Positions 1 through 64,000 of a stretch of DNA of 64,000 nt are shown here, in pieces. The stretch comes from an uncultured Candidatus Saccharibacteria bacterium (lineage in GTDB: Bacteria; Patescibacteriota; Minisyncoccia; Minisyncoccales; UBA5738): NCBI GenBank assembly GCA_964623335.1, contig CAZUST010000003.1:869-64868 (forward strand), written 5' to 3'. Numbering within the stretch: the stretch's first letter is position 1; the number at the start of each line of letters is the position of its first letter. Under the pieces are notes generated by a model. The model had not been told where the DNA came from. It saw nothing but the letters and a program-made list of their open reading frames with translations, and did not search any database. Made by a program: the position numbers and the translations under genes.

Positions 1-142
1 TCATAATTTGCGTATCATTGCGGCCGATGCTTTCAATGATCGCGAAAGCAGAAACAAACAAACCCGAAAACAACAACCCGATAAGCGCCAAATAAATCAC
101 CACCTCTATTAAAGTGAATCCTCTCCCCGCTTCGTTTATCAT
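1..142 (-). CDS. Type IV prepilin-like protein (partial, runs off window start)
   Basis: Minus-strand translation begins MINEAGRGFTLIEVVIYLALIGLL, a prepilin N-terminal methylation motif (GFTLIE plus hydrophobic helix). The ATGA start overlaps the stop of the next pilin gene. The gene is truncated by the window edge. Confidence 0.5.
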   Translation of the reverse strand, partial: MINEAGRGFTLIEVVIYLALIGLLFSGLFVSAFAIIESIGRNDTQIM

Positions 143-1674
143 TGTCCGGTAATTATTGAAATATGGCTTTTCCCAGAACCATCAACCGACCCGATATAAA
201 CATAATCACTTTCGCAATCCAGCGCAGTTCCGCCGCTTCCACCGCCAACTGGTAAAGAAACGGTTGCTACCGGCAAATTGTCAGCCAGTGAACCAGGATC
301 GACGATATTGAACAGTTGCAGGTTACCGCCTTTAGAACCGCTACCCGTGAGAACAAAAGCCAAAGCGTTGCGCACAATTATACCGTTAACACTAAACGGA
401 TCGCTGATATCTTTATAGCCAAGCGGCGAGGTTGATGATGTTTGGCTTAATTCGGCAATGCTGGTTATGTTGAATTCCGGATGACCAAAAACGTAGCGAC
501 TACCCAAATATAAATTGTCGCCTACCACACATAAACTTTTGCCGTTCCTACCCGCTCCCATACTAAAATAACCGGCAAAAACCGGAGCTTGAGAATTATG
601 AATATCTAAAACCGTCAATTCCCGGCCATCGTCATCGGTTCCCAAATAAGCGTAATTGCCTCTCACATAAATTGATTCCACGCCACGTCTTACCGAATAG
701 CTGCCAATTAACGTTGGCGGCACCTCAGGAAACTTATGAACATCAATAATATTGAATTCTGGCCCGCTTCCGGTCTTTGAAAGCCCCAGATAAACATACC
801 CATTTTTATAAAAAATACTTTTCCCGATACCTTGGCCGCTACTGCCGTTTACGCCAGGGACCGGAAAACTTGATCTCAAAATCGGAACTGCCGGGTTGCT
901 AATATCAAAAATCTGCAATTGGCCGAAATTCGGATCGGTCACCGCAATATTTCTAGCACTGGCAATATAGGCATAGTTTCCAGCAACTTTCACCGCATTA
1001 ATACCCTTCACTGTTGTGGTCGAATTATCTATACTGCCTTTGTAGACCGGAGAAACAGGGTTTGAAATATCGAATATGAATAAAGTATGGTCGGTACTTG
1101 TCGCCGTGTCGCTGGCGGCGACATAAAGCATTTTTTGATAAGCATCCATATTTGTTATCGGATAATTGTCATCAGGCAAACCTGAACCCGATAAAATTCC
1201 AACAGACGACATTTTGTAATCTACCGGATGATCATTCGGCACCCAATCAAATGCAATCGCGGAATTGCAAGTGTCGCCGCCAACAGCGTTGTTGAAGTTG
1301 GTCACAATGGCGGTCAGCTTGGTTTCGCCGCGCCGGCCTGAATCTTCGGGAAATTCAACGTGGGCAGTCACCAGCTTGGTAAAATAATCTTTTTGTTCAA
1401 CATCAACCCAAGTTTTGAAGCCGTCGGCGGTCGTGGTTGCCGCCGCCGGATTCACCAGATTGAAATCCTTGCGGCTGTCGGCTTGCGCTTTTTCCAGCAA
1501 ACTTTGGGCGATGTTCAACGCTTCCGCGTTTGTCCGGCTGTCAACAATTATTGATTGGTTGCCAAACGAAACCGAAACCACCGCGGTCAGCGCCAATATC
1601 AAAATAAACATTGCTATCAGCATTTCCAGCGTTGAAAATCCTTTCTGATTTAATTTGTGATCGTTGTTTTCCAC
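139..1674 (-). CDS. Large pilin-like protein: prepilin N-terminus fused to an LVIVD-repeat beta-propeller domain (possible tip adhesin)
   Basis: N-terminus GFSTLEMLIAMFILILALTAV is a type IV pilin class III signal. The body carries repeated LQIFDISNP, LFIFDISNP, LTVLDIHN and LQLFNIVDP motifs, which are typical LVIVD repeats. Confidence 0.6.
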   Translation of the reverse strand: MENNDHKLNQKGFSTLEMLIAMFILILALTAVVSVSFGNQSIIVDSRTNAEALNIAQSLLEKAQADSRKDFNLVNPAAATTTADGFKTWVDVEQKDYFTKLVTAHVEFPEDSGRRGETKLTAIVTNFNNAVGGDTCNSAIAFDWVPNDHPVDYKMSSVGILSGSGLPDDNYPITNMDAYQKMLYVAASDTATSTDHTLFIFDISNPVSPVYKGSIDNSTTTVKGINAVKVAGNYAYIASARNIAVTDPNFGQLQIFDISNPAVPILRSSFPVPGVNGSSGQGIGKSIFYKNGYVYLGLSKTGSGPEFNIIDVHKFPEVPPTLIGSYSVRRGVESIYVRGNYAYLGTDDDGRELTVLDIHNSQAPVFAGYFSMGAGRNGKSLCVVGDNLYLGSRYVFGHPEFNITSIAELSQTSSTSPLGYKDISDPFSVNGIIVRNALAFVLTGSGSKGGNLQLFNIVDPGSLADNLPVATVSLPVGGGSGGTALDCESDYVYIGSVDGSGKSHISIITGQ

Positions 1675-1682
1675 TTTTAAAC

Positions 1683-2249
1683 TTAATTAGTCCAATCGAT
1701 CCGGCCTTCGGAATTGACCTCGACAACCGAACTATGCCCCATTCCATCGGTTATGGTCACGCTCGTGCTCGTCGCATTGGTTATGTTCGTGCTCGTCGCA
1801 TTTCCGTTCAACCGTTCAAAAATTATATCCATAGATGTCGCGGTGTCAACGTAAACGGTTTTATTGTCAAATTCAATAGCTTCATCAATCGCCGTATCAC
1901 GGCTTGAAAAACTCAATCCCTGGAAAATAACAATCTTGCCCTTATTCGGGTCGGTCTTTGAATAAAAATGCACTCCGTGGGATTTGCCGTCGCAGCAATG
2001 GTTCGGCTGCGAACATAAATTTGCGTCAGATGGAATGGTTCCAACGCACATATTGTTTACCGCCAAACTTCTCGCGCGCTGAAGCGCCGAAACAACCATA
2101 TCCCGATCGTTGCGGAACGCGCCGCCGCGCAAGCTTTCCATGCTCATAAACAATCCCAAAGCTCCCACGATCGCCAACAGCGCCATTACGATACATATTT
2201 CGATCACGGTAAATCCGTTTTTACGGGCGCAAATTTTGTGTAATTCCAT
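1683..2249 (-). CDS. Type IV prepilin-like protein
   Basis: N-terminus KNGFTVIEICIVMALLAIVGALGL carries the G-F-T-x-x-E prepilin cleavage/methylation motif. Confidence 0.65.
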   Translation of the reverse strand: MELHKICARKNGFTVIEICIVMALLAIVGALGLFMSMESLRGGAFRNDRDMVVSALQRARSLAVNNMCVGTIPSDANLCSQPNHCCDGKSHGVHFYSKTDPNKGKIVIFQGLSFSSRDTAIDEAIEFDNKTVYVDTATSMDIIFERLNGNATSTNITNATSTSVTITDGMGHSSVVEVNSEGRIDWTN

Positions 2250-3489
2250 AAATCGGGGTAATGATAGATAACGCGATAAAACCGACCAATACGCCCATAA
2301 AAATCATCAACACCGGCTCAATACTGGTCGTCAGATTTTTGGTGGTGTTGTTCATTTCGTCTTCATACATCTCCGACAAATACATCAGGCTCGACCCAAG
2401 GTTGCCGGTCATCTCCCCCACGCTTACCATTTGCGACACCAGAGGCGGAAACAATAATTTGTCTTTCTCCATATTTTCCGCCACACCTTCGCCGCGCACC
2501 ACGCCCTCGGCAATTTTTTTGAAAGCTTGCCTATACGCCGCGTTGCCCATCGTGTCGCCCACGATATTCAACGTCTGGATGATGCCGAGTTCGCTTTTCA
2601 ATAACAAACCGAATGTGCGGGTGAAATTGGCGATGAAATAACAACGGAACATCGGCCCCAAGAGCGGTATGTTCAAGGTAAACCGATCGCTGGCGCGGCG
2701 AATCGATTCAACGCGCGACAAAAATCCCCATATCGCCAATAACAGAATAATTACCGCCAAAAACCAAAGCCAATAAGCCTGAGCCGCGGAACTAACGGCA
2801 ATGAGCAGTTTGGTGCTCCAGGGAAGCTCGGCTTTGAAACTGGAAAAAATCGGCAAAATCTTGGGAAACACATAAATCATCAGCATAATCACAATCCCAA
2901 CGGTCGCCACCAGAATAAACGCCGGATAAATCAACGCGCCGATGATCGCGTGCTTCAGTTCCTGTTTTTTCTTGGTCTCGTCGGCCAGATAATGCAAATT
3001 CTGCACCAGCGTGCCGCTGGTTTCCCCCACCATAACGATACTCACGCCGAAATGGCCGAAAACATTACTGTAGCTCTCCATCGATTTTGCCAACGACTGC
3101 CCTCTTTCCACGCCGTCGTGAAGAAAACCGATGATCCGTTGCGATCCTTTGGAAACCGACTGCCGCTTCAAGATGTCCAGCGCCGTCACGATCGAAACCC
3201 CCGATTTGATCAGGATCGCCAAACGTTTGGCAAAAACGATTTGTTCGGTCGCTCCCATTTTGGAAAACAACTGCGGACGGATTTTCTTGGCCGGTTTCGC
3301 CTTGTTCTCGCCGCGCTGCGACCGCGATTCCTTGGCGGCGATCTTTTTGACCTTCAATCCGAAAGAATTCAATTTCGCATTGATAAACCCAGCGGCGGAA
3401 CAACCGCTGCTCCCGACACGCACCAATATGGCGGCTGTTTGCGGGAATGGGCTTTTCGCGAATAACTTTTTTAATTTTTTGCTAGCCAT
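2221..3489 (-). CDS. pilC: Type IV pilus assembly platform protein PilC (GspF family)
   Basis: Two GspF-type repeats with conserved membrane helices. The sequence matches PilC/GspF along its whole length and sits next to the pilB ATPase. Confidence 0.85.
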   Translation of the reverse strand: MASKKLKKLFAKSPFPQTAAILVRVGSSGCSAAGFINAKLNSFGLKVKKIAAKESRSQRGENKAKPAKKIRPQLFSKMGATEQIVFAKRLAILIKSGVSIVTALDILKRQSVSKGSQRIIGFLHDGVERGQSLAKSMESYSNVFGHFGVSIVMVGETSGTLVQNLHYLADETKKKQELKHAIIGALIYPAFILVATVGIVIMLMIYVFPKILPIFSSFKAELPWSTKLLIAVSSAAQAYWLWFLAVIILLLAIWGFLSRVESIRRASDRFTLNIPLLGPMFRCYFIANFTRTFGLLLKSELGIIQTLNIVGDTMGNAAYRQAFKKIAEGVVRGEGVAENMEKDKLLFPPLVSQMVSVGEMTGNLGSSLMYLSEMYEDEMNNTTKNLTTSIEPVLMIFMGVLVGFIALSIITPIYGITQNLRP

Positions 3490-3498
3490 GGATGGTTG

Positions 3499-4707
3499 TT
3501 ATTCGTAGAGCATTCTTAGAATTTCCTCGATGGTGGTTATCCCCTGCCGGGCTTTGCTGAAACCATCCTCGATCAGCGTAAACATACCGCTTTCGGCAGC
3601 CACTTTCTTGATTTCCCTGGCCGCCGCCTTTTTCAGAATCGCGTCGCGCAGCGGATCGTCGGGCACCAGCACTTCGTGGATGCCCACCCGTCCCAAATAG
3701 CCGGTTTGGCCGCATTTGTCGCATCCTTTGCCGTAGAAGAATTTTTCCTGCCTTTCCAACATTTTTGCCGGAATCACATTGCTCAAACTTTTCGCCTCGG
3801 CCAAAGTGATATTGCGCGACTCTTTGCAGTGAGAACAGATTTTGCGCACCAGCCGCTGGCCGATAACCACATTGACCGTAGATGCGATCAAATAGCTCTC
3901 CACTTGCATATCCAAAAGCCGCGGCAAGGTCGTTGCCGCGTCATTGGTATGCAGCGTGGAAAGCATCAAGTGGCCGGTCAGGGCCGCGTTGACCGCGATA
4001 CCCGCGGTTTCCGCGTCGCGGATCTCCCCCACCATGATTATATTCGGATCCTGGCGCAAAATGCTGCGCAAACCAGTGGCAAAAGTCAACCCGGTACGCG
4101 AATTGACCGGTATCTGCTGTATGCCGTCGATCGCGTACTCAACCGGATCTTCGATGGTGATGATCGAAGTTTCCTCGGTATTCAAAGTTTTCAATAAAGT
4201 ATAGAGCGAAGTTGTTTTGCCGCTTCCCGTGGGCCCGGTGGCCAAAATCATACCGTAGGGCTTTTTGACCGCTTCTTCGATTTTACTGGCGTTTTCCGGC
4301 GAAAATCCCAGCGTCTTCAGGCTGAACGAGCCCGCCTTGTCGGAAAGCAAGCGCAGAACCGCGTTCTCGCCGTAATATGTGGGCACTACCGATACCCGGA
4401 CATCCAAAGGCCGGGCCTCCAAAACCATACGGAAACGGCCATCCTGCGGCGCCTGATGCTCATCGGTGCGCAATCCGGCAAGGATTTTGATGCGGCTGAT
4501 CACTTCGGAATGCATTCTCAACGGCAATTTATGGTAATCCCTAAGCCAGCCATCAACGCGGTATCTTACCCGGATCGAATCGCTTTGCGGTTCCAAATGG
4601 ACATCGGACGCCCGCAACCCGTGCGCTTCTTCAATAATCAACGCAACCAGTTTAACAACCGAGGTCATTTGCTCTTTGGCAAGTTCACTTTTTACGATAT
4701 CCGCCAT
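3499..4707 (-). CDS. pilB: Type IV pilus assembly ATPase PilB (GspE family)
   Basis: Walker A motif GPTGSGKTT, Asp box and His box are present. A CSHC...CDKCGQTG tetracysteine motif typical of GspE/PilB is also present. Confidence 0.85.
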   Translation of the reverse strand: MADIVKSELAKEQMTSVVKLVALIIEEAHGLRASDVHLEPQSDSIRVRYRVDGWLRDYHKLPLRMHSEVISRIKILAGLRTDEHQAPQDGRFRMVLEARPLDVRVSVVPTYYGENAVLRLLSDKAGSFSLKTLGFSPENASKIEEAVKKPYGMILATGPTGSGKTTSLYTLLKTLNTEETSIITIEDPVEYAIDGIQQIPVNSRTGLTFATGLRSILRQDPNIIMVGEIRDAETAGIAVNAALTGHLMLSTLHTNDAATTLPRLLDMQVESYLIASTVNVVIGQRLVRKICSHCKESRNITLAEAKSLSNVIPAKMLERQEKFFYGKGCDKCGQTGYLGRVGIHEVLVPDDPLRDAILKKAAAREIKKVAAESGMFTLIEDGFSKARQGITTIEEILRMLYE

Positions 4708-4763
4708 AGTGTTAGGCCATCATTGGCCGTGTTTTTAATGAACATACCCTATTGTTTGATTTT

Positions 4764-4794
4764 GGACAAGACTTGACTTGTCCTTGACTTGTCC
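4764..4794. promoter_or_regulatory. Palindromic, operator-like sequence upstream of pilB
   Basis: GGACAAGaCTTGaCTTGTCC ttga CTTGTCC is an inverted repeat plus a direct repeat of CTTGTCC. It lies about 60 bp upstream of the pilB start. Confidence 0.3.
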
Positions 4795-5015
4795 TATCAA
4801 GTTTTATCGAATTTATATTTTTTATAGCTGTTTCGTCTTTCGAAATACGAACCCCGAACGGCGGCTTAAAGGATTCTCATCCATCATCTCCCAAGAGCTT
4901 GTCCCAGAATTTACCTTTGGATAAACTATCGTATTTTGTCATACATAATACGAAACCCGTCATAGTTTAAACCATGACGGGTACCGATAAGCGGGCCACA
5001 GTAGAGGATGTTGGA

Positions 5016-5085
5016 ACTATTTTTGAAAGAAAAAATGATGCGACAATCTACATCCCTACTCTGGAATATGTGGAAAAATTATAAA
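5016..5085. repeat. Copy A of a ~70-bp direct repeat (AACTATTTTTGAA..GATGCGACAAT..ATCCCTA.TCTG.AATATGT.GAAAAAT)
   Basis: About 88% identical to copy B at 5671-5738. The two copies bracket the secreted-protein gene 5163-5576. Confidence 0.6.
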
Positions 5086-5162
5086 TTTACCCTACCCTCC
5101 AATATACTATTTTATTAAGACGTAAATGATAAGTAGATTATACGATAATTAAAATATACTCA

Positions 5163-5576
5163 TCATTTTTTTGATAGTAGAGCAACTATTTGATACAAGA
5201 TATCAATGATTTTCCCCTGCATTTCAATGGTTCGTTTCTGTGATGTGATTTCATTCTGTAACGCTACAATCTGATTATTCAAGATATTATTGCTGGGGCA
5301 GGTATAAGTATTTATATATGACCCCCCATTGGTGGTTGTTTGATTCTGAGTAGCTGAATTAGGTATAGATTGAAGGACATAGCCACCCGAAGTATTATTA
5401 TCTCCCGTATCATAACTAACCGTAGAGGTAGCATTACTGCAAGCACCACCAGAGCAGGTGACATCTCCTCCGAGATTACCAGTATAATAAACCGCTTGCA
5501 TAGCAAACACATCTTGGGTATGAAACCCAAATAAAATAAAATTTAAGAGAGCCGCAATAATATAGATTTTTTTCAT
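5163..5576 (-). CDS. Small secreted protein with a Cys-containing Asn/Thr-rich region and a C-terminal coiled coil (function unknown)
   Basis: Signal peptide MKKIYIIAALLNFILFGFHTQDVFA. The gene is AT-rich and lies at the left edge of the island. Confidence 0.5.
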   Translation of the reverse strand: MKKIYIIAALLNFILFGFHTQDVFAMQAVYYTGNLGGDVTCSGGACSNATSTVSYDTGDNNTSGGYVLQSIPNSATQNQTTTNGGSYINTYTCPSNNILNNQIVALQNEITSQKRTIEMQGKIIDILYQIVALLSKK

Positions 5577-5670
5577 TTTTTTATCATATCAACTTATTAT
5601 TTTTTATTATACCAAAAAACCACCATAATGACGGTTTTTGAAAACAGGATGCCATAGCGCAGAACATTAA

Positions 5671-5738
5671 AACTATTTTTGAACAAAAAAAAGATGCGAC
5701 AATTTATATCCCTAATCTGAAATATGTTGAAAAATAAA
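5671..5738. repeat. Copy B of the ~70-bp direct repeat
   Basis: See copy A. Confidence 0.6.
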
Positions 5739-5762
5739 ACTTGCCTATAATATCACTTATAT

Positions 5763-5996
5763 TTATTTGCTTGTTGCTATAATGGTAGCCCAAGAGCCAA
5801 GAATAAGAGAGAGTATTACAACAAAAATCCAGTTAAAATTAACAACCGTGATTGTTATAGAAAAAACCCAAAGTAAAAGCGCAATAATTGGGGCAAGAAG
5901 TAAACCATAAAATAGAGTGCCAAAAAGAAATACATTAAACTCCATAGTTTTGTATTTATATAATTTCGTTAAGAAACAAAATTGGGATAATACCAC
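5763..5996 (-). CDS. Small two-TM membrane protein (hypothetical)
   Basis: The 77-aa ORF has two hydrophobic helices and fits the local minus-strand gene string. Confidence 0.3.
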   Translation of the reverse strand: MVLSQFCFLTKLYKYKTMEFNVFLFGTLFYGLLLAPIIALLLWVFSITITVVNFNWIFVVILSLILGSWATIIATSK

Positions 5997-6042
5997 CGCC
6001 CCTTAGCCCAAATAATTCTAAGAAGTTTTTGCCCATATTATG

Positions 6043-6486
6043 CTATTTAATACGACATATTTTATCGCTATCTTTAACCATTGGTTTAAGCTTCTTAAGC
6101 TGAGGGAGCGAAATACTAACCTCACCAGCCCTTGTCGGTGTTCTATGGGACAATGACTGCCAAGGCAGTTTGCCATCGCCGTTGTAAATTTCCTCAAAAC
6201 TTCCGTCTGAATTGATTTTCAACACAAGCAACAAGTCAGAGGGGCCCTTCAAATCAACAGAGGTTCCTTGTGTTGCTTTTACCTGAACCTCTCGTCCGTT
6301 ATACTTACCGTCGTGTCCCTTATGAGAAGGCGAATAGAGCTCAACGCCATAGTAAAACTCGGCATATACCTCGCCTATGCTCCCAACCATATGTCCATCT
6401 GGCGTGAACGGCCTTTTAGTAATTACGGTTAAGCGCTTAGATGCTTCAAATATCTGCCTAATTGAATTTATAATTTCGTAATTCAT
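6043..6486 (-). CDS. Hypothetical soluble protein (possible small PD-(D/E)xK-like fold; speculative)
   Basis: The ORF-track start is 6510. I prefer the internal ATG (MNYEIINSIR...), which has a G-rich stretch upstream. The motif GHDGKYNGREVQVK loosely resembles a nuclease core. No confident family assignment. Confidence 0.4.
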   Translation of the reverse strand: MNYEIINSIRQIFEASKRLTVITKRPFTPDGHMVGSIGEVYAEFYYGVELYSPSHKGHDGKYNGREVQVKATQGTSVDLKGPSDLLLVLKINSDGSFEEIYNGDGKLPWQSLSHRTPTRAGEVSISLPQLKKLKPMVKDSDKICRIK

Positions 6487-6517
6487 AATTTTTACCCAAC
6501 CCCGCCACACACTTTAT

Positions 6518-6955
6518 TTACTGATTAAAAATCAGAAATATTACTGCAAAAACTATTATTGTAAAAACAAAAAGTATAGCGAACGGGGCATAAGTAAGAA
6601 TTTTATCCATTGTCCGCCAAAAGGGGCTCCTCTTCTCGTTTCTTTTCCTTACCATCTCTTTTACATTCAAATGAGTTATCTCCTCCATACTTTTTATATT
6701 TTCATCTTCTGCCATCAAAAGCTCTATAGTCCTAAACCATAAACATAATGGCATTAAAAAAAGTAAAACTGAAATCAAGATTTTCACAAAGAAAGTCATC
6801 TCCAATAACTCATTATTGAAAGTTGCCACGACTAAAAGTGCGGCTGATAATCCGCTAACAATGGAAAGCGATTGCGATTTCTCGGCCATAACAAACCTAA
6901 GAGTTTCTATTCTTGCGTTAAGTCTTTCTTTGTTTGCTTCAAAATTATCGTTCAT
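6518..6955 (-). CDS. Multi-pass membrane protein (hypothetical)
   Basis: Three to four hydrophobic helices, for example LSAALLVVATF and ILISVLLFLMPLCLWF, with a charged linker. Confidence 0.45.
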   Translation of the reverse strand: MNDNFEANKERLNARIETLRFVMAEKSQSLSIVSGLSAALLVVATFNNELLEMTFFVKILISVLLFLMPLCLWFRTIELLMAEDENIKSMEEITHLNVKEMVRKRNEKRSPFWRTMDKILTYAPFAILFVFTIIVFAVIFLIFNQ

Positions 6956-6973
6956 ATTTTTTGCACCACCCCG

Positions 6974-7483
6974 TTACGCACTATTTCTGGTAAGGGCGGT
7001 TTTGATTTTTTGGGAAAGTTCGCTTGGGTTAAACTGGCCGTGGTTATCTAACCGCAACAAAGGGAGACCTGCACCTTTTAGGATGCGTTCAACCTCCCCG
7101 TCCCGCTCCTGCCTATCCGTGCGCCCGTGGGTGCGGTCATCCAGCTCAATCGCAAGCCTTGGTGCAATATAAGCCTTGTCGCACAGCACAAAATCAACCG
7201 ATTTCCCGTTAATATGACGAAAGGCGGCCTTCCAGTTCTGCCCCACAACCTTGTTATCAACGATTGATGAAAGGTGAGCTTGGGGAAAGATGTAAAAATC
7301 CCCGCCAACGGCATTTACCAGCGCATCATAACATTCGTGCTCCGCGCGAGACAGAAAAAAATCCTTTTTTTTGTATTGGTATCCCTTTTTTGAAATATCC
7401 TCTTCGTCTTGCGGCCTTTGGAAAAACTTAAAAAACAAAACAGCGGCAACTAACACGCCGAGCCAAATAAGTGAAGTTTCCAT
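6974..7483 (-). CDS. DUF2726-family (restriction-endonuclease-like/NERD-related) protein with an N-terminal TM anchor
   Basis: N-terminal helix LIWLGVLVAAVLFF. Core SRAEHECYDALVNAVGGDFYIFPQAHL...VDFVLCDKAYIAPRLAIELDDRTHG matches the DUF2726 signature, including DFVL.D and IELDD. Confidence 0.6.
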   Translation of the reverse strand: METSLIWLGVLVAAVLFFKFFQRPQDEEDISKKGYQYKKKDFFLSRAEHECYDALVNAVGGDFYIFPQAHLSSIVDNKVVGQNWKAAFRHINGKSVDFVLCDKAYIAPRLAIELDDRTHGRTDRQERDGEVERILKGAGLPLLRLDNHGQFNPSELSQKIKTALTRNSA

Positions 7484-7514
7484 AGTTTTAATTTTTACCC
7501 CACCCTACTTTTCA

Positions 7515-10049
7515 CTATTTCAAGGATTTCTCTAATTCTTCAAACAGCTTTATTTGCTCCTGCTGGAGGGAAGCGTTGAAGATGAGGCGGTAATCAAAAT
7601 TCTTGTTGACCGCTTGAAAATCTTTGAAGCCGATTTCTTTGGCAAAAACCTCGTTCGTTAGGGTCTTAATCGTGCCACCATAGGTTTTCTTGTTTGCCTC
7701 GTAATCTGTTTTCTCACTGCCGCTCTTCACTTCAACCACCAAAAACCTGCCCTTCGTGGTTTCAATCAGAAAATCGGGGAAATAGCGGGCATAGCGCTGG
7801 TTTTCTGGGCTCCAATATTCAAAATAGAAATCGTTATGGCTGGCATCGTGCACACCGCCCGTGAAATAAATATCCTTGAGGGCTTCTTTTTTATCCAATA
7901 CCTCCCTCAGATAACGGAAAAGGTCTTTCTCATCGCCGCTGTCAAAATTATAGGGATTTATATGAAAACCAAGCCGCCCCTTGCGGCCTTCCGACTCTTC
8001 ACTTTCACGATATATGACAAGCTTATTTTTCCCCTGCTGGATATTGATTTTGAACGGATAAAGCTTGGTCAATTCAAGCTCCTCTTCAACGATTTCGGTT
8101 TTCTCCTCATACCGATAGACATTTTCAAGAAGCTCCCGTATGACAAACGGGATTAAAGCAGTGCTTTCATTCACCGCCTTAACAAAGGTTTTGCGGTCCT
8201 TACCGCCATCCAAAATAATTTGTTCAATCACGGCGCAAGCAAGATGGGTGTAGCGATTAATAATCTCGGTTATTTCGTAAAAGGTCAGGTCATTCTTTTC
8301 AACAATCTTGCGAGTAACCTTCGCCTCGGTGTAACCCGCCTTGCCGCCTTCGCCGATAAGTATGCCTCCTTCGCCAACGAAATGGAAATAGTCTTCGGGC
8401 TTGAACTTGCCAAAATCAATTTTGATTTCTGCCGCCTTTTTGTTTTGAACCGCCACGATTTCTTTGAGCACTTTTTTCACCTTAATGATTTTGCGCTTCT
8501 CCACCCTTAAAGTGTGTTCAATCAATTTCTGGTCTTGGGAATTTAACTCGCTTATGCTTGAAGAGAAATTGCTCTTCAATTCACGGTCAAGAATTTTGTA
8601 ATTATCCTTGGACAGGAAAATATGCGCTTTCGTTGAGTTATCGCCGATGCTCCGAAGACAGCGAGTAGAAGATTGGAGCACGAAAATTGAGCTGTGCGGT
8701 TTTCGGTAAAGAGCGCACGCCACCAGCGAACGGCAATTCCAGCCCTCGGTCCCCTTCCCCACCAAAAGTACAAACTGCTTCTTGCTCTCCACGGTATCAA
8801 GCTTCAAAAACTCATCCTTGTTCTCTTCGGCCTCGGTGTGATATTCAAGGATTTTATCCAGCGAGACGCCTTTGCTGGCAAGTATCTTTTCAAGCTTGGG
8901 CTTGAGCTCTTTTCTAAGGTCTTCAATACTGGCGGAATATAAAGCGATTTTAGGTAACCTGCCCTCAAGACGGGTTTTATACTCGGTCAAAAATGTCTGC
9001 GCTACCTCCTCCACGAACTGCTCGGATTTTACATCGCCAAAATCCAAAATGCGGACCTGTTTCAATATGCCTTTTTCAATGCCTTCCTTAAGCCCGAAAT
9101 GATAAACCACATCGGCAATCATCACATTGTTCACATACGGCGTGCCCGTGAGATTGATGACCGCCGTGAGCGGCGTGTTTTTGTGCAGATAATCAATCGT
9201 TTGGCGGGTTTTCTTCAAAGTTCCTTCAAGAGTTTTGCCATAGGAATGATGGGCTTCATCCACGAACACGATAAGACCAGAAAGCTGGCGGATTGACTGC
9301 AAGCGGGCGTTTTCAACTTCCCGCCTTTCCAGCTCGTTGGCATCGCCAAAAAGCCGCCGCGTGCCATTGCCGCCGTTGCCGTTGCGGGTTTTCAAAATTA
9401 TCTTCTGGGAATTGGAAACGATGACATTGTAATTGCCGATTGGGGCAAGAGCGGTTTGAGGACTTTCAAGGTAGTGATATTTGATGTTCAAAACAATGTT
9501 CTGGTATTCCTTGGGCAAAACCTTGGTATAATCAAACGTCTTAATCTCCTTGAGGCTTTCAATGATGGTGGTATCGGGAGCAAACACCAAGGCGTTCTTG
9601 GCAAACCGCTCATCCTTGGGATGGTAAAACGACAGCGTGAAATCATAGAGCATCATCGCCGCCATTAAAATGGTTTTGCCCGACCCCATCGTTAAAGCAT
9701 AAACTTGGTTGGCGTAATCGGATGCGCCGAACGCCTCCACCAGCCGCCGCTCAATTTCCTTTTCATTGCCCAGCAAATCAAACGCTTCTGCCCTTGGAAT
9801 ACCAAGGCCAAGCAATAGCTCTCTCTCATTTGGAAATGATGAACGGAAAACTTCCAGCGAGGGCTTGTTGCCCGCTATCTCTTTAAGGTAAACATAGGTT
9901 TCCAACGCCGCAATCTGCGGCTCGTGCAAAAAAGAAACCCGCCTGATTTGGTTAAGGATGTTTAGGGTTTCCTGTTCCGCTCCCCGATAGCCGCCCGCGC
10001 GCCAATCGTTAACCAATTTTTCTATGTGTCGCAAAAATAAACTTTCCAT
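7515..10049 (-). CDS. res: Type III restriction enzyme Res subunit (SF2 helicase plus C-terminal endonuclease)
   Basis: Walker A motif TMGSGKT and DEAH box FVDEAHH are present. The C-terminal PDFLIET...VVEVK is a PD-(D/E)xK motif. The gene follows mod with a 2-nt gap. Confidence 0.75.
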   Translation of the reverse strand: MESLFLRHIEKLVNDWRAGGYRGAEQETLNILNQIRRVSFLHEPQIAALETYVYLKEIAGNKPSLEVFRSSFPNERELLLGLGIPRAEAFDLLGNEKEIERRLVEAFGASDYANQVYALTMGSGKTILMAAMMLYDFTLSFYHPKDERFAKNALVFAPDTTIIESLKEIKTFDYTKVLPKEYQNIVLNIKYHYLESPQTALAPIGNYNVIVSNSQKIILKTRNGNGGNGTRRLFGDANELERREVENARLQSIRQLSGLIVFVDEAHHSYGKTLEGTLKKTRQTIDYLHKNTPLTAVINLTGTPYVNNVMIADVVYHFGLKEGIEKGILKQVRILDFGDVKSEQFVEEVAQTFLTEYKTRLEGRLPKIALYSASIEDLRKELKPKLEKILASKGVSLDKILEYHTEAEENKDEFLKLDTVESKKQFVLLVGKGTEGWNCRSLVACALYRKPHSSIFVLQSSTRCLRSIGDNSTKAHIFLSKDNYKILDRELKSNFSSSISELNSQDQKLIEHTLRVEKRKIIKVKKVLKEIVAVQNKKAAEIKIDFGKFKPEDYFHFVGEGGILIGEGGKAGYTEAKVTRKIVEKNDLTFYEITEIINRYTHLACAVIEQIILDGGKDRKTFVKAVNESTALIPFVIRELLENVYRYEEKTEIVEEELELTKLYPFKINIQQGKNKLVIYRESEESEGRKGRLGFHINPYNFDSGDEKDLFRYLREVLDKKEALKDIYFTGGVHDASHNDFYFEYWSPENQRYARYFPDFLIETTKGRFLVVEVKSGSEKTDYEANKKTYGGTIKTLTNEVFAKEIGFKDFQAVNKNFDYRLIFNASLQQEQIKLFEELEKSLK

Positions 10050-10051
10050 AG

Positions 10052-11878
10052 TTAAGCGGTTACATCAAAAGTTTCAAAGTATTCTTCGCCCAAAACATCA
10101 ACAACCTTTACCGCCACGGTGTAACTGCCCTTCTTTTTGTAATCCCAAGAATACTGGGATTTGATAACTTCTTTTTTATCGGGTATATCCATAATCTCGG
10201 CGTTGAAAAGCTTGCCGTTGTAATCCACATCAATCACCACGCTGTCAACGATTTGCTTGAAATCTTCCACCTTCGCTTGCTGGTCTTTTTTGAGCGTCTT
10301 TTCGTTTTCAATCTGCAATTTGCGCATCAAAATGGGCGAGAAAAATTCCTTGAGCTCAACGGACAGCTTGCCGCCCTTGGCCGCCACCTTGATTTTTGCC
10401 TCTGGCTTCTGCTTGAAGATAAGATTTTTCTTGTCGGTCAAAATATCCCGCACATCAATTTTCACCCCCGTTTTGTTTTCCTTTTTAATGAAATCCCAAA
10501 CGTCCAGCTCCATTCCCGAACAAATAATCAAAACGCTTTCTTCATAAACAGGTTCGCCCGACTTGGAATTTGTTTTTACCGTGAAACCGTCAATTTTGTC
10601 GTTGATATTTTTGAGCAAAGTGCGCACGTCCATCTTGTTCAAAACCCGATTGAGCGGCATCACTTTCACAAAATTCTTATCCAGCCTGCCGTCAAAATAA
10701 GTGCGCTTAATCGGCTCCACGCCATACATCTCCATCACGATTTCTTTGGCTTCAAGCTCGTTTTTGAAAACATCGTAATCGTTCACGTTAAGAACCTTAA
10801 ACGCCAACGTTCCCTTGAAACCCTTTTCAATCTTCTTGTCTTTGCGCTGGTCTTCAATGATTTGATTAAGCCGCTTAGTTGTTGTTTGGATTGCGCCCAA
10901 GTTTATATCGCACCCAATCCACCGCCGCCCCAACTTCTGCGCTACAGCGCAAGTTGTCCCCGAACCAACAAAAAAATCAGCTACCAAGTCATCTTCGTTG
11001 GAAGATGCCTTTATTATTCTCTCAATTAACTTTTCTGGTTTTTGTGTTGGATATTCTGTCCTTACTGAAGCAGAGCTGGTTTCAATGCTCATTCTCCAAA
11101 CATCATCAAGGGCATTTCCTTTTTCTAACACATCATCCAAATATCTTTTATATGCTTTTGATGCACCCCCCGATGCATCCTGCCAAATAAATTCTTTTCC
11201 GGCTTCATCGGTATAAATTGCCTGTTTTTTTGCCTTAATAAAACTTTCCTTAGTCCAAGGAATGGAAATATCCGCTAATTTTGCTTTTGAATTTTTTGCA
11301 TACAACAAAATGGTATCGTGTTTGGCATTATATTTAGTTTCAAGATGCATTGACCTGCCAGGGTAATGCCATATTATTTCATTCCGAAAATTTTCTAACC
11401 CAAATATCTCATCCATAATCAGCCTAAGATATGAGTTCTTGTGCCAATCGCAATGTAAATATATAAATCCCTTATCAGATAAAAGTTCTCGCATTAACAA
11501 AAGCCGCTCATACATAAATTGCAAATACTCATCCTTTTCCCAGATGTCAGAATACTGTTTTTCTTCCAGCAAACCCTGCCGTTGCCCCTCAATCGGTTCA
11601 TTCCGTAATTTAACCTTGCGCACGTAATCCGCCTTGCTATCAAACGGCGGGTCAATGTAAATCAAATCAACCGCCCCCCGATATTCCTTGAGCAGATGCG
11701 AAAGCACTTGGAGGTTATCGCCCCAAAACAGCTTGTTAAAATCCTTTGCGCTCAAATCGCCGTAAACTTCTTTTTCTTGGGCGGGATAATATTCAACGCT
11801 TTCCAGCGGATGCTTGCCCACCCATTGTAAAAGGGGCCTCCCTTTCGCCTGTTCAATTTTTTGGATTTCTTTTGCCAT
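10052..11878 (-). CDS. mod: Type III R-M Mod subunit (beta-class N6-adenine/N4-cytosine DNA methyltransferase)
   Basis: Motif IV IYIDPPFDS (DPPF) precedes motif I FFVGSGTTCAVA, which is the beta-class order. The gene is about 600 aa and lies directly upstream of res. Confidence 0.8.
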   Translation of the reverse strand: MAKEIQKIEQAKGRPLLQWVGKHPLESVEYYPAQEKEVYGDLSAKDFNKLFWGDNLQVLSHLLKEYRGAVDLIYIDPPFDSKADYVRKVKLRNEPIEGQRQGLLEEKQYSDIWEKDEYLQFMYERLLLMRELLSDKGFIYLHCDWHKNSYLRLIMDEIFGLENFRNEIIWHYPGRSMHLETKYNAKHDTILLYAKNSKAKLADISIPWTKESFIKAKKQAIYTDEAGKEFIWQDASGGASKAYKRYLDDVLEKGNALDDVWRMSIETSSASVRTEYPTQKPEKLIERIIKASSNEDDLVADFFVGSGTTCAVAQKLGRRWIGCDINLGAIQTTTKRLNQIIEDQRKDKKIEKGFKGTLAFKVLNVNDYDVFKNELEAKEIVMEMYGVEPIKRTYFDGRLDKNFVKVMPLNRVLNKMDVRTLLKNINDKIDGFTVKTNSKSGEPVYEESVLIICSGMELDVWDFIKKENKTGVKIDVRDILTDKKNLIFKQKPEAKIKVAAKGGKLSVELKEFFSPILMRKLQIENEKTLKKDQQAKVEDFKQIVDSVVIDVDYNGKLFNAEIMDIPDKKEVIKSQYSWDYKKKGSYTVAVKVVDVLGEEYFETFDVTA

Positions 11879-11902
11879 TGTAATTGTAATTTATTTTGCG
11901 CC

Positions 11903-12103
11903 CTACTTGCTTGATTGCAAAAATTTAAGAAGGTCATCCTTGCGGTAACGCCGCACCCGCTTGGTCCCAATGCGGATGGCGGGCAAAATACCCTTTGCAT
12001 CCCACTGGCGAAGCGTGTTCGGATGGACCTTAAGCAAATCGCACGCCTCCTGCAAGGTTAAAAGTTCGGGCATCTCCTGCTTTTCTTGTTTTTCGTTAAC
12101 CAT
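11903..12103 (-). CDS. AlpA/excisionase-family HTH DNA-binding protein (possible excisionase or R-M controller)
   Basis: LLTLQEACDLLKVHPNTLRQWDAKGILPAIRIGTKRVRRYRKDDL is the HTH_17/Xis-family fold. The gene lies 25 nt upstream of mod. Confidence 0.65.
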   Translation of the reverse strand: MVNEKQEKQEMPELLTLQEACDLLKVHPNTLRQWDAKGILPAIRIGTKRVRRYRKDDLLKFLQSSK

Positions 12104-12203
12104 TGATTTTTAGCTACCTTTTGATACTATTTCATAATACAACGCCGCACGGATTTCGGCAAAAACCGCTCCCCAACGGGAGCGTAATTACTATTACAAT
12201 AAT

Positions 12204-13460
12204 ATGGCCAGAGAATACTCGGAAGAGGGTTTTCTTCAGGAAATAGACGACTACTCGCTTGTAGCCAAATACTTTACCGCCAACAGTATCACTGGCTTTT
12301 CATATAATGCGGGCCGTCCGCAAAACAGCGACCAAACGGTTGCCGCAATTAGGGCGGTTATGAACGGACAACCCGACTCTAAAAAACGGGCGATTGAAAA
12401 CGATTTCCAGCGCATAAATAATATGGCGAACGAAAAAGGTTCGCTGAACCTGTTGAGCGAAGCGGCGGACAGAAACCTTGTTTTGCCGATGGCACAAATA
12501 TCGCAAATGAACGTCTATGATAAAGCGTTTTGGTTTTTTATCAATCATCCCGAAGCGTTTGACCAAGCGGATGCGGTCCAACAATTCCTTGACCTGAACG
12601 GCTGGAAACGAACCCCCGCCCCCACTGCTACAATACAATCCGTTTTGGGAAAGAAGAACCAGCTTGAAACTGCATTGAAAAACTATTTCCTCCAAAAAGA
12701 AACCAAGGGCAACTACGGCTCGGTTGAGATGTATCCTAAGGGAAATAACGTTTATGTAGTCGCCCGCTTGACCGACCACGCCGAAGCCAAATTTGTGCCC
12801 GATGAAAGCACAAGTAAGATTGTTAAAAACGGAACTCACCGCCCAATTTTTGAAGTCTATTATCTCTATCGGCGTATTGAAAATGAAGAAGGCAGTGAGT
12901 TGGAAATCAAAGCAAAGGGTGGATGGCAAAAGCAACAAGAACTGCTGGGCGTATTCCTGAAAGCGGTATTTGATGTTGAGTTTGACGACACCCGCCAAAC
13001 TTTTAATCTTGATTTGATAAAAGACCCGAGTTTTAACCTCATAACCGAGGCAAGCGACCAAGTTGAATGGTGGTATTTGAAAGCGGTTGAAATGTCCACC
13101 CCCGACAGAAAATCAAACATCAGGGTAAGCTTGAGGGACGATACGATGCGTGAAACCCGTGCGATGTGGAACCAGCTAACCCGCCTTAACCTCGCCGCCC
13201 AGATGAACAATATGGTTATCAATCGGGTTGATATGAAAATCAAATATACCCCAATCCGACCTCGCCAAAAAGGAACCGTTACTTTCAGTATCAACTGGAA
13301 AGATAGCTGTTCCCTGAACGGAACGGATGAACTCCATATCCGAACCCGCAAAATCCTTAAAAAATCACACCTTGACTGTGGCTTTAATAATCCAACTGCT
13401 CAACAATCTGGCAACCCTACCCCCCGTATCTTTGCCCAACAAGGAATTTCAGGCCAATAA
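12204..13460 (+). CDS. Large hypothetical protein (island cargo, unknown function)
   Basis: A 418-aa ORF with no motif I recognise. It overlaps the next ORF by about 130 bp in a different frame. Confidence 0.45.
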   Translation: MAREYSEEGFLQEIDDYSLVAKYFTANSITGFSYNAGRPQNSDQTVAAIRAVMNGQPDSKKRAIENDFQRINNMANEKGSLNLLSEAADRNLVLPMAQISQMNVYDKAFWFFINHPEAFDQADAVQQFLDLNGWKRTPAPTATIQSVLGKKNQLETALKNYFLQKETKGNYGSVEMYPKGNNVYVVARLTDHAEAKFVPDESTSKIVKNGTHRPIFEVYYLYRRIENEEGSELEIKAKGGWQKQQELLGVFLKAVFDVEFDDTRQTFNLDLIKDPSFNLITEASDQVEWWYLKAVEMSTPDRKSNIRVSLRDDTMRETRAMWNQLTRLNLAAQMNNMVINRVDMKIKYTPIRPRQKGTVTFSINWKDSCSLNGTDELHIRTRKILKKSHLDCGFNNPTAQQSGNPTPRIFAQQGISGQ

Positions 13461-14343
13461 AGAAGAAGCTGAAATCCTCCTTTCCCTTGGCATCTTGCGG
13501 GTTGCAAGCGATACGAAGCAAAGACTTTGCCCCACCTGCGGCAATGAGTTTTTGGATGCGCACTTCGTTAATGATACAAAAGCCTTCACCCAATGCGAAC
13601 AACGCGAAGATGCGGGCCGTGATTATTTCAATCCGCAAGAACTGAAGCAATGGGATTTTGACACCCCCCGTTTTCTCTCCTTGTTCCAACAAGGAATGGG
13701 AATTGCAAACCCCACCGTCAATGAAAATATCACCAATTTATTGTGGAATTTTAATAGCCAAGAAATAAACGGCTCAAACTATCATCTTTTTTTCGCCAGC
13801 AACATAAACGCGCTTGATAGCGCAAAGTTAACGATTGTTACCAGTCTCCCCCAGTGTGCCGTTTTTTATACTGGGACACCTCAAATTGCTCTCCCCGATA
13901 AAGTGCTTTTGATACCCGTGGCCGAAATGATAGCCAATATAACGACAAGCGGCATTGAGCTGAAAGAAACGCTCATCAAACAATTTTTCCCAAGCAGAGT
14001 TCATCTGATGAGCGCAAATGGAATAGAGTTAGATAATAATATTGTGGTTCAGGATGACACTATCCTTTATTCGCCCGTCCGTGGCGGCGTTTTCAAGCAA
14101 CGTTCCCGAATAAGACCCCTCGCCACACGAATAATTGAGCATCTTTACCAAATAAGAAATTACCAAGATAATTACCGAACCCTAACCCAGTTGGCCGATG
14201 ACCTTGGTAGTAGCAAGGTATCAATATCCAACGAGCTTGATAGAGTAAATAAGCTTTGCAAAGCAAGAGGGATTGAACCCATCCTATACAACTTTGGCCG
14301 CGGTAGATGGAGTATCAACCCCACACTTGGCTGTTGCCGTTAA
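13327..14343 (+). CDS. Hypothetical protein with a CPTCG zinc-ribbon-like motif and a C-terminal HTH-like segment
   Basis: A 338-aa ORF. The long overlap with the preceding ORF suggests a frameshift, a fusion or a later true start. Confidence 0.4.
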   Translation: MNSISEPAKSLKNHTLTVALIIQLLNNLATLPPVSLPNKEFQANKEEAEILLSLGILRVASDTKQRLCPTCGNEFLDAHFVNDTKAFTQCEQREDAGRDYFNPQELKQWDFDTPRFLSLFQQGMGIANPTVNENITNLLWNFNSQEINGSNYHLFFASNINALDSAKLTIVTSLPQCAVFYTGTPQIALPDKVLLIPVAEMIANITTSGIELKETLIKQFFPSRVHLMSANGIELDNNIVVQDDTILYSPVRGGVFKQRSRIRPLATRIIEHLYQIRNYQDNYRTLTQLADDLGSSKVSISNELDRVNKLCKARGIEPILYNFGRGRWSINPTLGCCR

Positions 14344-14392
14344 TTCACCAAAACATTCACTAACCACATAATAATTGTGGATTAGTAACACC

Positions 14393-14425
14393 AAAAACCC
14401 CGATTTAAGAGGGGTTTTTGTTTTG
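14393..14425 (+). terminator. Rho-independent terminator
   Basis: AAAAACCCC gatttaaga GGGGTTTTTGTTTTG is a hairpin followed by a T-run. It lies 50 nt after the 13327-14343 ORF. Confidence 0.55.
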
Positions 14426-14520
14426 TTCGGTTGAGATTTGACAACCCTTGGCGGTGAAAGCCACCACCAAATTAACAGTAAAGCTTTGGCCAAAAGCTCA
14501 AATAATTAAACACCATTACT

Positions 14521-14799
14521 ATGGCAAAAAAAATTGAAGACGTAGAATTTGTCCCCTTAAAGGACAGCCCGTCAGTGTTCAGCACTTACGACCTCGGATG
14601 CTCCGCCGCACTTTTGTGCGCTGGTTTTGAGTTGCTATCGCTCAATAAAGAAAATCCCTACAAATCATTGTTTATCTTCAAACGTGAAGACGGGATTGAG
14701 GAGGTTGTTGATGATTACTGGTCCGACAGGTTGGAGGTAAAAGCTCGCTCATTTTTTGACGCAATAAAAGCCCTCAAAAACAGGCTGTATTCCAAGTAA
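14521..14799 (+). CDS. Small hypothetical protein (possibly DUF5659-like)
   Basis: A 92-aa ORF containing STYDLGCSAALLCAGFELLSL. Assignment to a family is tentative. Confidence 0.4.
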   Translation: MAKKIEDVEFVPLKDSPSVFSTYDLGCSAALLCAGFELLSLNKENPYKSLFIFKREDGIEEVVDDYWSDRLEVKARSFFDAIKALKNRLYSK

Positions 14800-14803
14800 C
14801 CCT

Positions 14804-15004
14804 ATGGTCCTCTCTGATAAAAACATCTCCGACTTCCAAGAGCTTTACCGAAAGCATTTTGGAAAGGAAATCGGCAAACAAGAAGCCTACGAGAAAGGCA
14901 TCAAGCTCGTTCGCCTGATGTCGCTCGTTTACAAGCCGATAACCCAAGCAGAGCGGGACCGCGTTGAAACACTCCGCAAAGCAAGCGGAAAAGATAACCA
15001 ATAA
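14804..15004 (+). CDS. Small hypothetical protein
   Basis: A 66-aa ORF 4 nt after the previous one, possibly co-transcribed with it. Confidence 0.3.
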   Translation: MVLSDKNISDFQELYRKHFGKEIGKQEAYEKGIKLVRLMSLVYKPITQAERDRVETLRKASGKDNQ

Positions 15005-15016
15005 CAATTACACACT

Positions 15017-17194
15017 ATGGCTCAAGATAACATTACCATTCAAGAATATCTCACGAAAAAAGGTATCCCGTTCAGGGTGAGCGGCAAAGAGCTTATCGCC
15101 GCCTGCCTCTTTGGCGACTGCGACAAGAACAGCCAAAACGGAGAAGCGCATCTTTACTTTGACAGTGAAACGGGACAATACGACTGCAAAAAATGCGGCG
15201 CAAAAGGCAACCTCATAACCCTCGCCACGCATCTCGGAGACGGGATGCAAGAGATTGCCCGCAATCCCATAACGCCTCCGAAAAATCCACGAAAATCCAC
15301 GAATTTTGACCCCCAGATGGTTGAAACTTGCCATTCGGCACTTCCAGCCGCCATTCGCCAATACCTCAACACCAGAGGCATTTCTGATGCCGTGATTGAG
15401 GCTTACAAGCTGGGCTACGGTAACTTTTACCGCCAACCGTGGATTACCGTTCCCATTAAAGATAATCTGGGCAATTATTCCTTTTTCAAACTGCGCCAAG
15501 ACCCAACCTTCGGAAACGAAAAAATGACTTTCCCAAAAGGCATCCAAGCCCAGCTCTACGACTGGGAAACCGCCCAAGCCAGCGGCGAAACCATTGTTAT
15601 CTGCGAGGGCGAAATGGACCGCCTGCTTTTAGCATCAAAAGGGATAACCGCCATCACCTCCACTCACGGAGCGGGAACCTTCAAAGAAGAATGGGCAAAA
15701 GAGGTTATCGGAAAATATCGGAAAATTTACGTATGTTTTGATAATGACGAAGCGGGACAAAAGGGAGCGCAACGAGTGGTAAAAATGATGGAAAACGATG
15801 GAAATTGCGAGGCCTTCATTACCAACCTGCCGCCAGAAGTTGGCGAAAAAGGCGACATTACCGATTACTTCATAAAACTCAACGGCTCGGTTGACGACCT
15901 GTTCAACAAATATGCCAAACCTTACCCAGAAAAAATTGACGTTTCGCAATTCGCTCCCCTAACGGCAGACCAGCTTGCGGAAACGCTCGGCCTTACCATC
16001 AAACAGGATAAGGAAAACAAACTTGCCACTTTTCTTTGCGAGTTGACCGCTTACTCGGAAAACGCCCAATTCAATATCAGCTACAATGCCCCATCTTCCA
16101 CGGGTAAAAGCTACATCCCTACGGAAATTGCAAAGCTTTTCCCGCAAGAAGACGTGATGGAAATTGCTTATTGCAGTCCCACCGCTTTTTTCCACGATGT
16201 GGGTGAATTTGATAAGGCGCGGGGCGGTTATTTGGTTGACCTATCCCACAAGATACTCATTTTTCTTGACCAACCGCACAACGAACTGCTCGCCCGTTTG
16301 CGCCCGCTCCTTTCCCACGACAAAAAAGAAATCACACTCAAAATTACCGACAAATCGCAAAAGTTCGGATTGAAAACGAAAACCATTCTTTTGCGAGGTT
16401 ATCCAGCCGTTATCTTCTGCACGGCGGGGCTTCGGATTGATGAACAAGAGGCCACCCGCTTTCTTCTGCTCTCTCCCGAAGTAAACCAAGACAAAATCCA
16501 GCAAGGCATCAGTGCCACAATCCGAAAAGAAGCCGACAATGATGAATATGCCGACTGGCTTGATGAAAACCCCGACCGAGTGCTTCTCAAAGAGCGTATC
16601 CGTGCGATTAAGCTGGAAAATATCAAAGAAATAAAAATCACCTCCCAAGACCGCATCAAAGAAAAATTCTTTGGGGACAATAAAACCTTGAAGCCTCGGC
16701 ATCAGCGGGATGTCAGGCGGCTTCTCGCCCTCATCAAATCGCTTGCCCTGCTCAATCTATTTTGGCGTGAACGGAACGGCTCCACAATCACGGCAAATGA
16801 TGACGATATTGATGAGGGATTTAGGCTCTGGGATAGAATATCCGTGAGCCAAGAGCTTAATCTGCCGCCCTATATCTATAACCTTTATCAAGAAATAATC
16901 TTGCCACTGTGGCAAGAAAAAAACGCCACCAGCGAAGAATTAGGCACACACACGGGAGTTATCGGCATAACCCGCCAAGAAGTGCTTGAAAGGCATTTTG
17001 GGGTCTATGGAAGGATGCTGGACTGCCACCAACTGCGGCAACAAATACTGCCGATGCTGGAAACGGCGGGCCTCATCGTCCAAGAACAAGACCAAAACGA
17101 CAAGCGGAAAATCCTTATCTTTCCCGCCTCACTGCGCCAATTATCGGGCAACCAAACAAATAGTGAAACCGAGAGTGGGGTAAATACCAATTAA
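15017..17194 (+). CDS. Phage/plasmid-type DNA primase (zinc finger plus Toprim) with a large C-terminal domain
   Basis: N-terminal CLFGDCD...CKKCG zinc finger. Toprim motifs VICEGEMDRLL and VCFDNDEAGQKG are present. Confidence 0.7.
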   Translation: MAQDNITIQEYLTKKGIPFRVSGKELIAACLFGDCDKNSQNGEAHLYFDSETGQYDCKKCGAKGNLITLATHLGDGMQEIARNPITPPKNPRKSTNFDPQMVETCHSALPAAIRQYLNTRGISDAVIEAYKLGYGNFYRQPWITVPIKDNLGNYSFFKLRQDPTFGNEKMTFPKGIQAQLYDWETAQASGETIVICEGEMDRLLLASKGITAITSTHGAGTFKEEWAKEVIGKYRKIYVCFDNDEAGQKGAQRVVKMMENDGNCEAFITNLPPEVGEKGDITDYFIKLNGSVDDLFNKYAKPYPEKIDVSQFAPLTADQLAETLGLTIKQDKENKLATFLCELTAYSENAQFNISYNAPSSTGKSYIPTEIAKLFPQEDVMEIAYCSPTAFFHDVGEFDKARGGYLVDLSHKILIFLDQPHNELLARLRPLLSHDKKEITLKITDKSQKFGLKTKTILLRGYPAVIFCTAGLRIDEQEATRFLLLSPEVNQDKIQQGISATIRKEADNDEYADWLDENPDRVLLKERIRAIKLENIKEIKITSQDRIKEKFFGDNKTLKPRHQRDVRRLLALIKSLALLNLFWRERNGSTITANDDDIDEGFRLWDRISVSQELNLPPYIYNLYQEIILPLWQEKNATSEELGTHTGVIGITRQEVLERHFGVYGRMLDCHQLRQQILPMLETAGLIVQEQDQNDKRKILIFPASLRQLSGNQTNSETESGVNTN

Positions 17195-17204
17195 CTAAAA
17201 AACT

Positions 17205-17726
17205 ATGGAAGGAATATCTCAAAAGCAAATTGAAGCTAACCGCCAAAACGCCAAACTCGGCGGCGTTAAAACCGAGGAGGGCAAGGCGGTAAGCAGATAC
17301 AATGCGATAAAGCACGGCCTATTGAGCAAAGAAGTTTTGCTTGAGGGCGAAGACGAGGCAACACTTTTGGAAATCGGCAAACGATTGAGAACAGAATTAA
17401 CACCGCAAACAGAGTTTGAACTGGTGCTCGTTGATAGGATAACCGCCAATGTTTGGCGATTAAGGCGAGTTATGCAAATTGAACGGGAAATGATTGATGA
17501 TGACAGGAAGAATACTTATGATGGTGGAATAAAAACGCTCGGAGAAGCCTTAAGTTACGACTTTTCCAATAATGACACTTATGGAAAACTAATTCGCTAC
17601 GAAAGCAGTATTGAGCGGGGTATTTATAAAGCCCTACACGAGTTGCAACGACTTCAAGCAAGACGCAATGGCGAAAAAATACCACTCCCCGTTGCCATTG
17701 ACGTTGATGTTGACGAAAAAGAATGA
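17205..17726 (+). CDS. Hypothetical protein
   Basis: A 173-aa ORF between the primase and the recombinase. Confidence 0.4.
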   Translation: MEGISQKQIEANRQNAKLGGVKTEEGKAVSRYNAIKHGLLSKEVLLEGEDEATLLEIGKRLRTELTPQTEFELVLVDRITANVWRLRRVMQIEREMIDDDRKNTYDGGIKTLGEALSYDFSNNDTYGKLIRYESSIERGIYKALHELQRLQARRNGEKIPLPVAIDVDVDEKE

Positions 17727-17815
17727 TTGGGTTCGTTTCGTAAAAATATGGTGGAAAATGACGGATAAAATAGGGGTTTCCTTAATGATTTCGGCAATAA
17801 AATTAAGAAAAAATT

Positions 17816-18421
17816 ATGGGAAGGTATTACTTTTCAACCAAAACCGAGGCGGATAATCTTAAAAAAATAGATATAAGCTGGCTGAAACACCAAGGTCTTT
17901 TGCAAGGATGGCATTCAAGCACAATATCGTGGACCAATGGCTTTACGGGCGATAAAAGCAGTGTTGGAATTGAGATTTCCGTTTTAAGCAAGGAACGATA
18001 TGCTCGCATCCACTATACCCAAACGGGACAGAACGAAGAAAAGCGGTATTTTGATTACCGCATACCCATTACCTCAACTCCCTGCAATTATGGCGGAGAA
18101 AGATATTGGTTCACCTGTCCGTGGTATAAAAATGGTAACTACTGCGGACAGCGCGTAAGAACACTATACAAAGCTGGTGATTATTTCGCCTGCCGCCATT
18201 GTTATAACCTAACCTATAGCGACCGAAACGCTAACCGCCGCTATCGGATGTTACCCCTGTTCAATACTTTGCTCGTTGAAAAGAAAATTGATGAACTACA
18301 AAACAAGATTAAAAAGCCGTTTTATGCGGGGAAACCGACAAAAAAACGGCTAAGGCTGGAAAAGCTCTATCGGCAAGCAACGACCAGCTACTCTCGCCTA
18401 AAAGAAGAAAAATTGATATAA
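17816..18421 (+). CDS. Hypothetical Cys-rich (zinc-finger-like) protein
   Basis: CNYGG...CPWYKNGNYCG...CRHC cysteine clusters. Confidence 0.4.
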   Translation: MGRYYFSTKTEADNLKKIDISWLKHQGLLQGWHSSTISWTNGFTGDKSSVGIEISVLSKERYARIHYTQTGQNEEKRYFDYRIPITSTPCNYGGERYWFTCPWYKNGNYCGQRVRTLYKAGDYFACRHCYNLTYSDRNANRRYRMLPLFNTLLVEKKIDELQNKIKKPFYAGKPTKKRLRLEKLYRQATTSYSRLKEEKLI

Positions 18422-18524
18422 TGACCTTGTTGTCCCACTCATTTATAAAACGAGGAGTTTTTATATACCTCGTTGCCCTAAAGGGGCGGTCTGCCAATGA
18501 GGCTTACTCTTCGGATTAAGTGAG

Positions 18525-20174
18525 TTGGGACAACCAGACCGTCCCTTTTGGTATATGAACACACCAACCAATAAAAAAATCACATATTTCCTTTACGCCC
18601 GTAAATCCTCGGAAAGCGAGGACAGGCAAGTTCAGTCCATTGAGGACCAAGTAAACCGCCTTAAGGAGTTGGCCCGTAGTTTTAATATTGAAATAAAGGA
18701 AATTCTCACAGAGGCTAAATCCGCAAAAAAACCTAATTTCCGCCCCGTTTTCAGCGATATGTTGAAGCGTATTGAAAAGGGCGAAGCCAATGGCATTTTA
18801 TGCTGGCAAATTAATCGCCTTTCCCGTAACCCCGTTGATAGCGGGACCTTGAGCTGGATGCTTCAACAAGGCGTTTTGCAGTGTATACAAACCATAGACC
18901 GCAAATATCTACCAGACGATAATGTTTTGCTTTTCAGCGTTGAAAGCGGAATGGCTAATCAATTTATCATAGACCTGCGCAAAAACAGCCGAAGAGGTAT
19001 GGAAGGCAAAGCACAACGAGGTTGGCTCCCAAGTCAAGCACGCGTGGGTTATCAAAATGACTTGCTTCAACATACCATCGTCAAAGACCCTGAACGATTT
19101 GATTTGGTTCGCAAGATGTGGGATTTGATGCTTACGGGTAATTACACTCCGCCACAAATAAGAAGAATAGCTAACAACGAATGGGGCTTCAGGACCAAAA
19201 AACGCAAAAGGAAGGGTGGAGATGAGATTTCAAATGCCGCGATTTATAAGCTGTTCACTAACCTTTTTTATACGGGAATGTTTGAATGGGCGGGAGTAAC
19301 TTACCAAGGCAATCACCCGCCGATGATTACGCTGGAAGAGTATGACAGAGTTCAGGTCATCCTTGGCAAAAGAGGTAAACCGAGGGCTAAAAACCACGAG
19401 TTTGCATACACTGGTATCATTTATTGCAAGGATTGCGGGTCAATGTATACCGCTTGTGAAAAAACTAAAATAGTGAAAAGCACTGGGGGGTTAAAAACCT
19501 ATGTTTATTATTTTTGCACAAAAAAGAAACGTGGCGTTAAATGCCTCCACGCTAAACCTGTAAGGCTTGAAGACCTTGAAGAGCAAATTGAGGCAGAGAT
19601 TGAAAAATATACAATTTTACCAGAGTTCCGACAATGGGCTTTGGATATTTTGGCAAAACAAAACAATACCGAAATTAACGACCGAGCTAAGGTTTATGAA
19701 ATGCAACACGCCTCTTTTACGGAAACCCAAAAAGAGCTGGATAACCTAACCCGTATGCGTTACAAAGATATGATTGATGACGAAACCTTTGTCAAAGAAA
19801 GCAACATCTTGAAAGATAAAATTGCGAAAATCAAGGATGCTTTAAGGCAAACAGAGACCCGTGCCGAAAAATGGCTTGAGCTTACCGAAAAAACATTCCA
19901 TTTCGCCACTTATGCCCGCTCCGCCTTCTTAAATGGCAACTCAAGGCAGAAACGGGAGATACTCACCGCTCTTGGCTGGAACTTTTCAATAAAAGACAAA
20001 AAACTGCTTATAGAGCCTAACGAATGGCTTGTCCCGATAGCAAAAGCCTATCCTGCGCTTGAAAGCGAATATAGGCGGCTGGAACTAACTAAAAACCTCA
20101 CTTTTGAAGCTAAAAATGAGGCTTTAGTCGCAATAAACGCTCAATGGCGGGCCAGACGGGATTTGAACCCGTAA
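18525..20174 (+). CDS. Large serine recombinase (integrase)
   Basis: Resolvase-type N-terminus YARKSSESEDRQVQSIEDQ carries the catalytic Ser. A recombinase domain and a Cys zinc ribbon (CKDCG...C..C) follow. The stop lies inside tRNA-Asp. Confidence 0.8.
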   Translation: MGQPDRPFWYMNTPTNKKITYFLYARKSSESEDRQVQSIEDQVNRLKELARSFNIEIKEILTEAKSAKKPNFRPVFSDMLKRIEKGEANGILCWQINRLSRNPVDSGTLSWMLQQGVLQCIQTIDRKYLPDDNVLLFSVESGMANQFIIDLRKNSRRGMEGKAQRGWLPSQARVGYQNDLLQHTIVKDPERFDLVRKMWDLMLTGNYTPPQIRRIANNEWGFRTKKRKRKGGDEISNAAIYKLFTNLFYTGMFEWAGVTYQGNHPPMITLEEYDRVQVILGKRGKPRAKNHEFAYTGIIYCKDCGSMYTACEKTKIVKSTGGLKTYVYYFCTKKKRGVKCLHAKPVRLEDLEEQIEAEIEKYTILPEFRQWALDILAKQNNTEINDRAKVYEMQHASFTETQKELDNLTRMRYKDMIDDETFVKESNILKDKIAKIKDALRQTETRAEKWLELTEKTFHFATYARSAFLNGNSRQKREILTALGWNFSIKDKKLLIEPNEWLVPIAKAYPALESEYRRLELTKNLTFEAKNEALVAINAQWRARRDLNP

Positions 20175-20222
20175 TCTCCTCCGTGACAGGGAGGCGTGAT
20201 AACCAGGTTACACTACTAGCCC
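20145..20222 (-). tRNA. tRNA-Asp (anticodon GTC), CCA encoded
   Basis: Minus-strand sequence GGGCTAGTAGTGTAACCTGGTTATCACGCCTCCCTGTCACGGAGGAGATTACGGGTTCAAATCCCGTCTGGCCCGCCA folds as a cloverleaf. The anticodon loop CTGTCAC gives anticodon GTC. Confidence 0.8.
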
Positions 20223-20280
20223 AATCTTTGCGAAACATTACCAAGCTATCAGATAAATTAAAATTAATCAACCGGCTCGG

Positions 20281-20352
20281 TGCCGACGGCTGGATTCGAA
20301 CCAGCGACCTCGGCCTTATGAAGACCTCGCTCTGCCACTGAGCTACGCCGGC
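20281..20352 (-). tRNA. tRNA-Met (anticodon CAT; could be tRNA-Ile-lysidine)
   Basis: Minus-strand sequence GCCGGCGTAGCTCAGTGGCAGAGCGAGGTCTTCATAAGGCCGAGGTCGCTGGTTCGAATCCAGCCGTCGGCA has the T-loop TTCGAAT and the anticodon loop TTCATAA. Confidence 0.7.
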
Positions 20353-20439
20353 GATAAGATAAATAGTTTATCAGCCAATGAGTGATGAGTAAATGAGAAA
20401 ATGCAAATCAACGGATCGATGCAACAAACTACTGCGCGC

Positions 20440-20545
20440 CCAAGACGGCGCGATATTTCCGCGGAAAAGTTTATTAATCCTTTGCTTCGCTACGGACGGA
20501 CATTTATCCCGATGCAGAGCATCAGGGTATTCTGCCAGATTAATA
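20440..20545. repeat. Inverted-orientation diverged copy of the GC-hairpin repeat family
   Basis: CCGCGGAAAAGTTTATTAATCCT ... GGGTATTCTGCCAGATTAATAAA matches the reverse complement of the unit flank and core seen at 29.7, 31.0 and 43.8 kb, and the element at 61.8 kb. Confidence 0.5.
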
Positions 20546-20706
20546 AAAAACTTCCCCGCGTTTTATTTGCCATAGCTTACATGCTATCCTTGTCGCGGGG
20601 CCTGGAATTGCACCAGGGCCTCCAGCTTATGAGACTGGTGAGATACTACTTCTCTACCCCGCAATAACGACACGATATCTCGAACTTTTTTATTCTATCC
20701 CATTAT

Positions 20707-20738
20707 TTGACTTTCGTCAACGAAAAGTATTGTACAAT
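20707..20738 (+). promoter_or_regulatory. Candidate sigma70 promoter (TTGACT ... extended -10 TGTACAAT) with no ORF downstream
   Basis: TTGACT at 20707-20712 and TGTACAAT at 20731-20738. The spacing is suboptimal at about 20 bp, but the extended -10 is strong. The downstream sequence is the structured 20871-21003 element. Confidence 0.3.
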
Positions 20739-20870
20739 GCAAGTATTTGGTAACGGAATTTAGTAACCGCTCACCGGGGAGCAAAAAACGGATTTGTTGA
20801 GGTTTGATTTCATCTTTAAGAAGTCAATCTTCAACAAATCCGCGGCGGTAAAATGGGACACAAATCCGTA

Positions 20871-21003
20871 AAAAATATTTCCCGAATGGGTTTCGATATC
20901 GCGGGATGTTAACCCCCCCGAACCGGCCAAAGGAACACCCCCTTGAAATCATCGACATCCGCAACCCCGAAGCAAAATATCGGAGAATTACGGATTTTGA
21001 AGC
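20871..21003 (+). ncRNA. Copy a of the 'AT-box plus three-hairpin' structured element (candidate ncRNA or structured intergenic repeat)
   Basis: Homologous to the copies at 25171, 31205 and 35381, with the same AAAAATATTTCC..ATG box followed by three hairpins. It lies downstream of the candidate promoter and contains no ORF. Confidence 0.45.
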
Positions 21004-21241
21004 CAAACTTCCGCGAATACGCCAAAGATTGACTTAAAAACCCGGTCCCGGTGAGTGATTATTAAATTTGCCGTATAAAAACCGGCCGCTGAAAAAACGT
21101 GATCCTCTGAAAATACAAGTTGCCAAGGTGAAACCTCGCCGATCACATCAAGATTACCCCTTTAAAAATCCGGCACGTTTATTTTAACTGCCGGAATACC
21201 TCGGAGATCATCGATCCGCATATGAATCGTCCGGCAATAGT

Positions 21242-21760
21242 TTATTTATCGGTAAAGGCGTTGTTATCTTTCAGCCCCTGCTCAAAAGCAAGGATCGCGA
21301 TCTTGGCACTCTCGTAATCAAGGCTGTAGCTGGGATCGTTGACGATATCCTGGTAAAGCTGATCTGCCCGGATCATCGCCTTGATATCAGAAAACGAATG
21401 AGGGCGTTTCTCAAGTTTTTCGGCAAGGATCCGGCCTTCGAAATTGGCGCGCGTCAAAACATCGTTAACCAAAAGATCGGCTTCAATTACCGCCAGTTTG
21501 TATTCCGATTCTTTTTTCTTCAGCAGGCGTTTCTTGATCTTAACCCAATCCTTGTCAATCACCCGCGTCATATAGCTCCGGTAGGTAAGAAATTCTTTCA
21601 AGTCCCAGACCCAGAGGCGGCGCAGGTAGATGGTGGTGCACCAGACATAGACCATAAACGCAAAAACCCCCATGCAAAACAGGATAAAGAAAATTTTGGC
21701 CGCCAGCAGGACGCCAGTCATGGGCGGAAAGAGAATTTCGTTGAGTTGTTCAAAATCCAT
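21242..21760 (-). CDS. Hypothetical membrane protein
   Basis: Two N-terminal TM helices followed by a charged C-terminal domain. Confidence 0.5.
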   Translation of the reverse strand: MDFEQLNEILFPPMTGVLLAAKIFFILFCMGVFAFMVYVWCTTIYLRRLWVWDLKEFLTYRSYMTRVIDKDWVKIKKRLLKKKESEYKLAVIEADLLVNDVLTRANFEGRILAEKLEKRPHSFSDIKAMIRADQLYQDIVNDPSYSLDYESAKIAILAFEQGLKDNNAFTDK

Positions 21761-21801
21761 ATACGATATGGAATGAAAGCGGGCGGAACCGCCCGCGGAA
21801 A

Positions 21802-23220
21802 TTACTTTTGAGAAAGCTTTTCGCCAATCGCAAACAGCCGGGATTCGTCGAAATGCTTGCCGAGGATCTGCAAACCCACCGGCAAACCGTTAATATCGCC
21901 CGCAGGCAGAGCCAGCGAAGGCACCCCCGCAAGATTAATCGAAATCGTGAAGATATCAGAAAGGTACATTTGCAAAGGATCATCCATTTTTTCGCCGATC
22001 TTAAACGCGGGCGTGGGCGAGACCGGAGCAATAATCGCGTCAACATCCTCCAAAGCTTTGTCGAAATCGCGTTTGATCAAAGTGCGGACCTTCTGGGCGC
22101 GCACGTAATACGCGTCGTAATAACCCGCCGACAGCACATAAGTTCCCAGCATGACGCGGCGGCGCACTTCCGGGCCAAAGCCCCGGCCACGGCTTTCCAG
22201 ATAAATATGTTCGATATCTTTGGCATCCGGAGACGTGTAGCCGAAACGAATACCGTCGTATCTGGCAAGGTTGGCGCTTGCCTCGGAAGTGGCAATAATA
22301 TAATAGCAAGCCAGGGCATATTCGGTATGCGGCAGGGATATTTCAACCACTTCGTTGCCGAGTTTTTCGAATTCTGCCAATTTTTTGCGGATAATCGATT
22401 CCACCCGCGGATCCATGCCTTTGATGAAATATTCCTTCGGTATCCCGACGCGGTATTTTTGCCGGGGAGAAAAATCAAGCGAAGCGTCGGTTGAGGTGCT
22501 GTCCATTTCATCCCGGCCGCGAATTGCGTCAAATACGGTCTTGGCATCCTCAACGGATTTGGCCAAAGGACCGATTTGGTCCAGAGATGAAGCATACGCC
22601 GCACAGCCATAGCGCGAAACTGCGCCGTAAGTGGGTTTTAAACCCACCACGCCGCAGAATGACGCCGGCTGGCGAATGGAACCGCCGGTATCCGAACCCA
22701 GCGCGGCCACCGCCAAATTGGCGGCCACCGCCGCCGCCGAGCCGCCGGAAGATCCCCCGGGAACGCGCTCGGGATCGCGCGGATTACGCGTCACGCCAAA
22801 GGCCGAAGTCTCGGTGGAGCTGCCCATGGCGAATTCGTCCATGTTGGTCTTGCCCAAAATGACCGCGCCTTGTTCTTTAATTTTTTGGATGACCGTGGCA
22901 TCGTAAGGAGCGATATAGTTTTCCAAAATTTTAGACGCGGAAGTGCATTTCAATCCGTCAACCAAGATATTGTCCTTGATGGCCATCGGAATACCGCACA
23001 GCGCGGGGATATTCTCCCCTTTGGCAATCCGTTCGTCGGCCGCTCTGGCCCCGGCGAGCGCCAAATCCCGCGCAACCGTCAAATAGGCGAAAAATTTATC
23101 GTTTTCTTTTTCGATCTTATCCAAGTAAGCCCGGGCCAATTCGACCGCCGAAAATTTCTTTTGAGACAAGCCTTGGCGGGCTTCTTTAATTGTCAGGTCG
23201 TTCAATTCCATAATCAACAA
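21802..23220 (-). CDS. gatA: Glutamyl-tRNA(Gln) amidotransferase subunit A
   Basis: Amidase signature GGSSGGSAAAVA with Ser-cisSer-Lys context. The gene lies next to gatC. Confidence 0.9.
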   Translation of the reverse strand: MLIMELNDLTIKEARQGLSQKKFSAVELARAYLDKIEKENDKFFAYLTVARDLALAGARAADERIAKGENIPALCGIPMAIKDNILVDGLKCTSASKILENYIAPYDATVIQKIKEQGAVILGKTNMDEFAMGSSTETSAFGVTRNPRDPERVPGGSSGGSAAAVAANLAVAALGSDTGGSIRQPASFCGVVGLKPTYGAVSRYGCAAYASSLDQIGPLAKSVEDAKTVFDAIRGRDEMDSTSTDASLDFSPRQKYRVGIPKEYFIKGMDPRVESIIRKKLAEFEKLGNEVVEISLPHTEYALACYYIIATSEASANLARYDGIRFGYTSPDAKDIEHIYLESRGRGFGPEVRRRVMLGTYVLSAGYYDAYYVRAQKVRTLIKRDFDKALEDVDAIIAPVSPTPAFKIGEKMDDPLQMYLSDIFTISINLAGVPSLALPAGDINGLPVGLQILGKHFDESRLFAIGEKLSQK

Positions 23221-23221
23221 G

Positions 23222-23518
23222 TTAAAAAATGGATTTTACTTTGAGATAGCCGTCCTTGGTTTGCGGCATCTGGGAGCGCAGTTTTTCCAAACTTTCGGGA
23301 GTGCGCGGCGCCGCATTATCGGCCCGACCGACATTCGAAATATCGATTGAGTGCGCGAACGGTTTTATTCCTTCGATATCCGCTTCCTGAAGTTTTTCGA
23401 TATAACCCAAAATCGCCGAAAGATCCTTTTGGTATTTTTCAATCTCGCTGTCCGACAATCCCAGCCGCGCCAGCTTGGCAATATGTTGCGTTTCCTCTTT
23501 TGATAACATTAAATGCAA
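23222..23518 (-). CDS. gatC: Asp/Glu-tRNA amidotransferase subunit C
   Basis: LSKEETQHIAKLARLGLSDSEIEKYQKDLSAILGYIEKLQE is a typical GatC sequence. Confidence 0.85.
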   Translation of the reverse strand: MHLMLSKEETQHIAKLARLGLSDSEIEKYQKDLSAILGYIEKLQEADIEGIKPFAHSIDISNVGRADNAAPRTPESLEKLRSQMPQTKDGYLKVKSIF

Positions 23519-23719
23519 TTTTTTGATTATTAAAAATTAATTTTTAATATTTTAATTTCCAAATCAAACCCATAATGATCAATTCTTGGCAAACCAATGC
23601 CGCTTTAACCATTTTGATCCATTTTGACATTTGATATTTGGATTTTGACATTTTCAGCATATCCCATTTTTCCCCTCTTGTTAACCTTGACGAAATAAAA
23701 AAGTATGTTAATTTAAGCG

Positions 23720-23881
23720 TATGGAAAAATGCCCCGGGTGCAACGGAACGGGATTTGTCACTTATCCCGTTGATCAAAGCCACGATGTAACTCACCCCTG
23801 TTCCTCTTGCAGGGGAAGCGGAAAAATTGGGAAACAGAGAAATCTTAACCCAGATAATGAGATCGTGAGGTACGTTTACTA
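23720..23881 (+). CDS. Small DnaJ-type zinc-finger protein (53 aa), below the ORF-track size cutoff
   Basis: MEKCPGCNGTGFVTYPVDQSHDVTHPCSSCRGSGKIG contains two CxxCxGxG motifs. A hairpin plus T-rich terminator follows it. Confidence 0.35.
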
Positions 23882-23885
23882 ATAT

Positions 23886-23916
23886 TTTTCCTTCCTTTTT
23901 TTTCAACGCCGCCCCG
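23886..23916 (+). terminator. Rho-independent terminator
   Basis: CGCCCCGCAttttGCGGGGCG followed by TTTGATAT. Confidence 0.5.
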
Positions 23917-24027
23917 CATTTTGCGGGGCGTTTGATATAAATTAAAATGCAGTTTGCCGAGGTCGCGCCCCTGCTCCGCCAAAGCTCCGCAAGGGAACGA
24001 CCTTAAATACAAATACGAATGCAAAAA

Positions 24028-25158
24028 CTATTTTGGGGGTTCCAACTCTTTTGTTTCAATTAACACTTCGCGAAGTTTGTCCAGATTTTCCAATACCATG
24101 CCCGCGCCGCGGACAACCGAAGTTTTCGGATCTTCCACGGTTTTGACAGGCATACGAGTCTCTTTGGCGATAAGTTCATCCAAGCCGCGCAACTGGCTGC
24201 CGCCGCCGCACAGATAAATCCCGTTGTGCATAATATCGGCAATCAGTTCCGGCGGAGTTTCTTCGATAGCCATTTTGATCTCGTTAACGATCTGCCGCAC
24301 CGATTTGTCGATGGCGCGGCGGATCTCGTCTTCGGAAATAACGACCTCTTCGGGCAGGCCCGTCACCAGATTACGGCCGCGCATCTTGAAGTCGCGTTTA
24401 ACCGGTTTTTCCTTTTCCTTTTCCTTGTCCTTGTCTTTGTCTTTTTTGCCGCCCGCAACAACGATTTTGGCGTTGTCCGACGAATAAGCCAAACCGATAC
24501 CGATTTTAATGTTTTCGGCCATGCGCTCGCCGATCAAAAGCTTGTATTCCTCCTGCACGAACTGCATGATATCTTCGCAAAGTTTGTCGCCGGCCACGCG
24601 CAGGCTTTTGCCGAACACAATGCCACCCAGCGAAATGACCGCGATCTCGGTCGTACCGCCGCCCAAGTCAACCACAAAACTGCCCTGCGCTTCCTGTACC
24701 GGCAGACGAATACCGATGGCCGAGGCCATCGGTTCTTCGATCAGATAAACTTCGCGCGCGCCGGCGGATTTGCCCGCGTCGATAACGGCTTTCTTTTCCA
24801 CTTCGGTAACCCCAACCGGTACGCCCACGATCACCCGCGGCCGCAGGTTAAAAAGCAAACGGCGCTTACGGGCCTTTTCGATGAAATAGCGGAACATTTG
24901 TTCTGTAACTTCAAAATCCGAAATGACGCCGTGGCGCATGGGGCGCACGGCGACAATATGGGACGGCGTACGCCCTACCATTTTTTTGGCTTCTTCGCCT
25001 ACAGCCAAAATCTGGCCGGTTTTTTGGTTGACTGCCACCACCGACGGCTCAAACATCACGATCCCCCGCCCCTGCACGTAAACCACCGAATTGGCAGTGC
25101 CAAGATCGATGGCCATATCTTCCGAAAAAAGTTTGGTGAATTTTTGCCAGAAGTTCAT
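24028..25158 (-). CDS. mreB: Rod-shape-determining actin homolog MreB (paralog 1, with a Lys/Asp/Glu-rich insertion)
   Basis: IDLGTANSVVYV, the D-x-G phosphate loops and VDLGGGTTEIAVIS are present. There is an unusual KKDKDKDKEKEKEK insertion. Confidence 0.85.
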   Translation of the reverse strand: MNFWQKFTKLFSEDMAIDLGTANSVVYVQGRGIVMFEPSVVAVNQKTGQILAVGEEAKKMVGRTPSHIVAVRPMRHGVISDFEVTEQMFRYFIEKARKRRLLFNLRPRVIVGVPVGVTEVEKKAVIDAGKSAGAREVYLIEEPMASAIGIRLPVQEAQGSFVVDLGGGTTEIAVISLGGIVFGKSLRVAGDKLCEDIMQFVQEEYKLLIGERMAENIKIGIGLAYSSDNAKIVVAGGKKDKDKDKEKEKEKPVKRDFKMRGRNLVTGLPEEVVISEDEIRRAIDKSVRQIVNEIKMAIEETPPELIADIMHNGIYLCGGGSQLRGLDELIAKETRMPVKTVEDPKTSVVRGAGMVLENLDKLREVLIETKELEPPK

Positions 25159-25170
25159 TTTTATTCCGTA

Positions 25171-25305
25171 AAAAATATATTTCCAAAATGTGTTTCAATA
25201 CCGCGGGGCGTTAACCCCGCGAATCAGCCGAAGGAGCGCCTCCTTGGAAATCCTCGAAATCCGCAATCTTGAGGCAAAACCTCAAGGAATTGCGGATTCT
25301 AAAAG
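25171..25305 (+). repeat. Copy b of the 'AT-box plus three-hairpin' structured element
   Basis: Box AAAAATATATTTCCAAAATGTGTTTC, then hairpins CCGCGGGGcgttaaCCCCGCG, AAGGAGcgcCTCCTT and ATCCGCAATcTTGAGGcaaaaCCTCAAggaATTGCGGAT. It starts 13 nt from the mreB start codon. Confidence 0.6.
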
Positions 25306-26600
25306 TTGTAATCGGCCACTTCGCCTATTTTTATCAGTAAGGCATCTTTGGAGCCGCGGCGCTTTATCTCAACACCGTCCTTTTCGAGCGTTTTGGCGCT
25401 GACCACAACCCGGAAAGGTATTCCCAATAAATCGGCATCGTTAAATTTCTCGCCCGCCGACATTTGCGCTCTATCGTCGTATAGTACTTCTATTTGTTTG
25501 TTTTGTAAATCAAAATAAATTTTATCGGCGGCGGCGGCGATCCGGACGCTGGTTTCGCTGTCTTTGGCCTGAAGCGCCAACAAATGCACCTTGAACGGCG
25601 CGATCTCGTCGGGCCAAACAATGCCATGGTCGTCGCGATGGATCTCGGCGACAGTTCCCATGATCCGGGTCAAGCCGATACCGTAGCAATTCATCAACAC
25701 CGGCAGGCTTTGTCCTTCCGGACCGACGGCGGTGAAATTGAACGCCGCGCTGTACTTAGTCCCCAACTTGAAGATGTTGCCGACTTCGATGGATTTTTTT
25801 TCGTTGAAACTGGCGCTGCCGCATTCCGGACACGCGGGATACTCGGATTTTATTTCGCGATTGATGGCCAAGCCGCATTTGTCACAGATATAAACGGTAT
25901 CTTCGCCGGCGTCGGTAATGGTTTGGAATTCGTGCGAAAATTTGGAAAAAGTCCCGCCGCTGGCCAGCGCGACGCAGGTCAACCGGGCCAGGCCGGTTTT
26001 TTTATAGATGGAAAAATACGCTTCCTTCACTTTTTCGTAGAATTCGTCGCAGTCTTTGGAATCGACATGAAACGAGTAAAGATCCTTCATCATAAATTCC
26101 CGGCCGCGCAGTAAACCGGATTTGGCGCGCAGTTCATCGCGGAATTTCGTTTGGATCTGGTAAATCGAAAACGGAAAATCTTTGTAAGAAAACGCGAATC
26201 TTCGCGCCAAGGGAGTGACAATTTCTTCATGGGTCGCACCCAAAGCATACTCGGCTTCCTGCCGACTTTTAACTTTATACAAGACATCTAATCCCGACCA
26301 GCGGCCGGTGGTTTCCCAATTGGCCTTGGGGGTGAGCGCGGGCATCAAAACGCGCTGGGCGCCCAGAGCGTCCATTTCCCGGGCGATGATGTTCTCAATA
26401 TTTTTAAGCACGCGAAAGCCCATCGGCAGCATCGTGTAAATGCCGGCGGAAAGTTTGTCGACAAAACCGCCGCGCAGCAAATACTGCGCGCCGGGACTGG
26501 ATTCTTGAGTCGAAATATCTTTTTGTGTCCGGGTAAAAAGTTTCGATTGCCGCATATTTTTATCAAAGTAATCGTCTGATATCCTGGAAGGTAACCACAA
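25299..26600 (-). CDS. proS: Prolyl-tRNA synthetase (short bacterial form)
   Basis: Class II aaRS motifs, with a ProRS-like N-terminus (SQLFTRTQKD...YLLRGGF) and an anticodon-binding C-terminus. Confidence 0.85.
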   Translation of the reverse strand: MWLPSRISDDYFDKNMRQSKLFTRTQKDISTQESSPGAQYLLRGGFVDKLSAGIYTMLPMGFRVLKNIENIIAREMDALGAQRVLMPALTPKANWETTGRWSGLDVLYKVKSRQEAEYALGATHEEIVTPLARRFAFSYKDFPFSIYQIQTKFRDELRAKSGLLRGREFMMKDLYSFHVDSKDCDEFYEKVKEAYFSIYKKTGLARLTCVALASGGTFSKFSHEFQTITDAGEDTVYICDKCGLAINREIKSEYPACPECGSASFNEKKSIEVGNIFKLGTKYSAAFNFTAVGPEGQSLPVLMNCYGIGLTRIMGTVAEIHRDDHGIVWPDEIAPFKVHLLALQAKDSETSVRIAAAADKIYFDLQNKQIEVLYDDRAQMSAGEKFNDADLLGIPFRVVVSAKTLEKDGVEIKRRGSKDALLIKIGEVADYNF

Positions 26601-27684
26601 CCGCGAATATCATCAATAGCGCGAAGAAAAACATGGTCAGCGTTTGCTCGATCTTTTGCGGCGCGGGCCGGCGCATCACGGCTTCAATGGCCAAAAACAA
26701 CAGACGGCCGCCATCCAGAGCCGGAATTGGCAGGGCATTGAAAACCGCCAGGTAAACCGAAATCATGGCTACGAACTGCAGATAGTAGCTAAGCCCCATT
26801 TGCGCCTGCTCGTTCATCAGATTCATAATACCCACCGGACCGACAAGCTGGGCCCCCGGCGGCAATCCCTGTTTGTGCACCCAGCGATTGATCATCTCTC
26901 CCCAACCCTGAAAGACGCCGACAGTCATATTCCAGGTTGCTTGGAAGGCATTACCGACGGCTTGCCAGCCGGTATAAGATTTTTGCGCGGTGCGCATCAG
27001 AGCAATACCGATCACGCCCTCTCCGGCCGGCGGATTTTCGCGAGGGGTGAGCGCAACTTGCATTGATTGGCTACCCCGCTGAATGTCAACTAAAATTTCC
27101 TGGCCCTTATGCCCGTTAGCAAAATCCTGGAGTTGGGAAACCTTATCGACTGGAATGGATTGCGCCTCATCCGTTCCCAGCGTTATTTTTTTGATAATAT
27201 CGGAAGTCCGCAGTCCGGCCGCCGAAGCGGGCGAATTATCAGCCACGGCGACAATCTGAACTTGGGCATTATCGACGTTTTCACTGTCGTCAACCGCTTC
27301 CACCGCGCCGGAAAGATAAACATAAATAAGAAGAATAACGGCGATCATCCAGAAGGAAATCACCCCGGCGGCAATGATCAGCATTCTTTGCCATATCGGT
27401 TTGGAACCAAAGCTTCGGGGATCTTTGCCGGCATCGGATTTGGCGACGCCCTTATCGTCCTCGCGATCTTCGCCGTAAAGCCGCACAAACGCGCCAGCCG
27501 GGATCCAGTTAATGGAATAGATGGTTTCGCCGATCTTTTTGCCCCAAATGCGCGGCGGTAAAAACATCCCGAATTCCTCCACTTTGACGCCGAATTTTTT
27601 GGCAAGTAAAAAATGCCCAAGTTCGTGAATCACAATAAGCCCGATCAAACTGAAAAAAACTAAAAGAATTGTTGATAACATCAA
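26563..27684 (-). CDS. rseP: RseP-type site-2 protease (M50 zinc metalloprotease with PDZ domain)
   Basis: HELGHF zinc motif, multiple TM helices, an internal PDZ-like segment, and the LDGG motif. Confidence 0.8.
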   Translation of the reverse strand: MMLSTILLVFFSLIGLIVIHELGHFLLAKKFGVKVEEFGMFLPPRIWGKKIGETIYSINWIPAGAFVRLYGEDREDDKGVAKSDAGKDPRSFGSKPIWQRMLIIAAGVISFWMIAVILLIYVYLSGAVEAVDDSENVDNAQVQIVAVADNSPASAAGLRTSDIIKKITLGTDEAQSIPVDKVSQLQDFANGHKGQEILVDIQRGSQSMQVALTPRENPPAGEGVIGIALMRTAQKSYTGWQAVGNAFQATWNMTVGVFQGWGEMINRWVHKQGLPPGAQLVGPVGIMNLMNEQAQMGLSYYLQFVAMISVYLAVFNALPIPALDGGRLLFLAIEAVMRRPAPQKIEQTLTMFFFALLMIFAVVVTFQDIRRLL

Positions 27685-27700
27685 AATTCCGATTTATGAT

Positions 27701-27730
27701 TTATGATTTATGATTTATGAATAAAATGCG
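27701..27730. repeat. Heptamer tandem repeat (GATTTAT)x4, immediately upstream of the rseP start
   Basis: gatttatgatttatgatttatgatttatga. A related block lies upstream of rpsG at 62415-62455. Confidence 0.6.
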
Positions 27731-27780
27731 ATTCCGCTTTTATTCTTAAAAACCCTAAATCGCGGTTCGTAAATCGCAGA

Positions 27781-28338
27781 TTATTCGGAGATTTCTTTTT
27801 TCTTGCGGTCGCCGACTTCTTCAATCTTCTGACTGTAGCTATCGACGGTCTTTTGCAATTCGTCCTTGGCCTTGAATTTGTCATCTTCGCGAATTTCGCC
27901 TTCACGCTCAAGTTTCTGAATCTGCGACCAAGCGTCGTCACGGGCGCGGCGGATGGCTTGTCGAGTATCTTCCTGAACCTTGGAAATCACCCTAACAAGG
28001 CTCTGGCGATATTCGCTGGTCAAGTCGGGCATCGTGATGCGGATGACTGCCCCCTCCGGAACAGGCTGCAAGCCCAATTGCGATGCCTTGATCGCTTTCT
28101 GAATCGGCTCGAAATAGGATTTGTCCCAAGGCTGGATAACGATCTGGCGCGGTTCGGGAATCGAGATCATTGCCAGTTGTTTCAACGGGAATTTTTGGTC
28201 GAAACAGTCGACAACCATATCCTCCACAATCGCGGAACTGGCCCGGCCGGTGTGCACTTTGGAAAGTTCTTTTTCCAAATAAGCCATAGCTTTATCAAAT
28301 TCAGGGATAACTCTTTTTATCACATCCTTATAATCCAT
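27781..28338 (-). CDS. frr: Ribosome recycling factor
   Basis: Full-length match to RRF, including ...HTGRASSAIVEDMVVDCFDQK... and ...RNIRRDA-like segments. Confidence 0.9.
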   Translation of the reverse strand: MDYKDVIKRVIPEFDKAMAYLEKELSKVHTGRASSAIVEDMVVDCFDQKFPLKQLAMISIPEPRQIVIQPWDKSYFEPIQKAIKASQLGLQPVPEGAVIRITMPDLTSEYRQSLVRVISKVQEDTRQAIRRARDDAWSQIQKLEREGEIREDDKFKAKDELQKTVDSYSQKIEEVGDRKKKEISE

Positions 28339-28463
28339 AGATTTGAGTTAAAAATCAAAAGTCGCGTAAACGATTAAACCTAATATTCAAAGTATAACAT
28401 AATTTGAGCTCTTGTTAATCTTGACAAAAACATATAATTTGGGCCTGGCCAGCTCTTGTTTTT

Positions 28464-29405
28464 TTACAAATCCAACATAAAATACTCGATCGCGAGGCGC
28501 GAGCTGGCATTGGTGGTTTGCAAAACCATCCCTAGCTCATGAATTTTTTCCAATATGAGCGCGATCTTTTGAGGCGATGCCGAGGAAGCGTTTTTTAGTT
28601 TGGAAAACACAAATTGAGTGCTTTCGGGCGGCGCGGGTTCTTTTTTGCCGTTCAGGGCGACGAGCATTTTGTCGCGGAAATGCGATTGCCATATTTCCAG
28701 CAATTCGTCCAAATCCCGGCTGTCAGCAACTTTGGCCGCGTAAGCAAAACGCTCGGACATACCGGCGGAAATTACGCGGGAAAATTCTTCCGTTTTTTCT
28801 TGCCAAGCTTTGAGTTGGTCAGAGTCGGCCGCAAATTCAACCATCCGGCCGGGGCGGCCAAAGGACAGGCGTATGATTTCGGCACTTCCCTCGCTCCCCT
28901 TTAAATCGGGGAAACCGGCCATTTCTTTTGGGGAAACGAAATTGAATTGGAGTATTTGGCAGCGCGAGCGGATGGTTTCCAACAGACGATTGGAATTTTG
29001 CGCCACCAATACAATAACTGCGCTTCCGGGCGGTTCTTCAAGTGTTTTTAAAAGCGCATTTTGCGCTTCGGCGTTCATCAGATGAGCGTCGTCGATAAGA
29101 GCCGCCTTTACCGGTGCGACCGCGGGAGTTAGCGACAGCTTCCAGATCAGGTTGCGGATTTGAGCCACCGTAATCTCGGACGCCAATTTGCCGGTTTTTG
29201 GATCGGTAAGCGGCGCGACAAAAGCAAAATCCGGATGAGCGGCCGACGCGCTAAGGCGCGCGCCCAAAATTTCCGACAGCCACTCAAGAGCAACGGTTTT
29301 TTTGCCGATCTTAGAAGGGCCGCTTAGGATATAAGCGTGCGAAAGGCGGCCGTTCTGACGGGCCGCTTGCAGTATTTCCAATTGTTTTTGATGACCTATG
29401 ATCAT
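28464..29405 (-). CDS. holB: DNA polymerase III delta-prime subunit
   Basis: AAA+ clamp-loader N-terminus HAYILSGPSKIGKKT, about 310 aa in total. Confidence 0.75.
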   Translation of the reverse strand: MIIGHQKQLEILQAARQNGRLSHAYILSGPSKIGKKTVALEWLSEILGARLSASAAHPDFAFVAPLTDPKTGKLASEITVAQIRNLIWKLSLTPAVAPVKAALIDDAHLMNAEAQNALLKTLEEPPGSAVIVLVAQNSNRLLETIRSRCQILQFNFVSPKEMAGFPDLKGSEGSAEIIRLSFGRPGRMVEFAADSDQLKAWQEKTEEFSRVISAGMSERFAYAAKVADSRDLDELLEIWQSHFRDKMLVALNGKKEPAPPESTQFVFSKLKNASSASPQKIALILEKIHELGMVLQTTNASSRLAIEYFMLDL

Positions 29406-29711
29406 AAACTTTACGGAATTGCGCGTTTAAAATTCAAAATTAGGAGTCAAGCCCCTCGGAGCTTTCACTTCTCGGGGCTTGCGGTATCTGCATCGTCAAA
29501 GACGAAATTTTCTAGCCGCCGTACGCCAGTACGGTTTCGGCGCAATTTCATCTTTTCCTCGCACCTGCCGCAATCACGCAATTCCTGTCGCGTATTAACA
29601 ACCGCGTAGTCACCGGCCAATTGAATTTATATTTTTCAAATGTATTTCGCCTCCCGGAATAACGAACCCGCGAGCGGCGACTTTGGCGAAACGGAGAATT
29701 AACAAACTTTT

Positions 29712-29900
29712 CCGCGGAAATACCGTGCCACTTTGCGGTAGTTTATTTACCCGCCGGAATCCCTCGGGGATGAATGGCGGGGAATCAAACTATCACGCCG
29801 CCTTGGGCGCGCGGTAGTTTATTTACCCGCCGGAATCCCTCGGGGCCCTGCCCCGGGGATGAACGGCGGGGAATCAAACTATTGCAACGCTTTGCGATAG
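29712..29900. repeat. Tandem array of two full and one degenerate GC-rich hairpin repeat units (family 'GC-hairpin')
   Basis: The unit is ..GCGCGCGGTAGTTTATTTACCCGCCGGAATCCCTCGGGG(ccctgcccc)ATGAACGGCGGGGAATCAAACTAT... The stem CCCGCCG/CGGCGGG encloses ATCCC/GGGAT. The array abuts the stop codon of mreB paralog 2. Confidence 0.7.
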
Positions 29901-29901
29901 T

Positions 29902-30900
29902 TTATTTCTTGGCCATGATCGATTTTTTGTAGAATTCCAAGTTTTCCAAGACCGCGCCGGTACCTTTAGCCACGCAAAGCAGGGCATTGTCGGCGACGAC
30001 GCAAGGCACGCCGATGGAATTGGTAACCAGTTCGGCAAGATTGCGCATCAGGCTGGAACCGCCGGCCAAAACCATACCCTTATCCATAATGTCGGCAGAA
30101 AGTTCGGGGGGCGTGTCGCGCAAAACCACTTTGATCGTTTGCATAATTTCGGCCAAGGAGTCCTGCACGGCTTCACTTACCTCATTGGAATCGATCTTTA
30201 CATTGCGGGGAAGACCCGAAACAAGGTCGCGGCCCTTGATCTGCATTACTTTGGGTTCTTTTTCGGGGATGGCAGTGCCGATATTGATCTTGATATCCTC
30301 CGTGGTTTGGTCGCCAATCGCCAGATTGTACTTGCGTTTAACGTAATCGACAATCGCCGCGTCCATTTTGTCGCCGGCAATACGCAATGATTGGAAATTA
30401 ACGATCCCGCCCAGCGAGATCACCGCCACTTCAGAAGTACCGCCGCCGATATCCACAATCATATTGCCCGAGCAGGAATGAATCGGAACACCCGCGCCGA
30501 TCGCCGAAAGGATCGGCTCCTTGCAAAGGTAAACCGCTTTGGCGCCCGCGTTCATGCCCGCTTCAATGACGGCACGGCGTTCAGTGGAAGTGATACCGGC
30601 GGGAACACTGATAACCAGTTCAGGTTTGAAGAAACGGAATTTACCGGAAACCTTATCGATAAAATAACGGATCATCGCTTGAGTCACGACAAAATCGGCG
30701 ATCACGCCGTCTTTCATAGGCCGGTAAACCCGGATCGTGTCCGGAGTGCGCCCGATCATCTCGTTGGCTTCGCGGCCTACCGCCAAAATTTTGTTATCGT
30801 CCAGGTCAACGGCCACCACCGACGGTTCCTGCAGAACGACGCCTTTTTTGGGCACGAATACCAGCGAATTCCTTGTTCCCAAGTCGATTCCAATTTTCAT
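29902..30900 (-). CDS. mreB: Rod-shape-determining actin homolog MreB (paralog 2)
   Basis: MKIGIDLGTRNSLVFV, DIGGGTSEVAVISLGG, and an MreB-like sequence throughout. Confidence 0.85.
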   Translation of the reverse strand: MKIGIDLGTRNSLVFVPKKGVVLQEPSVVAVDLDDNKILAVGREANEMIGRTPDTIRVYRPMKDGVIADFVVTQAMIRYFIDKVSGKFRFFKPELVISVPAGITSTERRAVIEAGMNAGAKAVYLCKEPILSAIGAGVPIHSCSGNMIVDIGGGTSEVAVISLGGIVNFQSLRIAGDKMDAAIVDYVKRKYNLAIGDQTTEDIKINIGTAIPEKEPKVMQIKGRDLVSGLPRNVKIDSNEVSEAVQDSLAEIMQTIKVVLRDTPPELSADIMDKGMVLAGGSSLMRNLAELVTNSIGVPCVVADNALLCVAKGTGAVLENLEFYKKSIMAKK

Positions 30901-30984
30901 ATCAGTTCGAAAATTTATTAATCTGGCAGAATACCCCGACGCAGAACATCAAGAATAGATGCCAGCCCGTAGCATAACGGTAAC

Positions 30985-31135
30985 GAAGCGGAGGATTAAC
31001 AAACTTTTTCGCGAGAATACCGCGCCGCCTTGGGCGCGCGGTAGTTTATTTACCCGCCGGAATCCCTCGGGGATGAACGGCGGGGAATCAAACTATCACG
31101 CCGCCTTGGGCGCGCGGTAGTTTATTGAGAAAGTC
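30985..31135. repeat. GC-rich hairpin repeat unit plus partial unit, with the GAGGATTAACAAACTTTTTCGCG flank
   Basis: Same unit as at 29.7 kb, including the identical ACCCGCCGGAATCCCTCGGGGATGAACGGCGGGG core. Confidence 0.7.
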
Positions 31136-31204
31136 TTAACCGTGTTTTTGAGTTCTTTAACTCTAGCCCATTTTGCGAATTTAATCAATTCGAATTTCCC
31201 GCAG

Positions 31205-31320
31205 TAAAATAAATTTTATATTTTCCATTTGAGGCCGCGATCGGGGTATTAACCCCGATCTTGCGGCCAAAGGGGGCACCCCTTGCAAGATTACTTGCGA
31301 ATTACCTAAGGAATCCTTTT
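31205..31320 (+). repeat. Copy c of the 'AT-box plus three-hairpin' structured element
   Basis: Hairpins GCCGCGATCGGGGtattaaCCCCGATCttGCGGC and AAGGGGgcaCCCCTT show compensatory changes relative to copies b and d. Confidence 0.55.
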
Positions 31321-31572
31321 GGCGCGCCCCGGGGCAAAGCCCCGAGGTATTCTGGCGGGTAAATAAAGAAAAGGAGCGATTGAATCGCCCATGCCGTTAC
31401 GTGTCAGCGGGCGCACCCGACTCGCACCTCCTTAATGTCGCTTTGACAATTACTCCGGAAAGAGCGCGCGGTTCACCATCTTTGCGCTCCGCGCGAAAAC
31501 ATTCCGGGTGAATGCATATCGGACCGGCTAAATCCGTCATTGTTACGACCTCTTTTGCAATGTTTATATTAT

Positions 31573-31761
31573 AGACCTACTGCGTAAATATTTCCTACTG
31601 CAATTTCCATATTTTGGCTGCGCCGAATTCGTCAATCGTCGGCATATTTAAGCCAATATGCCTCCCTCGTTTTTGTGAAACGAGACTGCGAGCAGACATT
31701 CCTCATTCGGCTCGCGCGAAATCTGAAAATTTAGTCGCGTAAATATTTACGCAGTAGGTCT
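31573..31761. mobile_element. MITE-like element copy 1 (189 bp, 21-bp terminal inverted repeats AGACCTACTGCGTAAATATTT)
   Basis: The termini are exact reverse complements. Internal hairpins include CTCGTTTttgtgaaACGAG. The copy at 32996-33185 is nearly identical. Confidence 0.65.
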
Positions 31762-31767
31762 TATAAT

Positions 31768-32949
31768 TTAATTCTTCCGGTTTTCAGCCAGCACTGTCGC
31801 GACAACTACCGCCAGCACGACCGCAGAACCGGTAAAGAAAAGCCGGCGGTAGCCCAGAGGAGCGATCAGTAATCCCGCGGTTAAAGAACCGAGGGCCGTA
31901 CCCAAGGGCGAAAAAATCGTGTCGAACGCGGCCGCCTCTTCCGGTTCGTTCTTAGATTTGCCGGCGATCAAAGACGAACGGCCGGCGTTGCAAATAAACG
32001 CGCCAGCACCTTTAAAAAAATCCACGATAAATACCGCCAGGAAATTCAGACAGGCCGCCGGAAAGGCGAAAAAACCGGAAAACAGTCCCGCGGTCACCGC
32101 GCCCCGGATAATACTGGCACGGCCATTGTTCTTTTGATGCCGGCGGATGAAAACAAAATAGATAACCGAAAAAAATGCCGACGAGGCCGCGGTGTAGAAG
32201 ATCACCATATCGCGAGTCCAAGCCAGCGAGTCTTTAAGAAAAAGGACGAAAAATGCCGCGTAAAGGCCGCTCATCCAAAGCACCGCCGAAGATACGGCCA
32301 GATAAGGCAGTATTTTGATATCGGCGATACGCGCAAAAAGATGCCGCCACTGGGCGGTCCAACCAGTTAGGGAAATTTTGCGGCCGTTAAATTTAGCCGA
32401 AACACCCCAAAGGCGCGTTGCGGCCACGGCCAGCGCGGACAAAGTGATGGCCACGCTCAATGAGAAAACCGCCGTAAAACCGGAGCGCCAAATCAAAAAT
32501 CCACCGATAACCGGCGCGATCGCATCGGCCCAGATGGGCGCGTTATAAAACCAGGAAAATCCGTGCTCGATATTTCGCAAAGGATAGGCCATCAACAAGA
32601 TGCGGCAGGAAGTAAAAAATAGCGACGCCGAAACCCCCAGCGCAATCTGCCAGTAATAGAAATACGTTTCCCGGGCGCCAAAAATCATCGCCAGCGCGTA
32701 GGCGCCGTAGCCAAAAATTCCCAACATCATCATCAACGCCGGATTGGTTTTGCGCGAAAAAAATCCGGCCAGCGGGGCGCACAACGCGATCGGCAAATAA
32801 ACCAGCAGATAAGAATAACCAATTTGCGGCAACGAAAGCCCTTCAGCCGCCAAGAACAACGGGAAATAAGCCGAAAACAGTTTATAACCGAACATCAGTA
32901 AAAAATGAACCGCGGTAACATCGCGGACAACCAAGGAATTATTTTCCAT
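31768..32949 (-). CDS. MFS-family transporter
   Basis: About 12 predicted TM helices with MFS-like organisation. The gene is flanked on both sides by the same MITE. Confidence 0.7.
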   Translation of the reverse strand: MENNSLVVRDVTAVHFLLMFGYKLFSAYFPLFLAAEGLSLPQIGYSYLLVYLPIALCAPLAGFFSRKTNPALMMMLGIFGYGAYALAMIFGARETYFYYWQIALGVSASLFFTSCRILLMAYPLRNIEHGFSWFYNAPIWADAIAPVIGGFLIWRSGFTAVFSLSVAITLSALAVAATRLWGVSAKFNGRKISLTGWTAQWRHLFARIADIKILPYLAVSSAVLWMSGLYAAFFVLFLKDSLAWTRDMVIFYTAASSAFFSVIYFVFIRRHQKNNGRASIIRGAVTAGLFSGFFAFPAACLNFLAVFIVDFFKGAGAFICNAGRSSLIAGKSKNEPEEAAAFDTIFSPLGTALGSLTAGLLIAPLGYRRLFFTGSAVVLAVVVATVLAENRKN

Positions 32950-32995
32950 ACAAAATTATTCTAGCACAACAATTAAATTTAAGTATTTATATAAT

Positions 32996-33185
32996 AGACC
33001 TGCTGCGTAAATATTTCCTACTGCAATTTCCATATTTTGGCTGCGCCGAATTCGTCAATCGTCGGCATATTTAAGCCAATATGCCTCCCTCGTTTTTGTG
33101 AAACGAGACTGCGAGCAGACATTCCTCATTCGGCTCGCGCGAAATCTGAAAATTTAGTCGCGTAAATATTTACGCAGTAGGTCTA
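32996..33185. mobile_element. MITE-like element copy 2 (190 bp), direct orientation relative to copy 1
   Basis: About 99% identical to copy 1, with one TIR mismatch (AGACCTGCTG). Confidence 0.65.
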
Positions 33186-33238
33186 ATAAAAAAAGCATTT
33201 TCTCGTTCCTTTTGTATAAAAAGAAATAAGAAAATGCT

Positions 33239-33853
33239 TTATAACGATACGGGCCAGTCAGCCTGTATCTCCTGTATCTTTTGCAATTCTTTCATTGCCG
33301 CCATCGCATATTCCTGCTTGGGGCTTTGGGTCAGCCCCATAAGCGCCATGCAGTGCATGCGCTTGCCCTTGCCGCTCAACAGCCCCTTGCCGGAAATACC
33401 TTTTGCCTCATTAGCCGGCTCAAAGGTTTGGGCCAGTGTGTGCAATGTTTCCGTATCCACCCAGATCACTTCTCTGTCGTCCCCGCTATCGGCAAAAGTG
33501 AAACGGGGATGCGGCTCGTGATAAATCGTAACCATAGCTTGGTCACGCGTCTTCTCGTTTCCGAGAAAGACGGTGTAAAATGCCGGCATTTTTGAAAGGA
33601 AAATTCTTATTCCGGCACGATCCAACACCGCCTTTTCGACGGTCAACGCGGCGTGATTATAGCCGTACTTATCACCTTCGGTGGTAAGCATAGCACGACC
33701 CGGCAACTCAAAATTACCACGGTAGGAAACCCCTTCGTTGATTGAAGTGGTTGCGGTGCGGCGGTAGAGAAGTAATTTCCCAAAATCTTTTCCCTCTTCA
33801 TTGTTAATTATCGCAGCGTAAACGCCGATCGATGCGATTATTTTTTCTTCCAA
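33239..33853 (-). CDS. Hypothetical protein, possibly a Nudix-fold protein with a degenerate Nudix box
   Basis: GNFELPGRAML...EKAVLDRAGI resembles GX5EX7REUXEEXGU, but the catalytic Glu residues are not conserved. Confidence 0.35.
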   Translation of the reverse strand: MEEKIIASIGVYAAIINNEEGKDFGKLLLYRRTATTSINEGVSYRGNFELPGRAMLTTEGDKYGYNHAALTVEKAVLDRAGIRIFLSKMPAFYTVFLGNEKTRDQAMVTIYHEPHPRFTFADSGDDREVIWVDTETLHTLAQTFEPANEAKGISGKGLLSGKGKRMHCMALMGLTQSPKQEYAMAAMKELQKIQEIQADWPVSL

Positions 33854-34002
33854 GATTAAAACCTCCTGTAATTTCAGTTTATTTATTTTATGATTATTTT
33901 TAGTTTATGTCAATAGCTATCGCGCGGTTGAAAATTTTGGCCAATATTATAAGCTCTAATTAATGGCACCTGTCCGTTTTATCCGCGGCGGGAAAATTTC
34001 TC

Positions 34003-35328
34003 ATGAATTACATTGTTCGCAAAACGATCTTCATTTTTTTTGTTTTGCTTTTTATTATCGCGGCGCCCAGCCTGGCGCTTTACGCGCAAGGATACCGGCT
34101 GAATCTCCCCTACACCAACGGGGCTAAACTGATCGTAAAAACCGGCGGCGTATTTCTTAAAGTAAATCCGAAGCAAGCCGATGTTTACGTCAACGGCAAT
34201 CTTTCCGAACAGACCGATTTTTTCCTTGGTTCATCTTTGGTTGAGAATCTGTTGCCCCGCAAATACAATATTGAAGTAAAAAAATCCGGCTATAAGCCTT
34301 GGAATAAAAACCTTGAAGTGAAAGAAAAGGAAGTCACGGAAGCGCGCAATATTTTGCTTTTTCCGGAAAAACTGGCTTTTTCGCCCGTCGAGGAAAATAT
34401 CGTAGATATTTCAGCCGCCCCAGACCAGACTAAAATCGCGATTCAAGAGCGAACCGCCGACGGCTGGAATTTGCGGCTTTACGATCTGGCCAGCGGCATG
34501 ACCACCAGTTTGGCCGATGACGGCGACTTTTCAGTCAAAGACGCAACCATGGCCGGCTTGGAGTGGATCGATAATTCCCAAACATTAAAGGTGTCGATTT
34601 GGGCGAATAATAAAACCGCGGATTATGCCATCGCCACCGACAAAACTCCGGCCAAAATCGCGCGGCTGACGACAGATACGGCCGCGAATATCTCTACCAC
34701 GACGGTGGATTTGGCAACGGACAGCACGGACGGCAACACCTATAAATTGCAACAGGACGGCTATATCTATAAAAAACCCGCGCAAAAACAAGCTGAAAAG
34801 ATTTCTGAAGCAAGAATGGAGATTGATCCGGCGGCAACTTATAAGTTATGGGTTATTCGCGATTACTATTTCGTTAAAAAAGGATTTGAACTTTACGTAC
34901 TTGTTCCCGGGGCAACTAATTTTAAAAAAATATTCGACGGTTTAACATCGAATCCGGAACTTTCGCCCGACGGTAAAAAAGTAGTATACACGTCAAATTC
35001 CGAAGTCTGGGTATTTTTCTTGGACGATAAAATCGACCAACCCGCTGCCCGGGCCGGCGACAACGAGTTTATCATCCGGCTTTCGGAAAAAATCTCCGAT
35101 TGCCGCTGGCTAAACCCGAACCACTTGATATTCATTGCCGGACAAACAATCAGGGCCGCCGAGATCGACACCCGCGACCGGGTGAATATAATCGAACTGG
35201 CGAAAATATCCGATATTACCGGCAACGAACAAGCGTCGGAAGGCGCACGGCTTTTTTGGGACAACAACAGCAAGACAGCTTATATATTCGCCAACCAAGC
35301 ACTTTACCGATCCACCCCGATAGAATAA
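34003..35328 (+). CDS. Membrane-anchored protein with a PEGA-like domain and a TolB-like beta-propeller region
   Basis: N-terminal TM helix. VKVNPKQADVYVNGNL is PEGA-like. SPDGKKVVYTSN is a propeller blade motif. Confidence 0.45.
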   Translation: MNYIVRKTIFIFFVLLFIIAAPSLALYAQGYRLNLPYTNGAKLIVKTGGVFLKVNPKQADVYVNGNLSEQTDFFLGSSLVENLLPRKYNIEVKKSGYKPWNKNLEVKEKEVTEARNILLFPEKLAFSPVEENIVDISAAPDQTKIAIQERTADGWNLRLYDLASGMTTSLADDGDFSVKDATMAGLEWIDNSQTLKVSIWANNKTADYAIATDKTPAKIARLTTDTAANISTTTVDLATDSTDGNTYKLQQDGYIYKKPAQKQAEKISEARMEIDPAATYKLWVIRDYYFVKKGFELYVLVPGATNFKKIFDGLTSNPELSPDGKKVVYTSNSEVWVFFLDDKIDQPAARAGDNEFIIRLSEKISDCRWLNPNHLIFIAGQTIRAAEIDTRDRVNIIELAKISDITGNEQASEGARLFWDNNSKTAYIFANQALYRSTPIE

Positions 35329-35380
35329 TACCATAAGTGTTGTAATCGGTTTTTAAAAGCTGCGGCACAGGGCGGTTGTA

Positions 35381-35516
35381 AAAAATATATTTTCCAAATG
35401 TGTCTCGATACCGCGGGGCGTTAATGCCGCGGATCAGCCAAAGGAGCGCCTCTTTGGGAATCCTCGAAATCAGTAATCCTGAGGCAAGATCTCAAGGAAT
35501 TACCGATTTTAAAAAC
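35381..35516 (+). repeat. Copy d of the 'AT-box plus three-hairpin' structured element (in the 3' UTR of the plus-strand gene 34003-35328, before its terminator)
   Basis: About 85% identical to copy b. Stem changes are CCGCAAT to CAGTAAT and ATTGCGG to ATTACCG. Confidence 0.6.
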
Positions 35517-35518
35517 TA

Positions 35519-35552
35519 AAAACCGTCCCGAGGTTGCCGGGACGGTTTTTTT
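35519..35552. terminator. Bidirectional rho-independent terminator
   Basis: AAAAACCGTCCCGaggttgCCGGGACGGTTTTTTTAG, with A/T runs on both sides. It sits between convergent genes. Confidence 0.6.
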
Positions 35553-35589
35553 AGTTTCAATATTATTCAGCAGAAATTACCTAAAACTA

Positions 35590-35778
35590 TTGTTTGGCGG
35601 ATTCGCAAATCCCTTATCAAATTTATATTTTGTTTTACCTCCTCTCCGGAAGACGGCCTTAACGGCGCGGATATCGCTAATATTGCATCAAGGATATATC
35701 CTTACGGAGTATCTAAGAAGTTATCATCCCATCGGTTCCCAAGAATTTGTCCCAGAGGCTATCTTCGGATAAACTACC
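35590..35778. repeat. Composite ~190-nt element (family 3), copy 1
   Basis: The segment ...GCGGATATCGCTAATATTGCATCAAGGAT...GTATCTAAGAAGTTATCATCCCATCGG...TATCttcgGATAAACTACC is about 75% identical to 49200-49350. A partial copy lies at 4850-4932. Confidence 0.55.
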
Positions 35779-35857
35779 CGGAGCAAAACCCCGGGTATTC
35801 TGGCGGGGAAATAAAACCCAAAAGGTATGTTTACCATCGAAAGGGATCCTTTAATCC

Positions 35858-36433
35858 CTACCGCTTCGCCCATTGCGGCGCGCGGCGGGCCTTCTTCAAA
35901 CCCGGCTTCTTTCTCTCCTTCATGCGAGGATCGCGGGTCAGATAGCCGGATTTCTTCAAACGCTTTTTAAAATCGGCGTTGAAAAGCACCAGAGCCCGGG
36001 TAATGCCGTGGCGAATGGCATCAGCCTGCGCGATAATGCCGCCGCCTTTAACCACAACACTAATCCGGAAACGATCGGTGCAGTTCATCTTTACCAGAGG
36101 CGCTTCAATAATGTTTTTGAATTCAGCGGGAACGAAATACTTATCAAAAGCTTTGTTGTTGACGGTAAAGCTTTTGTCGCCGCGAGTGTAAAGGCGCACG
36201 CGCGCGATCGCAGTCTTGCGGCGGCCGACAGCTTCGTAGTACCGATCGGCTTTTTTCTTTCCCGAAGCGTCAGTTTCCTGGCTATCGTTCTCGACCGCCT
36301 CAATAGCGGCCTCTTTCAACACTGCAGGAATCGTTTCGGGTTGCTCTTCGCTTTTGACAACCTTGACCGGACGGGCTGCCGGTTTGGCGGCTACCGCAGG
36401 TTCGGGCTTTGAATTTTGCGTGGTTTTTGCCAT
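35858..36433 (-). CDS. rpsI: Ribosomal protein S9 (with ~60-aa Ala/Lys-rich N-terminal extension)
   Basis: The C-terminus ...GGGIIAQADAIRHGITRAL...GYLTRDPRMKERKKPGLKKARRAPQWAKR is canonical S9. Confidence 0.9.
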   Translation of the reverse strand: MAKTTQNSKPEPAVAAKPAARPVKVVKSEEQPETIPAVLKEAAIEAVENDSQETDASGKKKADRYYEAVGRRKTAIARVRLYTRGDKSFTVNNKAFDKYFVPAEFKNIIEAPLVKMNCTDRFRISVVVKGGGIIAQADAIRHGITRALVLFNADFKKRLKKSGYLTRDPRMKERKKPGLKKARRAPQWAKR

Positions 36434-36443
36434 ATGATTTCGT

Positions 36444-36803
36444 TTACATCTGGACGCTCAGGCGCTTAATCATCCTGTCGCGCAATTTATTGTCCGGCAA
36501 CATCCGGTATACCGCGTGGCGCAGAAGCTTGGCCGGATCCTTGGCCATAACGTCATTCCAAGTTTCTTCTTTCAATCCGCCCATATAGCCCGTGTAATGA
36601 TAATTGATTTCGCTTTCCATTTTATCGCCGGTGATCTTCACATCCTTAAAATTTTTGACCACTACAAAATCGCCCGCGTCAATATGAGGTGCGTAGCCAG
36701 GCTTATCCTTGCCCCGGAGCAGTACCGCGACCCGTGTCGCGAGCTTGCCTAAAACGATCCCGGAGGCATCAATTGTATGCTTTTCTCTTTTTATCGTAAT
36801 CAT
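36444..36803 (-). CDS. rplM: Ribosomal protein L13
   Basis: L13 sequence, located next to rpsI. Confidence 0.9.
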   Translation of the reverse strand: MITIKREKHTIDASGIVLGKLATRVAVLLRGKDKPGYAPHIDAGDFVVVKNFKDVKITGDKMESEINYHYTGYMGGLKEETWNDVMAKDPAKLLRHAVYRMLPDNKLRDRMIKRLSVQM

Positions 36804-36808
36804 GTTGT

Positions 36809-37252
36809 TTAGACGTTTGCTTTAGGGGTTTTGACCGCCTTCTTGGGCGCCCCCTTCCCGGCCCTTACGGCTTTGGCAATCGCCGGAGCGATCACTGCCG
36901 GCCGGTCCAATAGCTCGACAATCGCCATCGGCGCGCCATCTTTCACGCGCGGACCCAGTTTGGCAATGCGAGTATAACCGCCATTGCGATCTTTAAAACG
37001 GGGAGCGATCTCGGTAACAAGCTTGCGAACCGCTGCCATCGGCAGGAATGCCGCCAGAGCTTTTTTACCCGCCAAATCATTCTTTTTGGCCTTGGTTATT
37101 AGTTTTTCCACCAGCGTCGCGGTCGCGCGAGCGCGAACTTTAGTGGTCGTGATCTTTTCTTGCAATATCAAATTAACCGCAAGCGAGCGCTTAAAAGCTT
37201 TGCGTTGATCGGTTTTCCGGCTGAATTTTTTTCCTTTTATTCTCTTATACAT
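36809..37252 (-). CDS. rplQ: Ribosomal protein L17
   Basis: L17 core with an Ala/Lys-rich C-terminal tail. Confidence 0.9.
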   Translation of the reverse strand: MYKRIKGKKFSRKTDQRKAFKRSLAVNLILQEKITTTKVRARATATLVEKLITKAKKNDLAGKKALAAFLPMAAVRKLVTEIAPRFKDRNGGYTRIAKLGPRVKDGAPMAIVELLDRPAVIAPAIAKAVRAGKGAPKKAVKTPKANV

Positions 37253-37273
37253 GTTATCTTGTATTCTTTGAAT

Positions 37274-37963
37274 TTATGCCTCAAAAGCTTTATGCAGCAT
37301 CGCGAAATGGTTTACCAATATTTCGGACGCGCGCGAAAATGCGGTTTCGGCAGTTATGGTGCCGTCAGTTTCGATGTCAAAGATTATTTTATCAAAATCG
37401 GTACGATCGCCGACGCGCATATTTTGCACCCTGAAACCAACTTTCTTGATTGGCGCATACATCGCGTCCATCGGGATGACGCCGATCTCCAGTTTGGATT
37501 TCGCGGAACGGGCATCTTTGGAAGTGTAGCCGGTCCCCTTTTCCACTTTGATCTCCATCTCCAACTTGGAGCTTTTAGCCGTCAGATTGGCGATGTGCTG
37601 GTCGGGATTGACCAATTCCAGCTGGCTGGGAACTTCCAGATCCTTGCCAGTGATTTCCTTTTCCCCCTTGGCTTTTAAAACGCAGATTTGCGCCTCATCT
37701 CCGGTCATCTTAAAGCGAAGCTGACGCACATTGATCATGATCGTGATCACATCTTCCATAACTCCGGCGATCGTTGAAAATTCGTGGGGCACGCCCTTGA
37801 TGTTTATCTGGGTAACCGCCGCGCCCTCCAAAGACGACAGCATCACCCGCCGCAAAGCATTGCCGATGGTAACACCATACCCCGGGAAAAGAGCCTCGAT
37901 TTCAATGAGGGCTTGGTTGCCTTTCTTTTCGATAACTTTTGGAGTCAATGGTAACGGAATCAT
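37274..37963 (-). CDS. rpoA: RNA polymerase alpha subunit, N-terminal domain only (229 aa)
   Basis: RpoA N-terminal domain motifs are present. There is no C-terminal domain, and rplQ starts 21 nt downstream. Confidence 0.85.
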   Translation of the reverse strand: MIPLPLTPKVIEKKGNQALIEIEALFPGYGVTIGNALRRVMLSSLEGAAVTQINIKGVPHEFSTIAGVMEDVITIMINVRQLRFKMTGDEAQICVLKAKGEKEITGKDLEVPSQLELVNPDQHIANLTAKSSKLEMEIKVEKGTGYTSKDARSAKSKLEIGVIPMDAMYAPIKKVGFRVQNMRVGDRTDFDKIIFDIETDGTITAETAFSRASEILVNHFAMLHKAFEA

Positions 37964-38058
37964 GTTTGTTTTAGCTGTAAATCCTCGAACGCTTTAGGCC
38001 GCGGAAGCCATATTATAGTCCAGGAAATCAACAGCGATTAAATATTGGATTTTACAAT

Positions 38059-38691
38059 TTAGCGGGCATAGAATTCAAACACCGAACCAATTTCCGCTAC
38101 GGGTTGCAATTCTTCCATTGTCACGTCGCCGGTCTTCTTTCCTTCCATTTTCTCGGCGTTGACCGCCAACCAAGCCGGAGCTTTGTAATTTTTCATAATT
38201 CCCTGCTGTTTGGTAAAGTAAGCGTTCTTTAACTTCCGGGGCGCCACGCTAACCGTATCCCCGGTCTTTATTTGGCGGGAAGGCAGGTTCACCGGTTTTC
38301 CGTTAACCAAGAAATTGTTGTGGCTGACCAACTGGCGCGCGGTAATCCGCGAACCGGCAAATCCCATGCGGAAAACCACATTGTCCAGCCGGTATTCCAG
38401 TTTTTTCATCAATTCCAGCGGCAGGTTGTCGGCACTCCCCTTCTTGGCCAGAATCGCTTTGGCGTAGTTCTTGAATTGCTGTTCGCGCAAATTGTACCAA
38501 ATCTTCAGATTTTGCTTTTCGCGCAGCTCGCGGCCGTATTCGGATAATTGCTTCGTCCTTCTTTTTCCCTTTTTGCCGGGCGCGGTCGGACGACGAACAA
38601 TGGCGCATTTTTGTCCGTAGCAACGGTCCCCCTTCAGAAACAATTTTACGCCGGCTCTCCGGCATTTTTTACATTTGATATTCGTATCCAT
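38059..38691 (-). CDS. rpsD: Ribosomal protein S4
   Basis: N-terminal Cys cluster CKKCRRAGVKLFLKGDRC and an S4 domain. Confidence 0.9.
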   Translation of the reverse strand: MDTNIKCKKCRRAGVKLFLKGDRCYGQKCAIVRRPTAPGKKGKRRTKQLSEYGRELREKQNLKIWYNLREQQFKNYAKAILAKKGSADNLPLELMKKLEYRLDNVVFRMGFAGSRITARQLVSHNNFLVNGKPVNLPSRQIKTGDTVSVAPRKLKNAYFTKQQGIMKNYKAPAWLAVNAEKMEGKKTGDVTMEELQPVAEIGSVFEFYAR

Positions 38692-38735
38692 TTTATTGCT
38701 TGAAAAATTTGATCGGCATTACCAGACCGGCGCGA

Positions 38736-39188
38736 TTACACGCGGCGAGTCTTGCGAGGACGGCATCCGTTATGCGGAACCGGCGTCATGTCCTTGATAG
38801 AAACGATATCCACGCCACGGGCCGCCAACGACCTGACGGCGGAGTCGCGGCCGGACCCGATGCCTTTTACAATCACTTGCACCCTTTCAATGGCGAGCTT
38901 TTTTACCACTTCGGCTACCGCTTCGGCGACTTTTGAAGCCGCGAACGGAGTTCCCTTCTTGGTACCCTTGAAACCGATGCTGCCGGCAGATTTCCAGCAT
39001 AAAACGTTTCCGCCTTCGGTAGCCAACGAAACAATCGTATTGTTGTACGAAGAAGATATGAAAACTATTCCCTGGCGGGTGCGCGCCGTGGCTTTCACCG
39101 TGACCTCCTTTTTTACTTTAGCCTCAACGGCATCGCGTTCTTTCAGGAGCTCTTCCTTATTTTGAGTGGCAACATGCTTCTTACCCAT
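38736..39188 (-). CDS. rpsK: Ribosomal protein S11
   Basis: S11 sequence ending ...TPVPHNGCRPRKTRRV. Confidence 0.9.
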   Translation of the reverse strand: MGKKHVATQNKEELLKERDAVEAKVKKEVTVKATARTRQGIVFISSSYNNTIVSLATEGGNVLCWKSAGSIGFKGTKKGTPFAASKVAEAVAEVVKKLAIERVQVIVKGIGSGRDSAVRSLAARGVDIVSIKDMTPVPHNGCRPRKTRRV

Positions 39189-39309
39189 CGTAGTAAATTT
39201 AAAGTTTAAATATCAAAATGAAAAATTTTGGTGTTAAAATTTCACGTTGCGAAATTTTAACTATATATTATTCCTTAATTTTGATTTTTGATTTTTCAAT
39301 TTTTAATTT

Positions 39310-39726
39310 TTATGTCGGGCTGGCGGCGGGCTTGCGACCCGAGCCGACGGTCTTGCGGACATTGCCGCGAACGGTACGGGTATTTGTCCGGGTGCGCTGG
39401 CCTCTAACCGGCAAATTGCGCGAATGGCGCATACCTCTCCAAGCCACAATATCCTTAAGGCGCTTGATATTCATCATGATATCGCGCTTCAGATCGCCTT
39501 CAACGCGATAGTGTTTCTTGATGATTTCTTCAATCTGCTTCATCTGCTCGGGGGTTAGGTCCTTGGCCTTAATCTTGGCATCAATCTTGGCTTCCGCCAA
39601 AACCTTCTTTGCAGATGAAAAACCGATACCGTAAATGTATCCCAAGGCGATACCTATTTGTTTGTTGTCGGGAATATTGACACCGATAATGCGTGGCATA
39701 GTTATTTCTTTATGCGCTGTACTCAA
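39310..39726 (-). CDS. rpsM: Ribosomal protein S13
   Basis: MPRIIGVNIPDNKQIGIALGYIYGIG. Confidence 0.9.
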   Translation of the reverse strand: MSTAHKEITMPRIIGVNIPDNKQIGIALGYIYGIGFSSAKKVLAEAKIDAKIKAKDLTPEQMKQIEEIIKKHYRVEGDLKRDIMMNIKRLKDIVAWRGMRHSRNLPVRGQRTRTNTRTVRGNVRKTVGSGRKPAASPT

Positions 39727-39793
39727 AACAAAAACCTAAACTCAAATCTTTTTTGGTTTAAATTTGAGCCATCCGCGTACACACTATACTATT

Positions 39794-39910
39794 TTAACCT
39801 TGACGTTGCTTGTGTTTGGGGTTCTTTTTGCAAATAACGTAAATGTTGCCGCCCCTCTTGACGATCTGGCAATCCTTGCATATTTTTCTAACCGATGCTC
39901 TGATTTTCAT
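39794..39910 (-). CDS. rpmJ: Ribosomal protein L36 (38 aa; absent from the ORF track)
   Basis: Minus-strand translation [38 protein letters not shown] is canonical L36 with its zinc ribbon. It lies between infA and rpsM as expected. Confidence 0.85.
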
Positions 39911-39925
39911 ATTATTTACCTGATG

Positions 39926-40144
39926 TTACCTTCCGCGGTACACAATGCGGCCGCGGGTTTCGTCGTAGGGACTCATTTCTACCGTAACCTGGTCGCCGGG
40001 AAGAATCTTTATCCGGAACATCTTTAATTTTCCCGCCAGATGGCAAAGGATCTCCCGTCCGTCAGAAAGCTTGACGCGAAAATTCGCGTCCGGCAACGAT
40101 TCAAATACTTGTCCTTGAAATCTCAGTATTTTTTGGTTTGACAT
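39926..40144 (-). CDS. infA: Translation initiation factor IF-1
   Basis: S1-like fold; ...[39 protein letters not shown]... is canonical IF-1. Confidence 0.9.
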
Positions 40145-40233
40145 GAAACAATTAAAAAGTATATCAAATAATCTAAATTAAGTCAAATATCCCGACCGGC
40201 ATTTTGCTTGATTTATGCCGCTCCAAATCGTTT

Positions 40234-41676
40234 TTATTCGATGATGGTTTGAACTTCGATCCGATCCAGGTCACGCGGTATTGAATTCCGCCAAATCGGG
40301 GTAAATTTGATTTCAACCTTCATACCTTGTTTCTCAAGAAACATTTTGGCTTCCTGGCCGCTCCTCTCCGACAATCCTTTTTTGAGCTCGTTGTCTTCCA
40401 ACCCGGGATATACCGGAACCCGGGCTGACAATTCCAGAAAAGCATTGCCGGTCACGGGATCCAGCCCTTCATAGGCCGAACTGACTTCCAGTTTAGGTTG
40501 ATAGGCCACCGAACCCTGAGGCACCTTACTTAGAATAAAATCTTTACCCATATTGTCAAGGTCAGATTTCCGATAGACCACTGCTGTCGCTTTTCCAGTC
40601 ATTTGGCTGGTAATCTTACCCAAACTATCGCCTAATTTTGCTTGCACATCGGCGGCGCCAAAATCATACTTTTGGCTTTCCGCGACCATTTCATAACCTT
40701 CCGGAACCTGCAACCGCAATTTCTTTTCCATTTCACTCTTGGCCAAATCGGTGATCGCCTGTTTGGCATTATCCAAGTCGGCTTGGGTTACCAAAGGCGC
40801 ACTACCGGTTGAACCGCCCTGAAACTTTTCGTAGGATTGGGCGATTACATAAATATATTGCGGAGTTCCCGCCAATCCAGGAACAGAAAACGCCGCCGGC
40901 TCAATGTTGTATTTTTCTCCGGGTCGATCGGCAATAACCGTTACGGTTGCGGAACTTTTAGGGGGTAATACTATATCTTGCGTGGTCCGAAACCAAGGAG
41001 TTTCGTCGGCGGCCAACGGCGGATTAAATTTACTTTTTTCAGCCTCCAAGCGCGTATTTTTTACCAATCGCTGCTCGGTCGTATAATTATTAAAAATTTT
41101 GACGGTTCCCGTGGCTTTGCCTTGGGTGTCTTTTTTACCGGTAACGTCCGATTGGTTGCTGATGGTGTCTTCGACGGTAAGTATCAAACCGGAAATAATT
41201 CCCTTTTCTTCATTAACTCCTTGGGCGGCGGGATCGACTATTACTCGCGTTTTATCGCTTAGCTCGCTGGTCGCCGGCCAGATTTTAACCATCGCGCGGG
41301 CAGTTTTCCAATCGATGGCATACATGATCGCGGCAACAACAACCCCGGCTAAAATCAATTTAACCGCCCATCCTTTAATTTTGCCGCCCAATGAATTCCC
41401 GTTATCATCGTCATCGAACCGGGAACTTTCCGATTGACCCATAAAAGTTACTCGCGGTTTTAGCGGCGGCAGCCCAGGCTCAATCGGCGTTTGTATCGGA
41501 GGTCCAGGAATAATTTCCGGTTGGGGCGCGGCGGATTCCGGCTCGAGGCGGGAAAGAGGTTCCGAAGCGGAAATTTTAATGCCTGGAATTTTTATCTCTT
41601 CAGCGGGCGCGGCCGGTGTTTTAATATTGGCGGCACTGTCACGCGGAGGAAAAATATCGATTACTTTTTTTGCCAT
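40234..41676 (-). CDS. Hypothetical membrane-anchored protein with a Pro-rich N-terminal region
   Basis: Pro-rich N-terminus, a single TM helix (LILAGVVVAAIMYAI) and a large extracytoplasmic domain. No motif recognised. Confidence 0.45.
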   Translation of the reverse strand: MAKKVIDIFPPRDSAANIKTPAAPAEEIKIPGIKISASEPLSRLEPESAAPQPEIIPGPPIQTPIEPGLPPLKPRVTFMGQSESSRFDDDDNGNSLGGKIKGWAVKLILAGVVVAAIMYAIDWKTARAMVKIWPATSELSDKTRVIVDPAAQGVNEEKGIISGLILTVEDTISNQSDVTGKKDTQGKATGTVKIFNNYTTEQRLVKNTRLEAEKSKFNPPLAADETPWFRTTQDIVLPPKSSATVTVIADRPGEKYNIEPAAFSVPGLAGTPQYIYVIAQSYEKFQGGSTGSAPLVTQADLDNAKQAITDLAKSEMEKKLRLQVPEGYEMVAESQKYDFGAADVQAKLGDSLGKITSQMTGKATAVVYRKSDLDNMGKDFILSKVPQGSVAYQPKLEVSSAYEGLDPVTGNAFLELSARVPVYPGLEDNELKKGLSERSGQEAKMFLEKQGMKVEIKFTPIWRNSIPRDLDRIEVQTIIE

Positions 41677-41864
41677 CTTTTTATAAAAAGCATTATGCTC
41701 GCAATGCGGGCGGAACGATTAGATAAAATCAGTTTGTTATGGTTTATTATAACAAAATAATAATGAAGTGAAAATAAAAAAGACAAAAAGACGCGGAGCA
41801 ATTCGCGCCTTTGGATTCACTAAATCAACCCTTCCCGATTCCGGCCATTTTTTAAGGTAAAAAA

Positions 41865-42596
41865 TTATTGCAAGTTAGCGACAGAAATGATGAGGGCGGA
41901 AAATTCGGCAGGCTCCAAGGAGATGCCGCCGACGAGCAGGCCGTTATAGCCAGCTTCCTCGAGATAAGACGCGCCGTTTTTGGAATTCACGCTACCGCCA
42001 TAAAGCAATGGAATCTTGTCACTGGAAATATTGCCGATGAATTTGGAAACAACCGCGGCTTCTTCGGGACGGCAAGCCTCGCCAACACCGATAGCCCAAA
42101 CCGGTTCGTAAGCAATGATTATTTTAGCGGTATTTACATTGATATCTTGCAATCCTTCTTTTATTTGTTCTTCGATGATATCCGTAATTTTTCCCTCGAT
42201 ACGCTCCTCGCGCGTTTCGCCCACGCATACAATCGGCGTTAGCCCCGCGGCCAAGGCGGCTTTGGTTTTTTTGTTCACTGATTCATTGGATTCATTGAAA
42301 TATTTTCGGCGTTCGGAATGGCCGATAATAACATATTCGCAGCCTGCATCGGCAATTTGCCCCGCTGAAATGGCGCTCGTGAACGCACCGCAATTTTCCC
42401 AATAACAATCTTGGCTTCCCAAAGCAGCCAGACCCCTTAAGCCGTCTTTGACCAAGTAAAAAAGGTGAGCCGGCGGGCAAATCGCAATCTGAACTTTTTT
42501 ACTCTTCTTTATTCTCTTTTTATAGCCGGCAAGGATCTTTTTGGCGTCTTTTACAGTCGCGGGATTGCATTTCCAATTAGCGATAACATAGTTCAT
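41865..42596 (-). CDS. tpiA: Triosephosphate isomerase
   Basis: ANWKCN, IIGHSERR and AYEPVWAIGVGE motifs are present. Confidence 0.9.
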   Translation of the reverse strand: MNYVIANWKCNPATVKDAKKILAGYKKRIKKSKKVQIAICPPAHLFYLVKDGLRGLAALGSQDCYWENCGAFTSAISAGQIADAGCEYVIIGHSERRKYFNESNESVNKKTKAALAAGLTPIVCVGETREERIEGKITDIIEEQIKEGLQDINVNTAKIIIAYEPVWAIGVGEACRPEEAAVVSKFIGNISSDKIPLLYGGSVNSKNGASYLEEAGYNGLLVGGISLEPAEFSALIISVANLQ

Positions 42597-42677
42597 ATTT
42601 AATTTATATTTTTAAAAGATTTATCTCTGGGTAAACAAGACTTTCGCGATGACGCGAAAGCCCTATCCTGTTTCCAA

Positions 42678-43724
42678 TTATTGTTGGCGCAAATATTCGG
42701 CCGCGGCTTCGGGAACAATCGTGGAAATTTCCATATGGGCGCCCATTTCAAACCCGGCCATGGTCGCGGTCTTGGGCCGGATGGTGAAATGCCAGTGGTA
42801 ATAATCATAGTCCTTACCGTCAGCGGGAGCCGTATGTAAATAGAAATTATACGGCGGATCGCTTAACCCCTTATAAATCTTTTTCATCACTCGGGAAAAT
42901 ATATCGGCCAGGCTATTTTTTTCGTCTTCGGTTATCTGTTCAAAATACGGTGAATGTTTTTTGGGCGTGATCACTACCTCGAAGGCCACTTTGGACGCGA
43001 AAGGACAAAGCGCGATGAAATCACCATTCTCGCAGACCATCCGCATTCCGGCTTCAAGTTCCCAAGCAATCATCTCGCATCCCAAGCATTTTTTGGCGCG
43101 GCGGTAGTATTTCTTTGAATTTTCCAGCGCCCCGCGCAGATCAACATCGATCAGCGGCGTGGTAATGATCTGAGAATGAGGATGCGGCTGGGATGCGCCC
43201 GCTTCCACTCCGTGGTTATGAAAAATAGAAATATACTTGACCAAACGGTTGCCCTTTAAGGCAATATAGCGCAAATGATAGGCATTAATAATTTCTTTGA
43301 TCGCCGAAATATCCATCAAGGCAATGCTTTTTTCGTGATCGCGGGTGATCACCACCTCACAAAAGCCGGCCGCGTCCATAAAATGGTAAACCGGGCCCAC
43401 GTGGACCCTGCGCAAACGGGAACTCGCGGGCGGGCAAAATGCCGGATATTTATTGGGGATAACCGCTAAACTCCAATCCGCGGGAAGAGTGCCATCGCTA
43501 ATCTTTTCCCCTTTGGACATTACCAAAACCGGCTTTGACCGGCTATCAAGGTTGCAAAAAGAACAATCCTTAGGAAGCATGTCGGAATGTATCCGCTCCC
43601 GCTTGAAAGCTTCCGGCCGTTTGCCGCGGCCGGGCGAGATCACCACCCAATCCCGCGACACTTCGTCGTAGCGCAGTTGAGACGAGTGGCATTTGCCATT
43701 CAATAGATCTTTGGAATTTTCCAT
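42678..43724 (-). CDS. galT: Galactose-1-phosphate uridylyltransferase-like HIT-superfamily enzyme
   Basis: Cys/His zinc motif (CSFCN) and the H-x-H-x-Q active-site signature (PHPHSQII). Confidence 0.65.
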   Translation of the reverse strand: MENSKDLLNGKCHSSQLRYDEVSRDWVVISPGRGKRPEAFKRERIHSDMLPKDCSFCNLDSRSKPVLVMSKGEKISDGTLPADWSLAVIPNKYPAFCPPASSRLRRVHVGPVYHFMDAAGFCEVVITRDHEKSIALMDISAIKEIINAYHLRYIALKGNRLVKYISIFHNHGVEAGASQPHPHSQIITTPLIDVDLRGALENSKKYYRRAKKCLGCEMIAWELEAGMRMVCENGDFIALCPFASKVAFEVVITPKKHSPYFEQITEDEKNSLADIFSRVMKKIYKGLSDPPYNFYLHTAPADGKDYDYYHWHFTIRPKTATMAGFEMGAHMEISTIVPEAAAEYLRQQ

Positions 43725-43732
43725 ATTATTTT

Positions 43733-43916
43733 ATTACCCGCCGGAATCCCACGGGGCCTTGCTCCGGGGATGAATGGCGGGGAATCAAACTAGCGGGGCG
43801 CCTTGGGCGCGCGGTAGTTTATTTCCCCGCCGGAATCCCACGGGGCCTTGCTCCGGGGATGAATGGCGGGGAATCAAACTAGCGGGGCGCCTTGGGCGCG
43901 CGGTAGTTTATTTGTC
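43733..43916. repeat. Two perfect tandem 89-bp GC-rich hairpin repeat units
   Basis: ACCCGCCGGAATCCCACGGGGCCTTGCTCCGGGGATGAATGGCGGGGAATCAAACTAGCGGGGCGCCTTGGGCGCGCGGTAGTTTATTT occurs twice (89-bp period). The array sits between galT and the GT2 gene. Confidence 0.75.
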
Positions 43917-43920
43917 GAAT

Positions 43921-44877
43921 CTAACGATACAACCCCTTCATCTGATTGGCGCGGATACGTAAAAGGTCTTTGAACATTTTAACCATCGAACCCGCCTTGA
44001 CGGTACTGCGCGTATCGTTCTTCCAAGTTATCCCGACTTCTTTTACGCGGAATCCCTTAGCCTTGGCCAATATTAAAATTTCCGGGTCGAACGCAAAGCG
44101 ATCAATGCGGCATTTGGGTAGAATTACGGCAGCGGCTTTGGCAGACATTGCCTTGAAACCGCATTGAGTATCTTTTATCGCCCATGTCCCGACTACGATA
44201 TTGGCCAACATACGCCATCCCCAACCCAAAAACCGGCGGATCGGCGGCTGGGCCGGCTCAAGTTTCGCTCCCGGAGCATGGCGGGAACCGATAACCACAT
44301 CATATCCTTCCTTAAAAAACGGCAAAAGTTTTTCAACTTCCTCGATGGGAGTGGAATTATCGGAATCGGTAAAAAGACGAACCTGCCCTTTGGCCGCTAG
44401 CAACCCTTGACGCACCACATAACCTTTGCCGTGGTTTACGTGGTTATCGAGAAGTTTTAATTTAGCCACTTTGCCGATCAGGGCTTCAACGGCGCGCCCG
44501 GTACCATCCTTGGATCCGTCGTTTACCACAATTATCTCATAAACATAGGGTTGTTTTTTGAGATAATTATCCAAGATCTCCAAGGTTTTGGGCAGGCGGT
44601 CTTCTTCATTATACGCCGGTACCACCACGGACAAAAAAATATCCTGGCTTTTCGGCGGCACTTGAAAGCGTCCGGCAGGTTGAATATATTGCCGGCGAAT
44701 GTTTTTGCCGTTATTATCGGCGTTATTGAAGCTGTGGCCGCGGGCGCGGTTTTTCGCGCCCTTGAATCCATCCGAACTACTCTTTACCGATTTTTTAGAT
44801 TCTTTCGGCGAGTTGTTTGGCTTTGCGGATACCGTCGTCATCCGGTCAATAGCGGAGTCGAAATTTTCGTTTTGCAT
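43921..44877 (-). CDS. Family 2 glycosyltransferase (dolichyl-phosphate mannose synthase-like) with N-terminal low-complexity extension
   Basis: LSVVVPAYNEEDRL...VVNDGSKDGT is the GT2 DXD-type N-terminus. Confidence 0.75.
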   Translation of the reverse strand: MQNENFDSAIDRMTTVSAKPNNSPKESKKSVKSSSDGFKGAKNRARGHSFNNADNNGKNIRRQYIQPAGRFQVPPKSQDIFLSVVVPAYNEEDRLPKTLEILDNYLKKQPYVYEIIVVNDGSKDGTGRAVEALIGKVAKLKLLDNHVNHGKGYVVRQGLLAAKGQVRLFTDSDNSTPIEEVEKLLPFFKEGYDVVIGSRHAPGAKLEPAQPPIRRFLGWGWRMLANIVVGTWAIKDTQCGFKAMSAKAAAVILPKCRIDRFAFDPEILILAKAKGFRVKEVGITWKNDTRSTVKAGSMVKMFKDLLRIRANQMKGLYR

Positions 44878-45022
44878 TTCTTTAATTTATCATAAATTGA
44901 CAAACCGAACAAAAAGCACAAAGCGCAAAGCTTTTATTTGTTTATTTTATTTAACTGCCAGACTACCTCGGAGCTTATCGGTTCAAGCACGAAAACCACC
45001 CGGCAGTCAGTCTCGAGGCAGT

Positions 45023-45805
45023 TTATTCACCATTATCGTCCGGTTCCGATTCTTCAGGCGCCTTGGTTAAAATATGACAACCATCGGCTAATACTGCCAG
45101 GGTATGTTCGCTATGCGCGGCCCAGCTGCCATCCTTGATCTTATAAGTTTGCTTGTTGGCGGCCAGACAGATCTCGACATTGCCGGCGGTGATCATCGGC
45201 TCGATACAGAAGACCATCCCCGCTTTAATGACCGGTCCCCGATGCCGGCGTCCATAATTGAAGATTGGCGGATCCTCGTGCAGGCTACGACCGATGCCAT
45301 GGCCGCACAGATTACGCACCACATGAAATCCTTGACTTTCAACGTAGCGTTCAATGGTTTCGCCCACATCGCCAAAAGTATTTCCCGCCCGGGCTTTTTT
45401 AATCCCGTATTTGAGTGCTTTTTTGGCGACTTTCATCAAGCGACGCATTTCGGGCGGAACATTGCCAACCGCAACAGTAGAAGCCATGTCGGTATGAAAT
45501 CCTTTATAGACCATGCCGATATCGAGACTTACCAAATCGCCGTCCCTGACCACTCTTCGGGCTGACGGAACGCCGTGAACCACTTCTTCATTGATTGAAA
45601 TGCAACTTACCGCCGGAAAACCGCCCTCACCCAAAAACGAGGGCTTGGCGCCACACTTAGAAATAAGTTTAGCGGCCAAGGCGTCAATTTCTTTGGTGGT
45701 CGCGCCCGGAACCGTGGCCGTTTCCATTTCCTTGAGAATGGACGCCAAAATCCGGCCGCCTTCGGCCATTATTTCGATCTCTTCGGGTGTTTTAAGAATA
45801 ATCAT
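45023..45805 (-). CDS. map: Methionine aminopeptidase type I
   Basis: MIILKTPEEIEIMAEGGRILA... plus metal ligands (D, D, H, E, E). The ORF-track start at 45946 would overlap adk. The internal ATG at 45805 gives a canonical N-terminus. Confidence 0.85.
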   Translation of the reverse strand: MIILKTPEEIEIMAEGGRILASILKEMETATVPGATTKEIDALAAKLISKCGAKPSFLGEGGFPAVSCISINEEVVHGVPSARRVVRDGDLVSLDIGMVYKGFHTDMASTVAVGNVPPEMRRLMKVAKKALKYGIKKARAGNTFGDVGETIERYVESQGFHVVRNLCGHGIGRSLHEDPPIFNYGRRHRGPVIKAGMVFCIEPMITAGNVEICLAANKQTYKIKDGSWAAHSEHTLAVLADGCHILTKAPEESEPDDNGE

Positions 45806-45863
45806 GTTTAAAACTTTCGTGTTTAGAAAACTGCCCCCGCAGAAGCGGGGGCGGTGCGAGTTC

Positions 45864-46643
45864 CTAGATTTCGTAAACTTTGAAACTTGGCCCCAGTGCC
45901 GCAAGGATTTCGCTAAACACGTTTTCAACGTATTGATTGGCGTCAATTTTTATGATGTTGAATCCGTTATCGCGATAGAACTTTTCCAGCGGCGCGGTGG
46001 TTTGCTCGTATTCTTCCAGACGCAACTTGATGGTTTCCACGTTGTCCAGATCCCGGTGCATCAAGCGCGAACCGTCCAATGGGCAGCGTTTCAGATTGGC
46101 ATTTTCAGGAATATAGAGTATCGAATGGCGCATCAATTCACAGATACGGCGATTGGAATTGCGGAAAATCGTTTGCTCCTCGGGCAAATTAAGGAAGAAA
46201 ATACTGATATTTTCCTTGCCATAAAGCTCTTCCAAAAGCGGAATCTCAATCTCGGCTTCCGGCATCGAACGGGGCGATCCGGACAGAATGAGTGATTTTC
46301 CCAAACTGTGAATTTCATTGATCCGTTTGTTCATCAGCGACGCCGTAAATTCAACCGAGCATAAGACGCCTTTGCGGCGCTTGGCCGCTTCTTCCTCAAC
46401 GGAAAATCGCAAGCCGCCCAGTTCAACCATTTCTCCCGGCTTGGCATTTTTGAACTTTTCTTCAAGTACGCGGCTCGTATCCAGATTGTAAAAATAAAAT
46501 TTCGAAGCCAGTAATTCCGACTGCGTACCTTTGCCCGCGCCCGGAGGCCCGAAAAGTAAAATTACTTTTTGGATGTGATTGCCGTTAATGTTTTTCAATG
46601 TGACAGAAGCCGAATCGGCAGGACCGGTATTAAAAAGTTTCAT
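45864..46643 (-). CDS. adk: Adenylate kinase
   Basis: P-loop GPPGAGKGTQ. The canonical start MKLF... is an internal ATG, and the track start at 46697 would overlap secY. Start coordinate is accurate to about 2 nt. Confidence 0.85.
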   Translation of the reverse strand: MKLFNTGPADSASVTLKNINGNHIQKVILLFGPPGAGKGTQSELLASKFYFYNLDTSRVLEEKFKNAKPGEMVELGGLRFSVEEEAAKRRKGVLCSVEFTASLMNKRINEIHSLGKSLILSGSPRSMPEAEIEIPLLEELYGKENISIFFLNLPEEQTIFRNSNRRICELMRHSILYIPENANLKRCPLDGSRLMHRDLDNVETIKLRLEEYEQTTAPLEKFYRDNGFNIIKIDANQYVENVFSEILAALGPSFKVYEI

Positions 46644-47913
46644 ATTCGCGCATTTGAAGCTGCGCCTTGATCTGGCGCATAGTCTCAAGAACGACACTGA
46701 CAGCGATCAGCAGTGAAGTACCACCGACCAGGAAAGAGAACACCTGCACCTCGGTCAGGGACCCGATAATTTGAGGCATAATGGCGATCAGCCCCAAGAA
46801 TATCGCACCCACGAGCAAAATGCGGTTTAGAATATAATACAAATAGTTAGCGGTCGGAGTACCGGGACGAATACCCGGAATGAAGCCGCCCATCTTTTGC
46901 AAATTGGTGGAAATCTGCTTAGGATCAAACGTTACCGCGGTGTAAAAATAGGTGAACAGTACCACCAGAATAAAATAGGTTACCAAGTAGAACGCACCAC
47001 TACTGTCAAACAGCTTGACGGTTGCCGCCGCCGCCGCGCCTACCCATCCGGGCTGACCCTGCAAGAAACTGCCGATCATCGAAGGAAAAAGCAAGATCGA
47101 AAGCGCGAAGATGATCGGGATTACGCCAGCAGGATTAATATTAAGCGGCAAATAAGTTGACGCGCCGCCAACGGTTTTCATGCCTCTTACGCGCTTGGCG
47201 TAAGTTACCGGAATATTGCGGCGCGCTTCATTGATCAGAACCACCGCCGCGATCATCACTATTGACATCAGAAAGAATGCCGCGTAACCGGGAATCTGCG
47301 AAGCATCGGTATAGCTCGAGACCATTTGCTGGATATTTTTCGGGAAGTCCGCAATAATACCGGCGAAGATGAGCAACGACACCCCATTACCAATCCCTTT
47401 TTCCGTGATCAATTCCCCCATCCACATCAACAGCATCGATCCGGCAGTGATCGTTAAAAGCGAAGCAATCATCTGCAACGGCGAATCAAAACCGATCACC
47501 CCTTGGCGCTGGAACAACACCAGCATCGCGTAACCCTGCAATAAGGCCAACGGTACCGTAGCGATGCGCGCGTATTGGTTGAACTTCATTCTTCCGGCTT
47601 CACCCTCTTCTTTATACAAGCGCTCCAAAGACGGGAAAATCATCGTCAACAGTTGCAGGATGATGATGGCCGTGATGTAAGGCCCAAGGCCAAGCATCGC
47701 GACCGACAGGCGGTCCATCGAGCCGCCGGTAAACGCGCCCAGCAACTGGAAAATCTGGAAATTATTGAAAAAATTCTTTAGGCTTGCCGAATCAATCCCG
47801 GGAATCGGGGTATTGCACATCAAACGGTAAATAACGAACATGCCAAGTACAAACAGGATCTTATTACGCAGATCCTTAATCTTGAAGGTTTGGGCTATTG
47901 TTTGGTACCACAT
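46630..47913 (-). CDS. secY: Preprotein translocase SecY
   Basis: Ten TM helices with SecY sequence throughout. The track starts at a TTG (47928); an ATG (MWYQ...) lies 5 codons in. Confidence 0.9.
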   Translation of the reverse strand: MWYQTIAQTFKIKDLRNKILFVLGMFVIYRLMCNTPIPGIDSASLKNFFNNFQIFQLLGAFTGGSMDRLSVAMLGLGPYITAIIILQLLTMIFPSLERLYKEEGEAGRMKFNQYARIATVPLALLQGYAMLVLFQRQGVIGFDSPLQMIASLLTITAGSMLLMWMGELITEKGIGNGVSLLIFAGIIADFPKNIQQMVSSYTDASQIPGYAAFFLMSIVMIAAVVLINEARRNIPVTYAKRVRGMKTVGGASTYLPLNINPAGVIPIIFALSILLFPSMIGSFLQGQPGWVGAAAAATVKLFDSSGAFYLVTYFILVVLFTYFYTAVTFDPKQISTNLQKMGGFIPGIRPGTPTANYLYYILNRILLVGAIFLGLIAIMPQIIGSLTEVQVFSFLVGGTSLLIAVSVVLETMRQIKAQLQMREYETF

Positions 47914-47999
47914 TGCCGAAAATCTCAAATATCAAATTTTGAATGCCAAATTGAAATGCACGCATTCCCTTTTGGCATTCGATATTCGAAATTAGGTAT

Positions 48000-48431
48000 T
48001 TACTTGATCTTTCCTCCCGCTTTCTCAATCTTTTCCTTGGCGGTCGCGGAAACTTGGCAACCGACCACATTCAATTTTTTGGTGATGTTGCCCGTGCCCA
48101 GAATCTTTACCTGCGGGCATTTGCCCGAAACGCGGCGAACCAAATTTTTTGCCGCGAGAGCACGCGGATTGACCGTCTGGCCGTTCTCGAATCCGGCTTC
48201 AAGGTACTTGATGTCAACCACCTCGGCTTTCACTTTCGCCCGGTGATTTTTATAACCGCGCAACTTGGGGTAGCGTTTCAAAACTTCGCGAATGATCGGC
48301 CGAAAATTGCGGCCGGACCGCGCGGTCTGTCCTTTGCCGCCGTGGCCTGAAAAAGTGCCGCGCTTGCCGCCGCGCCCCACTCTTTTTTTAGTCTTGGCGG
48401 TCGCGCCAATTTTAATTTGATGTGTCTGCAT
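48000..48431 (-). CDS. rplO: Ribosomal protein L15
   Basis: ...KKRVGRGGKRGTFSGHGGKGQ... Confidence 0.9.
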   Translation of the reverse strand: MQTHQIKIGATAKTKKRVGRGGKRGTFSGHGGKGQTARSGRNFRPIIREVLKRYPKLRGYKNHRAKVKAEVVDIKYLEAGFENGQTVNPRALAAKNLVRRVSGKCPQVKILGTGNITKKLNVVGCQVSATAKEKIEKAGGKIK

Positions 48432-48440
48432 GATATTGCT

Positions 48441-49163
48441 TTACTTTGCTGCCGAAGCGGTTTGGCTAACTTTAGGCTCAACCACCGTGATTTGCGGCTT
48501 TTTGATCGACTGCTCTTTCAAATATTCAAATGCTTTCATCGTGGCACGCGCGTTATTGAGTTTGTTCTTGGTCGTACCCAGCATTTTGGATGAAATATCC
48601 TTGATGCCCGCCAGCTGGCAAATCAATCGCACCACGCCGCCGGCCATCAGGCCACGTCCCTTTCTCTGGGGCTTGATCATTATCCGAGCCGGACCAACTT
48701 TGGCAATTGTTTCATGAGAAATGGTTCCATTGACCACGGGGACGATAAGCATATTTTTCTTGGACAAGATGGTCGCTTTTTCCACCGCCTGAGCCACATC
48801 CAAACCGGACGCTACGCCCAAGCCAACTTTCCCCGCCTTATTACCGCTAATCACGATCGCGCGGAAACGCAAACGCCGGCCGCCGGCCCGAGTATGGGAA
48901 ACGCGCGACAAATCCAAAAGCTTGGAATCCATGTCGTCCTTGGAACGATCTCGGTCGTCGCGTTTGCCAAAACCGCCACGCCGCTGCCCCCCGCCGAAGC
49001 GACTGCCGGTACCGGGCCTTCCCGCGCCGCCTCTCCGATCTTGCCCATAAGGCGAAAAACCGCGATTCGCTCTGGGGGTTCCCGATTCCGCCACAACCGG
49101 TTTTGCCGCCGGAGCGGCCGAACCCGCGGTTTGTTGTTTAGTTGTTTCTTGTGATGCGTCCAT
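48441..49163 (-). CDS. rpsE: Ribosomal protein S5 (Arg/Gly-rich N-terminal extension; alternative internal start possible)
   Basis: S5 core ...RAGGRRLRFRAIVISGNKAGKVGLG.... The gene is adjacent to rplO, with no L30 gene between them. Confidence 0.9.
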   Translation of the reverse strand: MDASQETTKQQTAGSAAPAAKPVVAESGTPRANRGFSPYGQDRRGGAGRPGTGSRFGGGQRRGGFGKRDDRDRSKDDMDSKLLDLSRVSHTRAGGRRLRFRAIVISGNKAGKVGLGVASGLDVAQAVEKATILSKKNMLIVPVVNGTISHETIAKVGPARIMIKPQRKGRGLMAGGVVRLICQLAGIKDISSKMLGTTKNKLNNARATMKAFEYLKEQSIKKPQITVVEPKVSQTASAAK

Positions 49164-49183
49164 TGTTTTTTCTAGTATGTCTA

Positions 49184-49350
49184 AATCAAAAATATATTTT
49201 CAATATGTGTTTCGCTCCGCGACTGGCGACCTTGGCGGAGCGGATGCCGCTAACGCGGTATCAAGGATGTCTCTTTACAAGAGTGCTCGCGCAGTATCTA
49301 AGAAATTATCACTCATCGGTTTCAAAGGTTTATTCCAATATCCGCCTTCG
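49184..49350. repeat. Composite family 3 element, copy 2, with the AT box at its 5' end, inside the ribosomal operon
   Basis: AAAATATATTTTCAATATGTGTTTCG box, a CTCCGC...GCGGAG hairpin, then a region homologous to 35640-35778 ending TATCCGccttCGGATA. Confidence 0.55.
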
Positions 49351-49359
49351 GATAAATAC

Positions 49360-49749
49360 TTAAAATTCCAAGCCTCCTTTGCGCGCCCCCTCGGCAAGAC
49401 TCTTTACCCTTCCATGATAACGGTAGCCGGCGCGGTCAAAAACAATTTGCTTGGTTTTCAGCCCCTGAGCCTTATTGGCAATTTCCATGCCAACCGCGAA
49501 CGCACGCGCCTGCTTGCCGGACAGTTCCCCCTTTTTGGCTTCAATCTTGGTTTTGGCTATTTTTTTATCATCGCAAACCGCCAAGGTTACCCCCTTTTGG
49601 TCATCAATCAATTGCGCCGAAATATGGCTATTCGAGCGAAAAACACACAAGCGGGGTCTGGCCGCGGTACCGGAAATCGTTGCCCGTACCCGACGCTGCC
49701 GTTTAGCTTTCTGTTCCAATTTATGTTTGATTTGGGTTCTGATGCTCAT
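49360..49749 (-). CDS. rplR: Ribosomal protein L18
   Basis: L18 sequence. Confidence 0.9.
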   Translation of the reverse strand: MSIRTQIKHKLEQKAKRQRRVRATISGTAARPRLCVFRSNSHISAQLIDDQKGVTLAVCDDKKIAKTKIEAKKGELSGKQARAFAVGMEIANKAQGLKTKQIVFDRAGYRYHGRVKSLAEGARKGGLEF

Positions 49750-49774
49750 GGAATTATTTAACTAGATTCGCAAA

Positions 49775-50317
49775 CTACTTGGCGGCGGCGGCTTTCTTGC
49801 CCACCTTCTTGCGCACAATCTCGCCGACATAACGAATCCCTTTCCCTTTGTAGGGTTCCGGCGGACGGACGCGGCGAATTTGAGCCGCCAACTTGGTTAC
49901 CAGTTCCTTGTCGCAACCCATCACGCTAACGATATTTTTTTCAACTTTATAGGTAATTCCGGCAGGCGCTTCAATGATAACCGGATGAGTGAACCCGACA
50001 TTCAACACCAGATTTTTGCCATCTACCGCAGCGCGGTAACCGATACCTTCCACCTGCAACCGGGTTTCGGTTCCCTTGGTCAGGCCATCGATCATATTGG
50101 CGATATGCATGCGCACCGCGCCCCAAAGCGAGCGGGCTTGCTTGCTTTCGTCCTTGGCGGATACCAGCACTTCGTTGCCTTCTTTAACGATGATGACGTT
50201 TGGTCCGAAGTCGCGGTTCAACTCGCCCTTAGGCCCCTTGATCTTTACTTTGCCGCCTTCAATAGTGACATCGACTCCGGCAGGGATTGCAATTGGTTTT
50301 TTTCCTATTCTGCTCAT
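49775..50317 (-). CDS. rplF: Ribosomal protein L6
   Basis: MSRIGKKPIAIPAGV... Confidence 0.9.
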   Translation of the reverse strand: MSRIGKKPIAIPAGVDVTIEGGKVKIKGPKGELNRDFGPNVIIVKEGNEVLVSAKDESKQARSLWGAVRMHIANMIDGLTKGTETRLQVEGIGYRAAVDGKNLVLNVGFTHPVIIEAPAGITYKVEKNIVSVMGCDKELVTKLAAQIRRVRPPEPYKGKGIRYVGEIVRKKVGKKAAAAK

Positions 50318-50330
50318 ATATATTGATTAT

Positions 50331-50735
50331 CTACCAAATTTCGCACATCATTTCGCCGCCGACTTTTGCTTTTTTGGCCTCGTATCCGGTCATTAATCCT
50401 TTGGAAGTTGAAATGATGGCAATCCCCTGACCCTGCTTGACCTTTTGGATGCCCGCCGCGGGAATATATATTCTTTGTCCGGGCGTGGAAATTTTTTTAA
50501 ATCCGGAAATCGCAGGCAAATTTTGGGTATATTTCAAAACTATTTCAAGATACGGCCGCACCTTATCATTCTTTTTTGCTTTCTTATTCTTTTTCTCCAC
50601 GTTCAATACGAATCCTTTGCGTTCCAGGATTTTGGCGACTTCGTACTTAAGGTGTGAATACGGCACCATTACCGCCGGTTTTTGCACGGCTTCGGCGTTA
50701 CGTATCACGGTTAACATGTTTGCGACTGTGTCCAT
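50331..50735 (-). CDS. rpsH: Ribosomal protein S8
   Basis: MDTVANMLTVIRNA... Confidence 0.9.
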   Translation of the reverse strand: MDTVANMLTVIRNAEAVQKPAVMVPYSHLKYEVAKILERKGFVLNVEKKNKKAKKNDKVRPYLEIVLKYTQNLPAISGFKKISTPGQRIYIPAAGIQKVKQGQGIAIISTSKGLMTGYEAKKAKVGGEMMCEIW

Positions 50736-50759
50736 AGTTTTAGCTTTGATTCTTGGCTT

Positions 50760-50945
50760 TTACCAACTGCTTTTGGTGACGCCCGGTATTAATCCCTTAT
50801 TGGCGGCTTCGCGGAAGCAAATGCGGCACAGACCGAATTTTCTCATAAAGCCATGCTTACGGCCGCATTTAAAGCATCGGCGGACTGCTCGCGATTTGAA
50901 TTTCGGGGTTTTTTTTGATTTGGCGATTTGCGCTTTTGTAGCCAT
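50760..50945 (-). CDS. rpsZ: Ribosomal protein S14 (type Z, zinc-binding, 61 aa)
   Basis: [23 protein letters not shown] Cys4 motif. Confidence 0.9.
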
Positions 50946-50954
50946 GATTAAAAA

Positions 50955-51536
50955 TTAGTGTTTCGCATTGGCAGTTTCCTCGGTCCGAATCGGGAAACCC
51001 ATTTTTTTAAAAAGGGCGATCCCTTCTTCGCGATTGGCCGCGGTCGTTACTGCCGTTATTTCAAAACCGAAAATAAAATTGATCTTTTCCGGGGAAATTT
51101 CCGGGAAAGCGATATGTTCTTTGATCCCGAAAGTCAGATTGCCGTCTTGATCGATGTTCTTGGGATCGATGCCCTGGAAATCGCGCGAACGGGGCAAGGC
51201 TACCGTAATAACGCGTTCGAGAAAATCCCACATCCGCTTGCGGCGCAAAGTAACTTTGGCGCCAATGTTTTGGCCTTCGCGCAATTTGAAACTGGATATC
51301 GAGCGGCGCGCTTTGGTCACGACCGCCTTCTGGCCGCAAATAGATGTTAAATCGCGAACTACCGCGTCCTGAATCTTTTTTTGCTCCTCTTTGCTTTTAC
51401 CCGAAACCATTCGGCCGAAACCGCAATTAACGACAACCTTTTCAATCCGCGGCACTTCCATCTGATTGGCGAATTTAAATTCCCCCATCAATGCCGGCAG
51501 AACCTCTTTTTTGTATTTTTCGTATAAGTGTGCCAT
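50955..51536 (-). CDS. rplE: Ribosomal protein L5
   Basis: L5 sequence. Confidence 0.9.
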   Translation of the reverse strand: MAHLYEKYKKEVLPALMGEFKFANQMEVPRIEKVVVNCGFGRMVSGKSKEEQKKIQDAVVRDLTSICGQKAVVTKARRSISSFKLREGQNIGAKVTLRRKRMWDFLERVITVALPRSRDFQGIDPKNIDQDGNLTFGIKEHIAFPEISPEKINFIFGFEITAVTTAANREEGIALFKKMGFPIRTEETANAKH

Positions 51537-51550
51537 ATCTTTTGCTTTTC

Positions 51551-51874
51551 CTAGATTTCAGCGAGGCATTTCTTGCAGACGCGCACAACTTTTCGTTCTT
51601 TGGAATCACCTTGGGCGATCGTTTTATATCCAACGCGCACCGCCTTACCGCATTTGGGGCAAATCAATTTCACGTTGGACGCGCTGATCGACCGGGGCAA
51701 AGAAATAATCTGGCCGGTTTGTCCCTGTTTTCTGGGTTTCTGGCTTTTTTTGGCGATATTCACGCCTTCAACCACGATACGGCCTTCGCGAGGAAGAGAT
51801 TTTAAAACTTTACCCGTTTTGGCCCGGTCCTTTCCGGAAATTACAAGTACATTATCGCCTTTGATGATTTTCAT
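51551..51874 (-). CDS. rplX: Ribosomal protein L24
   Basis: KOW motif MKIIKGDNVLVISGKDRAKTGKV. Confidence 0.9.
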   Translation of the reverse strand: MKIIKGDNVLVISGKDRAKTGKVLKSLPREGRIVVEGVNIAKKSQKPRKQGQTGQIISLPRSISASNVKLICPKCGKAVRVGYKTIAQGDSKERKVVRVCKKCLAEI

Positions 51875-51883
51875 ATTCCAATA

Positions 51884-52255
51884 TTAGACCAATTCTTCGG
51901 CCAATGCCGCGATTTTATCATAACCTTTTTCCTTGAGCTCTTTGGCGACCGGTCCAAAAATGCGGCCCCCCTTGGGCTCCATGGTTTTGCCTTCCAACAC
52001 TACGCAAGCATTATCGTCAAACCGCACGTACGTGCCGTCGGCGCGCTTGTATTCCTTTCTTTGCCGAATAATAACCACCCTCACTTTCTCATGTTTTTTT
52101 ACCATCTTCCGGGGTTCGGCTTCTTTGACGGCCGCCATCACCACATCCCCCACCGCCGCGTATCTCCTGTCGGTACCGCCAGCCACATGAAAAGTCTGGA
52201 CGATCTTGGCGCCCGTGTTATCCGCGACTTTTAGCATTGTTCGAAGTTGAATCAT
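51884..52255 (-). CDS. rplN: Ribosomal protein L14
   Basis: MIQLRTMLKVADNTGAK... Confidence 0.9.
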   Translation of the reverse strand: MIQLRTMLKVADNTGAKIVQTFHVAGGTDRRYAAVGDVVMAAVKEAEPRKMVKKHEKVRVVIIRQRKEYKRADGTYVRFDDNACVVLEGKTMEPKGGRIFGPVAKELKEKGYDKIAALAEELV

Positions 52256-52344
52256 ATTTCTATTGGAAACGCCTCATCCGGCAATTTATATGTCGAAAAC
52301 AAAACACAATATATATACCACAAAAAATAACAAATTGCAACGGC

Positions 52345-52620
52345 CTACTTTTGCTCGTCCAAGGACGGCATATCTTTGGCGACGGCCGAGGATAGTTTTT
52401 TTACCACTTTGAAGCGCTTGTCGTGCGACAGCGGCCGGCATTCTTCGATAACGACCGTATCGCCTTCATGATATTCCTTGTTCGCGTCGTGGGCTTTGTA
52501 TTTTTTGCTAACCTTGTAGCGCTTATGGTATTTGGGATGTTCTTTCATCCGGTTTACCAGCACCACAACGGTTTTTTCCATTTTGTCGGATACGACTTTT
52601 CCGGTTAATTGATGTTTCAT
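52345..52620 (-). CDS. rpsQ: Ribosomal protein S17
   Basis: S17 OB fold sequence. Confidence 0.9.
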   Translation of the reverse strand: MKHQLTGKVVSDKMEKTVVVLVNRMKEHPKYHKRYKVSKKYKAHDANKEYHEGDTVVIEECRPLSHDKRFKVVKKLSSAVAKDMPSLDEQK

Positions 52621-52631
52621 ATTTATACAAC

Positions 52632-52826
52632 CTATTTATTGATCTCGGACTCGCGCAGTAAAGTGTTAATGCGTGCGATATCGCGCCGCGTCTGGCGGAT
52701 AGCTTTCAGATTTTTTACCTTTCCGCCCTCAAGGTCGAATTTCATTTCAGCAAGCTTGCCAATGCTTTCGGCCAGGAGTTTTTTCAATTCGTCGGTATTT
52801 TTTTGACGCAGTTCCGAGGTTTTCAT
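52632..52826 (-). CDS. rpmC: Ribosomal protein L29
   Basis: MKTSELRQKNTDELKKLL... Confidence 0.85.
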   Translation of the reverse strand: MKTSELRQKNTDELKKLLAESIGKLAEMKFDLEGGKVKNLKAIRQTRRDIARINTLLRESEINK

Positions 52827-52876
52827 GAATTTATATTTACCCGCCGAGGCGGGAAATCAAGCTTTAAAAAAGTTTA

Positions 52877-53314
52877 CTACAATTCCTTTTTCACGAATTT
52901 TGTCTTGATCGGCATTTTATCTCCGGCCTTTTCAAGGGCCTCGCGGGCCAAATCCTCTTTAACACCGTCCAATTCAAACATTATCCGGCCCGGCTTGACC
53001 ACAAACACATAATGATCCACGCCGCCCTTTCCGCCGCCCAGCGGCACTTCTTCGCCTTTACTGGTCACGGGCTTGTCCGGAAAAATGCGGATCCACAATT
53101 TGCCGCCTTTCTTCAAATATCTTAATATCGCGCGGCGTCCGGCTTCAATCTGGCGGGAGGAAATCCATTTTTCTTCCATCGCTTTCAAACCGAAATTACC
53201 GTAATTCAGTTCGGCTCCGCGATACGAAAGCCCTATTCCCCGGCGCCGGCCTTTCTGCCATTTCCGGTGCTTTACTTTTTTTGGCATCAACATACTCGTA
53301 AATTCAACTTTCAA
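52877..53314 (-). CDS. rplP: Ribosomal protein L16
   Basis: [19 protein letters not shown]... Confidence 0.9.
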
Positions 53315-53382
53315 CTATTAACTTTTGATTTTTAACGAAATTAGGATTCGTTAATGGTTAACAGTTGGGGTCAATAGTTATT

Positions 53383-54045
53383 TTATATTTTTTCGCCTTT
53401 GAATATCCAGACCTTGATCCCGATCACGCCGTAAGTGCAGTGCGCTTCATTCAAAGCGTAGTCGATATCCGCCCGAATGGTCTGGCGCGGCATCCTGCCT
53501 TTGCTTAGCCATGCGGTGCGCGCGATCTCCACGCCATTCAATCTTCCCGCCACTTGAATACGGATCCCCTGCACATCCTTGGATCCCATCGCTTTTTCGA
53601 TTGATTGTTTTAGAACTTTCAAGTAGGGCATGCGCTTTTCGATCTGGGCCGCGATATTTTGGCCGATATACGCCGCTGATGCCCAAGGATTGGTTATTTC
53701 GCGGATCTCGACCCGCAAATCAATACCCTTTTTCTTGTTATTGCTTTCGGACCGCGACCGGCTAATCAATTTTTCCAGCTTCTTGCGCAGCTCTTCAATC
53801 CCCTGCCCTTGGCGCCCGATAATCAAACCGGGCCGCACGCAAGAAATCACGACGCTCATCTTTCCGGGAAACCGCTCGATTTGCACCTCTTCAATACCGA
53901 TACCCGCCAAACGCTTGTGCAGGAATTCGCGGATACGAAAATCCTCTTCCAACAATTCAGGAAATCTTTTTTCGTAATAGCCGCGCGAATACCAGCCCGA
54001 GCTATCTTTTATTCTGAATGATTTAGGGTGAACCTTGTGTGCCAT
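53383..54045 (-). CDS. rpsC: Ribosomal protein S3
   Basis: KH domain plus S3 C-terminal domain. Confidence 0.9.
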   Translation of the reverse strand: MAHKVHPKSFRIKDSSGWYSRGYYEKRFPELLEEDFRIREFLHKRLAGIGIEEVQIERFPGKMSVVISCVRPGLIIGRQGQGIEELRKKLEKLISRSRSESNNKKKGIDLRVEIREITNPWASAAYIGQNIAAQIEKRMPYLKVLKQSIEKAMGSKDVQGIRIQVAGRLNGVEIARTAWLSKGRMPRQTIRADIDYALNEAHCTYGVIGIKVWIFKGEKI

Positions 54046-54112
54046 GGAAATAGTTTATGAATAATCGAGTTTATATTGTTTTAGATGAGTTATCAATCTC
54101 TGCCCAAATTCG

Positions 54113-54529
54113 TTATTTAGCCTTTTTGGCCACCGCTGGCGCAACCGTCTTCACGGCAGTTTTTTTAGCGGGAATTTCTTCTTTGATCTTTCCGGCGGCT
54201 TTCGTTTCCAGCACCAACGTTATATGGGAAGTGCGTTTGGCAATTTTATCGGCACGACCGCGGGATCTCGGAAACACACGTTCCGACATCGGGCCGTCGT
54301 TAACTAATAATTTGGCCACATAATAATCGACCGGATCCGCTTTATACGTATTTTTCACAGTCGCCATTGCGGAACGCAGAAGTTTTAACATCGGAAGACT
54401 GGCCTTTTTCGGAGTAAATCTTAAAATCGCCTCGGCTTCACTGACCGATTTGTTGCGTACAAGGTCGGCCACCAAACGAACTTTCCGGGCCGTGATCTTC
54501 AAATTTTGTAATTTTGCCGTGATTGCCAT
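54113..54529 (-). CDS. rplV: Ribosomal protein L22
   Basis: L22 sequence. Confidence 0.9.
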   Translation of the reverse strand: MAITAKLQNLKITARKVRLVADLVRNKSVSEAEAILRFTPKKASLPMLKLLRSAMATVKNTYKADPVDYYVAKLLVNDGPMSERVFPRSRGRADKIAKRTSHITLVLETKAAGKIKEEIPAKKTAVKTVAPAVAKKAK

Positions 54530-54542
54530 ACAAATCGATTAA

Positions 54543-54851
54543 TTATTTTTTCGCACTGGCAGCGGGAGCAGCCGCGGCAGCTTTGGCCTCCAATTCCTTT
54601 TGCATCTTGCCTCCGTGGCGATGGAACTTGGTCGTCGGGGAAAATTCTCCCAGTTTATGCCCCACCATTTCTTCATTGGGTTTGACCGTAATAAATTCCT
54701 TGCCATTATGGACAGCAAAGGTCAAACCGATCATATCCGGAATAATGGTGCTGCGGCGCGACCAGGTTTTAATAACGGTATTACCGCCTTTCTTGACCTT
54801 TTCGATCAAATTTTCGTCCACAAAAGGACCTTTTTTCAGACTTCTTGCCAT
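54543..54851 (-). CDS. rpsS: Ribosomal protein S19
   Basis: [15 protein letters not shown]... Confidence 0.9.
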
Positions 54852-54922
54852 AATTTAAATTCAACTTTCAACTATTAACTTTTGACGAAATCTTTTTTTG
54901 TTAATAGTTAACAGTTAATGGT

Positions 54923-55699
54923 TTATTTTTTATTTCGGCGCTTTACGATCAATTTGTTGGTCCACTTTCGGGGATTGCGCGTTTTGACACCCATCGCCGG
55001 CTTGCCCCACGGAGTTTTGGCTTTCCTCAAGCCAATACCGGTGCGGCCTTCACCGCCGCCATGCGGATGATCCGGCGGATTCATTGCGGACCCGCGCACT
55101 GTCGGCCTCCAGCCCTTATGCCTCTTAGCGCCCGCTTTACCAAAATTTTCAAAACGATATTCGGGATGGGAAACTTGGCCGATACTGGCAAAACAAGTCG
55201 CGTAAACCTTGCGAATTTCTTTGGAAGGCATCCGTAAATGCACGAAATCACCGTCGATGGCCATAACCGTAGCCATGCCTCCGGCCGAGCGAACCATTCT
55301 GCCGCCCTTGCCGACCTCCAATTCAATATTGAAAATTTCGGTACCTACCGGGACATTTCTGAGCATTACGCGGTTGCCGGTTTTTACCGGAGCATCCGCG
55401 GCGCACAAAATTTCGTCGCCGACATTCAAATTGTTGGCTGCCAAAATATAGCGTTTTTCGCCGCCTTCGTATTCCACCAACGCCAGATATGCAGTCCGGT
55501 TCGGGTCGTACTCGAAGGCCACGATATTGCCCTTAATCCCTAATTTTTCCTGGCCGAAATCAACCACGCGGTACATCTTCTTAACACCCGCGCCGCGATG
55601 GCGCACCGTAATCACGCCCGAGAAGTTTCTTCCGGCTTTGCTTTTCAGGGGTCTGAGCAAATGCTTTTCCGGCCTTTTTTGGGATAATTGGGTTTTCAT
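54923..55699 (-). CDS. rplB: Ribosomal protein L2
   Basis: L2 sequence, including ...GGGEGRTGIG... Confidence 0.9.
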   Translation of the reverse strand: MKTQLSQKRPEKHLLRPLKSKAGRNFSGVITVRHRGAGVKKMYRVVDFGQEKLGIKGNIVAFEYDPNRTAYLALVEYEGGEKRYILAANNLNVGDEILCAADAPVKTGNRVMLRNVPVGTEIFNIELEVGKGGRMVRSAGGMATVMAIDGDFVHLRMPSKEIRKVYATCFASIGQVSHPEYRFENFGKAGAKRHKGWRPTVRGSAMNPPDHPHGGGEGRTGIGLRKAKTPWGKPAMGVKTRNPRKWTNKLIVKRRNKK

Positions 55700-55704
55700 A
55701 TTGG

Positions 55705-56118
55705 TTATTTAGGCAGGACTTCAATGGTTTGCCCTTTTTTGATTGAAACAATCGCTTTGCGATAACCGGGTTTCACTGATATGCCGCGGCCGCGGCGGCG
55801 ACTTTTTTCAGGGATATTCACAATATTCACTCCGGTAACCTTAACCTTGTAGCTTCCTTCGACAGCCTTGGCAATCTCGGTCTTATTGACACCGGGCGCG
55901 ACTTTGAAAACATATTTATTGGCATCCGCCAAACGCGCCGCTTTTTCGGTAATGTGAGCGCCGCGCAAAATTCTCGCCGCGGCGGCAGTCAAGCCAACCC
56001 TGCCCGTGCTTTTTTCCGCCGGGGCAAGGGCTTTCTTCGCTTTCTTGGAATCGGATGCGGCCTCAGCCTGATTTTTCGCGGCGGCCTTTTCGTCTTTTTT
56101 GAAAATATTGATTGCCAT
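55705..56118 (-). CDS. rplW: Ribosomal protein L23 (with N-terminal extension)
   Basis: L23 core ILRGAHITEKA...YVFKVAP.... Confidence 0.85.
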   Translation of the reverse strand: MAINIFKKDEKAAAKNQAEAASDSKKAKKALAPAEKSTGRVGLTAAAARILRGAHITEKAARLADANKYVFKVAPGVNKTEIAKAVEGSYKVKVTGVNIVNIPEKSRRRGRGISVKPGYRKAIVSIKKGQTIEVLPK

Positions 56119-56120
56119 AT

Positions 56121-56810
56121 CTATTTAGATTTAGCGGTTTTCACGGGCTTGGCGGCCTTTTGCGAGTCCTCGGTATTCAAGCGTGAGATGCTGTCAATCG
56201 CCTTCACCGGCATCAGAAGATATTTCGAATTCAGCAGATCTAGAACATTCAGCTTGGCCGCTTCAATAGTTCGCACATCTTCTAAGTTGCGGCTGGCCAA
56301 GATCAGATTTTTTTCGTAACCGGGCAACGCGATCAGGACACGCCCCTTTTTGAAATTTTCAACATTCTTTTTAATGCTGGCAAGAATATTTACCATTTCC
56401 CGGGTCTTTGGCTGGCTAACCGATAAATCATCCATCATGATCAGCATATTATCCGCCATTTTGGCCGATAAAAGCATCGCCAAGGCCTTACGGCGCATCT
56501 TTTTATTGATTTTGCCGCCATAGACCTTCTCGCTTTTCGGACCAAAAACCACGCCGCCGTGGCGCCATATCGGCGACCGGTTCGACGCGTGGCGCGCCCG
56601 GCCGGTACCCTTTTGCCGCCAAGGCTTTTTGCCGCCGCCGCTTACCTCCCCTCTTCCTTTGGAATTGGCATTCCCCTGCCGGCGATTCGCCATTTGGGTA
56701 ACCGCAACCTGATAAACCAAATCCGGGTTAACTTTAACCTCGAATAAGTCTTTGGGCAATTCAATCTGCCCGGCGACTTCGCCTTTCATATTGTAAGTTT
56801 TGGCCAACAT
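56121..56810 (-). CDS. rplD: Ribosomal protein L4
   Basis: L4 sequence. Confidence 0.9.
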   Translation of the reverse strand: MLAKTYNMKGEVAGQIELPKDLFEVKVNPDLVYQVAVTQMANRRQGNANSKGRGEVSGGGKKPWRQKGTGRARHASNRSPIWRHGGVVFGPKSEKVYGGKINKKMRRKALAMLLSAKMADNMLIMMDDLSVSQPKTREMVNILASIKKNVENFKKGRVLIALPGYEKNLILASRNLEDVRTIEAAKLNVLDLLNSKYLLMPVKAIDSISRLNTEDSQKAAKPVKTAKSK

Positions 56811-56832
56811 AGTCTTGGTATCCTAGAATTGA

Positions 56833-57432
56833 TTATTCACCGCGGATTTCAATCAACGTGCCTTTTCTTCCCGGAACCGCTCCCCGGATCGCTAAAATAT
56901 TGTTTTGGGCATCGATTTTCACAACCTTCAAATTTTTAACGGTAACCCGATCGGCACCCATACGGCCCGGCATGCGACGGCCCTTGCGGATCGACGCACC
57001 CCCCATACCCACGGAACCGACATTGCGAAGTTCATGCTTCTGGCCATGCGTACATGACTTGCGGCCGGCGAATCCATGACGCTTAACCGCGCCTTGGAAT
57101 CCCTTACCTTTAGAGGTGCCGGCGACTTTCACAACATCGCCTTCCTTAAAGATAGTAACATCGATTTTGTCGCCTAAATTCGCCGCGGCATCTTTTTGAG
57201 TCAGGCGGTATTCTTTTATCGATTTGAAAGGCTTTTTGGCTTGGCTTTTTTTAACTTTTTTGGAGTCAATGGACTCGTAACCCAACTGCACCGCGGTATA
57301 GCCATCGTTTTCTTTGGTCTTTACTTGCGTTACTTGACAGGGACCAGCCTCAATCAGGGTGACGGGAGTTTTTTTACCGTCCGTAGCGAATATTTCGGAC
57401 ATGCCGATTTTTTTTCCTAGAATGAATTTCAT
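56833..57432 (-). CDS. rplC: Ribosomal protein L3
   Basis: L3 sequence. Confidence 0.9.
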   Translation of the reverse strand: MKFILGKKIGMSEIFATDGKKTPVTLIEAGPCQVTQVKTKENDGYTAVQLGYESIDSKKVKKSQAKKPFKSIKEYRLTQKDAAANLGDKIDVTIFKEGDVVKVAGTSKGKGFQGAVKRHGFAGRKSCTHGQKHELRNVGSVGMGGASIRKGRRMPGRMGADRVTVKNLKVVKIDAQNNILAIRGAVPGRKGTLIEIRGE

Positions 57433-57529
57433 ATTCGGGTCAAAAGCGCGCCCTTAAGCTTCGATTTTTATATTTCGCATATCGTCCTCGACGAGCTTGA
57501 GACAATATTCAGTAAGGTTAAATCGCCTT

Positions 57530-57560
57530 ACCATTAAGAAAACCGGGCATAGCCCGGTCT
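57530..57560 (-). promoter_or_regulatory. Hairpin plus T-rich tract (attenuator/terminator-like) inside the 300-nt rpsJ-rplC spacer
   Basis: The minus strand reads GGAGACCGGGCtatGCCCGGT TTTCTTAATGG. Confidence 0.35.
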
Positions 57561-57734
57561 CCGCCATGACTATTCAACAATAATAATGAATCTCCCCCAG
57601 GCTTACGCCACGAGGCATCTTCGTTGAACCGCCCTCCGCAACGCTTTGGGCGCTCAATAAATGCTTTTTTATTATAAGCCAAACTTACATATTTGTAAAC
57701 CCCTGCACCAATTATGAGGGATCTACGCCAAGAT

Positions 57735-58085
57735 CTACATCTTTATCTCGATATCCACCCCGGCCGGCAATGTTAAATTGCGCAAAGAATCAATCACTTT
57801 CGGACTGGGATTCACAATATCAAGCAACCGCTTGTGAACACGGATTTCGAACTGTTCGCGCGCGTCTTTGTGGACGAATGTGGAACGGTTCACCGTATAC
57901 TTGTGAATCTCGATCGGCAAAGGTATCGGCCCGAGAACTTCGGCACCGTAACGATAAATCGTTTCGATGATCTGCTTGGTGCAGTTATCGATTACTTTGT
58001 GATCGTATGCCCTAAGCTTGATCCGCAATTTAGGCTTGGCCTCCGCTTTAGCATCCTTATTTGCCTTTTTCGTTGTTGCTGCCAT
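57735..58085 (-). CDS. rpsJ: Ribosomal protein S10
   Basis: S10 sequence. Confidence 0.9.
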
Positions 58086-58205
58086 TTACCCTTCGAATTC
58101 CTTTTTAATTTCCATTTTGCGGATCTGCGACTCAATTAGCTTCACTTTAGTGGTAATTGAACCGCAGACCCTTATGGTGCTTTGGAATTTTATAAGTGTT
58201 ATTTG

Positions 58206-59405
58206 TTATTTTACGATCTTGGTCACGACTCCCGCGCCCACAGTCTTGCCACCCTCGCGAATAGCAAACTTGGACTTTTCCTCCAACGCGATCGGATTAA
58301 TCAATTTGACATTAAAGGTCACCGTATCGCCAGGCATAACCATTTCCACTCCGGGATTCAGAGTCACTTCGCCGGTAATGTCGCAAGTGCGAACATAAAA
58401 TTGCGGCTTGTATCCGGTAAAGAACGGAGTATGGCGACCGCCTTCTTCCTTAGTCAGGATATATACTTCGGCGGTAAATTCGGTATGGGGAGTGATCGAA
58501 CCGGGTTTGGCCAATACTTGACCGCGCTCCACGTCTTCCTTTTTCAGGCCGCGCAATAAAATACCGACATTATCGCCGGCACGGCCTTCATCCAAGATCT
58601 TCTGGAACATTTCAATCGAAACCGCGGTGGTTTTAGTCGTCGGCTTGATACCCACCAATTCAACCTCTTCATTGGCCTTAATGATACCTCTTTCAATTCT
58701 ACCGGTGGCAACGGTGCCGCGGCCAGCGATCGAAAAGACATCTTCCACAGCCATTAGGAACGGCTTTTCCGTTTCGCGAACCGGTTCGGGAATGTATTCG
58801 TCAACTTTGTCCAAAAGTTCGAGAATGGCTTTGACATTGGGATCATCAACAGAGGTCGCTTCCAGCGCTTTAAGGGCGGAACCGCGGACAAAAGGAATTT
58901 CGTCGCCGGGGAAATGATATTTCTTGAGAAGTTCGCGAACCTCGGACTCAACCAAATCGATCATTTCCGGATCGTCTACCATATCGCATTTATTCAGGAA
59001 TACCACCATTGCCGGAAGTCCTACCTGATAGGCCAGCAAAATGTGTTCGCGAGTCTGGGGCATCGCGCCATCAGCGGCGGAAACCACCAAGATACCGCCA
59101 TCCATTTGCGCCGCGCCGGTGATCATATTTTTAATGTAGTCGGCATGTCCCGGGCAGTCAATGTGAGCATAATGCCTTTTGGCGGTTTCGTATTCCAAAT
59201 GCGCGATATTGATCGTCACGCCGCGCTGCTTTTCTTCCGGAGCGGAATCAATCTGGTCCATCGTTTTCTCAACCACTTTCGGATCCTTTAAGTGCAACGC
59301 GTGCAGGATTGCCGCGCTGGTCGTGGTCTTACCATGGTCAACGTGGCCAATGGTGCCAATGTTTAAGTGCGTTTTGTCTCTGACAAATTTTTCTTTTTCT
59401 GCCAT
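58206..59405 (-). CDS. tuf: Elongation factor Tu
   Basis: MAEKEKF...[14 protein letters not shown] and NKCD G-domain motifs. The track's N-terminal 18 codons are upstream extension before the canonical ATG. Confidence 0.95.
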
Positions 59406-59526
59406 AGGTTTTTGATTTAAATTTTTTGGTTTAAAAAATAGACGAATTAAAAAGCGCAAAATAACGCGACAATTCTATATTACTCATTTTCAACCAAATG
59501 TCAAATTAAAGCCGGCGCCAAGCTTT

Positions 59527-61635
59527 TTACTTGCGCTTGCCTTCAATGATCTCGGCCGCGACATTACCCGGAACCTCTTCGTAATGGTCGAATTCCATTG
59601 TGAAAGTGCCACGTCCCTGCGTCAATGAACGCAGATTCGTGGCATAGCCGAACATTTCGGCTAAAGGAACTTTCGCGTTGATAATTTTTGATTCCATCTG
59701 GTCTTCGGTATTTTCGATGCGACCGCGGCGCGAAGAAATGTCGCCGATAACATCACCGAAAAATTCTTGCGGAATAGTGATCTCCAGTTTCATGATCGGT
59801 TCCAGCAAAATCGGATTAGCTTTGCGGGCCGCCGACTGCAATGCCATCGAACCAGCGATCTTAAACGCCATTTCCGAAGAATCGACATCGTGGAACGAGC
59901 CGTCGTACATGGTCGCTTTCATGTCGACCATGGGATACCCGGCGATAACACCTTTGGCCATTGCCTCTTCGATGCCTTTGGCCGCCGGTTTAATGAATTC
60001 CTTGGGAACCACGCCGCCCTTGATCTCATCGACAAATTCGAATCCCTCTCCCCGCCCCTTGGGTTCCAAACGGATCCAAACATCCCCGTATTGGCCGCGG
60101 CCGCCGGACTGTTTGACGAATTTACCTTGAGCTTCGGAGCTACCCTTGATAGTTTCTTTGTAAGCCACCTGCGGCCGGCCAACGTTGGCTTCCACCTTGA
60201 ATTCACGCTTCATGCGGTCAACAATGATATCCAAATGGAGTTCGCCCATGCCGCGGATGATTATCTCGTTGGTTTCTTCATCAGTTTCCACGCGGAAAGT
60301 CGGATCCTCATCGGACAGCTTCTTTAGCGCGAAGCCCATCTTTTCCTGGTCCGCTTTGGTCTTGGGTTCGATGCGAATCGAAATAACCGGTTCCGGGAAA
60401 GTAATCTTTTCCAGGACAATGGGCGCATTTTCATCGCAAAGAGTATGGCCGGTAGTCGTATTTTTTAAACCGACAGTAGCGGCAATATCGCCGGCAAGAA
60501 CTTCATCGATCTCCTTGCGGTCGTTAGCGTACATGCGCAAAATGCGGCCGATGCGCTCCTTTTCGCCGGTAGTCGTATTTAAAAGATAAGAGCCTTTTTT
60601 CAAGGTGCCCGAATAAGCGCGGAAGAATGTTAAAGTTCCCACATAAGGATCGGCCGCGATTTTGAACGCCAGCGCCGTAAACGGCTCATTGTCGTCAGGA
60701 TGACGCTCAACTTCGGTATTGGTGCGCGGATCGGTGCCTTTTACCGGCGGCACATCCAATGGGCTGGGCAGATAATAGCAAACCGCGTCGAGCATCGGCT
60801 GCACGCCGGTATTTTTCAAAGAAGAACCATAGAGTACCGGAATGATCGCTCCCTTAATCGTAGCCGCCCGCAAAGTCGCGCGCAACTCGTCGACGGAAAT
60901 TTCCTCGCCGCCGAGATACTTATTCATCAAGATTTCGTCTTCGGCAACGATCTTTTCCACCATTTTATTGCGCCAATCTTTGGCCATGTCGGCCATATCG
61001 ACCGGAATTTCCTCTTCAACCACGTCCTGGCCGTTATCGCCCTTAAAGCGCAAGGCTTTCATTTTTATCAGATCCACCACCCCATCCAGCGCGGCTTCTT
61101 CGCCGATTGGAATATTGATCGCGATCGCGTTTTTGTTCAATTTCTTCCAGATGGATTGCAGGCTGCGCTCAAAACTGGCGCCGGTACGGTCCATTTTGTT
61201 GATGAAACAAATACGGGGCACGGAATATTTGTCGGCTTGGCGCCAAACGGTTTCGGACTGGGGTTGCACGCCGGCAACGCCATCGAATACCACCACCGCA
61301 CCATCCAAAACACGCAGCGCGCGCTGAACCTCGGCGGTAAAGTCAATGTGTCCGGGGGTATCAATAATATTGAAACGGTGTTCGTTGGTTTTCTGCTTGG
61401 TCAAATATTCGCCCGGAGACCAGAAACAGGTGGTCGCCGCCGAAGTGATCGTGATTCCGCGTTCCCGCTCCTGTTCCATCCAGTCCATTATCGCCGCGCC
61501 TTCGTGCACTTCGCCGATCTTATGGGACAAGCCGGTGTAAAACAAAATGCGCTCGGAAGTGGTAGTCTTGCCGGCATCAATATGGGCGATAACGCCGAAA
61601 TTGCGGTATTTTTCAATGGGAGCGGTACGGGCCAT
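59527..61635 (-). CDS. fusA: Elongation factor G
   Basis: [14 protein letters not shown] and NKMD motifs; 702 aa. Confidence 0.95.
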
Positions 61636-61780
61636 AAGTTAATTTTTAATTTTCAGTCTTCAATTTTTAAACAAAATGTTTAAAAATTGGCATTGAAAAT
61701 TAAATAGAATTTATAAGTTAGTTGTTTGGATTGATTCAATAGATTATCGCGCGTCCAAGGCGGTGCGGCATTCCCGCGGA

Positions 61781-61880
61781 AAAGTTTATTAATCCTCCGC
61801 GGCGCGGCCGCCACCCTGCGGACTGGTATTCATCCCCGCCGCGGAGCCTCGGGGCATTCCGCCGGATTAATAAATTAAAA
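61781..61880. repeat. Diverged GC-rich palindromic repeat (reverse orientation of the GC-hairpin family) in the fusA-rpsG spacer
   Basis: CCGCGGAAAAGTTTATTAATCCTCCGCGGCGCGG...CCGCCGCGGAGCCTCGGGGCATTCCGCCGGATTAATAAA. Its reverse complement matches the TTTATT.ATCCGGCGGAAT.CCCCGAGG core. Confidence 0.55.
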
Positions 61881-61936
61881 TGCCAAAGGGTTTGGCACAC
61901 CTTTAGCATTTTAAGTTCTTTTCCAAATTGATAAAA

Positions 61937-62404
61937 CTAGAATTTGAAGTGTGCGAACGCCCGATTTGCTTCGGCCATTCGGTGAGTATCTTCTTTTTTC
62001 TTCACCGCAACGCCGGTATTGTTAGCCGCGCTTATCAGCTCTTCGGCAAGCTTATCCTTCATCGGACTGCCCTTCTTTTTACGGGCCGATTCAAGAAGCC
62101 AGCGGACCGCGAGAGCCACTCCCCTTTCTTTACCCACAGGTTTCGGCACCTGGTAAGTCGCGCCGCCGATGCGCTGGGATTTAACTTCCAGCAAAGGACG
62201 GGCGTTATTCAAAGCCAAGTCGAAAACCTCGATCGGATCTTTGCCGGTCTTTTCCTTCATAATGTCGAGGGCGCCATACACGATCTTTTTAGCGGTGTTC
62301 TTCTTGCCCTTCTTCATTATATGATTGATCACTTGAGCCACGACCACGCTGTTGTAAACCGGATCCGGGGCAACCTCTTTTTTGATATTTTTCTTGCCTG
62401 CCAT
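61937..62404 (-). CDS. rpsG: Ribosomal protein S7
   Basis: S7 sequence. Confidence 0.9.
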
Positions 62405-62414
62405 AGTAAATTCT

Positions 62415-62455
62415 TTGATTTATGATTTACGAATCATGATTTATGATCGGAATAC
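62415..62455. repeat. Degenerate GATTTAT heptamer repeat block upstream of rpsG
   Basis: gatttatgatttacgaatcatgatttatgatcggaat resembles the (GATTTAT)4 block upstream of rseP, including the flanking CCGAT / GCGGAAT context. Confidence 0.5.
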
Positions 62456-62506
62456 GGAATCCGCATTTGATCTTAAATCATACATCTTAAATCGTGATTC
62501 GGTATT

Positions 62507-62917
62507 TTATTTGGGTTTCTTTACGCCGTATTTAGAGCGTTCCTGCCGGCGCTTTTCCACTCCGGCGCAGTCGAGCTTGCCTCTCACGATATGATAGCGC
62601 ACGCCGGGCAGATCCTTAACGCGGCCGCCGCGAATCAGGACGATTGAGTGCTCCTGCAATTTATGGCCTTCACCCGGAATATACGCGGTAACTTCCATAC
62701 CGTTGGTCAATTTCACGCGGGCAACCTTACGCAAAGCCGAATTAGGTTTCTTGGGAGTCGCGGTAAAAACTTTCGTGCAAATGCCCCGTTTTAAAGGCGA
62801 TTTGTAATCGCGCGGACGGTTCTTTAACGTGTTGAATCCGAAAGCCAAAGCCGGCGCCTTTGTCTTATGGGCGCGCTTTGGCCTCTTGTGTTTGATCAGT
62901 TGATGGATGGTTGCCAT
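62507..62917 (-). CDS. rpsL: Ribosomal protein S12
   Basis: [24 protein letters not shown]... is the canonical S12 N-terminus at an internal ATG. The track's 43-codon upstream extension is unlikely to be real. Confidence 0.9.
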
Positions 62918-63053
62918 AAATAATCGATGAGTTAATGAATAACGAGTTGATGAGAAAACGCAAAATAAAAACTTGATGAGCCGTTGACTCAAACATTTAA
63001 ATAAATACCATAATCGGGAATAAAAGTCAATTTTCCCTGAAAGCAAAAAAATA

Positions 63054-63689
63054 CTAAACCAGCGGCGCGCCCACGATCAGACGGTATAAAAATTCAATAA
63101 TGGGGCTAATGATGCCCGAAAAAAAATAAATTATCAGCAGTAAAATCCAGAAACCGTATTTCTGCAGAAATATTTTGAAATCTTCCTGGGATTTCGGCAG
63201 AAAGGTGAACAAAATACGGGAACCGTCGAGCGGCGGGATCGGAATAAGGTTAAAAACCGCCAATACAAGATTAACAACCACAACCACCTGACAAAGCGCG
63301 TAAAATCCCGCGCTAACCGGATTGGAAACCGCCGGCCAAAACCGCAACAATAATCCGAAGACGGCCGCCAGGGCGATATTAGCGGCGGCGCCGGCGACGG
63401 CAACTTTAGCTTCGCCGTATTTACGATCACGGAAATTATAAGGGTTGATCGGTACCGGCTTGGCATAACCGAAGACAAACGCTCCTTGCGAGATCAGGTA
63501 GAGGATCAAGGGCAAAATGAACGAACCGATCGGGTCCAAATGCTTCAAGGGGTTCAGCGACAGACGGCCGGCGTATTTGGCGGTCAAATCACCCTGCGCC
63601 GCGGCCGCGGCGCCATGCGCGATCTCGTGGATCATTATCGAAATTATCAGCACAATCACCATAAACACTGCCGATAGAAGATCAACCAT
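63054..63689 (-). CDS. Site-2 protease family (M50) zinc metalloprotease, small multi-TM form
   Basis: HEIAH zinc motif in TM1, an LDG motif later, and about six TM helices. Confidence 0.7.
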
Positions 63690-64000
63690 AATAATTATAT
63701 GACTTTCGCGTTCGAAAAATTAAATTTTAAGCCGCAAAAGTTATATTTTAGTTAATTGTTGACGCCGGGAAGCGCCGGGAAGCAACGCGATAAATGTATT
63801 GAAAGGGATGGTAATTGTCAATATGCCGTTTTTAATATGCCGTTTTTAAATCAAATATATATTTCCCAAATGTATATTTTCCCATCCACCGGTTTTCAAA
63901 GGCTTGCCCCGGGATTGTTTCTGGATAAAAGAGAGGTTTGGGCAAATTGTATCATAACATGGGCGGCTTCCGCAAATAATAACGTCTACGCACATACTAA

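Follow-up and report, generated by a model that had tools for sequence, protein, structure and literature searches.

The window analyzed here, a 64,000-nt stretch of a Candidatus Paceibacterota genome, carries four similar hairpin-forming segments within 15 kb, and the question that they raise is whether they work as RNA or as DNA hairpins handled by a transposase, the two possibilities named in a sequence-only reading of the same stretch. The evidence favours the mobile-element side over an RNA gene, since the elements are absent at orthologous sites, range from intact to decayed and have modules in common with other repeats.

Copies and build of the repeat family

The four segments (a, b, c and d, 136-171 nt in size) are a genuine family of hairpin-rich intergenic repeats of about 136 nt, as listed in Table 1. 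A profile built from a, b and d detected all of them with nhmmer (E = 4e-49 for b, 2e-48 for d, 3e-42 for a and 6e-5 for c), and a degenerate pattern of hairpins 1 and 2 matched exactly the four copy sites, with none expected from shuffled sequences; both searches bear out the four plus-strand copies claimed earlier, at essentially the sites where they had first been placed. The boundaries, however, were revised, those of a, b and d being set by the empty site in a relative to 136 nt each, and c, placed earlier at 31205-31320, is a 171-nt subtype and not truncated. Independent assemblies from five other samples carry these copies at the same loci, and they are therefore not assembly artefacts.

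Table 1. Positions of the repeat copies, the parts of copy b and related features in the window.
Feature	Coordinates	Strand	Remarks
Copy a	20862-20997	+	136 nt; about 78% identity to b; decayed hairpins
Copy b	25163-25298	+	136 nt; intact reference; nhmmer E 4e-49; cmsearch 170 bits
b, 5' terminus	25163-25171		ATTCCGTAA
b, palindromic AT-box	25170-25182		conserved stretch extends to 25200
b, hairpin 1	25202-25221		loop CGTTAA
b, hairpin 2	25231-25245		AAGGAG/CTCCTT
b, hairpin 3	25258-25298		long, two-tier; 3' strand also complementary to the 5' terminus
Copy c	31194-31364	+	171 nt; separate, diverged subtype
Copy d	35373-35508	+	136 nt; 87% identity to b; partly eroded
Type-3 repeat	49185-49356	+	shares just the 5' AT-box leader (AATCAAAAATATATTTTCAATATGTGTTTCG) with the a-d family
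Type-3 related copies	35615-35816, 4806-4928, 29620-29683		
Type-3 related copy	63845-63883		weak
Repeat family 2	29735-29907	-	AAATAAA-bounded units (about 76-103 nt each), often tandem
Family 2 units	30912-31127, 43727-43913, 21178-21240, 44945-45022	-	
Family 2 units	20413-20547, 61728-61874, 35777-35816	+	
L18	49360-49749		
S5	48441-49163		

The full element (136 nt) has short inverted termini (AAATCCGTAA...TTACGGATTT), a palindromic AT-rich box and three hairpins, of which one is a GC hairpin whose conserved loop contains TTAA, one is Shine-Dalgarno-like and one is long and two-tier. The AT-box and the sequence just downstream of it are the most conserved part, and they recur before other repeat types. 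The AT-box string quoted earlier is a consensus across indels, with no copy matching it within 3 mismatches ungapped, while the sequences given earlier for the hairpins of b and c were correct. The TTAA in the loop of hairpin 1 does not vary among the six instances. The elements are non-coding; a single reading frame stays open, but a start codon is missing from it and the predicted peptide is not conserved. The inverted termini are perfect over 10 nt in a (10/10 was reached in 1 of 5000 shuffles) and match at 7/10 in b at fixed register and at 4/10 in d; those of c are not above shuffles, and a related copy in another genome (L006) has a 7-mer with p ~0.025, so that in d, c and L006 the termini are weak or insignificant.

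Copy c differs in its parts. It has an AT-box, its hairpin 1 carries an extra outer stem (GGCCGC...GCGGCC), its hairpin 2 (AAGGGG/CCCCTT) is followed by an extra small hairpin (GCAAG-ATTA-CTTGC), and its 3' third is made up of a module, CCCCGGGGCAAAGCCCCGAGGTATTCTGGCGGGTAAAT, that is common to repeat family 2.

The collection comprises five copies that are full or nearly so and a single partial module, and these small numbers limit the statistics on orientation and covariation; all four copies in the window lie the same way, with a two-sided p of 0.125. A degenerate pattern run against about 186,000 species genomes and 241 million metagenome records returned just one extra copy, so that either the family is very narrow or the pattern was too strict.

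Folding, covariation and decay

The copies differ in structural state: b and c are intact, d is eroding and a is decayed. The RNA fold of b reaches -51.7 kcal/mol (z -5.3) with 30 of its 32 stem pairs Watson-Crick, and that of c has z -4.3 with 20 of 21 stem pairs Watson-Crick. The stems of d (z -2.5) retain 26 Watson-Crick and 3 G.U pairs out of 32, more than random substitution would be expected to leave paired (P 5e-4), while a, with 20/32 Watson-Crick pairs, has z -0.6 on both strands, which is the level of shuffles.

The sequence-only reading had held that pairing is kept while the sequence varies, and had called for covariation to be weighed against chance. Between the subtypes this stood: the arms of b and c differ by 13 substitutions, and 20/21 stem pairs are retained all the same (P = 1e-5 by Monte Carlo). 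Within a, b and d, covariation does not exceed that of shuffles, the three double changes (2.0 expected) being equalled or exceeded in 144 of 500. The C-G to T-A change reported for hairpin 3 is likewise upheld in part, for one pair in d is compensated (C-G to U-A) and another has become an A.C mismatch. Young copies retain their stems, partly through compensatory change, and older copies decay.

Empty sites in relatives and shared modules

The copies lie in different gene contexts. As had been noted, b adjoins the start of mreB on the opposite strand, and it fills the space between the stop codon of ProRS (25299-25301, minus) and the start codon of MreB1 (25156-25158, minus). Also as placed earlier, d follows a plus-strand gene, which encodes a PEGA domain (34003-35328), and ends 10 nt before a bidirectional terminator (35518-35550). 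Copy a is located between an ORF (21242-21760, minus) and a tRNA cluster (20148-20663, minus), and c in the spacer between MFS and MreB2, of 867 nt in the window and 40 nt in the relative L014.

The ProRS-MreB1 spacer is 140 nt here versus 0-7 nt in four related Paceibacterota genomes, with 4 nt in L014-L017 (MreB 90% identical), 6 nt in L012 (95%), 7 nt in L018 (94%) and the two genes overlapping on the P0022 contig (94%). Deletion of 25163-25298 in silico yields TTTTAG/AAAAATG, an exact match to the empty junction of L014, and the block 34367..20147 is colinear with L014 but has larger spacers, at 867 instead of 40 nt, 496 instead of 147 nt and 573 instead of 288 nt. Outside this species a single copy was found, of the c type, in L006 (8782-8922), another Paceibacterota MAG that has no other nucleotide similarity; the copy shares 88.9% identity with c over 144 nt and lies between an upstream stop and the start codon of ORF131. 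The homologue of ORF131 in L019 and L020-22 begins 4-5 nt after the preceding gene, and no element is detectable at that junction. Instead of recent spread, functional selection might account for the 89% identity of c with the L006 copy.

In all related genomes examined, the elements were absent at the orthologous sites, and they are therefore unlikely to be conserved RNA genes. These comparisons show the copies as insertions, most likely lineage-specific, in spacers that measure just 0-7 nt in relatives.

Parts of the element were also met in other repeats. The type-3 element fills the L18-S5 spacer of the spc ribosomal-protein operon with its AT-rich end adjoining the S5 start (49163), and its AT-box match (49187-49221; nhmmer E 0.001, cmsearch 17 bits) is weak. 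A lone AT-box had been reported at 49184 and at about 63848; the former thus exists, weakly and in a different element, while the match at the latter (~63853, E 1.8) is not significant. In family 2, which occurs in both orientations, hairpin B has the two-tier architecture of hairpin 3 of a, b and d, and family 2 modules were also found at two non-orthologous sites in L012. L018 carries the AT-box and hairpin 1 module alone at another locus (E 1.5e-4 with the a/b/d profile), and it is absent at the orthologous site of L012. L014 also contains a homologue of a 204-nt MITE from the window. The modules are common to other interspersed repeat families of the same clade.

Mobile repeats weighed against functional RNA

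The four copies are probably a small non-coding, non-autonomous mobile repeat with MITE-like behaviour and a modular build like that of BOX elements and BIMEs, and most likely its spread was recent and took place in a single species-level lineage of Candidatus Paceibacterota. The evidence does not support a separate, conserved RNA gene on the plus strand: no Rfam match, no consensus promoter and no conservation in relatives were found. If each copy were nevertheless a small-RNA gene of its own, an RNA of about 105 nt spanning hairpins 1-3 would use the TATATT of the AT-box as its -10, start near (A/T)GTGTTTCG and end at hairpin 3 and a short U tract. The conservation of the AT-box region and its recurrence before other repeat types, the stems maintained between subtypes, the three plus-strand G.U pairs of d and the TTTT after hairpin 3 in a and d agree with this. 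The length (about 105-136 nt), the three stem-loops and the compensatory changes between subtypes are features shared with multi-copy structured small RNAs in Rfam. However, b has TTCT and the c-type no U tract; no sigma-70-type consensus promoter (at least 9 of 12 matches) was found on the plus strand in or upstream of any copy; and no -35 region is conserved, because the similarity stops 8-10 nt upstream of the AT-box. The sigma-70 promoter proposed upstream of a was not recovered on the plus strand, the sole nearby site (20720-20692) being on the minus strand and facing a tRNA. None of the four copies had a gathering-score match in Rfam 15, nor one with a meaningful score at E up to 10; the only matches in the window that reached gathering scores were three tRNAs. 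In L018 a promoter on the opposite strand precedes the homologous module, and any transcription of it would run in the opposite sense. With a structurally decayed and the sites of all relatives examined empty, the copies show neither the consensus promoter nor the orthologous conservation of a stand-alone bacterial sRNA gene, and only a and d have the U tract of an intrinsic terminator; this reading is very improbable. Exaptation of elements of mobile origin as cis-acting parts of host mRNAs, on the gene-sense (minus) strand, is a rather unlikely alternative, in which the three stable hairpins after the upstream stop would give 3' protection of the upstream cistron, a processing site or a partial terminator, and the A/U-rich unstructured stretch before the next start would be a ribosome-loading platform where no obvious Shine-Dalgarno sequence exists. 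The start-codon contexts seen here do lack one, and a common operon polarity was observed in the three insertions at tight junctions (b, the L006 copy and type-3 at L18-S5), each with the AT-rich end beside the downstream start codon; these junctions are 4-7 nt in relatives for b and L006 and typically very short for L18-S5. The L018 module sits between an extended -10 (TGTTATAAT) and the start codon of an ATPase gene, that is, in a 5' leader. Moreover, A.C outnumbers G.U (11 versus 5) at the non-Watson-Crick stem positions of the plus strand, and each such A.C is a G.U wobble when the minus strand is read. This asymmetry, though, comes mostly from a, a copy of shuffle-level stability upstream of tRNA genes that have their own promoter; d, between convergent genes and beyond a terminator, does not fit either; the corresponding junctions of relatives work with no element in them; and purifying selection against the other orientation could produce the polarity with no functional gain.

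Quite improbable, too, is a derivative of a single-strand transposon (IS200/IS605 'PATE' or REP/RAYT type), for which a Y1 (HUH) transposase would act on the lagging-strand template with the hairpins as recognition sites. Dependence on hairpins is plausible, the stems covary while the TTAA loop is invariant, and as in PATE and REP-RAYT systems no target-site duplication is evident, there being at most 0-2 nt (T or TT) at b relative to the empty site and nothing shared by the flanks of a (GACAC and TGAAG). The four copies also lie the same way on one replichore, the GC skew being uniformly negative over the stretch that holds them, and, where PATEs have a fixed short target 5' of the left end, each copy read on the minus strand follows a T-rich flank of the form TTTA(A/G) or TTCA (the ends are TTTAG, TTTAA, TTCA and ATTTA), which in AT-rich spacers is no more than suggestive. 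Nevertheless, four copies give no significant orientation statistic and the related family 2 is found both ways round; hairpins 1 and 3, nearest the ends, are unrelated in sequence, unlike the similar hairpins found at the two ends of IS200/IS605 elements; and a and b have inverted termini, which that family normally lacks. REP/REPIN sequences are imperfect palindromes of 20-40 nt with a GTAG or GTGG head, often in inverted pairs, and such a head is absent from hairpins 1-3, the CTAC...GTAG of family 2 hairpin A being inside the stem and not a head. No Y1 transposase, TnpB or RAYT was found in the window or in the fetched loci.

For the mobile repeat favoured here, the closest known systems include Correia/NEMIS elements of Neisseria, which are bacterial MITEs. 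They are likewise non-coding, multi-copy, about 100-200 bp long and bounded by inverted termini; they are intergenic, often in operons, co-transcribed and able to fold into mRNA hairpins, and they differ in presence between close relatives. Correia elements duplicate TA, whereas the family here has no clear target-site duplication; its inverted termini are about 10 nt and clear only in a and b, it is built of three separate hairpins instead of one long palindrome, and it has no known partner transposase. It is short (MITEs are under about 500 bp), non-coding, multi-copy and polymorphic in presence (at the b site and the L006 site) as MITEs are, but any target-site duplication at b or a is of 2 nt at most. 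The likeness to pneumococcal BOX elements and enterobacterial BIMEs (REP mosaics) lies in short modular hairpin-forming boxes that recombine into mosaics, as in c with its family-1 5' part and family-2 3' module, in tandem arrays (family 2), in locations in spacers and at operon 3' ends, and in stems kept while the sequence drifts. No sequence similarity and no GTAG-headed REP palindrome is shared with them, and the host here is a small-genome CPR bacterium.

Neither a transposase nor an autonomous partner was found in the 64-kb window, whose sole recombinase is a large serine integrase of a separate 15-kb island. The elements would be moved by an enzyme, transposase or recombinase, whose gene lies in another part of the genome and which recognises their termini, their hairpins or both, and its requirements may be the source of the structural constraint. 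An inserted element would simply be co-transcribed with its neighbours, and at tight operon junctions it would survive only if the unstructured AT-rich end, and not a stable hairpin, faced the downstream start; survival of one orientation only would explain the uniform orientation. In the literature searched, no description of such repeats was found for CPR bacteria.

Number, boundaries and anatomy of the copies

The four plus-strand copies claimed by the sequence-only reading were all present in the window and correctly sited, with limits that are now revised as shown in the table. The limits of copy b were set by empty-site comparison and those of copies a and d by homology, giving 136 nt each. 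An nhmmer-type profile built from a, b and d matched b, d and a with E values from 4e-49 to 3e-42 and, more weakly, c (6e-5), and a repeat search of the window returned a 137-nt family with ungapped identities to b of 87% (d) and 69% (a). A degenerate pattern over hairpins 1 and 2 matched exactly four window sites, with 0 matches in 100 shuffles. A covariance model from a, b and d, run with filters off, found no further full copies in the window; its 17.5-bit match in L014, a 494-kb contig from a related Paceibacterota, was traced to a native terminator region 3′ of mreB1 that the window also carries. The same copies were observed at the same loci in independent assemblies from five other samples, so they are not an assembly artefact.

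The wider search pattern, CGGGNNNTTAAN{12,13}GCCNAAGGNNNNNCYCYTTG, which is possibly too strict, gave one real match in about 186,000 species genomes (L005, identical with contig L006) besides a chance match in a Pseudomonas MAG; among 241 million metagenome records it matched the same single contig only, and viral contigs contained no match. Searching 5.8 billion proteins with a profile of the plus-strand frame left open in a, b and d gave no match, and the hairpin 1 motif GGG-n-TTAA-n-CCC occurred nowhere else in the 120 kb examined.

Coordinates of the repeats and neighbouring features (window positions unless another contig is named)
Feature	Coordinates	Remarks
Copy a	20862-20997	plus strand
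Copy b	25163-25298	plus strand
Copy c	31194-31364	plus strand, diverged subtype
Copy d	35373-35508	plus strand
Family 2	20413-20547	
Family 2	21178-21240	
Family 2	29735-29907	
Family 2	30912-31127	
Family 2	35777	
Family 2	43727-43913	
Family 2	44945-45022	
Family 2	61728-61874	
Type 3	4806-4928	
Type 3	29620	
Type 3	35615-35816	
Type 3	49185-49356	in L18-S5 spacer
Type 3	63845	weak copy
204-nt element	31563-31766	direct repeat
204-nt element	32986-33189	direct repeat
204-nt homologue	L014 15366-15527	diverged
MFS transporter gene	31768-32949	
T2SSE	3499-4707	
Island	4800-20175	
tRNA cluster	20148-20663	
CxxC ORF	23723-23884	plus strand
Native terminator region	23890-24010	3′ of mreB1
GC-rich hairpin	23910-23930	3′ of CxxC ORF
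mreB1	24028-25158	376 aa
mreB2	29902-30900	332 aa
S5	48441-49163	
L18-S5 spacer	49164-49359	196 nt
L18	49360-49749	intact
ORF in type 3	49275-49397	minus strand, 40 aa
Long ORF	49177-49761	plus strand
Long ORF	50437-50958	plus strand
ATPase leader	L018 3050-3125	
ATPase leader	L012 ~5040-5120	

From 5′ to 3′, the element consists of a 5′ terminus (copy a: AAATCCGTAA), a palindromic AT-box AAAAAATATATTT with a conserved stretch (A/T)GTGTTTCGATA, hairpin 1 of 7–8 bp with the loop nnTTAA, hairpin 2 (AAGGAG/CTCCTT) and a long, two-tier hairpin 3, whose outer 3′ strand TTACGGATTT doubles as the reverse complement of the 5′ terminus. Copy a shows this terminal inverted repeat without a mismatch (10/10; 1/5000 shuffles as good); it matches at 7/10 in b and is weak in d and c. 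Copy c represents a distinct subtype, in which hairpin 1 has an additional outer stem and an extra small hairpin is present; its 3′ portion CCCCGGGGCAAAGCCCCGAGGTATTCTGGCGGGTAAAT corresponds to the hairpin-B module of another family of repeats (family 2), a module with the same architecture as hairpin 3 of a, b and d.

Plus-strand folding gave z values of −5.3 (b), −4.4 (L006 copy), −4.3 (c), −2.5 (d) and −0.6 (a), with similar values on the minus strand. The statistics drew on five full copies and one partial module. The earlier claim that compensatory changes preserve pairing was supported between the b and c subtypes but not within a, b and d. With stems anchored at the loops, b and c differ by 13 arm substitutions and 20/21 pairs are intact, against a simulated mean of 12.2 (P = 1e-5); in an alternative alignment the hairpin 1 difference becomes a symmetric GATC insertion in both arms, which is still structure-preserving. 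Within a, b and d, the three doubly changed pairs (2.0 expected; 144/500 shuffles as high) are not above chance, and the RNAalifold covariation term across all five sequences was about 0. Copy d keeps 29/32 pairs including G.U (P = 5e-4) and copy a only 22/32 (P = 0.14), showing that copy a is decaying. The G.U and A.C mismatches (5 vs 11 on the plus strand, dominated by copy a) did not identify the selected strand.

Genomic setting and related repeats

The window belongs to a contig of 82 kb and has a GC content of 47%, and the closest named relatives of its MreB1 are Candidatus Paceibacterota/Parcubacteria MAGs. GC skew is below zero across the entire plus strand, which places the window within one replichore. 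From 21 to 64 kb the minus strand holds nearly all genes, namely GatCA, MreB1, ProRS, an M50 protease, RRF, HolB, MreB2 and an MFS transporter, then S9/L13/RpoA, the spc and S10 ribosomal operons, EF-Tu and EF-G. The two MreB paralogues lie 5 kb apart and keep the same order in L014. A small ORF of about 53 aa with CxxC...CxxC motifs, zinc-ribbon-like, is convergent with mreB1, and the GC-rich hairpin CGCCCCGCATTTTGCGGGGCG 3′ of it, conserved in L014, is probably a shared bidirectional terminator. Between T2SSE and the tRNA cluster lies an island of about 15 kb with genes for a ResIII helicase/restriction subunit, an N6/N4 DNA methylase, DUF6998, DUF2726, a Toprim primase/helicase and a large serine recombinase of 549 aa, whose ORF overlaps a tRNA gene 3′ end. 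T2SSE follows the tRNAs directly in L014 and in L010, a contig of the same species, indicating that the island is a strain-variable integrative element.

Family 2 units are about 76–103 nt long with AAATAAA at their ends, are frequently tandem and fill several operon spacers. Each carries a 13-bp hairpin A (ACTACCGCGCGCC-CAAG-GGCGCGGTAGT) and a two-tier hairpin B, whose outer stems vary by unit with complementarity kept (CCCGCC/GGCGGG, CTGGCA/TGCCAG, TGCCGGA/TCCGGCA). These units are the probable reason why contigs of other assemblies break around MreB2, and family 2 modules were also found at two other sites in the relative L012. The AT-box had been reported to recur at 49184 and about 63848; the leader is indeed present at the former, but it heads a different repeat (type 3) that shares only this leader, and the latter is a weak copy only. 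The shared AT-box leader and the shared hairpin-B module make the family one member of a modular, mosaic repeat set.

The type 3 copy in the L18-S5 spacer of the spc operon is akin to those at 35615 and 4806, and these share a segment readable in the spacer copy as a small minus-strand ORF, the frame being lost in the others. An L18 C-terminal pseudogene was rejected as its source, the L18 gene being intact and the likeness superficial. Two long plus-strand ORFs nearby have no family match and are spurious; one is antisense to the L18 gene and the other to a stretch that we take, from standard spc-operon order, to carry S8/S14. The two copies of a 204-nt element, a MITE with 31-bp terminal inverted repeats (TTTATATTATAGACCTACTGCGTAAATATTT), are 98.5% identical and flank the MFS transporter gene in the manner of a composite transposon; the relative L014 holds a diverged homologue.

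Filled and empty sites in relatives

The region 34367..20147 is colinear with L014 (MreB1 90% identical), and four junctions differ in length between L014 and the window: ProRS-MreB1 (4 vs 140 nt), MFS-MreB2 (40 vs 867 nt), MreB2-HolB (147 vs 496 nt) and ORF172-tRNA (288 vs 573 nt). The ProRS-MreB1 spacer is 6 nt in L012 (95%) and 7 nt in another relative, L018 (94%), and the two genes overlap in a fourth (94%). Read along the genes, the sequence is TTTTAG-(136 nt)-AAAAATG in the window and TTTTAG-AAAAATG in L014; as the junctions are identical apart from the 136 nt, copy b is a clean insertion with a target duplication of at most 2 nt.

In the genome and metagenome scans, the sole copy outside this species was a c-type copy in another Paceibacterota MAG (L005/L006), with 88.9% identity to copy c over 144 nt; outside the copy, this 9-kb contig shows no similarity to the window at the nucleotide level. 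The copy separates an upstream stop codon from the start codon of a 131-aa ORF; in three relatives the homologue of this ORF begins 4–5 nt after the preceding gene, and no element was detectable in 6–20 kb of sequence from these three.

L018 carries the AT-box and hairpin 1 module only (E 1.5e-4), in the leader of a P-type ATPase gene, where it lies after an extended −10 and before the start codon; at the orthologous leader, L012 is without the segment of about 37 nt containing the hairpin. In this cation ATPase leader, L018 shows a hairpin 1-like palindrome CGGGGTTAACCCCCG after the extended −10 (TGTTATAAT). The AT-rich stretch ATTTTTTCATGGATG just 5′ of the start codon is native to both L018 and L012 and resembles the reverse complement of the family 5′ end, hinting that this end may have originated in such a stretch. 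The L018 hairpin with the T9 after hairpin 1 was rejected as an sRNA terminator, the alignment with L012 showing it to be the ATPase extended −10 read backwards.

Nature of the elements and significance

The family is most likely a young, lineage-restricted, non-autonomous mobile repeat and not a conserved RNA gene, because insertion polymorphism occurs at two independent loci, modules are shared with other repeats, copies range from intact to decayed, and the elements have no coding potential (an open frame without a start codon), no consensus promoter and no matching Rfam family, whether at gathering thresholds or with E values allowed up to 10. An enzyme encoded elsewhere would mobilise them in trans; its need for the termini and/or hairpins would account for stems being preserved from one subtype to the other and later eroding in single copies. 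The window contains no transposase, its only recombinase being the large serine integrase of the separate island. Target-site duplication is the classical MITE criterion, and the elements do not show it. They behave like bacterial MITEs such as Correia elements and are built like BOX/BIME mosaics; in sequence they are unrelated to these and to every Rfam family, and by analogy they would function like a MITE/REP-type repeat, and we claim no membership of a named family. Several other classes were rejected: a DGR template/variable repeat (b vs d differences are not adenine-specific and reverse transcriptase is absent), an integron attC (no cassette array), CRISPR (spacing not regular) and a coding sequence (start codon lacking; b and d disagree at 12 of about 45 codons).

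A single-strand hairpin transposon of IS200/IS605-PATE or REP/RAYT type would fit the missing target duplication, the stems that covary around an invariant loop and the fact that all copies face the same way on one replichore, but it is unlikely given that the hairpins near the two ends show no relationship to each other, inverted termini are present and no Y1 enzyme turned up in the window or the other loci examined. We consider a stand-alone plus-strand sRNA very unlikely: TATATT could serve as a −10 element, and hairpin 3 with UUUU as a terminator in a and d, but there is no −35 or consensus promoter, the U tract is missing in b and c, the elements are absent from orthologous loci and the L018 module lies in an opposite-sense context.

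The uniform orientation of the four copies is not significant alone (n = 4, two-sided p = 0.125). Three insertions lie within tight operon junctions (copy b, the L006 copy and type 3 between L18 and S5), and in 3/3 the AT-rich end is immediately 5′ of the downstream start codon and hairpin 3 is by the upstream stop codon. The genes seen here are without obvious Shine-Dalgarno sequences; from this scarcity and the shared polarity we infer that selection acts against the opposite orientation, in which a 17-bp hairpin would lie over the initiation region. The main rival is a gain of function, possible and not required, with the hairpins as cistron insulators and the A/U-rich end as a ribosome-loading site. 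A highly doubtful extension would make the family and its AT-box and 3′-module relatives a mobile "intercistronic cassette", moved by a structure-recognising (ssDNA or RNA-guided) mover new to CPR repeats and co-opted to uncouple and re-tune neighbour expression in Shine-Dalgarno-poor, genome-reduced Paceibacterota, the hairpins insulating the upstream cistron and the A/U-rich end being a portable ribosome-loading site.

Compensatory changes between repeat copies do not on their own point to an RNA gene, and the family is useful as a warning for RNA-motif discovery. CPR/Patescibacteria genomes are small and gene-dense, and full-text literature searching for MITEs or hairpin repeats in these bacteria turned up no description of such interspersed repeats. 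Here, several intergenic spacers, including the ProRS-MreB1 junction and the spc ribosomal-protein operon, are expanded 2- to 35-fold in one species-level lineage by at least four related small structured repeat families. In practice the repeats probably also break assemblies, MreB2 being found in three other samples on contigs only about 1.2 kb long. The interest of the family lies mainly in CPR genome dynamics: its elements serve as a concrete marker that mobile DNA was recently active in a CPR genome, and as a natural experiment on the tolerance of tightly coupled genes to a hairpin-rich insertion of 136 nt.

Follow-up and report, generated by a model that had tools for sequence, protein, structure and literature searches.

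TTTATT-bounded hairpin repeats between the genes of a Nealsonbacteria-like bacterium are probably small mobile elements

Results

The window (the whole 64,000-nucleotide stretch analysed here) is part of a chromosome of Patescibacteria whose MreB shares 92% identity with its counterpart in Ca. Nealsonbacteria DGGOD1a. Between its genes lies a family of GC-rich repeats with a basic unit of 76–89 bp, found head to tail at 29739–29907, 31042–31126 and 43727–43913. In the unit, a long hairpin of 55–68 nt (P1, an imperfect palindrome) is joined by a small one (P2, a 20–22-nt GC palindrome that is usual across the family), and the 3' end reads (T/C)AG-TTTATT; the unit is accompanied by longer leader-type (about 130 nt), truncated, AACTGCC-type and mini variants. 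About 13 loci with at least 17 modules were counted in about 77 kb (the window and its extensions); all of these are intergenic, five adjoin stop codons, and none of the elements contains a long ORF. The family is extragenic, palindromic, interspersed and mosaic, with the following copies (means of detection in brackets):

20423–20550, − strand: leader-type element lying between two tRNA-Met genes (BLAST, covariance model, sequence)
21180–21250, + strand: AACTGCC-type element, TTTATTT-TAACTGCCGGAATACC..TCCGGCAATAG-TTTATT, whose 3' TTTATT overlaps the TAA stop of the ORF at 21242–21760 on the − strand (pattern, sequence, fold)
29640–29738, + strand: diverged leader-type element 'D' at the head of array 1; its 3' half, 29687–29738, is homologous to the leader (..GAGAATTAACAAACTTTTCCGCGG..small hairpin..GG) (BLAST, pattern match, sequence)
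29739–29814, + strand: unit W1, 76 nt, with a short-loop P1 hairpin and a P2 hairpin (sequence, BLAST, fold)
29815–29907, + strand: unit W2, with a 13-nt inner-hairpin insert in P1 and a variant P2 (TTGCAACGCTTTGCGA); its terminal TAGTTTATT overlaps the TAA stop of mreB paralog 2 (29902–30900, − strand) (covariance model R1, 94 bits; fold z −7.3)
30913–31041, + strand: leader-type element, TTTATT-AATCTGGCAGAATACC..GAGGATTAACAAACT..small hairpin-GG, beginning 12 nt from the mreB2 start codon and 100% identical across three independent assemblies, L001–L003 (sequence, pattern, BLAST, fold)
31042–31126, + strand: unit W3 with terminal TAGTTTATT, end of array 2 (covariance model R1, 90.8 bits)
31327–31370, − strand: truncated unit with TTTATT, left arm and inner hairpin, right arm deleted (pattern, BLAST, fold)
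35773–35815, − strand: truncated unit, TTTATT-TCCCCGCCAGAATACC-hairpin-TAG-TTTAT, which has inserted right at the end of a different repeat, an E element (pattern, BLAST, fold)
43727–43814, + strand: unit W4, which opens array 3; TTTATT with no TAG precedes it, and it starts 3–9 nt from a galT-like start codon (TRF, sequence, alignment)
43815–43913, + strand: unit W5 with terminal TAGTTTATT, ending 8 nt from the stop codon of a GT2 glycosyltransferase gene (covariance model R1, 118.9 bits; fold z −5.7)
44943–45027, + strand: AACTGCC-type element between the stop codon and the terminator of map (M24 peptidase) (covariance model, sequence, fold)
52829–52878, + strand: mini copy (TTTACCCGCC-GA-GGCGGGAAATCAAGCT..) between rplP (L16) and rpmC (L29) (covariance model R1, E=9e-4)
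61742–61877, − strand: leader-type element between rpsG (S7) and fusA (EF-G) in the str operon, 100% identical in four independent assemblies (BLAST, covariance model; flanking genes by Pfam)

Pattern searches recovered the left arm TTTACCCGCCGGAATCCC eight times (with at most 3 mismatches) against 0.13 matches expected, the right arm GGCGGGGAATCAAACTA 11 times against 0.26 and the flank GAGGATTAACAAACTTTT four times against 0.17. Together with TRF and direct reading of arrays 1 and 2, they place repeats at every site named in an earlier, sequence-only reading, whose four reverse-strand copies were likewise recovered by BLAST and the covariance model; its list is correct as far as it goes, and the copies at 21180–21250, 44943–45027 and 52829–52878 extend it. 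The two 89-bp units of array 3, described there as identical, turn out to be 97% identical (TRF: 43730–43913, period 89, 2.1 copies, 97% matches, score 354). The flank that it saw accompanying the arrays is present, but it is the 3' half of the leader-type variant of the same element; accordingly, BLAST aligns 29687–29823 with 30984–31126 at 89.5%. Finally, (T/C)AG-TTTATT is the end of the unit and not its beginning, because the first units of the arrays lack the TAG. The same junctions between unique flank and repeat occur at 100% identity in independent short-read assemblies from several samples (L001–L003, L011–L014, L015 and L016), which shows that the repeats are not an assembly artefact; contigs break inside the arrays, so this support applies to the array junctions and not to the number of units within them.

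As the sequence-only reading had proposed, we compared the occupancy of these sites in related genomes, and every copy is absent from the corresponding sites of four syntenic relatives. Spacers of 140–867 bp in the window correspond to 4–40 bp in DGGOD1a (L020): the MFS–mreB2 spacer measures 867 bp here versus 40 bp there, and the one between the two tRNA-Met genes 239 versus 20 bp; the mreB2–holB spacer measures 496 versus about 150–177 bp. L007 lacks array 3 as well as the 44943 and 52829 copies, and its rplP–rpmC spacer is 7 nt. L057 to L060 contain no copies, and covariance model R1 gave zero matches on these relatives, in agreement with BLAST. At the level of strains we saw no presence/absence polymorphism, all same-species assemblies sharing the same copies. 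Related copies do occur at unrelated loci of other metagenomes (L004–L006).

The elements share a characteristic boundary. Their 5' flank ends in TTTATT in 11 of 14 cases and in a near variant (TTTATATT or TTTATC) in two, with no such sequence in the remaining one; at the 3' end, 9 of 13 carry (T/C)AG-TTTATT and the other four variants of it, so that nearly all copies have TTTATT on both sides. On the opposite strand the hexamer reads AATAAA and often contains a TAA stop codon. At the W2 end, next to mreB2, the empty site of L057 reads GCCAAGAAATAA followed by TCTTT, versus GCCAAGAAATAA followed by ACTATCGC... in the window, which indicates that the 3' TTATTT is host sequence from the stop codon region. 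Similarly, the 44943 copy has GTTTATT on either side where L007 has a single GTTTTTT. These comparisons bear out the suggested insertion-site preference for TTTATT and stop codons, although relatives of 75–93% identity cannot prove the exact pre-insertion sequence or a true target duplication. The flanking hexamers may represent either a duplicated target or a target regenerated by the element, alternatives that the constant boundary sequence makes indistinguishable.

The hairpins are far more stable than those of shuffled sequence (DNA-fold z −3.8 to −7.3), and they are retained across subfamilies with differing arms (CCCGCCGG/CCGGCGGG, ACTGCCGG/CCGGCAGT and TTATTAATCC/GGATTAATAA). Covariation within the unit family is not significant, owing to too little variation. 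Stem mismatches read on the + strand are more often G.T (17 cells at 8 pairs) than A.C (5 cells at 4 pairs), and the foot of the last hairpin lies 10 nt from the 3' boundary. In most units P2 is followed by GTAG (...GCGCGCG-GTAG-TTTATT), which first or solo units lack on their 5' side and which, according to folding, pairs with CTAC/CTAT inside the predicted stem instead of forming a free tag. The right arm GATGAAYGGCGGGGAATCAAACTA is unvarying in 9/9 aligned units, those from other metagenomes included, whereas the left arm is far less conserved in sequence, a difference that may point to a function tied to the sequence, or to a protein site, beyond a mere hairpin. The AACTGCC-type and mini copies are simple hairpins with arms reaching the element ends. 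Leader-type copies have no terminal inverted repeats (TIRs), and units share only TACC at their two ends, solo units lacking the outer TAGTTT stem; a classical TIR/DDE mechanism is therefore doubtful. GC skew stays negative throughout the window, as in a single replichore, and on it we found no strand bias of insertion (about 6 loci on each strand); relative to the flanking genes, about 5 loci are in sense and 7 in antisense orientation.

The arrays combine leader-type and unit-type elements. W1 and W3, which lie at separate loci, have 1 mismatch between them in 76–89 nt, whereas W1 and W2, neighbours in array 1, are 75% identical. This greater likeness between loci than within an array, together with the mixing of subtypes, argues that the arrays grew by successive insertions into a target that is regenerated each time, and not by plain tandem duplication. 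In such a scheme, the TTTATT hexamer would be the preferred target and would be kept on both sides of the element. Because AATAAA is often part of a TAA stop or an AT-rich spacer, copies would land at gene ends and between the genes of operons without breaking either, and since every element would end in a new TTTATT, a site for later insertion, head-to-tail arrays of mixed leader-type and unit-type elements would follow.

In about 77 kb, comprising the window and its extensions, we found no IS and no Y1/HUH, DDE or serine transposase attributable to the element; nor did Pfam on about 50 window ORFs and the Pfam labels of the extension genes reveal a RAYT/PF01797-type protein. A genome_contigs scan with the right arm, bearing on a parent IS with the same ends, gave no match. 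In Rfam only tRNAs passed the gathering threshold, with nothing credible at E≤10 around the repeats. The same genome holds further interspersed repeats, including a textbook TIR-MITE (rep204), which suggests that mobile repeats are active in this host; co-resident structured repeat families are F2, E and leader.

Discussion

The repeats described here have a defined structure and boundaries, are absent in relatives, show no orientation bias and have no coding capacity. On balance we regard them as lineage-specific small non-coding hairpin mobile elements, comparable to miniature non-autonomous transposons in the MITE, REP-BIME or BOX sense, and consider this reading probable. From this pattern we infer transposition, through a single-strand or a duplex intermediate, and an enzyme that carries it out.

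Several known systems offer partial parallels. The BOX elements of Streptococcus pneumoniae (boxA-boxB(n)-boxC), described together with RUP and SPRITE (PMC3049150), are likewise modular, small, interspersed and intergenic, with tandem internal modules that vary in number and strong predicted structure, and all three are co-transcribed with their neighbours and mobilised by an enzyme in trans or not identified. BOX has no sequence relationship to the present family, however, and a different target-site pattern; here there is no boxC-like cap, and each module has its own TTTATT boundary and can stand alone. Correia elements (CREE/NEMIS) of Neisseria and TIR-MITEs are similar in being about 50–150 bp long, non-coding, palindromic and close to genes, in favouring an AT-rich target that recurs on either side and in giving transcripts that fold into long hairpins, but Correia elements are bounded by 26-bp terminal inverted repeats and duplicate TA, in place of the 6-bp TTTATT boundary and common head-to-tail arrays seen here. 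The IS200/IS605-derived PATEs share subterminal hairpins, the lack of TIRs and insertion beside a fixed short target, and a target-recreating right end of their kind would account for head-to-tail arrays. They differ in that our elements show no orientation bias on one replichore, have no TnpA/TnpB nearby and carry a left hairpin adjoining the target, as opposed to about 19 nt away.

The closest competitor, albeit an unlikely one, is a true REP/BIME family: GTAG-tagged palindromes that fold as single-stranded hairpins and are spread by a RAYT (TnpA-REP, HUH Y1) elsewhere in the genome, with the P1/P2 mosaic equalling a BIME. The sequence-only reading had favoured this type, and the dense, non-coding, interspersed, extragenic GC-rich imperfect palindromes in mosaic clusters, found chiefly right behind stop codons and between co-directional genes, agree with it; REPs, too, are reported mostly just downstream of stop codons (PMC3733652). 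P2, directly followed by GTAG, fits the 20–40 bp of REP palindromes, the excess of G.T over A.C mismatches on the + strand is expected if one strand folds, and the 10-nt spacing between hairpin foot and 3' boundary resembles that of IS200/IS605 right ends such as the one of IS608. The dominant P1 nevertheless exceeds the REP range, the GTAG is predicted to be paired and is missing at solo 5' ends, REPs are not bounded by a TTTATT repeat, and they form inverted pairs (REPINs) where we see head-to-tail arrays. Insertion without strand bias on a single replichore and the lack of a PF01797-type protein in about 77 kb also speak against it. The eight phyla listed with REPs in PMC3733652 do not include Patescibacteria. 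The label 'MITE/REP-like mobile palindromic repeat' therefore fits better than REP/BIME proper.

We think it distinctly improbable that the host has selected the copies as cis-acting RNA or DNA structures, whether to stabilise mRNA, offer RNase III sites, insulate operons, terminate transcription or bind proteins, and that recombination or duplication, not transposition, has spread them. Their very stable hairpins, their location within the S7–EF-G, L16–L29 and GT2–galT operons and the invariant right arm would suit such a role, but the same spacers are empty in four relatives, so those operons can do without them; many copies are truncated or degenerate, and covariation is not significant. 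Recruitment as terminators, raised by the sequence-only reading, fares no better: P2+TAGTTTATTT is terminator-like on the + strand, yet in the window arrays only the antisense strand carries such P2+TTTATTT calls, in the direction of the flanking genes the hairpins lead into AAATAAACTA and not a U-tract, and both orientations relative to transcription occur, so this role is not supported. A CRISPR-like array or an assembly artefact, brought to mind by the regular, hairpin-forming spacing and by short-read contigs that break at the repeats, can be practically dismissed, as had already been argued for CRISPR: the inter-hairpin segments are themselves repeated, leaving no unique spacers, roughly 50 ORFs scanned contain no cas domains, and identical unique-flank/repeat junctions recur in 3–4 independent assemblies.

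Returning to the reading of small mobile elements, a bolder extension, to which we give little credence, is that the units are the visible part of an undescribed CPR insertion system that recognises single-strand hairpins and regenerates TTTATT, with the invariant right arm being recognised by a new enzyme or RNA-binding factor. Along with the F2, E and leader families, it would have rewired operon spacers, those of the ribosomal-protein super-operon among them, for instance through added processing sites or translation-initiation contexts. The family itself is new; the kind of element is known and the host, a Nealsonbacteria-like CPR genome, is unusual. For this organism, the expected side effects are strong hairpins in operon mRNAs, bearing on their stability or processing, and breaks in assemblies.

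Distribution of the repeat and its host

The window is a piece of bacterial chromosome with a type IV pilus cluster, gatCA, two mreB paralogs, holB, frr and proS, together with the alpha, spc, S10 and str ribosomal operons. Since MreB2 shares 92% identity with its counterpart in Candidatus Nealsonbacteria DGGOD1a (closed 1.16-Mb genome, CP092821.1) and a GalT-like protein shares 84% with that of a Patescibacteria MAG, we assign the host, on protein identity, to the candidate phyla radiation (CPR). CPR/Patescibacteria genomes are considered streamlined and gene-dense.

Direct inspection of the sequence located the GC-rich hairpin repeat where the sequence-only reading had described it, in three arrays (units W1 to W5):

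Array 1, 29739-29907: two units (W1, W2), with a diverged leader-like segment ahead
Array 2, 30913-31126: a 129-nt leader-type element (30913-31041), then one unit (W3) plus terminal TAGTTTATT (31042-31126)
Array 3, 43727-43913: two 89-bp units (W4, W5)

The two units of array 3 have the length first reported but are not identical (TRF, 97% identity, score 354). Shuffled sequence would be expected to contain the arm and flank motifs 0.13-0.26 times, compared with 4-11 occurrences here. Besides the reverse-strand copies already listed, a covariance model built from nine units (R1) and BLAST recovered three unlisted ones (21180-21250, 44943-45027 and 52829-52878). The copies are not assembly artefacts: short-read assemblies from several independent samples show identical transitions from unique DNA into the repeat, at 100% identity. 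These assemblies terminate within arrays, and the agreement covers the junctions, not the number of units. Three contigs carrying mreB2 (L001-L003) break at both sides, two others begin within array 3 (L015) and array 1 (L016), and the copy between the S7 and EF-G genes is identical in all four loci that carry it (L011-L014). As a practical warning, short-read MAGs are fragmented by the hairpin repeats at exactly these sites.

Scans with the right arm of the repeat returned no match among GTDB species representatives and three real matches among metagenome contigs. Viral contigs gave 30 and 2 exact 17-19-mer matches, none of which fits the covariance model, and these were discarded as chance matches. 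Genome walking beyond the window yielded only ~12 kb of new sequence (L011 and L018); a look-up made during the walk returned no match for the ORF at 139-1674.

Architecture of the element

The predicted single-strand fold of the unit comprises two hairpins, the long P1 (TTTAYCCCGCCGG-AATCCC-inner hairpin-GGGAT-CCGGCGGGGAA) and the small P2 (GCGCGCC-TTGG-GCGCGC), either of which the AAACTA/TAGTTT segments can close; fold z-scores of the units range from -3.8 to -7.3 relative to shuffles. We aligned nine units, five from the window, three from other metagenomes (L004, L005 and L006) and one from L011, a 9.7-kb extension of the contig. The right arm, GATGAAYGGCGGGGAATCAAACTA, is invariant among them, the left arm and loop vary, and a 13-nt inner hairpin is present in some units and absent in others. 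Because the sequence ahead of first and solo units is nnnTTTATT with no TAG, and (T/C)AG-TTTATT forms the 3' end of every unit, the element reads [TTTATT] TACCCGCC...P1...AAACTA-P2-(T/C)AG [TTTATT].

The variants (leader-type, AACTGCC-type, mini and truncated) follow the same plan. Leader-type copies read TTTATT-AATCYGGCRGAATRCC...GGAGGATTAAYAAACT-small hairpin-TAG-TTTATT, their arms being set further apart by a longer insert; copies of the AACTGCC-type and the mini copy have simpler hairpins with the same boundary motifs at both sides; and two reverse-strand copies have been shortened by deletion, retaining the left arm, inner hairpin and TAG-TTTAT end. The arms differ among subfamilies yet remain complementary (CCCGCCGG/CCGGCGGG, ACTGCCGG/CCGGCAGT and TTATTAATCC/GGATTAATAA), which points to the hairpin as the conserved feature. 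A covariation test on the nine units was not significant, as the copies are too alike and offer too little variation. Stem mismatches on the plus strand are more often G.T (17 cells) than A.C (5 cells), which hints, weakly, at folding of one strand.

Empty sites and probable insertion target

By R1 scans and BLAST, the hairpin family is wholly absent from four syntenic relatives (L007, L020, which is DGGOD1a, L057 and L058-L060).

Spacer lengths in the window and in relatives
MFS-mreB2: window 867 bp; DGGOD1a 40 bp; L057 82 bp
mreB2-holB: window 496 bp; DGGOD1a about 150-177 bp
tRNA-Met/tRNA-Met: window 239 bp; DGGOD1a 20 bp
proS-mreB1: window 140 bp, filled by F2, a second repeat family; DGGOD1a TAG-AAAA-ATG

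Likewise, the L16-L29 spacer measures 7 nt in L007 and holds a 43-nt mini hairpin in the window. An 85-nt AACTGCC-type copy follows the map stop codon and precedes a terminator hairpin that is conserved in L007; GTTTATT flanks the copy on both sides, versus a single GTTTTTT in that relative. Around the stop codon of mreB2, the sequence is GCCAAGAAATAA|TCTTTAAC in the closest relative and GCCAAGAAATAA|ACTATCGC... in the window; judging from this empty site, the 3' TTATTT of the array is the host's own Lys-Lys-stop sequence. The boundary falls on or beside a stop codon in five copies (mreB2, ORF 21242-21760, map, rplP and GT2), the placement that a preference for an AATAAA target predicts. The empty sites and these five boundaries support the insertion-site preference proposed earlier, which we take to be real.

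Array formation

Units W1 and W3, which lie in different loci, differ at a single base, whereas the array neighbours W1 and W2 have distinct P2 hairpins and are further set apart by a 13-nt insert (~75% identity overall); leader-type and unit-type elements are also combined within arrays. Simple slippage or unequal crossing-over would place like next to like, and the heterogeneous neighbours count against both, although local duplication may be the source of the two nearly identical units of array 3. Heterogeneous head-to-tail arrays are explained if new copies repeatedly insert into the TTTATT at each element's end.

Orientation and transcription

On the one replichore sampled, about six loci lie on each strand; relative to flanking genes, roughly five are sense and seven antisense. 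The sequence-only reading had offered recruitment as a terminator as an alternative to site preference. On the gene strand of the window arrays the hairpins are followed by A-rich sequence, and the terminator-like calls (P2 plus TAGTTTATTT), with their U-tracts, fall on the antisense strand; a terminator role is therefore unsupported. Operon-internal copies (S7-EF-G, L16-L29 and GT2-galT) must be co-transcribed and are predicted to form strong RNA hairpins, making an effect on stability or processing plausible.

Relation to known elements

No Rfam family matches the hairpin repeats: only tRNAs were returned, whether the threshold was gathering or permissive. Neither Pfam searches of ~50 ORFs nor the precomputed Pfam labels of the extension loci revealed a transposase attributable to the repeats. 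The transposase search turned up only a large serine recombinase, part of an unrelated element integrated at a tRNA-Asp gene.

By definition, a REP is a palindrome of 20-40 bp that carries an unpaired GTAG or CGTC tag and is often associated with a RAYT (PMC3733652). The window units resemble REPs in P2-GTAG, and the proposed REP/BIME assignment holds in this broad sense; under the strict definition it is unlikely, since the GTAG is paired in the predicted fold and missing at solo 5' ends, P1 exceeds REP length, and no Y1 gene was seen among the window and extension ORFs scanned. TIR-MITEs are similar in size, lack of coding capacity and boundary repeat, but leader-type copies have no terminal inverted repeats. 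Derivatives of IS200/IS605 share hairpin ends and a fixed target, but not the absence of strand bias found in the window family. Pneumococcal BOX elements come closest in modular head-to-tail architecture, with no sequence similarity (PMC3049150). Given these partial fits, the repeats are best filed outside any named family, as small interspersed palindromic repeats of a new, MITE/REP-like family. A CRISPR identity was rightly excluded at the outset: unique spacers are absent, and no cas genes appeared among the ~50 window ORFs scanned. Integron attC sites (the R'/R'' core consensus does not fit, and cassettes are absent) and DNA-uptake sequences (far shorter) were dropped.

Other repeats and an integrated element

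Further repeats occupy the window and its extension L011:

F2 (~135 nt), plus-strand coordinates: 20865-20996, 25165-25298, 35378-35514; diverged copy 31215-31310; L011 3776-3904
204-bp repeat: 31563-31766, 32986-33189; L011 3382-3567
E, a third structured family (~175 nt): 35600-35780, 49180-49350
Short intergenic pairs (75-88% identity): 5015-5079 and 5671-5735; 4806-4867 and 29620-29683; 53299-53390 and 54856-54935; 27691-27750 and 62417-62477

F2 has three strong hairpins, with GTTAA in one loop and compensatory stem changes between copies (GATCGGGG/CCCCGATC versus CGCGGGG/CCCCGCG); it has no Rfam match and is absent from the relatives. One copy (25159-25298; fold z-score -5.5) exactly fills the gap from the proS stop to the mreB1 start, TAG-AAAA-ATG in DGGOD1a. 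The window copies of the 204-bp repeat are 98.5% identical, and their ~21-bp terminal inverted repeats (AGACCTACTGCGTAAATATTT) mark it, by sequence, as a textbook TIR-MITE; they flank an MFS transporter gene (31768-32949) in direct orientation, resembling a composite transposon. A remnant at ~31130-31175, in which a stretch like the 3' end of an MFS gene is joined by the native spacer between MFS and mreB, suggests rearrangement. Of the two E copies, one is found downstream of rpsI, the second between rplR (L18) and rpsE (S5) in the spc operon. L007 has an unrelated 125-bp repeat at both sides of rplR (L007 3938-4062 and 4448-4574); a given operon position is thus occupied by different spacer repeats in different species of the clade. 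Several short pairs start with an AT-rich near-palindrome, AAAATATATTTT / TATATTTT(C)CAAATG, also found at the start of F2, E and the diverged leader-type element at 29640-29738, a candidate promoter, protein site or element end.

The region ~5000-20222, adjoining tRNA-Asp, looks like an integrated mobile element:

7515-10049: ResIII helicase/nuclease
10052-11878: N6/N4 DNA methylase
15017-17194: Toprim primase-like protein
18525-20174: large serine recombinase
Also encoded: DUF2726 and DUF6998 proteins

The tRNA-Asp gene as called by ARAGORN (20145-20222; 20148-20222 by Rfam) overlaps the 3' end of the recombinase ORF by 30 nt, consistent with tRNA-gene integration. In L018, from another sample, the pilus genes (T2SSE, T2SSF, pilins) are identical to those of the window, and the contig starts just upstream of T2SSE. 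A putative tRNA-like sequence is visible by eye at L011 9100-9180.

Implications

Elements of a similar kind are familiar from Proteobacteria, Firmicutes, Neisseria and cyanobacteria; the principle is not new and, on present evidence, no new mechanism is represented. A full-text literature search combining CPR or Patescibacteria with REP or MITE found no relevant description. The repeats are of some note for their host lineage, for having invaded the spacers of ribosomal-protein operons and for the clear-cut comparison with relatives: in one Nealsonbacteria-like species, spacers even within the str and S10/spc operons are expanded several-fold and occupied by several structured-repeat families that its closest sequenced relatives do not have. 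For an obligate symbiont lineage, they offer a repeat invasion that is both dated and open to comparison, in which TTTATT beside stop codons and the conserved arm provide a defined handle for seeking the mobilising enzyme.

Follow-up and report, generated by a model that had tools for sequence, protein, structure and literature searches.

[quoted passage not shown] Five features by which a MITE is recognized are found: the elements are small and non-coding, carry terminal inverted repeats, are flanked by target-site duplications, occur in many copies, and show insertion polymorphism.

A repeat search of the window returns a 204-nt direct repeat (31563-31766 and 32986-33189, 99% identity) that contains the two elements (Table 1). 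Their ends are formed by the 21-mer AGACCTACTGCGTAAATATTT, which occurs four times in the window, at 31573 (plus strand), 31741 (minus strand), 32996 (plus strand, one mismatch), and 33164 (minus strand), and which is absent from all of 100 dinucleotide-preserving shuffles of the window. Over 189 bp each, the copies are a single base apart (99.5% identity): at position 7, the left terminus has A in copy 1 and G in copy 2. The initial annotation had described two approximately 99% identical 189-bp repeats flanking one MFS gene, and this is confirmed. Its coordinates for copy 1 (31573-31761) are correct, while the end of copy 2 is to be moved from 33185 to 33184; termini that are exact reverse complements, as claimed for each element, are found in copy 1 but not in copy 2, where there is one mismatch. 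The description of elements with internal hairpins and no ORF stands as well, the longest ORF inside the 189-bp element having at most 42 amino acids and the element folding as a long hairpin. In the 64-kb window, two copies are seen.

Table 1. Positions of the elements, their termini, the target-site duplications, and neighboring features in the window.
Feature	Position	Strand	Remarks
MITE copy 1, 189 bp	31573..31761	+	lies between a small conserved ORF and MFS, 6 nt downstream of the stop codon of the latter
Copy 1, left 21-bp terminal inverted repeat AGACCTACTGCGTAAATATTT	31573..31593	+	
Copy 1, right 21-bp terminal inverted repeat	31741..31761	-	perfect complement of the left repeat
Target-site duplication TAT, left of copy 1	31570..31572	.	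partner at 31762-31764
Target-site duplication TAT, right of copy 1	31762..31764	.	
MITE copy 2, 189 bp	32996..33184	+	oriented like copy 1; upstream of MFS, with 46 nt to the start codon
Copy 2, left terminal inverted repeat AGACCTGCTGCGTAAATATTT	32996..33016	+	one mismatch
Copy 2, right terminal inverted repeat	33164..33184	-	
Target-site duplication AAT, left of copy 2	32993..32995	.	partner at 33185-33187
Target-site duplication AAT, right of copy 2	33185..33187	.	
MFS transporter gene, 393 aa, PF07690	31768..32949	-	resident, syntenic in relatives, not cargo
Small 47-aa ORF with ribosome-binding site	31397..31540	-	immediately downstream of copy 1; counterpart at the same position in L122/L124
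Terminator-like hairpin followed by T-run, after the upstream 204-aa gene	33192..33240	-	copy 2 lies just downstream

The two 204-nt repeats reach 10 nt and 5 nt beyond the element termini, and in these outer portions they differ only at positions -3 and +1. A correlated change at exactly these two positions is as predicted by a 3-bp target-site duplication. Target-site duplications, for which the initial annotation had pointed to TA or TAT at the junctions, are thus present at both copies; they consist of 3 bp (TAT at copy 1 and AAT at copy 2) and not of TA. Upstream of the duplications the window copies additionally have TTTATAT (7 bases) in common, and downstream AA (2 bases). The chance of these common bases is estimated from the family-wide flank position frequencies at about 1e-3 to 1e-4, and target preference accounts for them only partly.

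Further copies of the 21-bp terminus, the search for which had been proposed as a check, are found at many loci elsewhere. An exact scan of a species-representative genome collection and of metagenomes for the terminus AGACCTNCTGCGTAAATATTT yielded matches at 29 genome loci and at 91 further metagenome loci. Contigs with a match are present in the Patescibacteria MAG UBA6102 (7 contigs), in CAYHZE01 (8), DAOSDI01 (5), and UBA5738 (3), and, with one contig each, in two Sungiibacteriota MAGs and in CAYIQI01. The label "Pacearchaeota" of DAOSDI01 is wrong, because bacterial-type AspRS, RecQ, and FtsZ are encoded. Three single termini in genomes of Aerococcaceae, Raineya, and Desulfobacterales are regarded as chance matches, having neither a partner terminus nor a family-like interior; by our own arithmetic, about one such match is to be expected when 20 bases are specified and 2 x 596 Gb are scanned. 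Many terminus matches are located within about 100 nt of a contig end, as is expected of a dispersed repeat that breaks assemblies.

After de-duplication, at least 61 unique complete insertions are obtained. The termini are common to elements of 34, 51, 71, 113, about 159, 189, 205, 210, and 273 bp, most elements having about 159 bp. The 189-bp form of the window, which is the 159-bp form enlarged by a small stem-loop (CTCGTTT..AAACGAG), is also found in L056, L078, L085, and L098, in L030, where the contig ends within it, and as a truncated copy in L004/L065. The 34-bp form is the exact product expected from a deletion between the 8-bp copies of AAATATTT at the inner edges of the termini. The general anatomy comprises two 21-bp terminal inverted repeats, which are conserved in all family members, subterminal motifs (GAAAT/ATTTC), which are conserved as well, and a core that is variable and self-complementary, according to which two subfamilies with unrelated, in each case palindromic, cores are distinguished. 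Copies from different species-level genomes are 97-100% identical.

Evidence of transposition comes from the flanks of these insertions. The three bases next to the element are the same on both sides in 46 of the 61 insertions, compared with a mean of 21.7 (sd 3.4, maximum 32) in 2000 shufflings of the flank pairings, and flank identity is not enriched at k = 1, 2, or 4. The pairs AAT/AAT and ATT/ATT occur 20 times each (40 together) versus 8 mixed pairs, and the rare triplets co-vary (three cases of TTT/TTT, and ATG/ATG, AAA/AAA, and TAT/TAT). A TA duplication of the IS630-like type is rejected on these grounds, that is, the missing enrichment at k = 2, the predominance of matched over mixed AAT/ATT pairs, and the co-variation of the rare triplets. 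In 56 insertions out of 61, the target has A at position -3 and T at position -1, and its consensus is palindromic and AT-rich, approximately ATTATWT-AWT-AWATAAT, centered on AWT. The two orientations are equally frequent (26:26), and 49 of the 51 scorable insertions are intergenic, lying between tandem (36), divergent (9), or convergent (4) genes.

The clearest case of an occupied site with its empty counterpart is that of L113, reading ...AAAATAAAGC TTT-(159 bp)-TTT GACTATGAGCG..., which is matched in contig L008 of UBA6102 by ...AAAATAAAAC TTT GACTATGAGCG...; over 120 nt of flanking sequence the identity is 98.3%, and the difference consists precisely of the 159 bp and one TTT (3 bp). Empty sites that are less clean are those of L008:4996, L079/L112, and L084. 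Orthologous occupied sites are common only to close strains, with flanks of 94-99% identity; this restriction, together with the 97-100% identity of copies across species, argues for recent activity of the family. A matching duplication is missing in 15 of the 61 insertions, some of which are accounted for by contigs with chimeric flanks: in L080, the left flank is that of L101 and the right one that of L001/L081, while L116 joins the right flank of L101 to that of L113 in inverted form. Such contigs may stem from genuine rearrangement at MITE copies or from misassembly across the 159-bp repeat. With further copies, target-site duplications, and presence/absence polymorphism at hand, the original interpretation of the repeats as MITEs is well supported.

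The history of the locus can be read from its relatives. MFS homologues are common in Patescibacteria, and two of them at 79% identity, P0002 and P0003, are found in the same neighborhood. The gene order of the relatives, which is the 204-aa gene (or a PEGA-domain gene), MFS, MreB, DNA polymerase III delta' (holB), RRF, and M50 protease, is the reverse complement of 26.5-33.9 kb of the window. MFS adjoins MreB without elements in L122, L123, L125, and L126; in L125/L126, the spacers flanking MFS have just 104 and 86 nt, which leaves no room for an element. In L122/L124, the spacer downstream of MFS is alignable across the insertion point of copy 1, with the element being absent (TTAAATTATA-(189 bp)-ATAATATAAACATTGCAAAAGAGG in the window versus TTAATTGTATATTAATATAAATATCGCAAAGAGG in L122), while at the copy-2 site the relatives are too diverged for a base-by-base alignment. 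The 47-aa ORF, with its own ribosome-binding site, follows MFS after 40 nt in L122; in the window, copy 1 now lies between the two. Copy 2 is positioned between the terminator hairpin of the 204-aa gene and a TGnTAGAAT promoter-like box, which is kept in the relatives as TGTTACAAT. Since the relatives keep the MFS gene order without the elements, the gene is, as judged from the sequence comparison, ancestral at this site, and both elements are later arrivals. The comparison with related genomes suggested in the initial annotation has thus revealed a presence/absence polymorphism of the elements next to a constant MFS gene.

It is on this basis that a composite transposon is judged very improbable. 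Both MITEs and MFS would then constitute one mobile unit (31573-33184), which either arrived or is now moving with the transporter. The unit is indeed bounded by inverted termini, each MITE having both ends, and a documented case of cargo between MITEs is that of the class 1 integrons of Acinetobacter, where likewise two identical MITEs in direct orientation bracket a gene segment (PMC10969869). Arrival in one piece would, however, leave a single outer duplication, whereas the outer flanks differ (TAT to the left of copy 1, AAT to the right of copy 2), and each copy has its own matching duplication. Furthermore, MFS is syntenic with MreB, holB, RRF, and M50 protease in element-free relatives, its homologues are common in Patescibacteria, and a transposase was not found in the sequences searched. 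With neither a single outer duplication nor a cargo foreign to the site, the unlike outer triplets and the synteny imply that the elements did not deliver MFS, which is a core syntenic gene and not horizontally delivered cargo; unlike in the Acinetobacter integrons, the bracket is coincidental. The composite-like unit that, according to the initial annotation, could move the transporter is therefore not upheld. Future co-mobilization of MFS by the elements is possible in principle, and nothing here indicates it. An assembly artefact, by which a repeat-induced misjoin would have put the MFS segment between two collapsed copies, is extremely unlikely. Repeats of 159-189 bp are longer than typical k-mers and read lengths, and metagenome contigs with chimeric flank combinations do exist; but independent Logan and JGI assemblies of four other samples (SRR6476076, ERR14064752, 3300019140, and 3300018489) contain the same MFS gene at 99.6-100% identity on contigs entering the element on both sides, and one more contig from an independent assembly has the 204-aa gene running into copy 2. 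The resulting gene order, moreover, is that of the relatives, and the copies differ by one base and carry different duplications. The same arrangement is thus present in five samples of the species, the window included. An MFS-less or element-less allele was not recovered from these, which is weak evidence of absence, as short-read contigs break at the repeat; look-ups of the same proteins (MFS, MreB, and the 204-aa gene) for an MFS-deletion allele gave only short contigs broken at repeats.

Two further readings concern a role of the repeat in the host, and both touch on its secondary structure. The 189-bp element folds into one long imperfect hairpin, with -75.3 kcal/mol (z = -8.8) as RNA and -42.3 kcal/mol (z = -7.1) as DNA. 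Among 14 diverse members, 98% of the cells of a 42-pair consensus stem are paired, and changes on both sides are found in 6 of the 42 pairs, versus 2.6 +/- 0.9 in shuffled data and 0-2 with the partners slid by 1-3 columns. The core of subfamily B differs in sequence and is also palindromic. A weak terminator-like hairpin with a T-run is seen at the inner edge of the element on the sense strand of MFS. This last feature, the extension of the repeat by 10 nt and 5 nt past the termini, and the fixation of the arrangement in five samples of the species would fit a local duplication without mobility and with a regulatory or structural function, in which the 204-bp repeat would belong specifically to the MFS locus as its operator, terminator, or small-RNA region. 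Against this stand the occurrence of the same element at 61 or more unrelated sites in many genomes and in both orientations, the duplications and the empty site, and the lack of any Rfam match even at E up to 10. As an account of the origin of the repeat, this reading is highly unlikely and considered refuted, while a regulatory side-effect is possible. Rather unlikely, and at the same time compatible with independent MITE insertion, is exaptation, in which a MITE that arrived by transposition would now be kept because its hairpin has an effect on the MFS transcript. The hairpin might serve, for instance, as a site for RNase III, as an attenuator separating MFS from the small ORF, or as an insulator upstream of the promoter. 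Exaptation is in line with the preservation of pairing by compensatory changes across subfamilies (6 of 42 pairs), the different yet palindromic core of subfamily B, the fixation of both copies in five samples, and the RNase processing of mRNAs containing Correia and ERIC elements (PMC10969869). On the other hand, hairpin conservation could serve transposition itself or stem from repair within the palindrome, and insertions are found in every intergenic class (tandem 36, divergent 9, convergent 4), with no single regulatory role being evident. Self-complementarity could accordingly be upheld by the need of transposition, by palindrome repair, or by a host-level role such as RNase processing.

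Returning to the interpretation as independently inserted MITEs, the enzyme that would mobilize them was sought both around the copies and in the window. A transposase gene bounded by the family termini was not found in 810 kb of sequence around the copies. In these loci, the search for a full-length IS, that is, for inverted pairs of the 16-nt outer terminus with at most 3 mismatches and 400-6000 bp apart, returned only the pair of the window and L033. The latter was rejected as a full-length IS, as it consists of two separate 113-bp MITEs around unrelated IS4-, IS701-, and IS630-like genes. The unpaired termini in L005/L097, L015, L031/L083/L087, L004/L065, and L013 were dismissed as truncated or short derivatives without transposase. 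Among ten ORFs of the window that were scanned against Pfam, no transposase was identified, the sole recombinase being a large serine recombinase (18525-20174). Comparison of the element with plasmids and phages by BLAST and with viral contigs by exact scan gave chance-level matches or none, and neither at the gathering threshold nor at E up to 10 did Rfam yield a match for it. In the literature, the matches to the terminus strings were all unrelated, and a paper describing a MITE family in Patescibacteria/CPR was not found in the literature searched. The family therefore appears to be undescribed so far. In its behavior, it is an ordinary bacterial MITE. A more far-reaching proposal is that of an orphan MITE, which is currently active and spreads horizontally across Patescibacteria species without a resident transposase, the enzyme being provided from another replicon, a host, or a partner organism, and the hairpin being either needed for an unusual propagation step or adopted by these reduced genomes as a general RNA-processing/termination module. 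With the 97-100% identity across species, the limitation of occupied sites to close strains, and a transposase not being found, this proposal is compatible, and is nevertheless deemed improbable.

Among known systems, the elements resemble Correia (Neisseria), ERIC (enterobacteria), and RUP (pneumococcus), which are equally non-coding, 100-200 bp long, and intergenic, have terminal inverted repeats of 20-26 bp, fold over their whole length into a hairpin, and occur in multiple copies, in both orientations, and with internal-deletion variants. There is, however, no sequence relation to these, as neither Rfam nor BLAST nor the literature gave a match. The duplication made by Correia and RUP is TA, in contrast to the 3-bp duplication at AWT observed here, and the host in the present case is Patescibacteria. 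Duplications of 3 bp at palindromic triplets are known from the IS1031 group of the IS5 family (TNA) and from PIF/Harbinger-Tourist (TWA), and the IS30 family makes 2-3 bp duplications at palindromic AT-rich sites. The 3-bp duplication, the symmetric AT-rich target, and termini of 20-26 bp are shared with the IS1031 group, PIF/Harbinger, and IS30, while the target triplet AWT is different from the TNA and TWA of the first two. A REP/BIME (GC-rich palindrome of 20-40 bp with a GTAG/CGTC tag, an associated RAYT transposase, and no duplication) is rejected for an element of 189 bp with AGACC termini and a 3-bp duplication, and an integron attC site (RYYYAAC...GTTRRRY, with IntI nearby) for ends of the form AGACCT...AGGTCT without a GTTRRRY core. 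Elements of the Correia/ERIC/RUP type have been described as recombination hotspots and RNase substrates (PMC10969869).

Summarizing, the present arrangement is best explained by the following route. The termini would be bound by a transposase provided in trans, and the element would be inserted through a staggered cut of 3 bp at an AT-rich palindrome of about ATTATWT-AWT-AWATAAT, the central AWT being duplicated thereby. One copy landed 6 nt after the stop codon of the resident MFS gene (duplication TAT), and a second, near-identical copy 46 nt upstream of the MFS start codon (duplication AAT), probably by a local hop. The flanking pair is a by-product of the intergenic target preference and not a vehicle for MFS. 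In the 3' region of MFS, the predicted hairpin of copy 1, with a stem of about 75 bp, may affect transcript processing. As direct repeats of 189 bp and 99.5% identity, the copies would offer a substrate for RecA-mediated deletion of MFS, so that loss of the gene by recombination between them is possible.

Patescibacteria have genomes of about 1 Mb and are generally regarded as poor in mobile DNA. For these organisms, the well-defined, recently active MITE family, with 21-bp termini, a 3-bp AWT duplication, and a palindromic target as its hallmarks, constitutes a marker for strain-level rearrangement, and it explains assembly breaks at AT-rich intergenic sites of their genomes. The termini AGACCTNCTGCG...CGCAGNAGGTCT provide a bait sequence for finding the missing transposase. 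At the locus investigated, the MFS transporter gene now lies between direct repeats, through which it could be deleted.

The two 189-bp MITE copies on either side of the MFS gene share TTTATAT upstream and AA downstream of their 3-bp target-site duplications, while the duplications enclosed by these flanks differ between the copies (see table). Such shared flanks are more than is readily explained by the target preference of the family. Further repeats are found in the window: a second family of 89 nt is GC-rich and forms hairpins (example units GCGGTAGTTTATTTACCCGCCGGAATCCC...CGCCTTGGGCGCGCGGTAGTTTATT), has inverted partners and is arranged in tandem at 43.7 kb, and together with further intergenic families, that is, a direct family of 69-87% identity and an inverted pair of 74% identity, it turns the spacer between MreB and MFS into a cluster of repeats. 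Elsewhere, in the ribosomal-protein region, the exact 30-nt direct repeat TAAATTCAACTTTCAACTATTAACTTTTGA occurs twice at a spacing of 1557 nt.

Coordinates of genes, repeats and flanking motifs (window positions unless a locus is named)
Feature	Position	Strand	Remark
Plus-strand gene block	12204-20222	+	surroundings mostly minus-strand genes
Toprim-domain protein, 725 aa	15017-17194	+	within block
Large serine recombinase, 549 aa	18525-20174	+	within block
tRNA-Asp	20145-20222		abutted by recombinase gene
47-aa ORF	31397-31540	minus	between MFS and MreB; ribosome-binding site AAGAGG
TTTATAT flank	31563-31569, 32986-32992		upstream of duplications
AA flank	31765-31766, 33188-33189		downstream of duplications
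89-nt family	29735-29823, 31038-31126, 43735-43912
Inverted partners of 89-nt family	31327-31367, 35789-35815
137-nt direct family	20866-21002, 25168-25304, 35378-35514		intergenic
139-nt inverted pair	30912-31050, 61738-61876		intergenic
30-nt direct repeat	53299-53328, 54856-54885
34-bp solo palindrome	L061:4487-4520, L077:1022-1055		ATT/ATT on either side
405-bp segment	L104:5375-5779		same site, other strains
113-bp MITE	L033:856-968, L033:4646-4758, L046:320-432		terminus AGACCTCCTGCGTAAATATTT

The 47-aa ORF probably is an unannotated small protein gene; a counterpart with the common motif I/FC.HP.CF is found at the same position in two relatives' loci (L122 and L124). The MFS gene itself contains two indels in L133, a locus from another sample (JGI 3300018489; aligned with window 31634-33097), which break it into ORFs of 151 and 150 amino acids; the allele could be a pseudogene, or the indels could be sequencing errors.

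The plus-strand block, in which two ORFs were without match in a Pfam scan, resembles a mobile element integrated at a tRNA site, or what is left of a prophage there. Besides tRNA-Asp, two tRNA-Met genes are likewise abutted by the large serine recombinase.

At the site where some strains have the 34-bp palindrome, others (L043 was also compared) have the 405-bp segment, which contains a small ORF and a different MITE-like palindrome (GTAAAGAAATAAGTTCC...); this alternation suggests an element-associated deletion or replacement.

AspRS, RecQ, ValRS, FtsZ and enolase of DAOSDI01, a metagenome-assembled genome with the family terminus on several contigs (L004, L010, L012, L019, L026), are of the bacterial type; the public record labels this genome as an archaeon ("Candidatus Pacearchaeota archaeon AMR_MDS_1835"), almost certainly wrongly.

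The terminus of the 113-bp MITE is nearly identical to that of the 189-bp family, while its core is unrelated. Its contig, on which many IS4-, IS701- and IS630-like genes are found, is non-Patescibacteria in appearance, and one copy disrupts an IS4-like transposase ORF. From its occurrence on such a contig, the terminus type may be older and wider than Patescibacteria.
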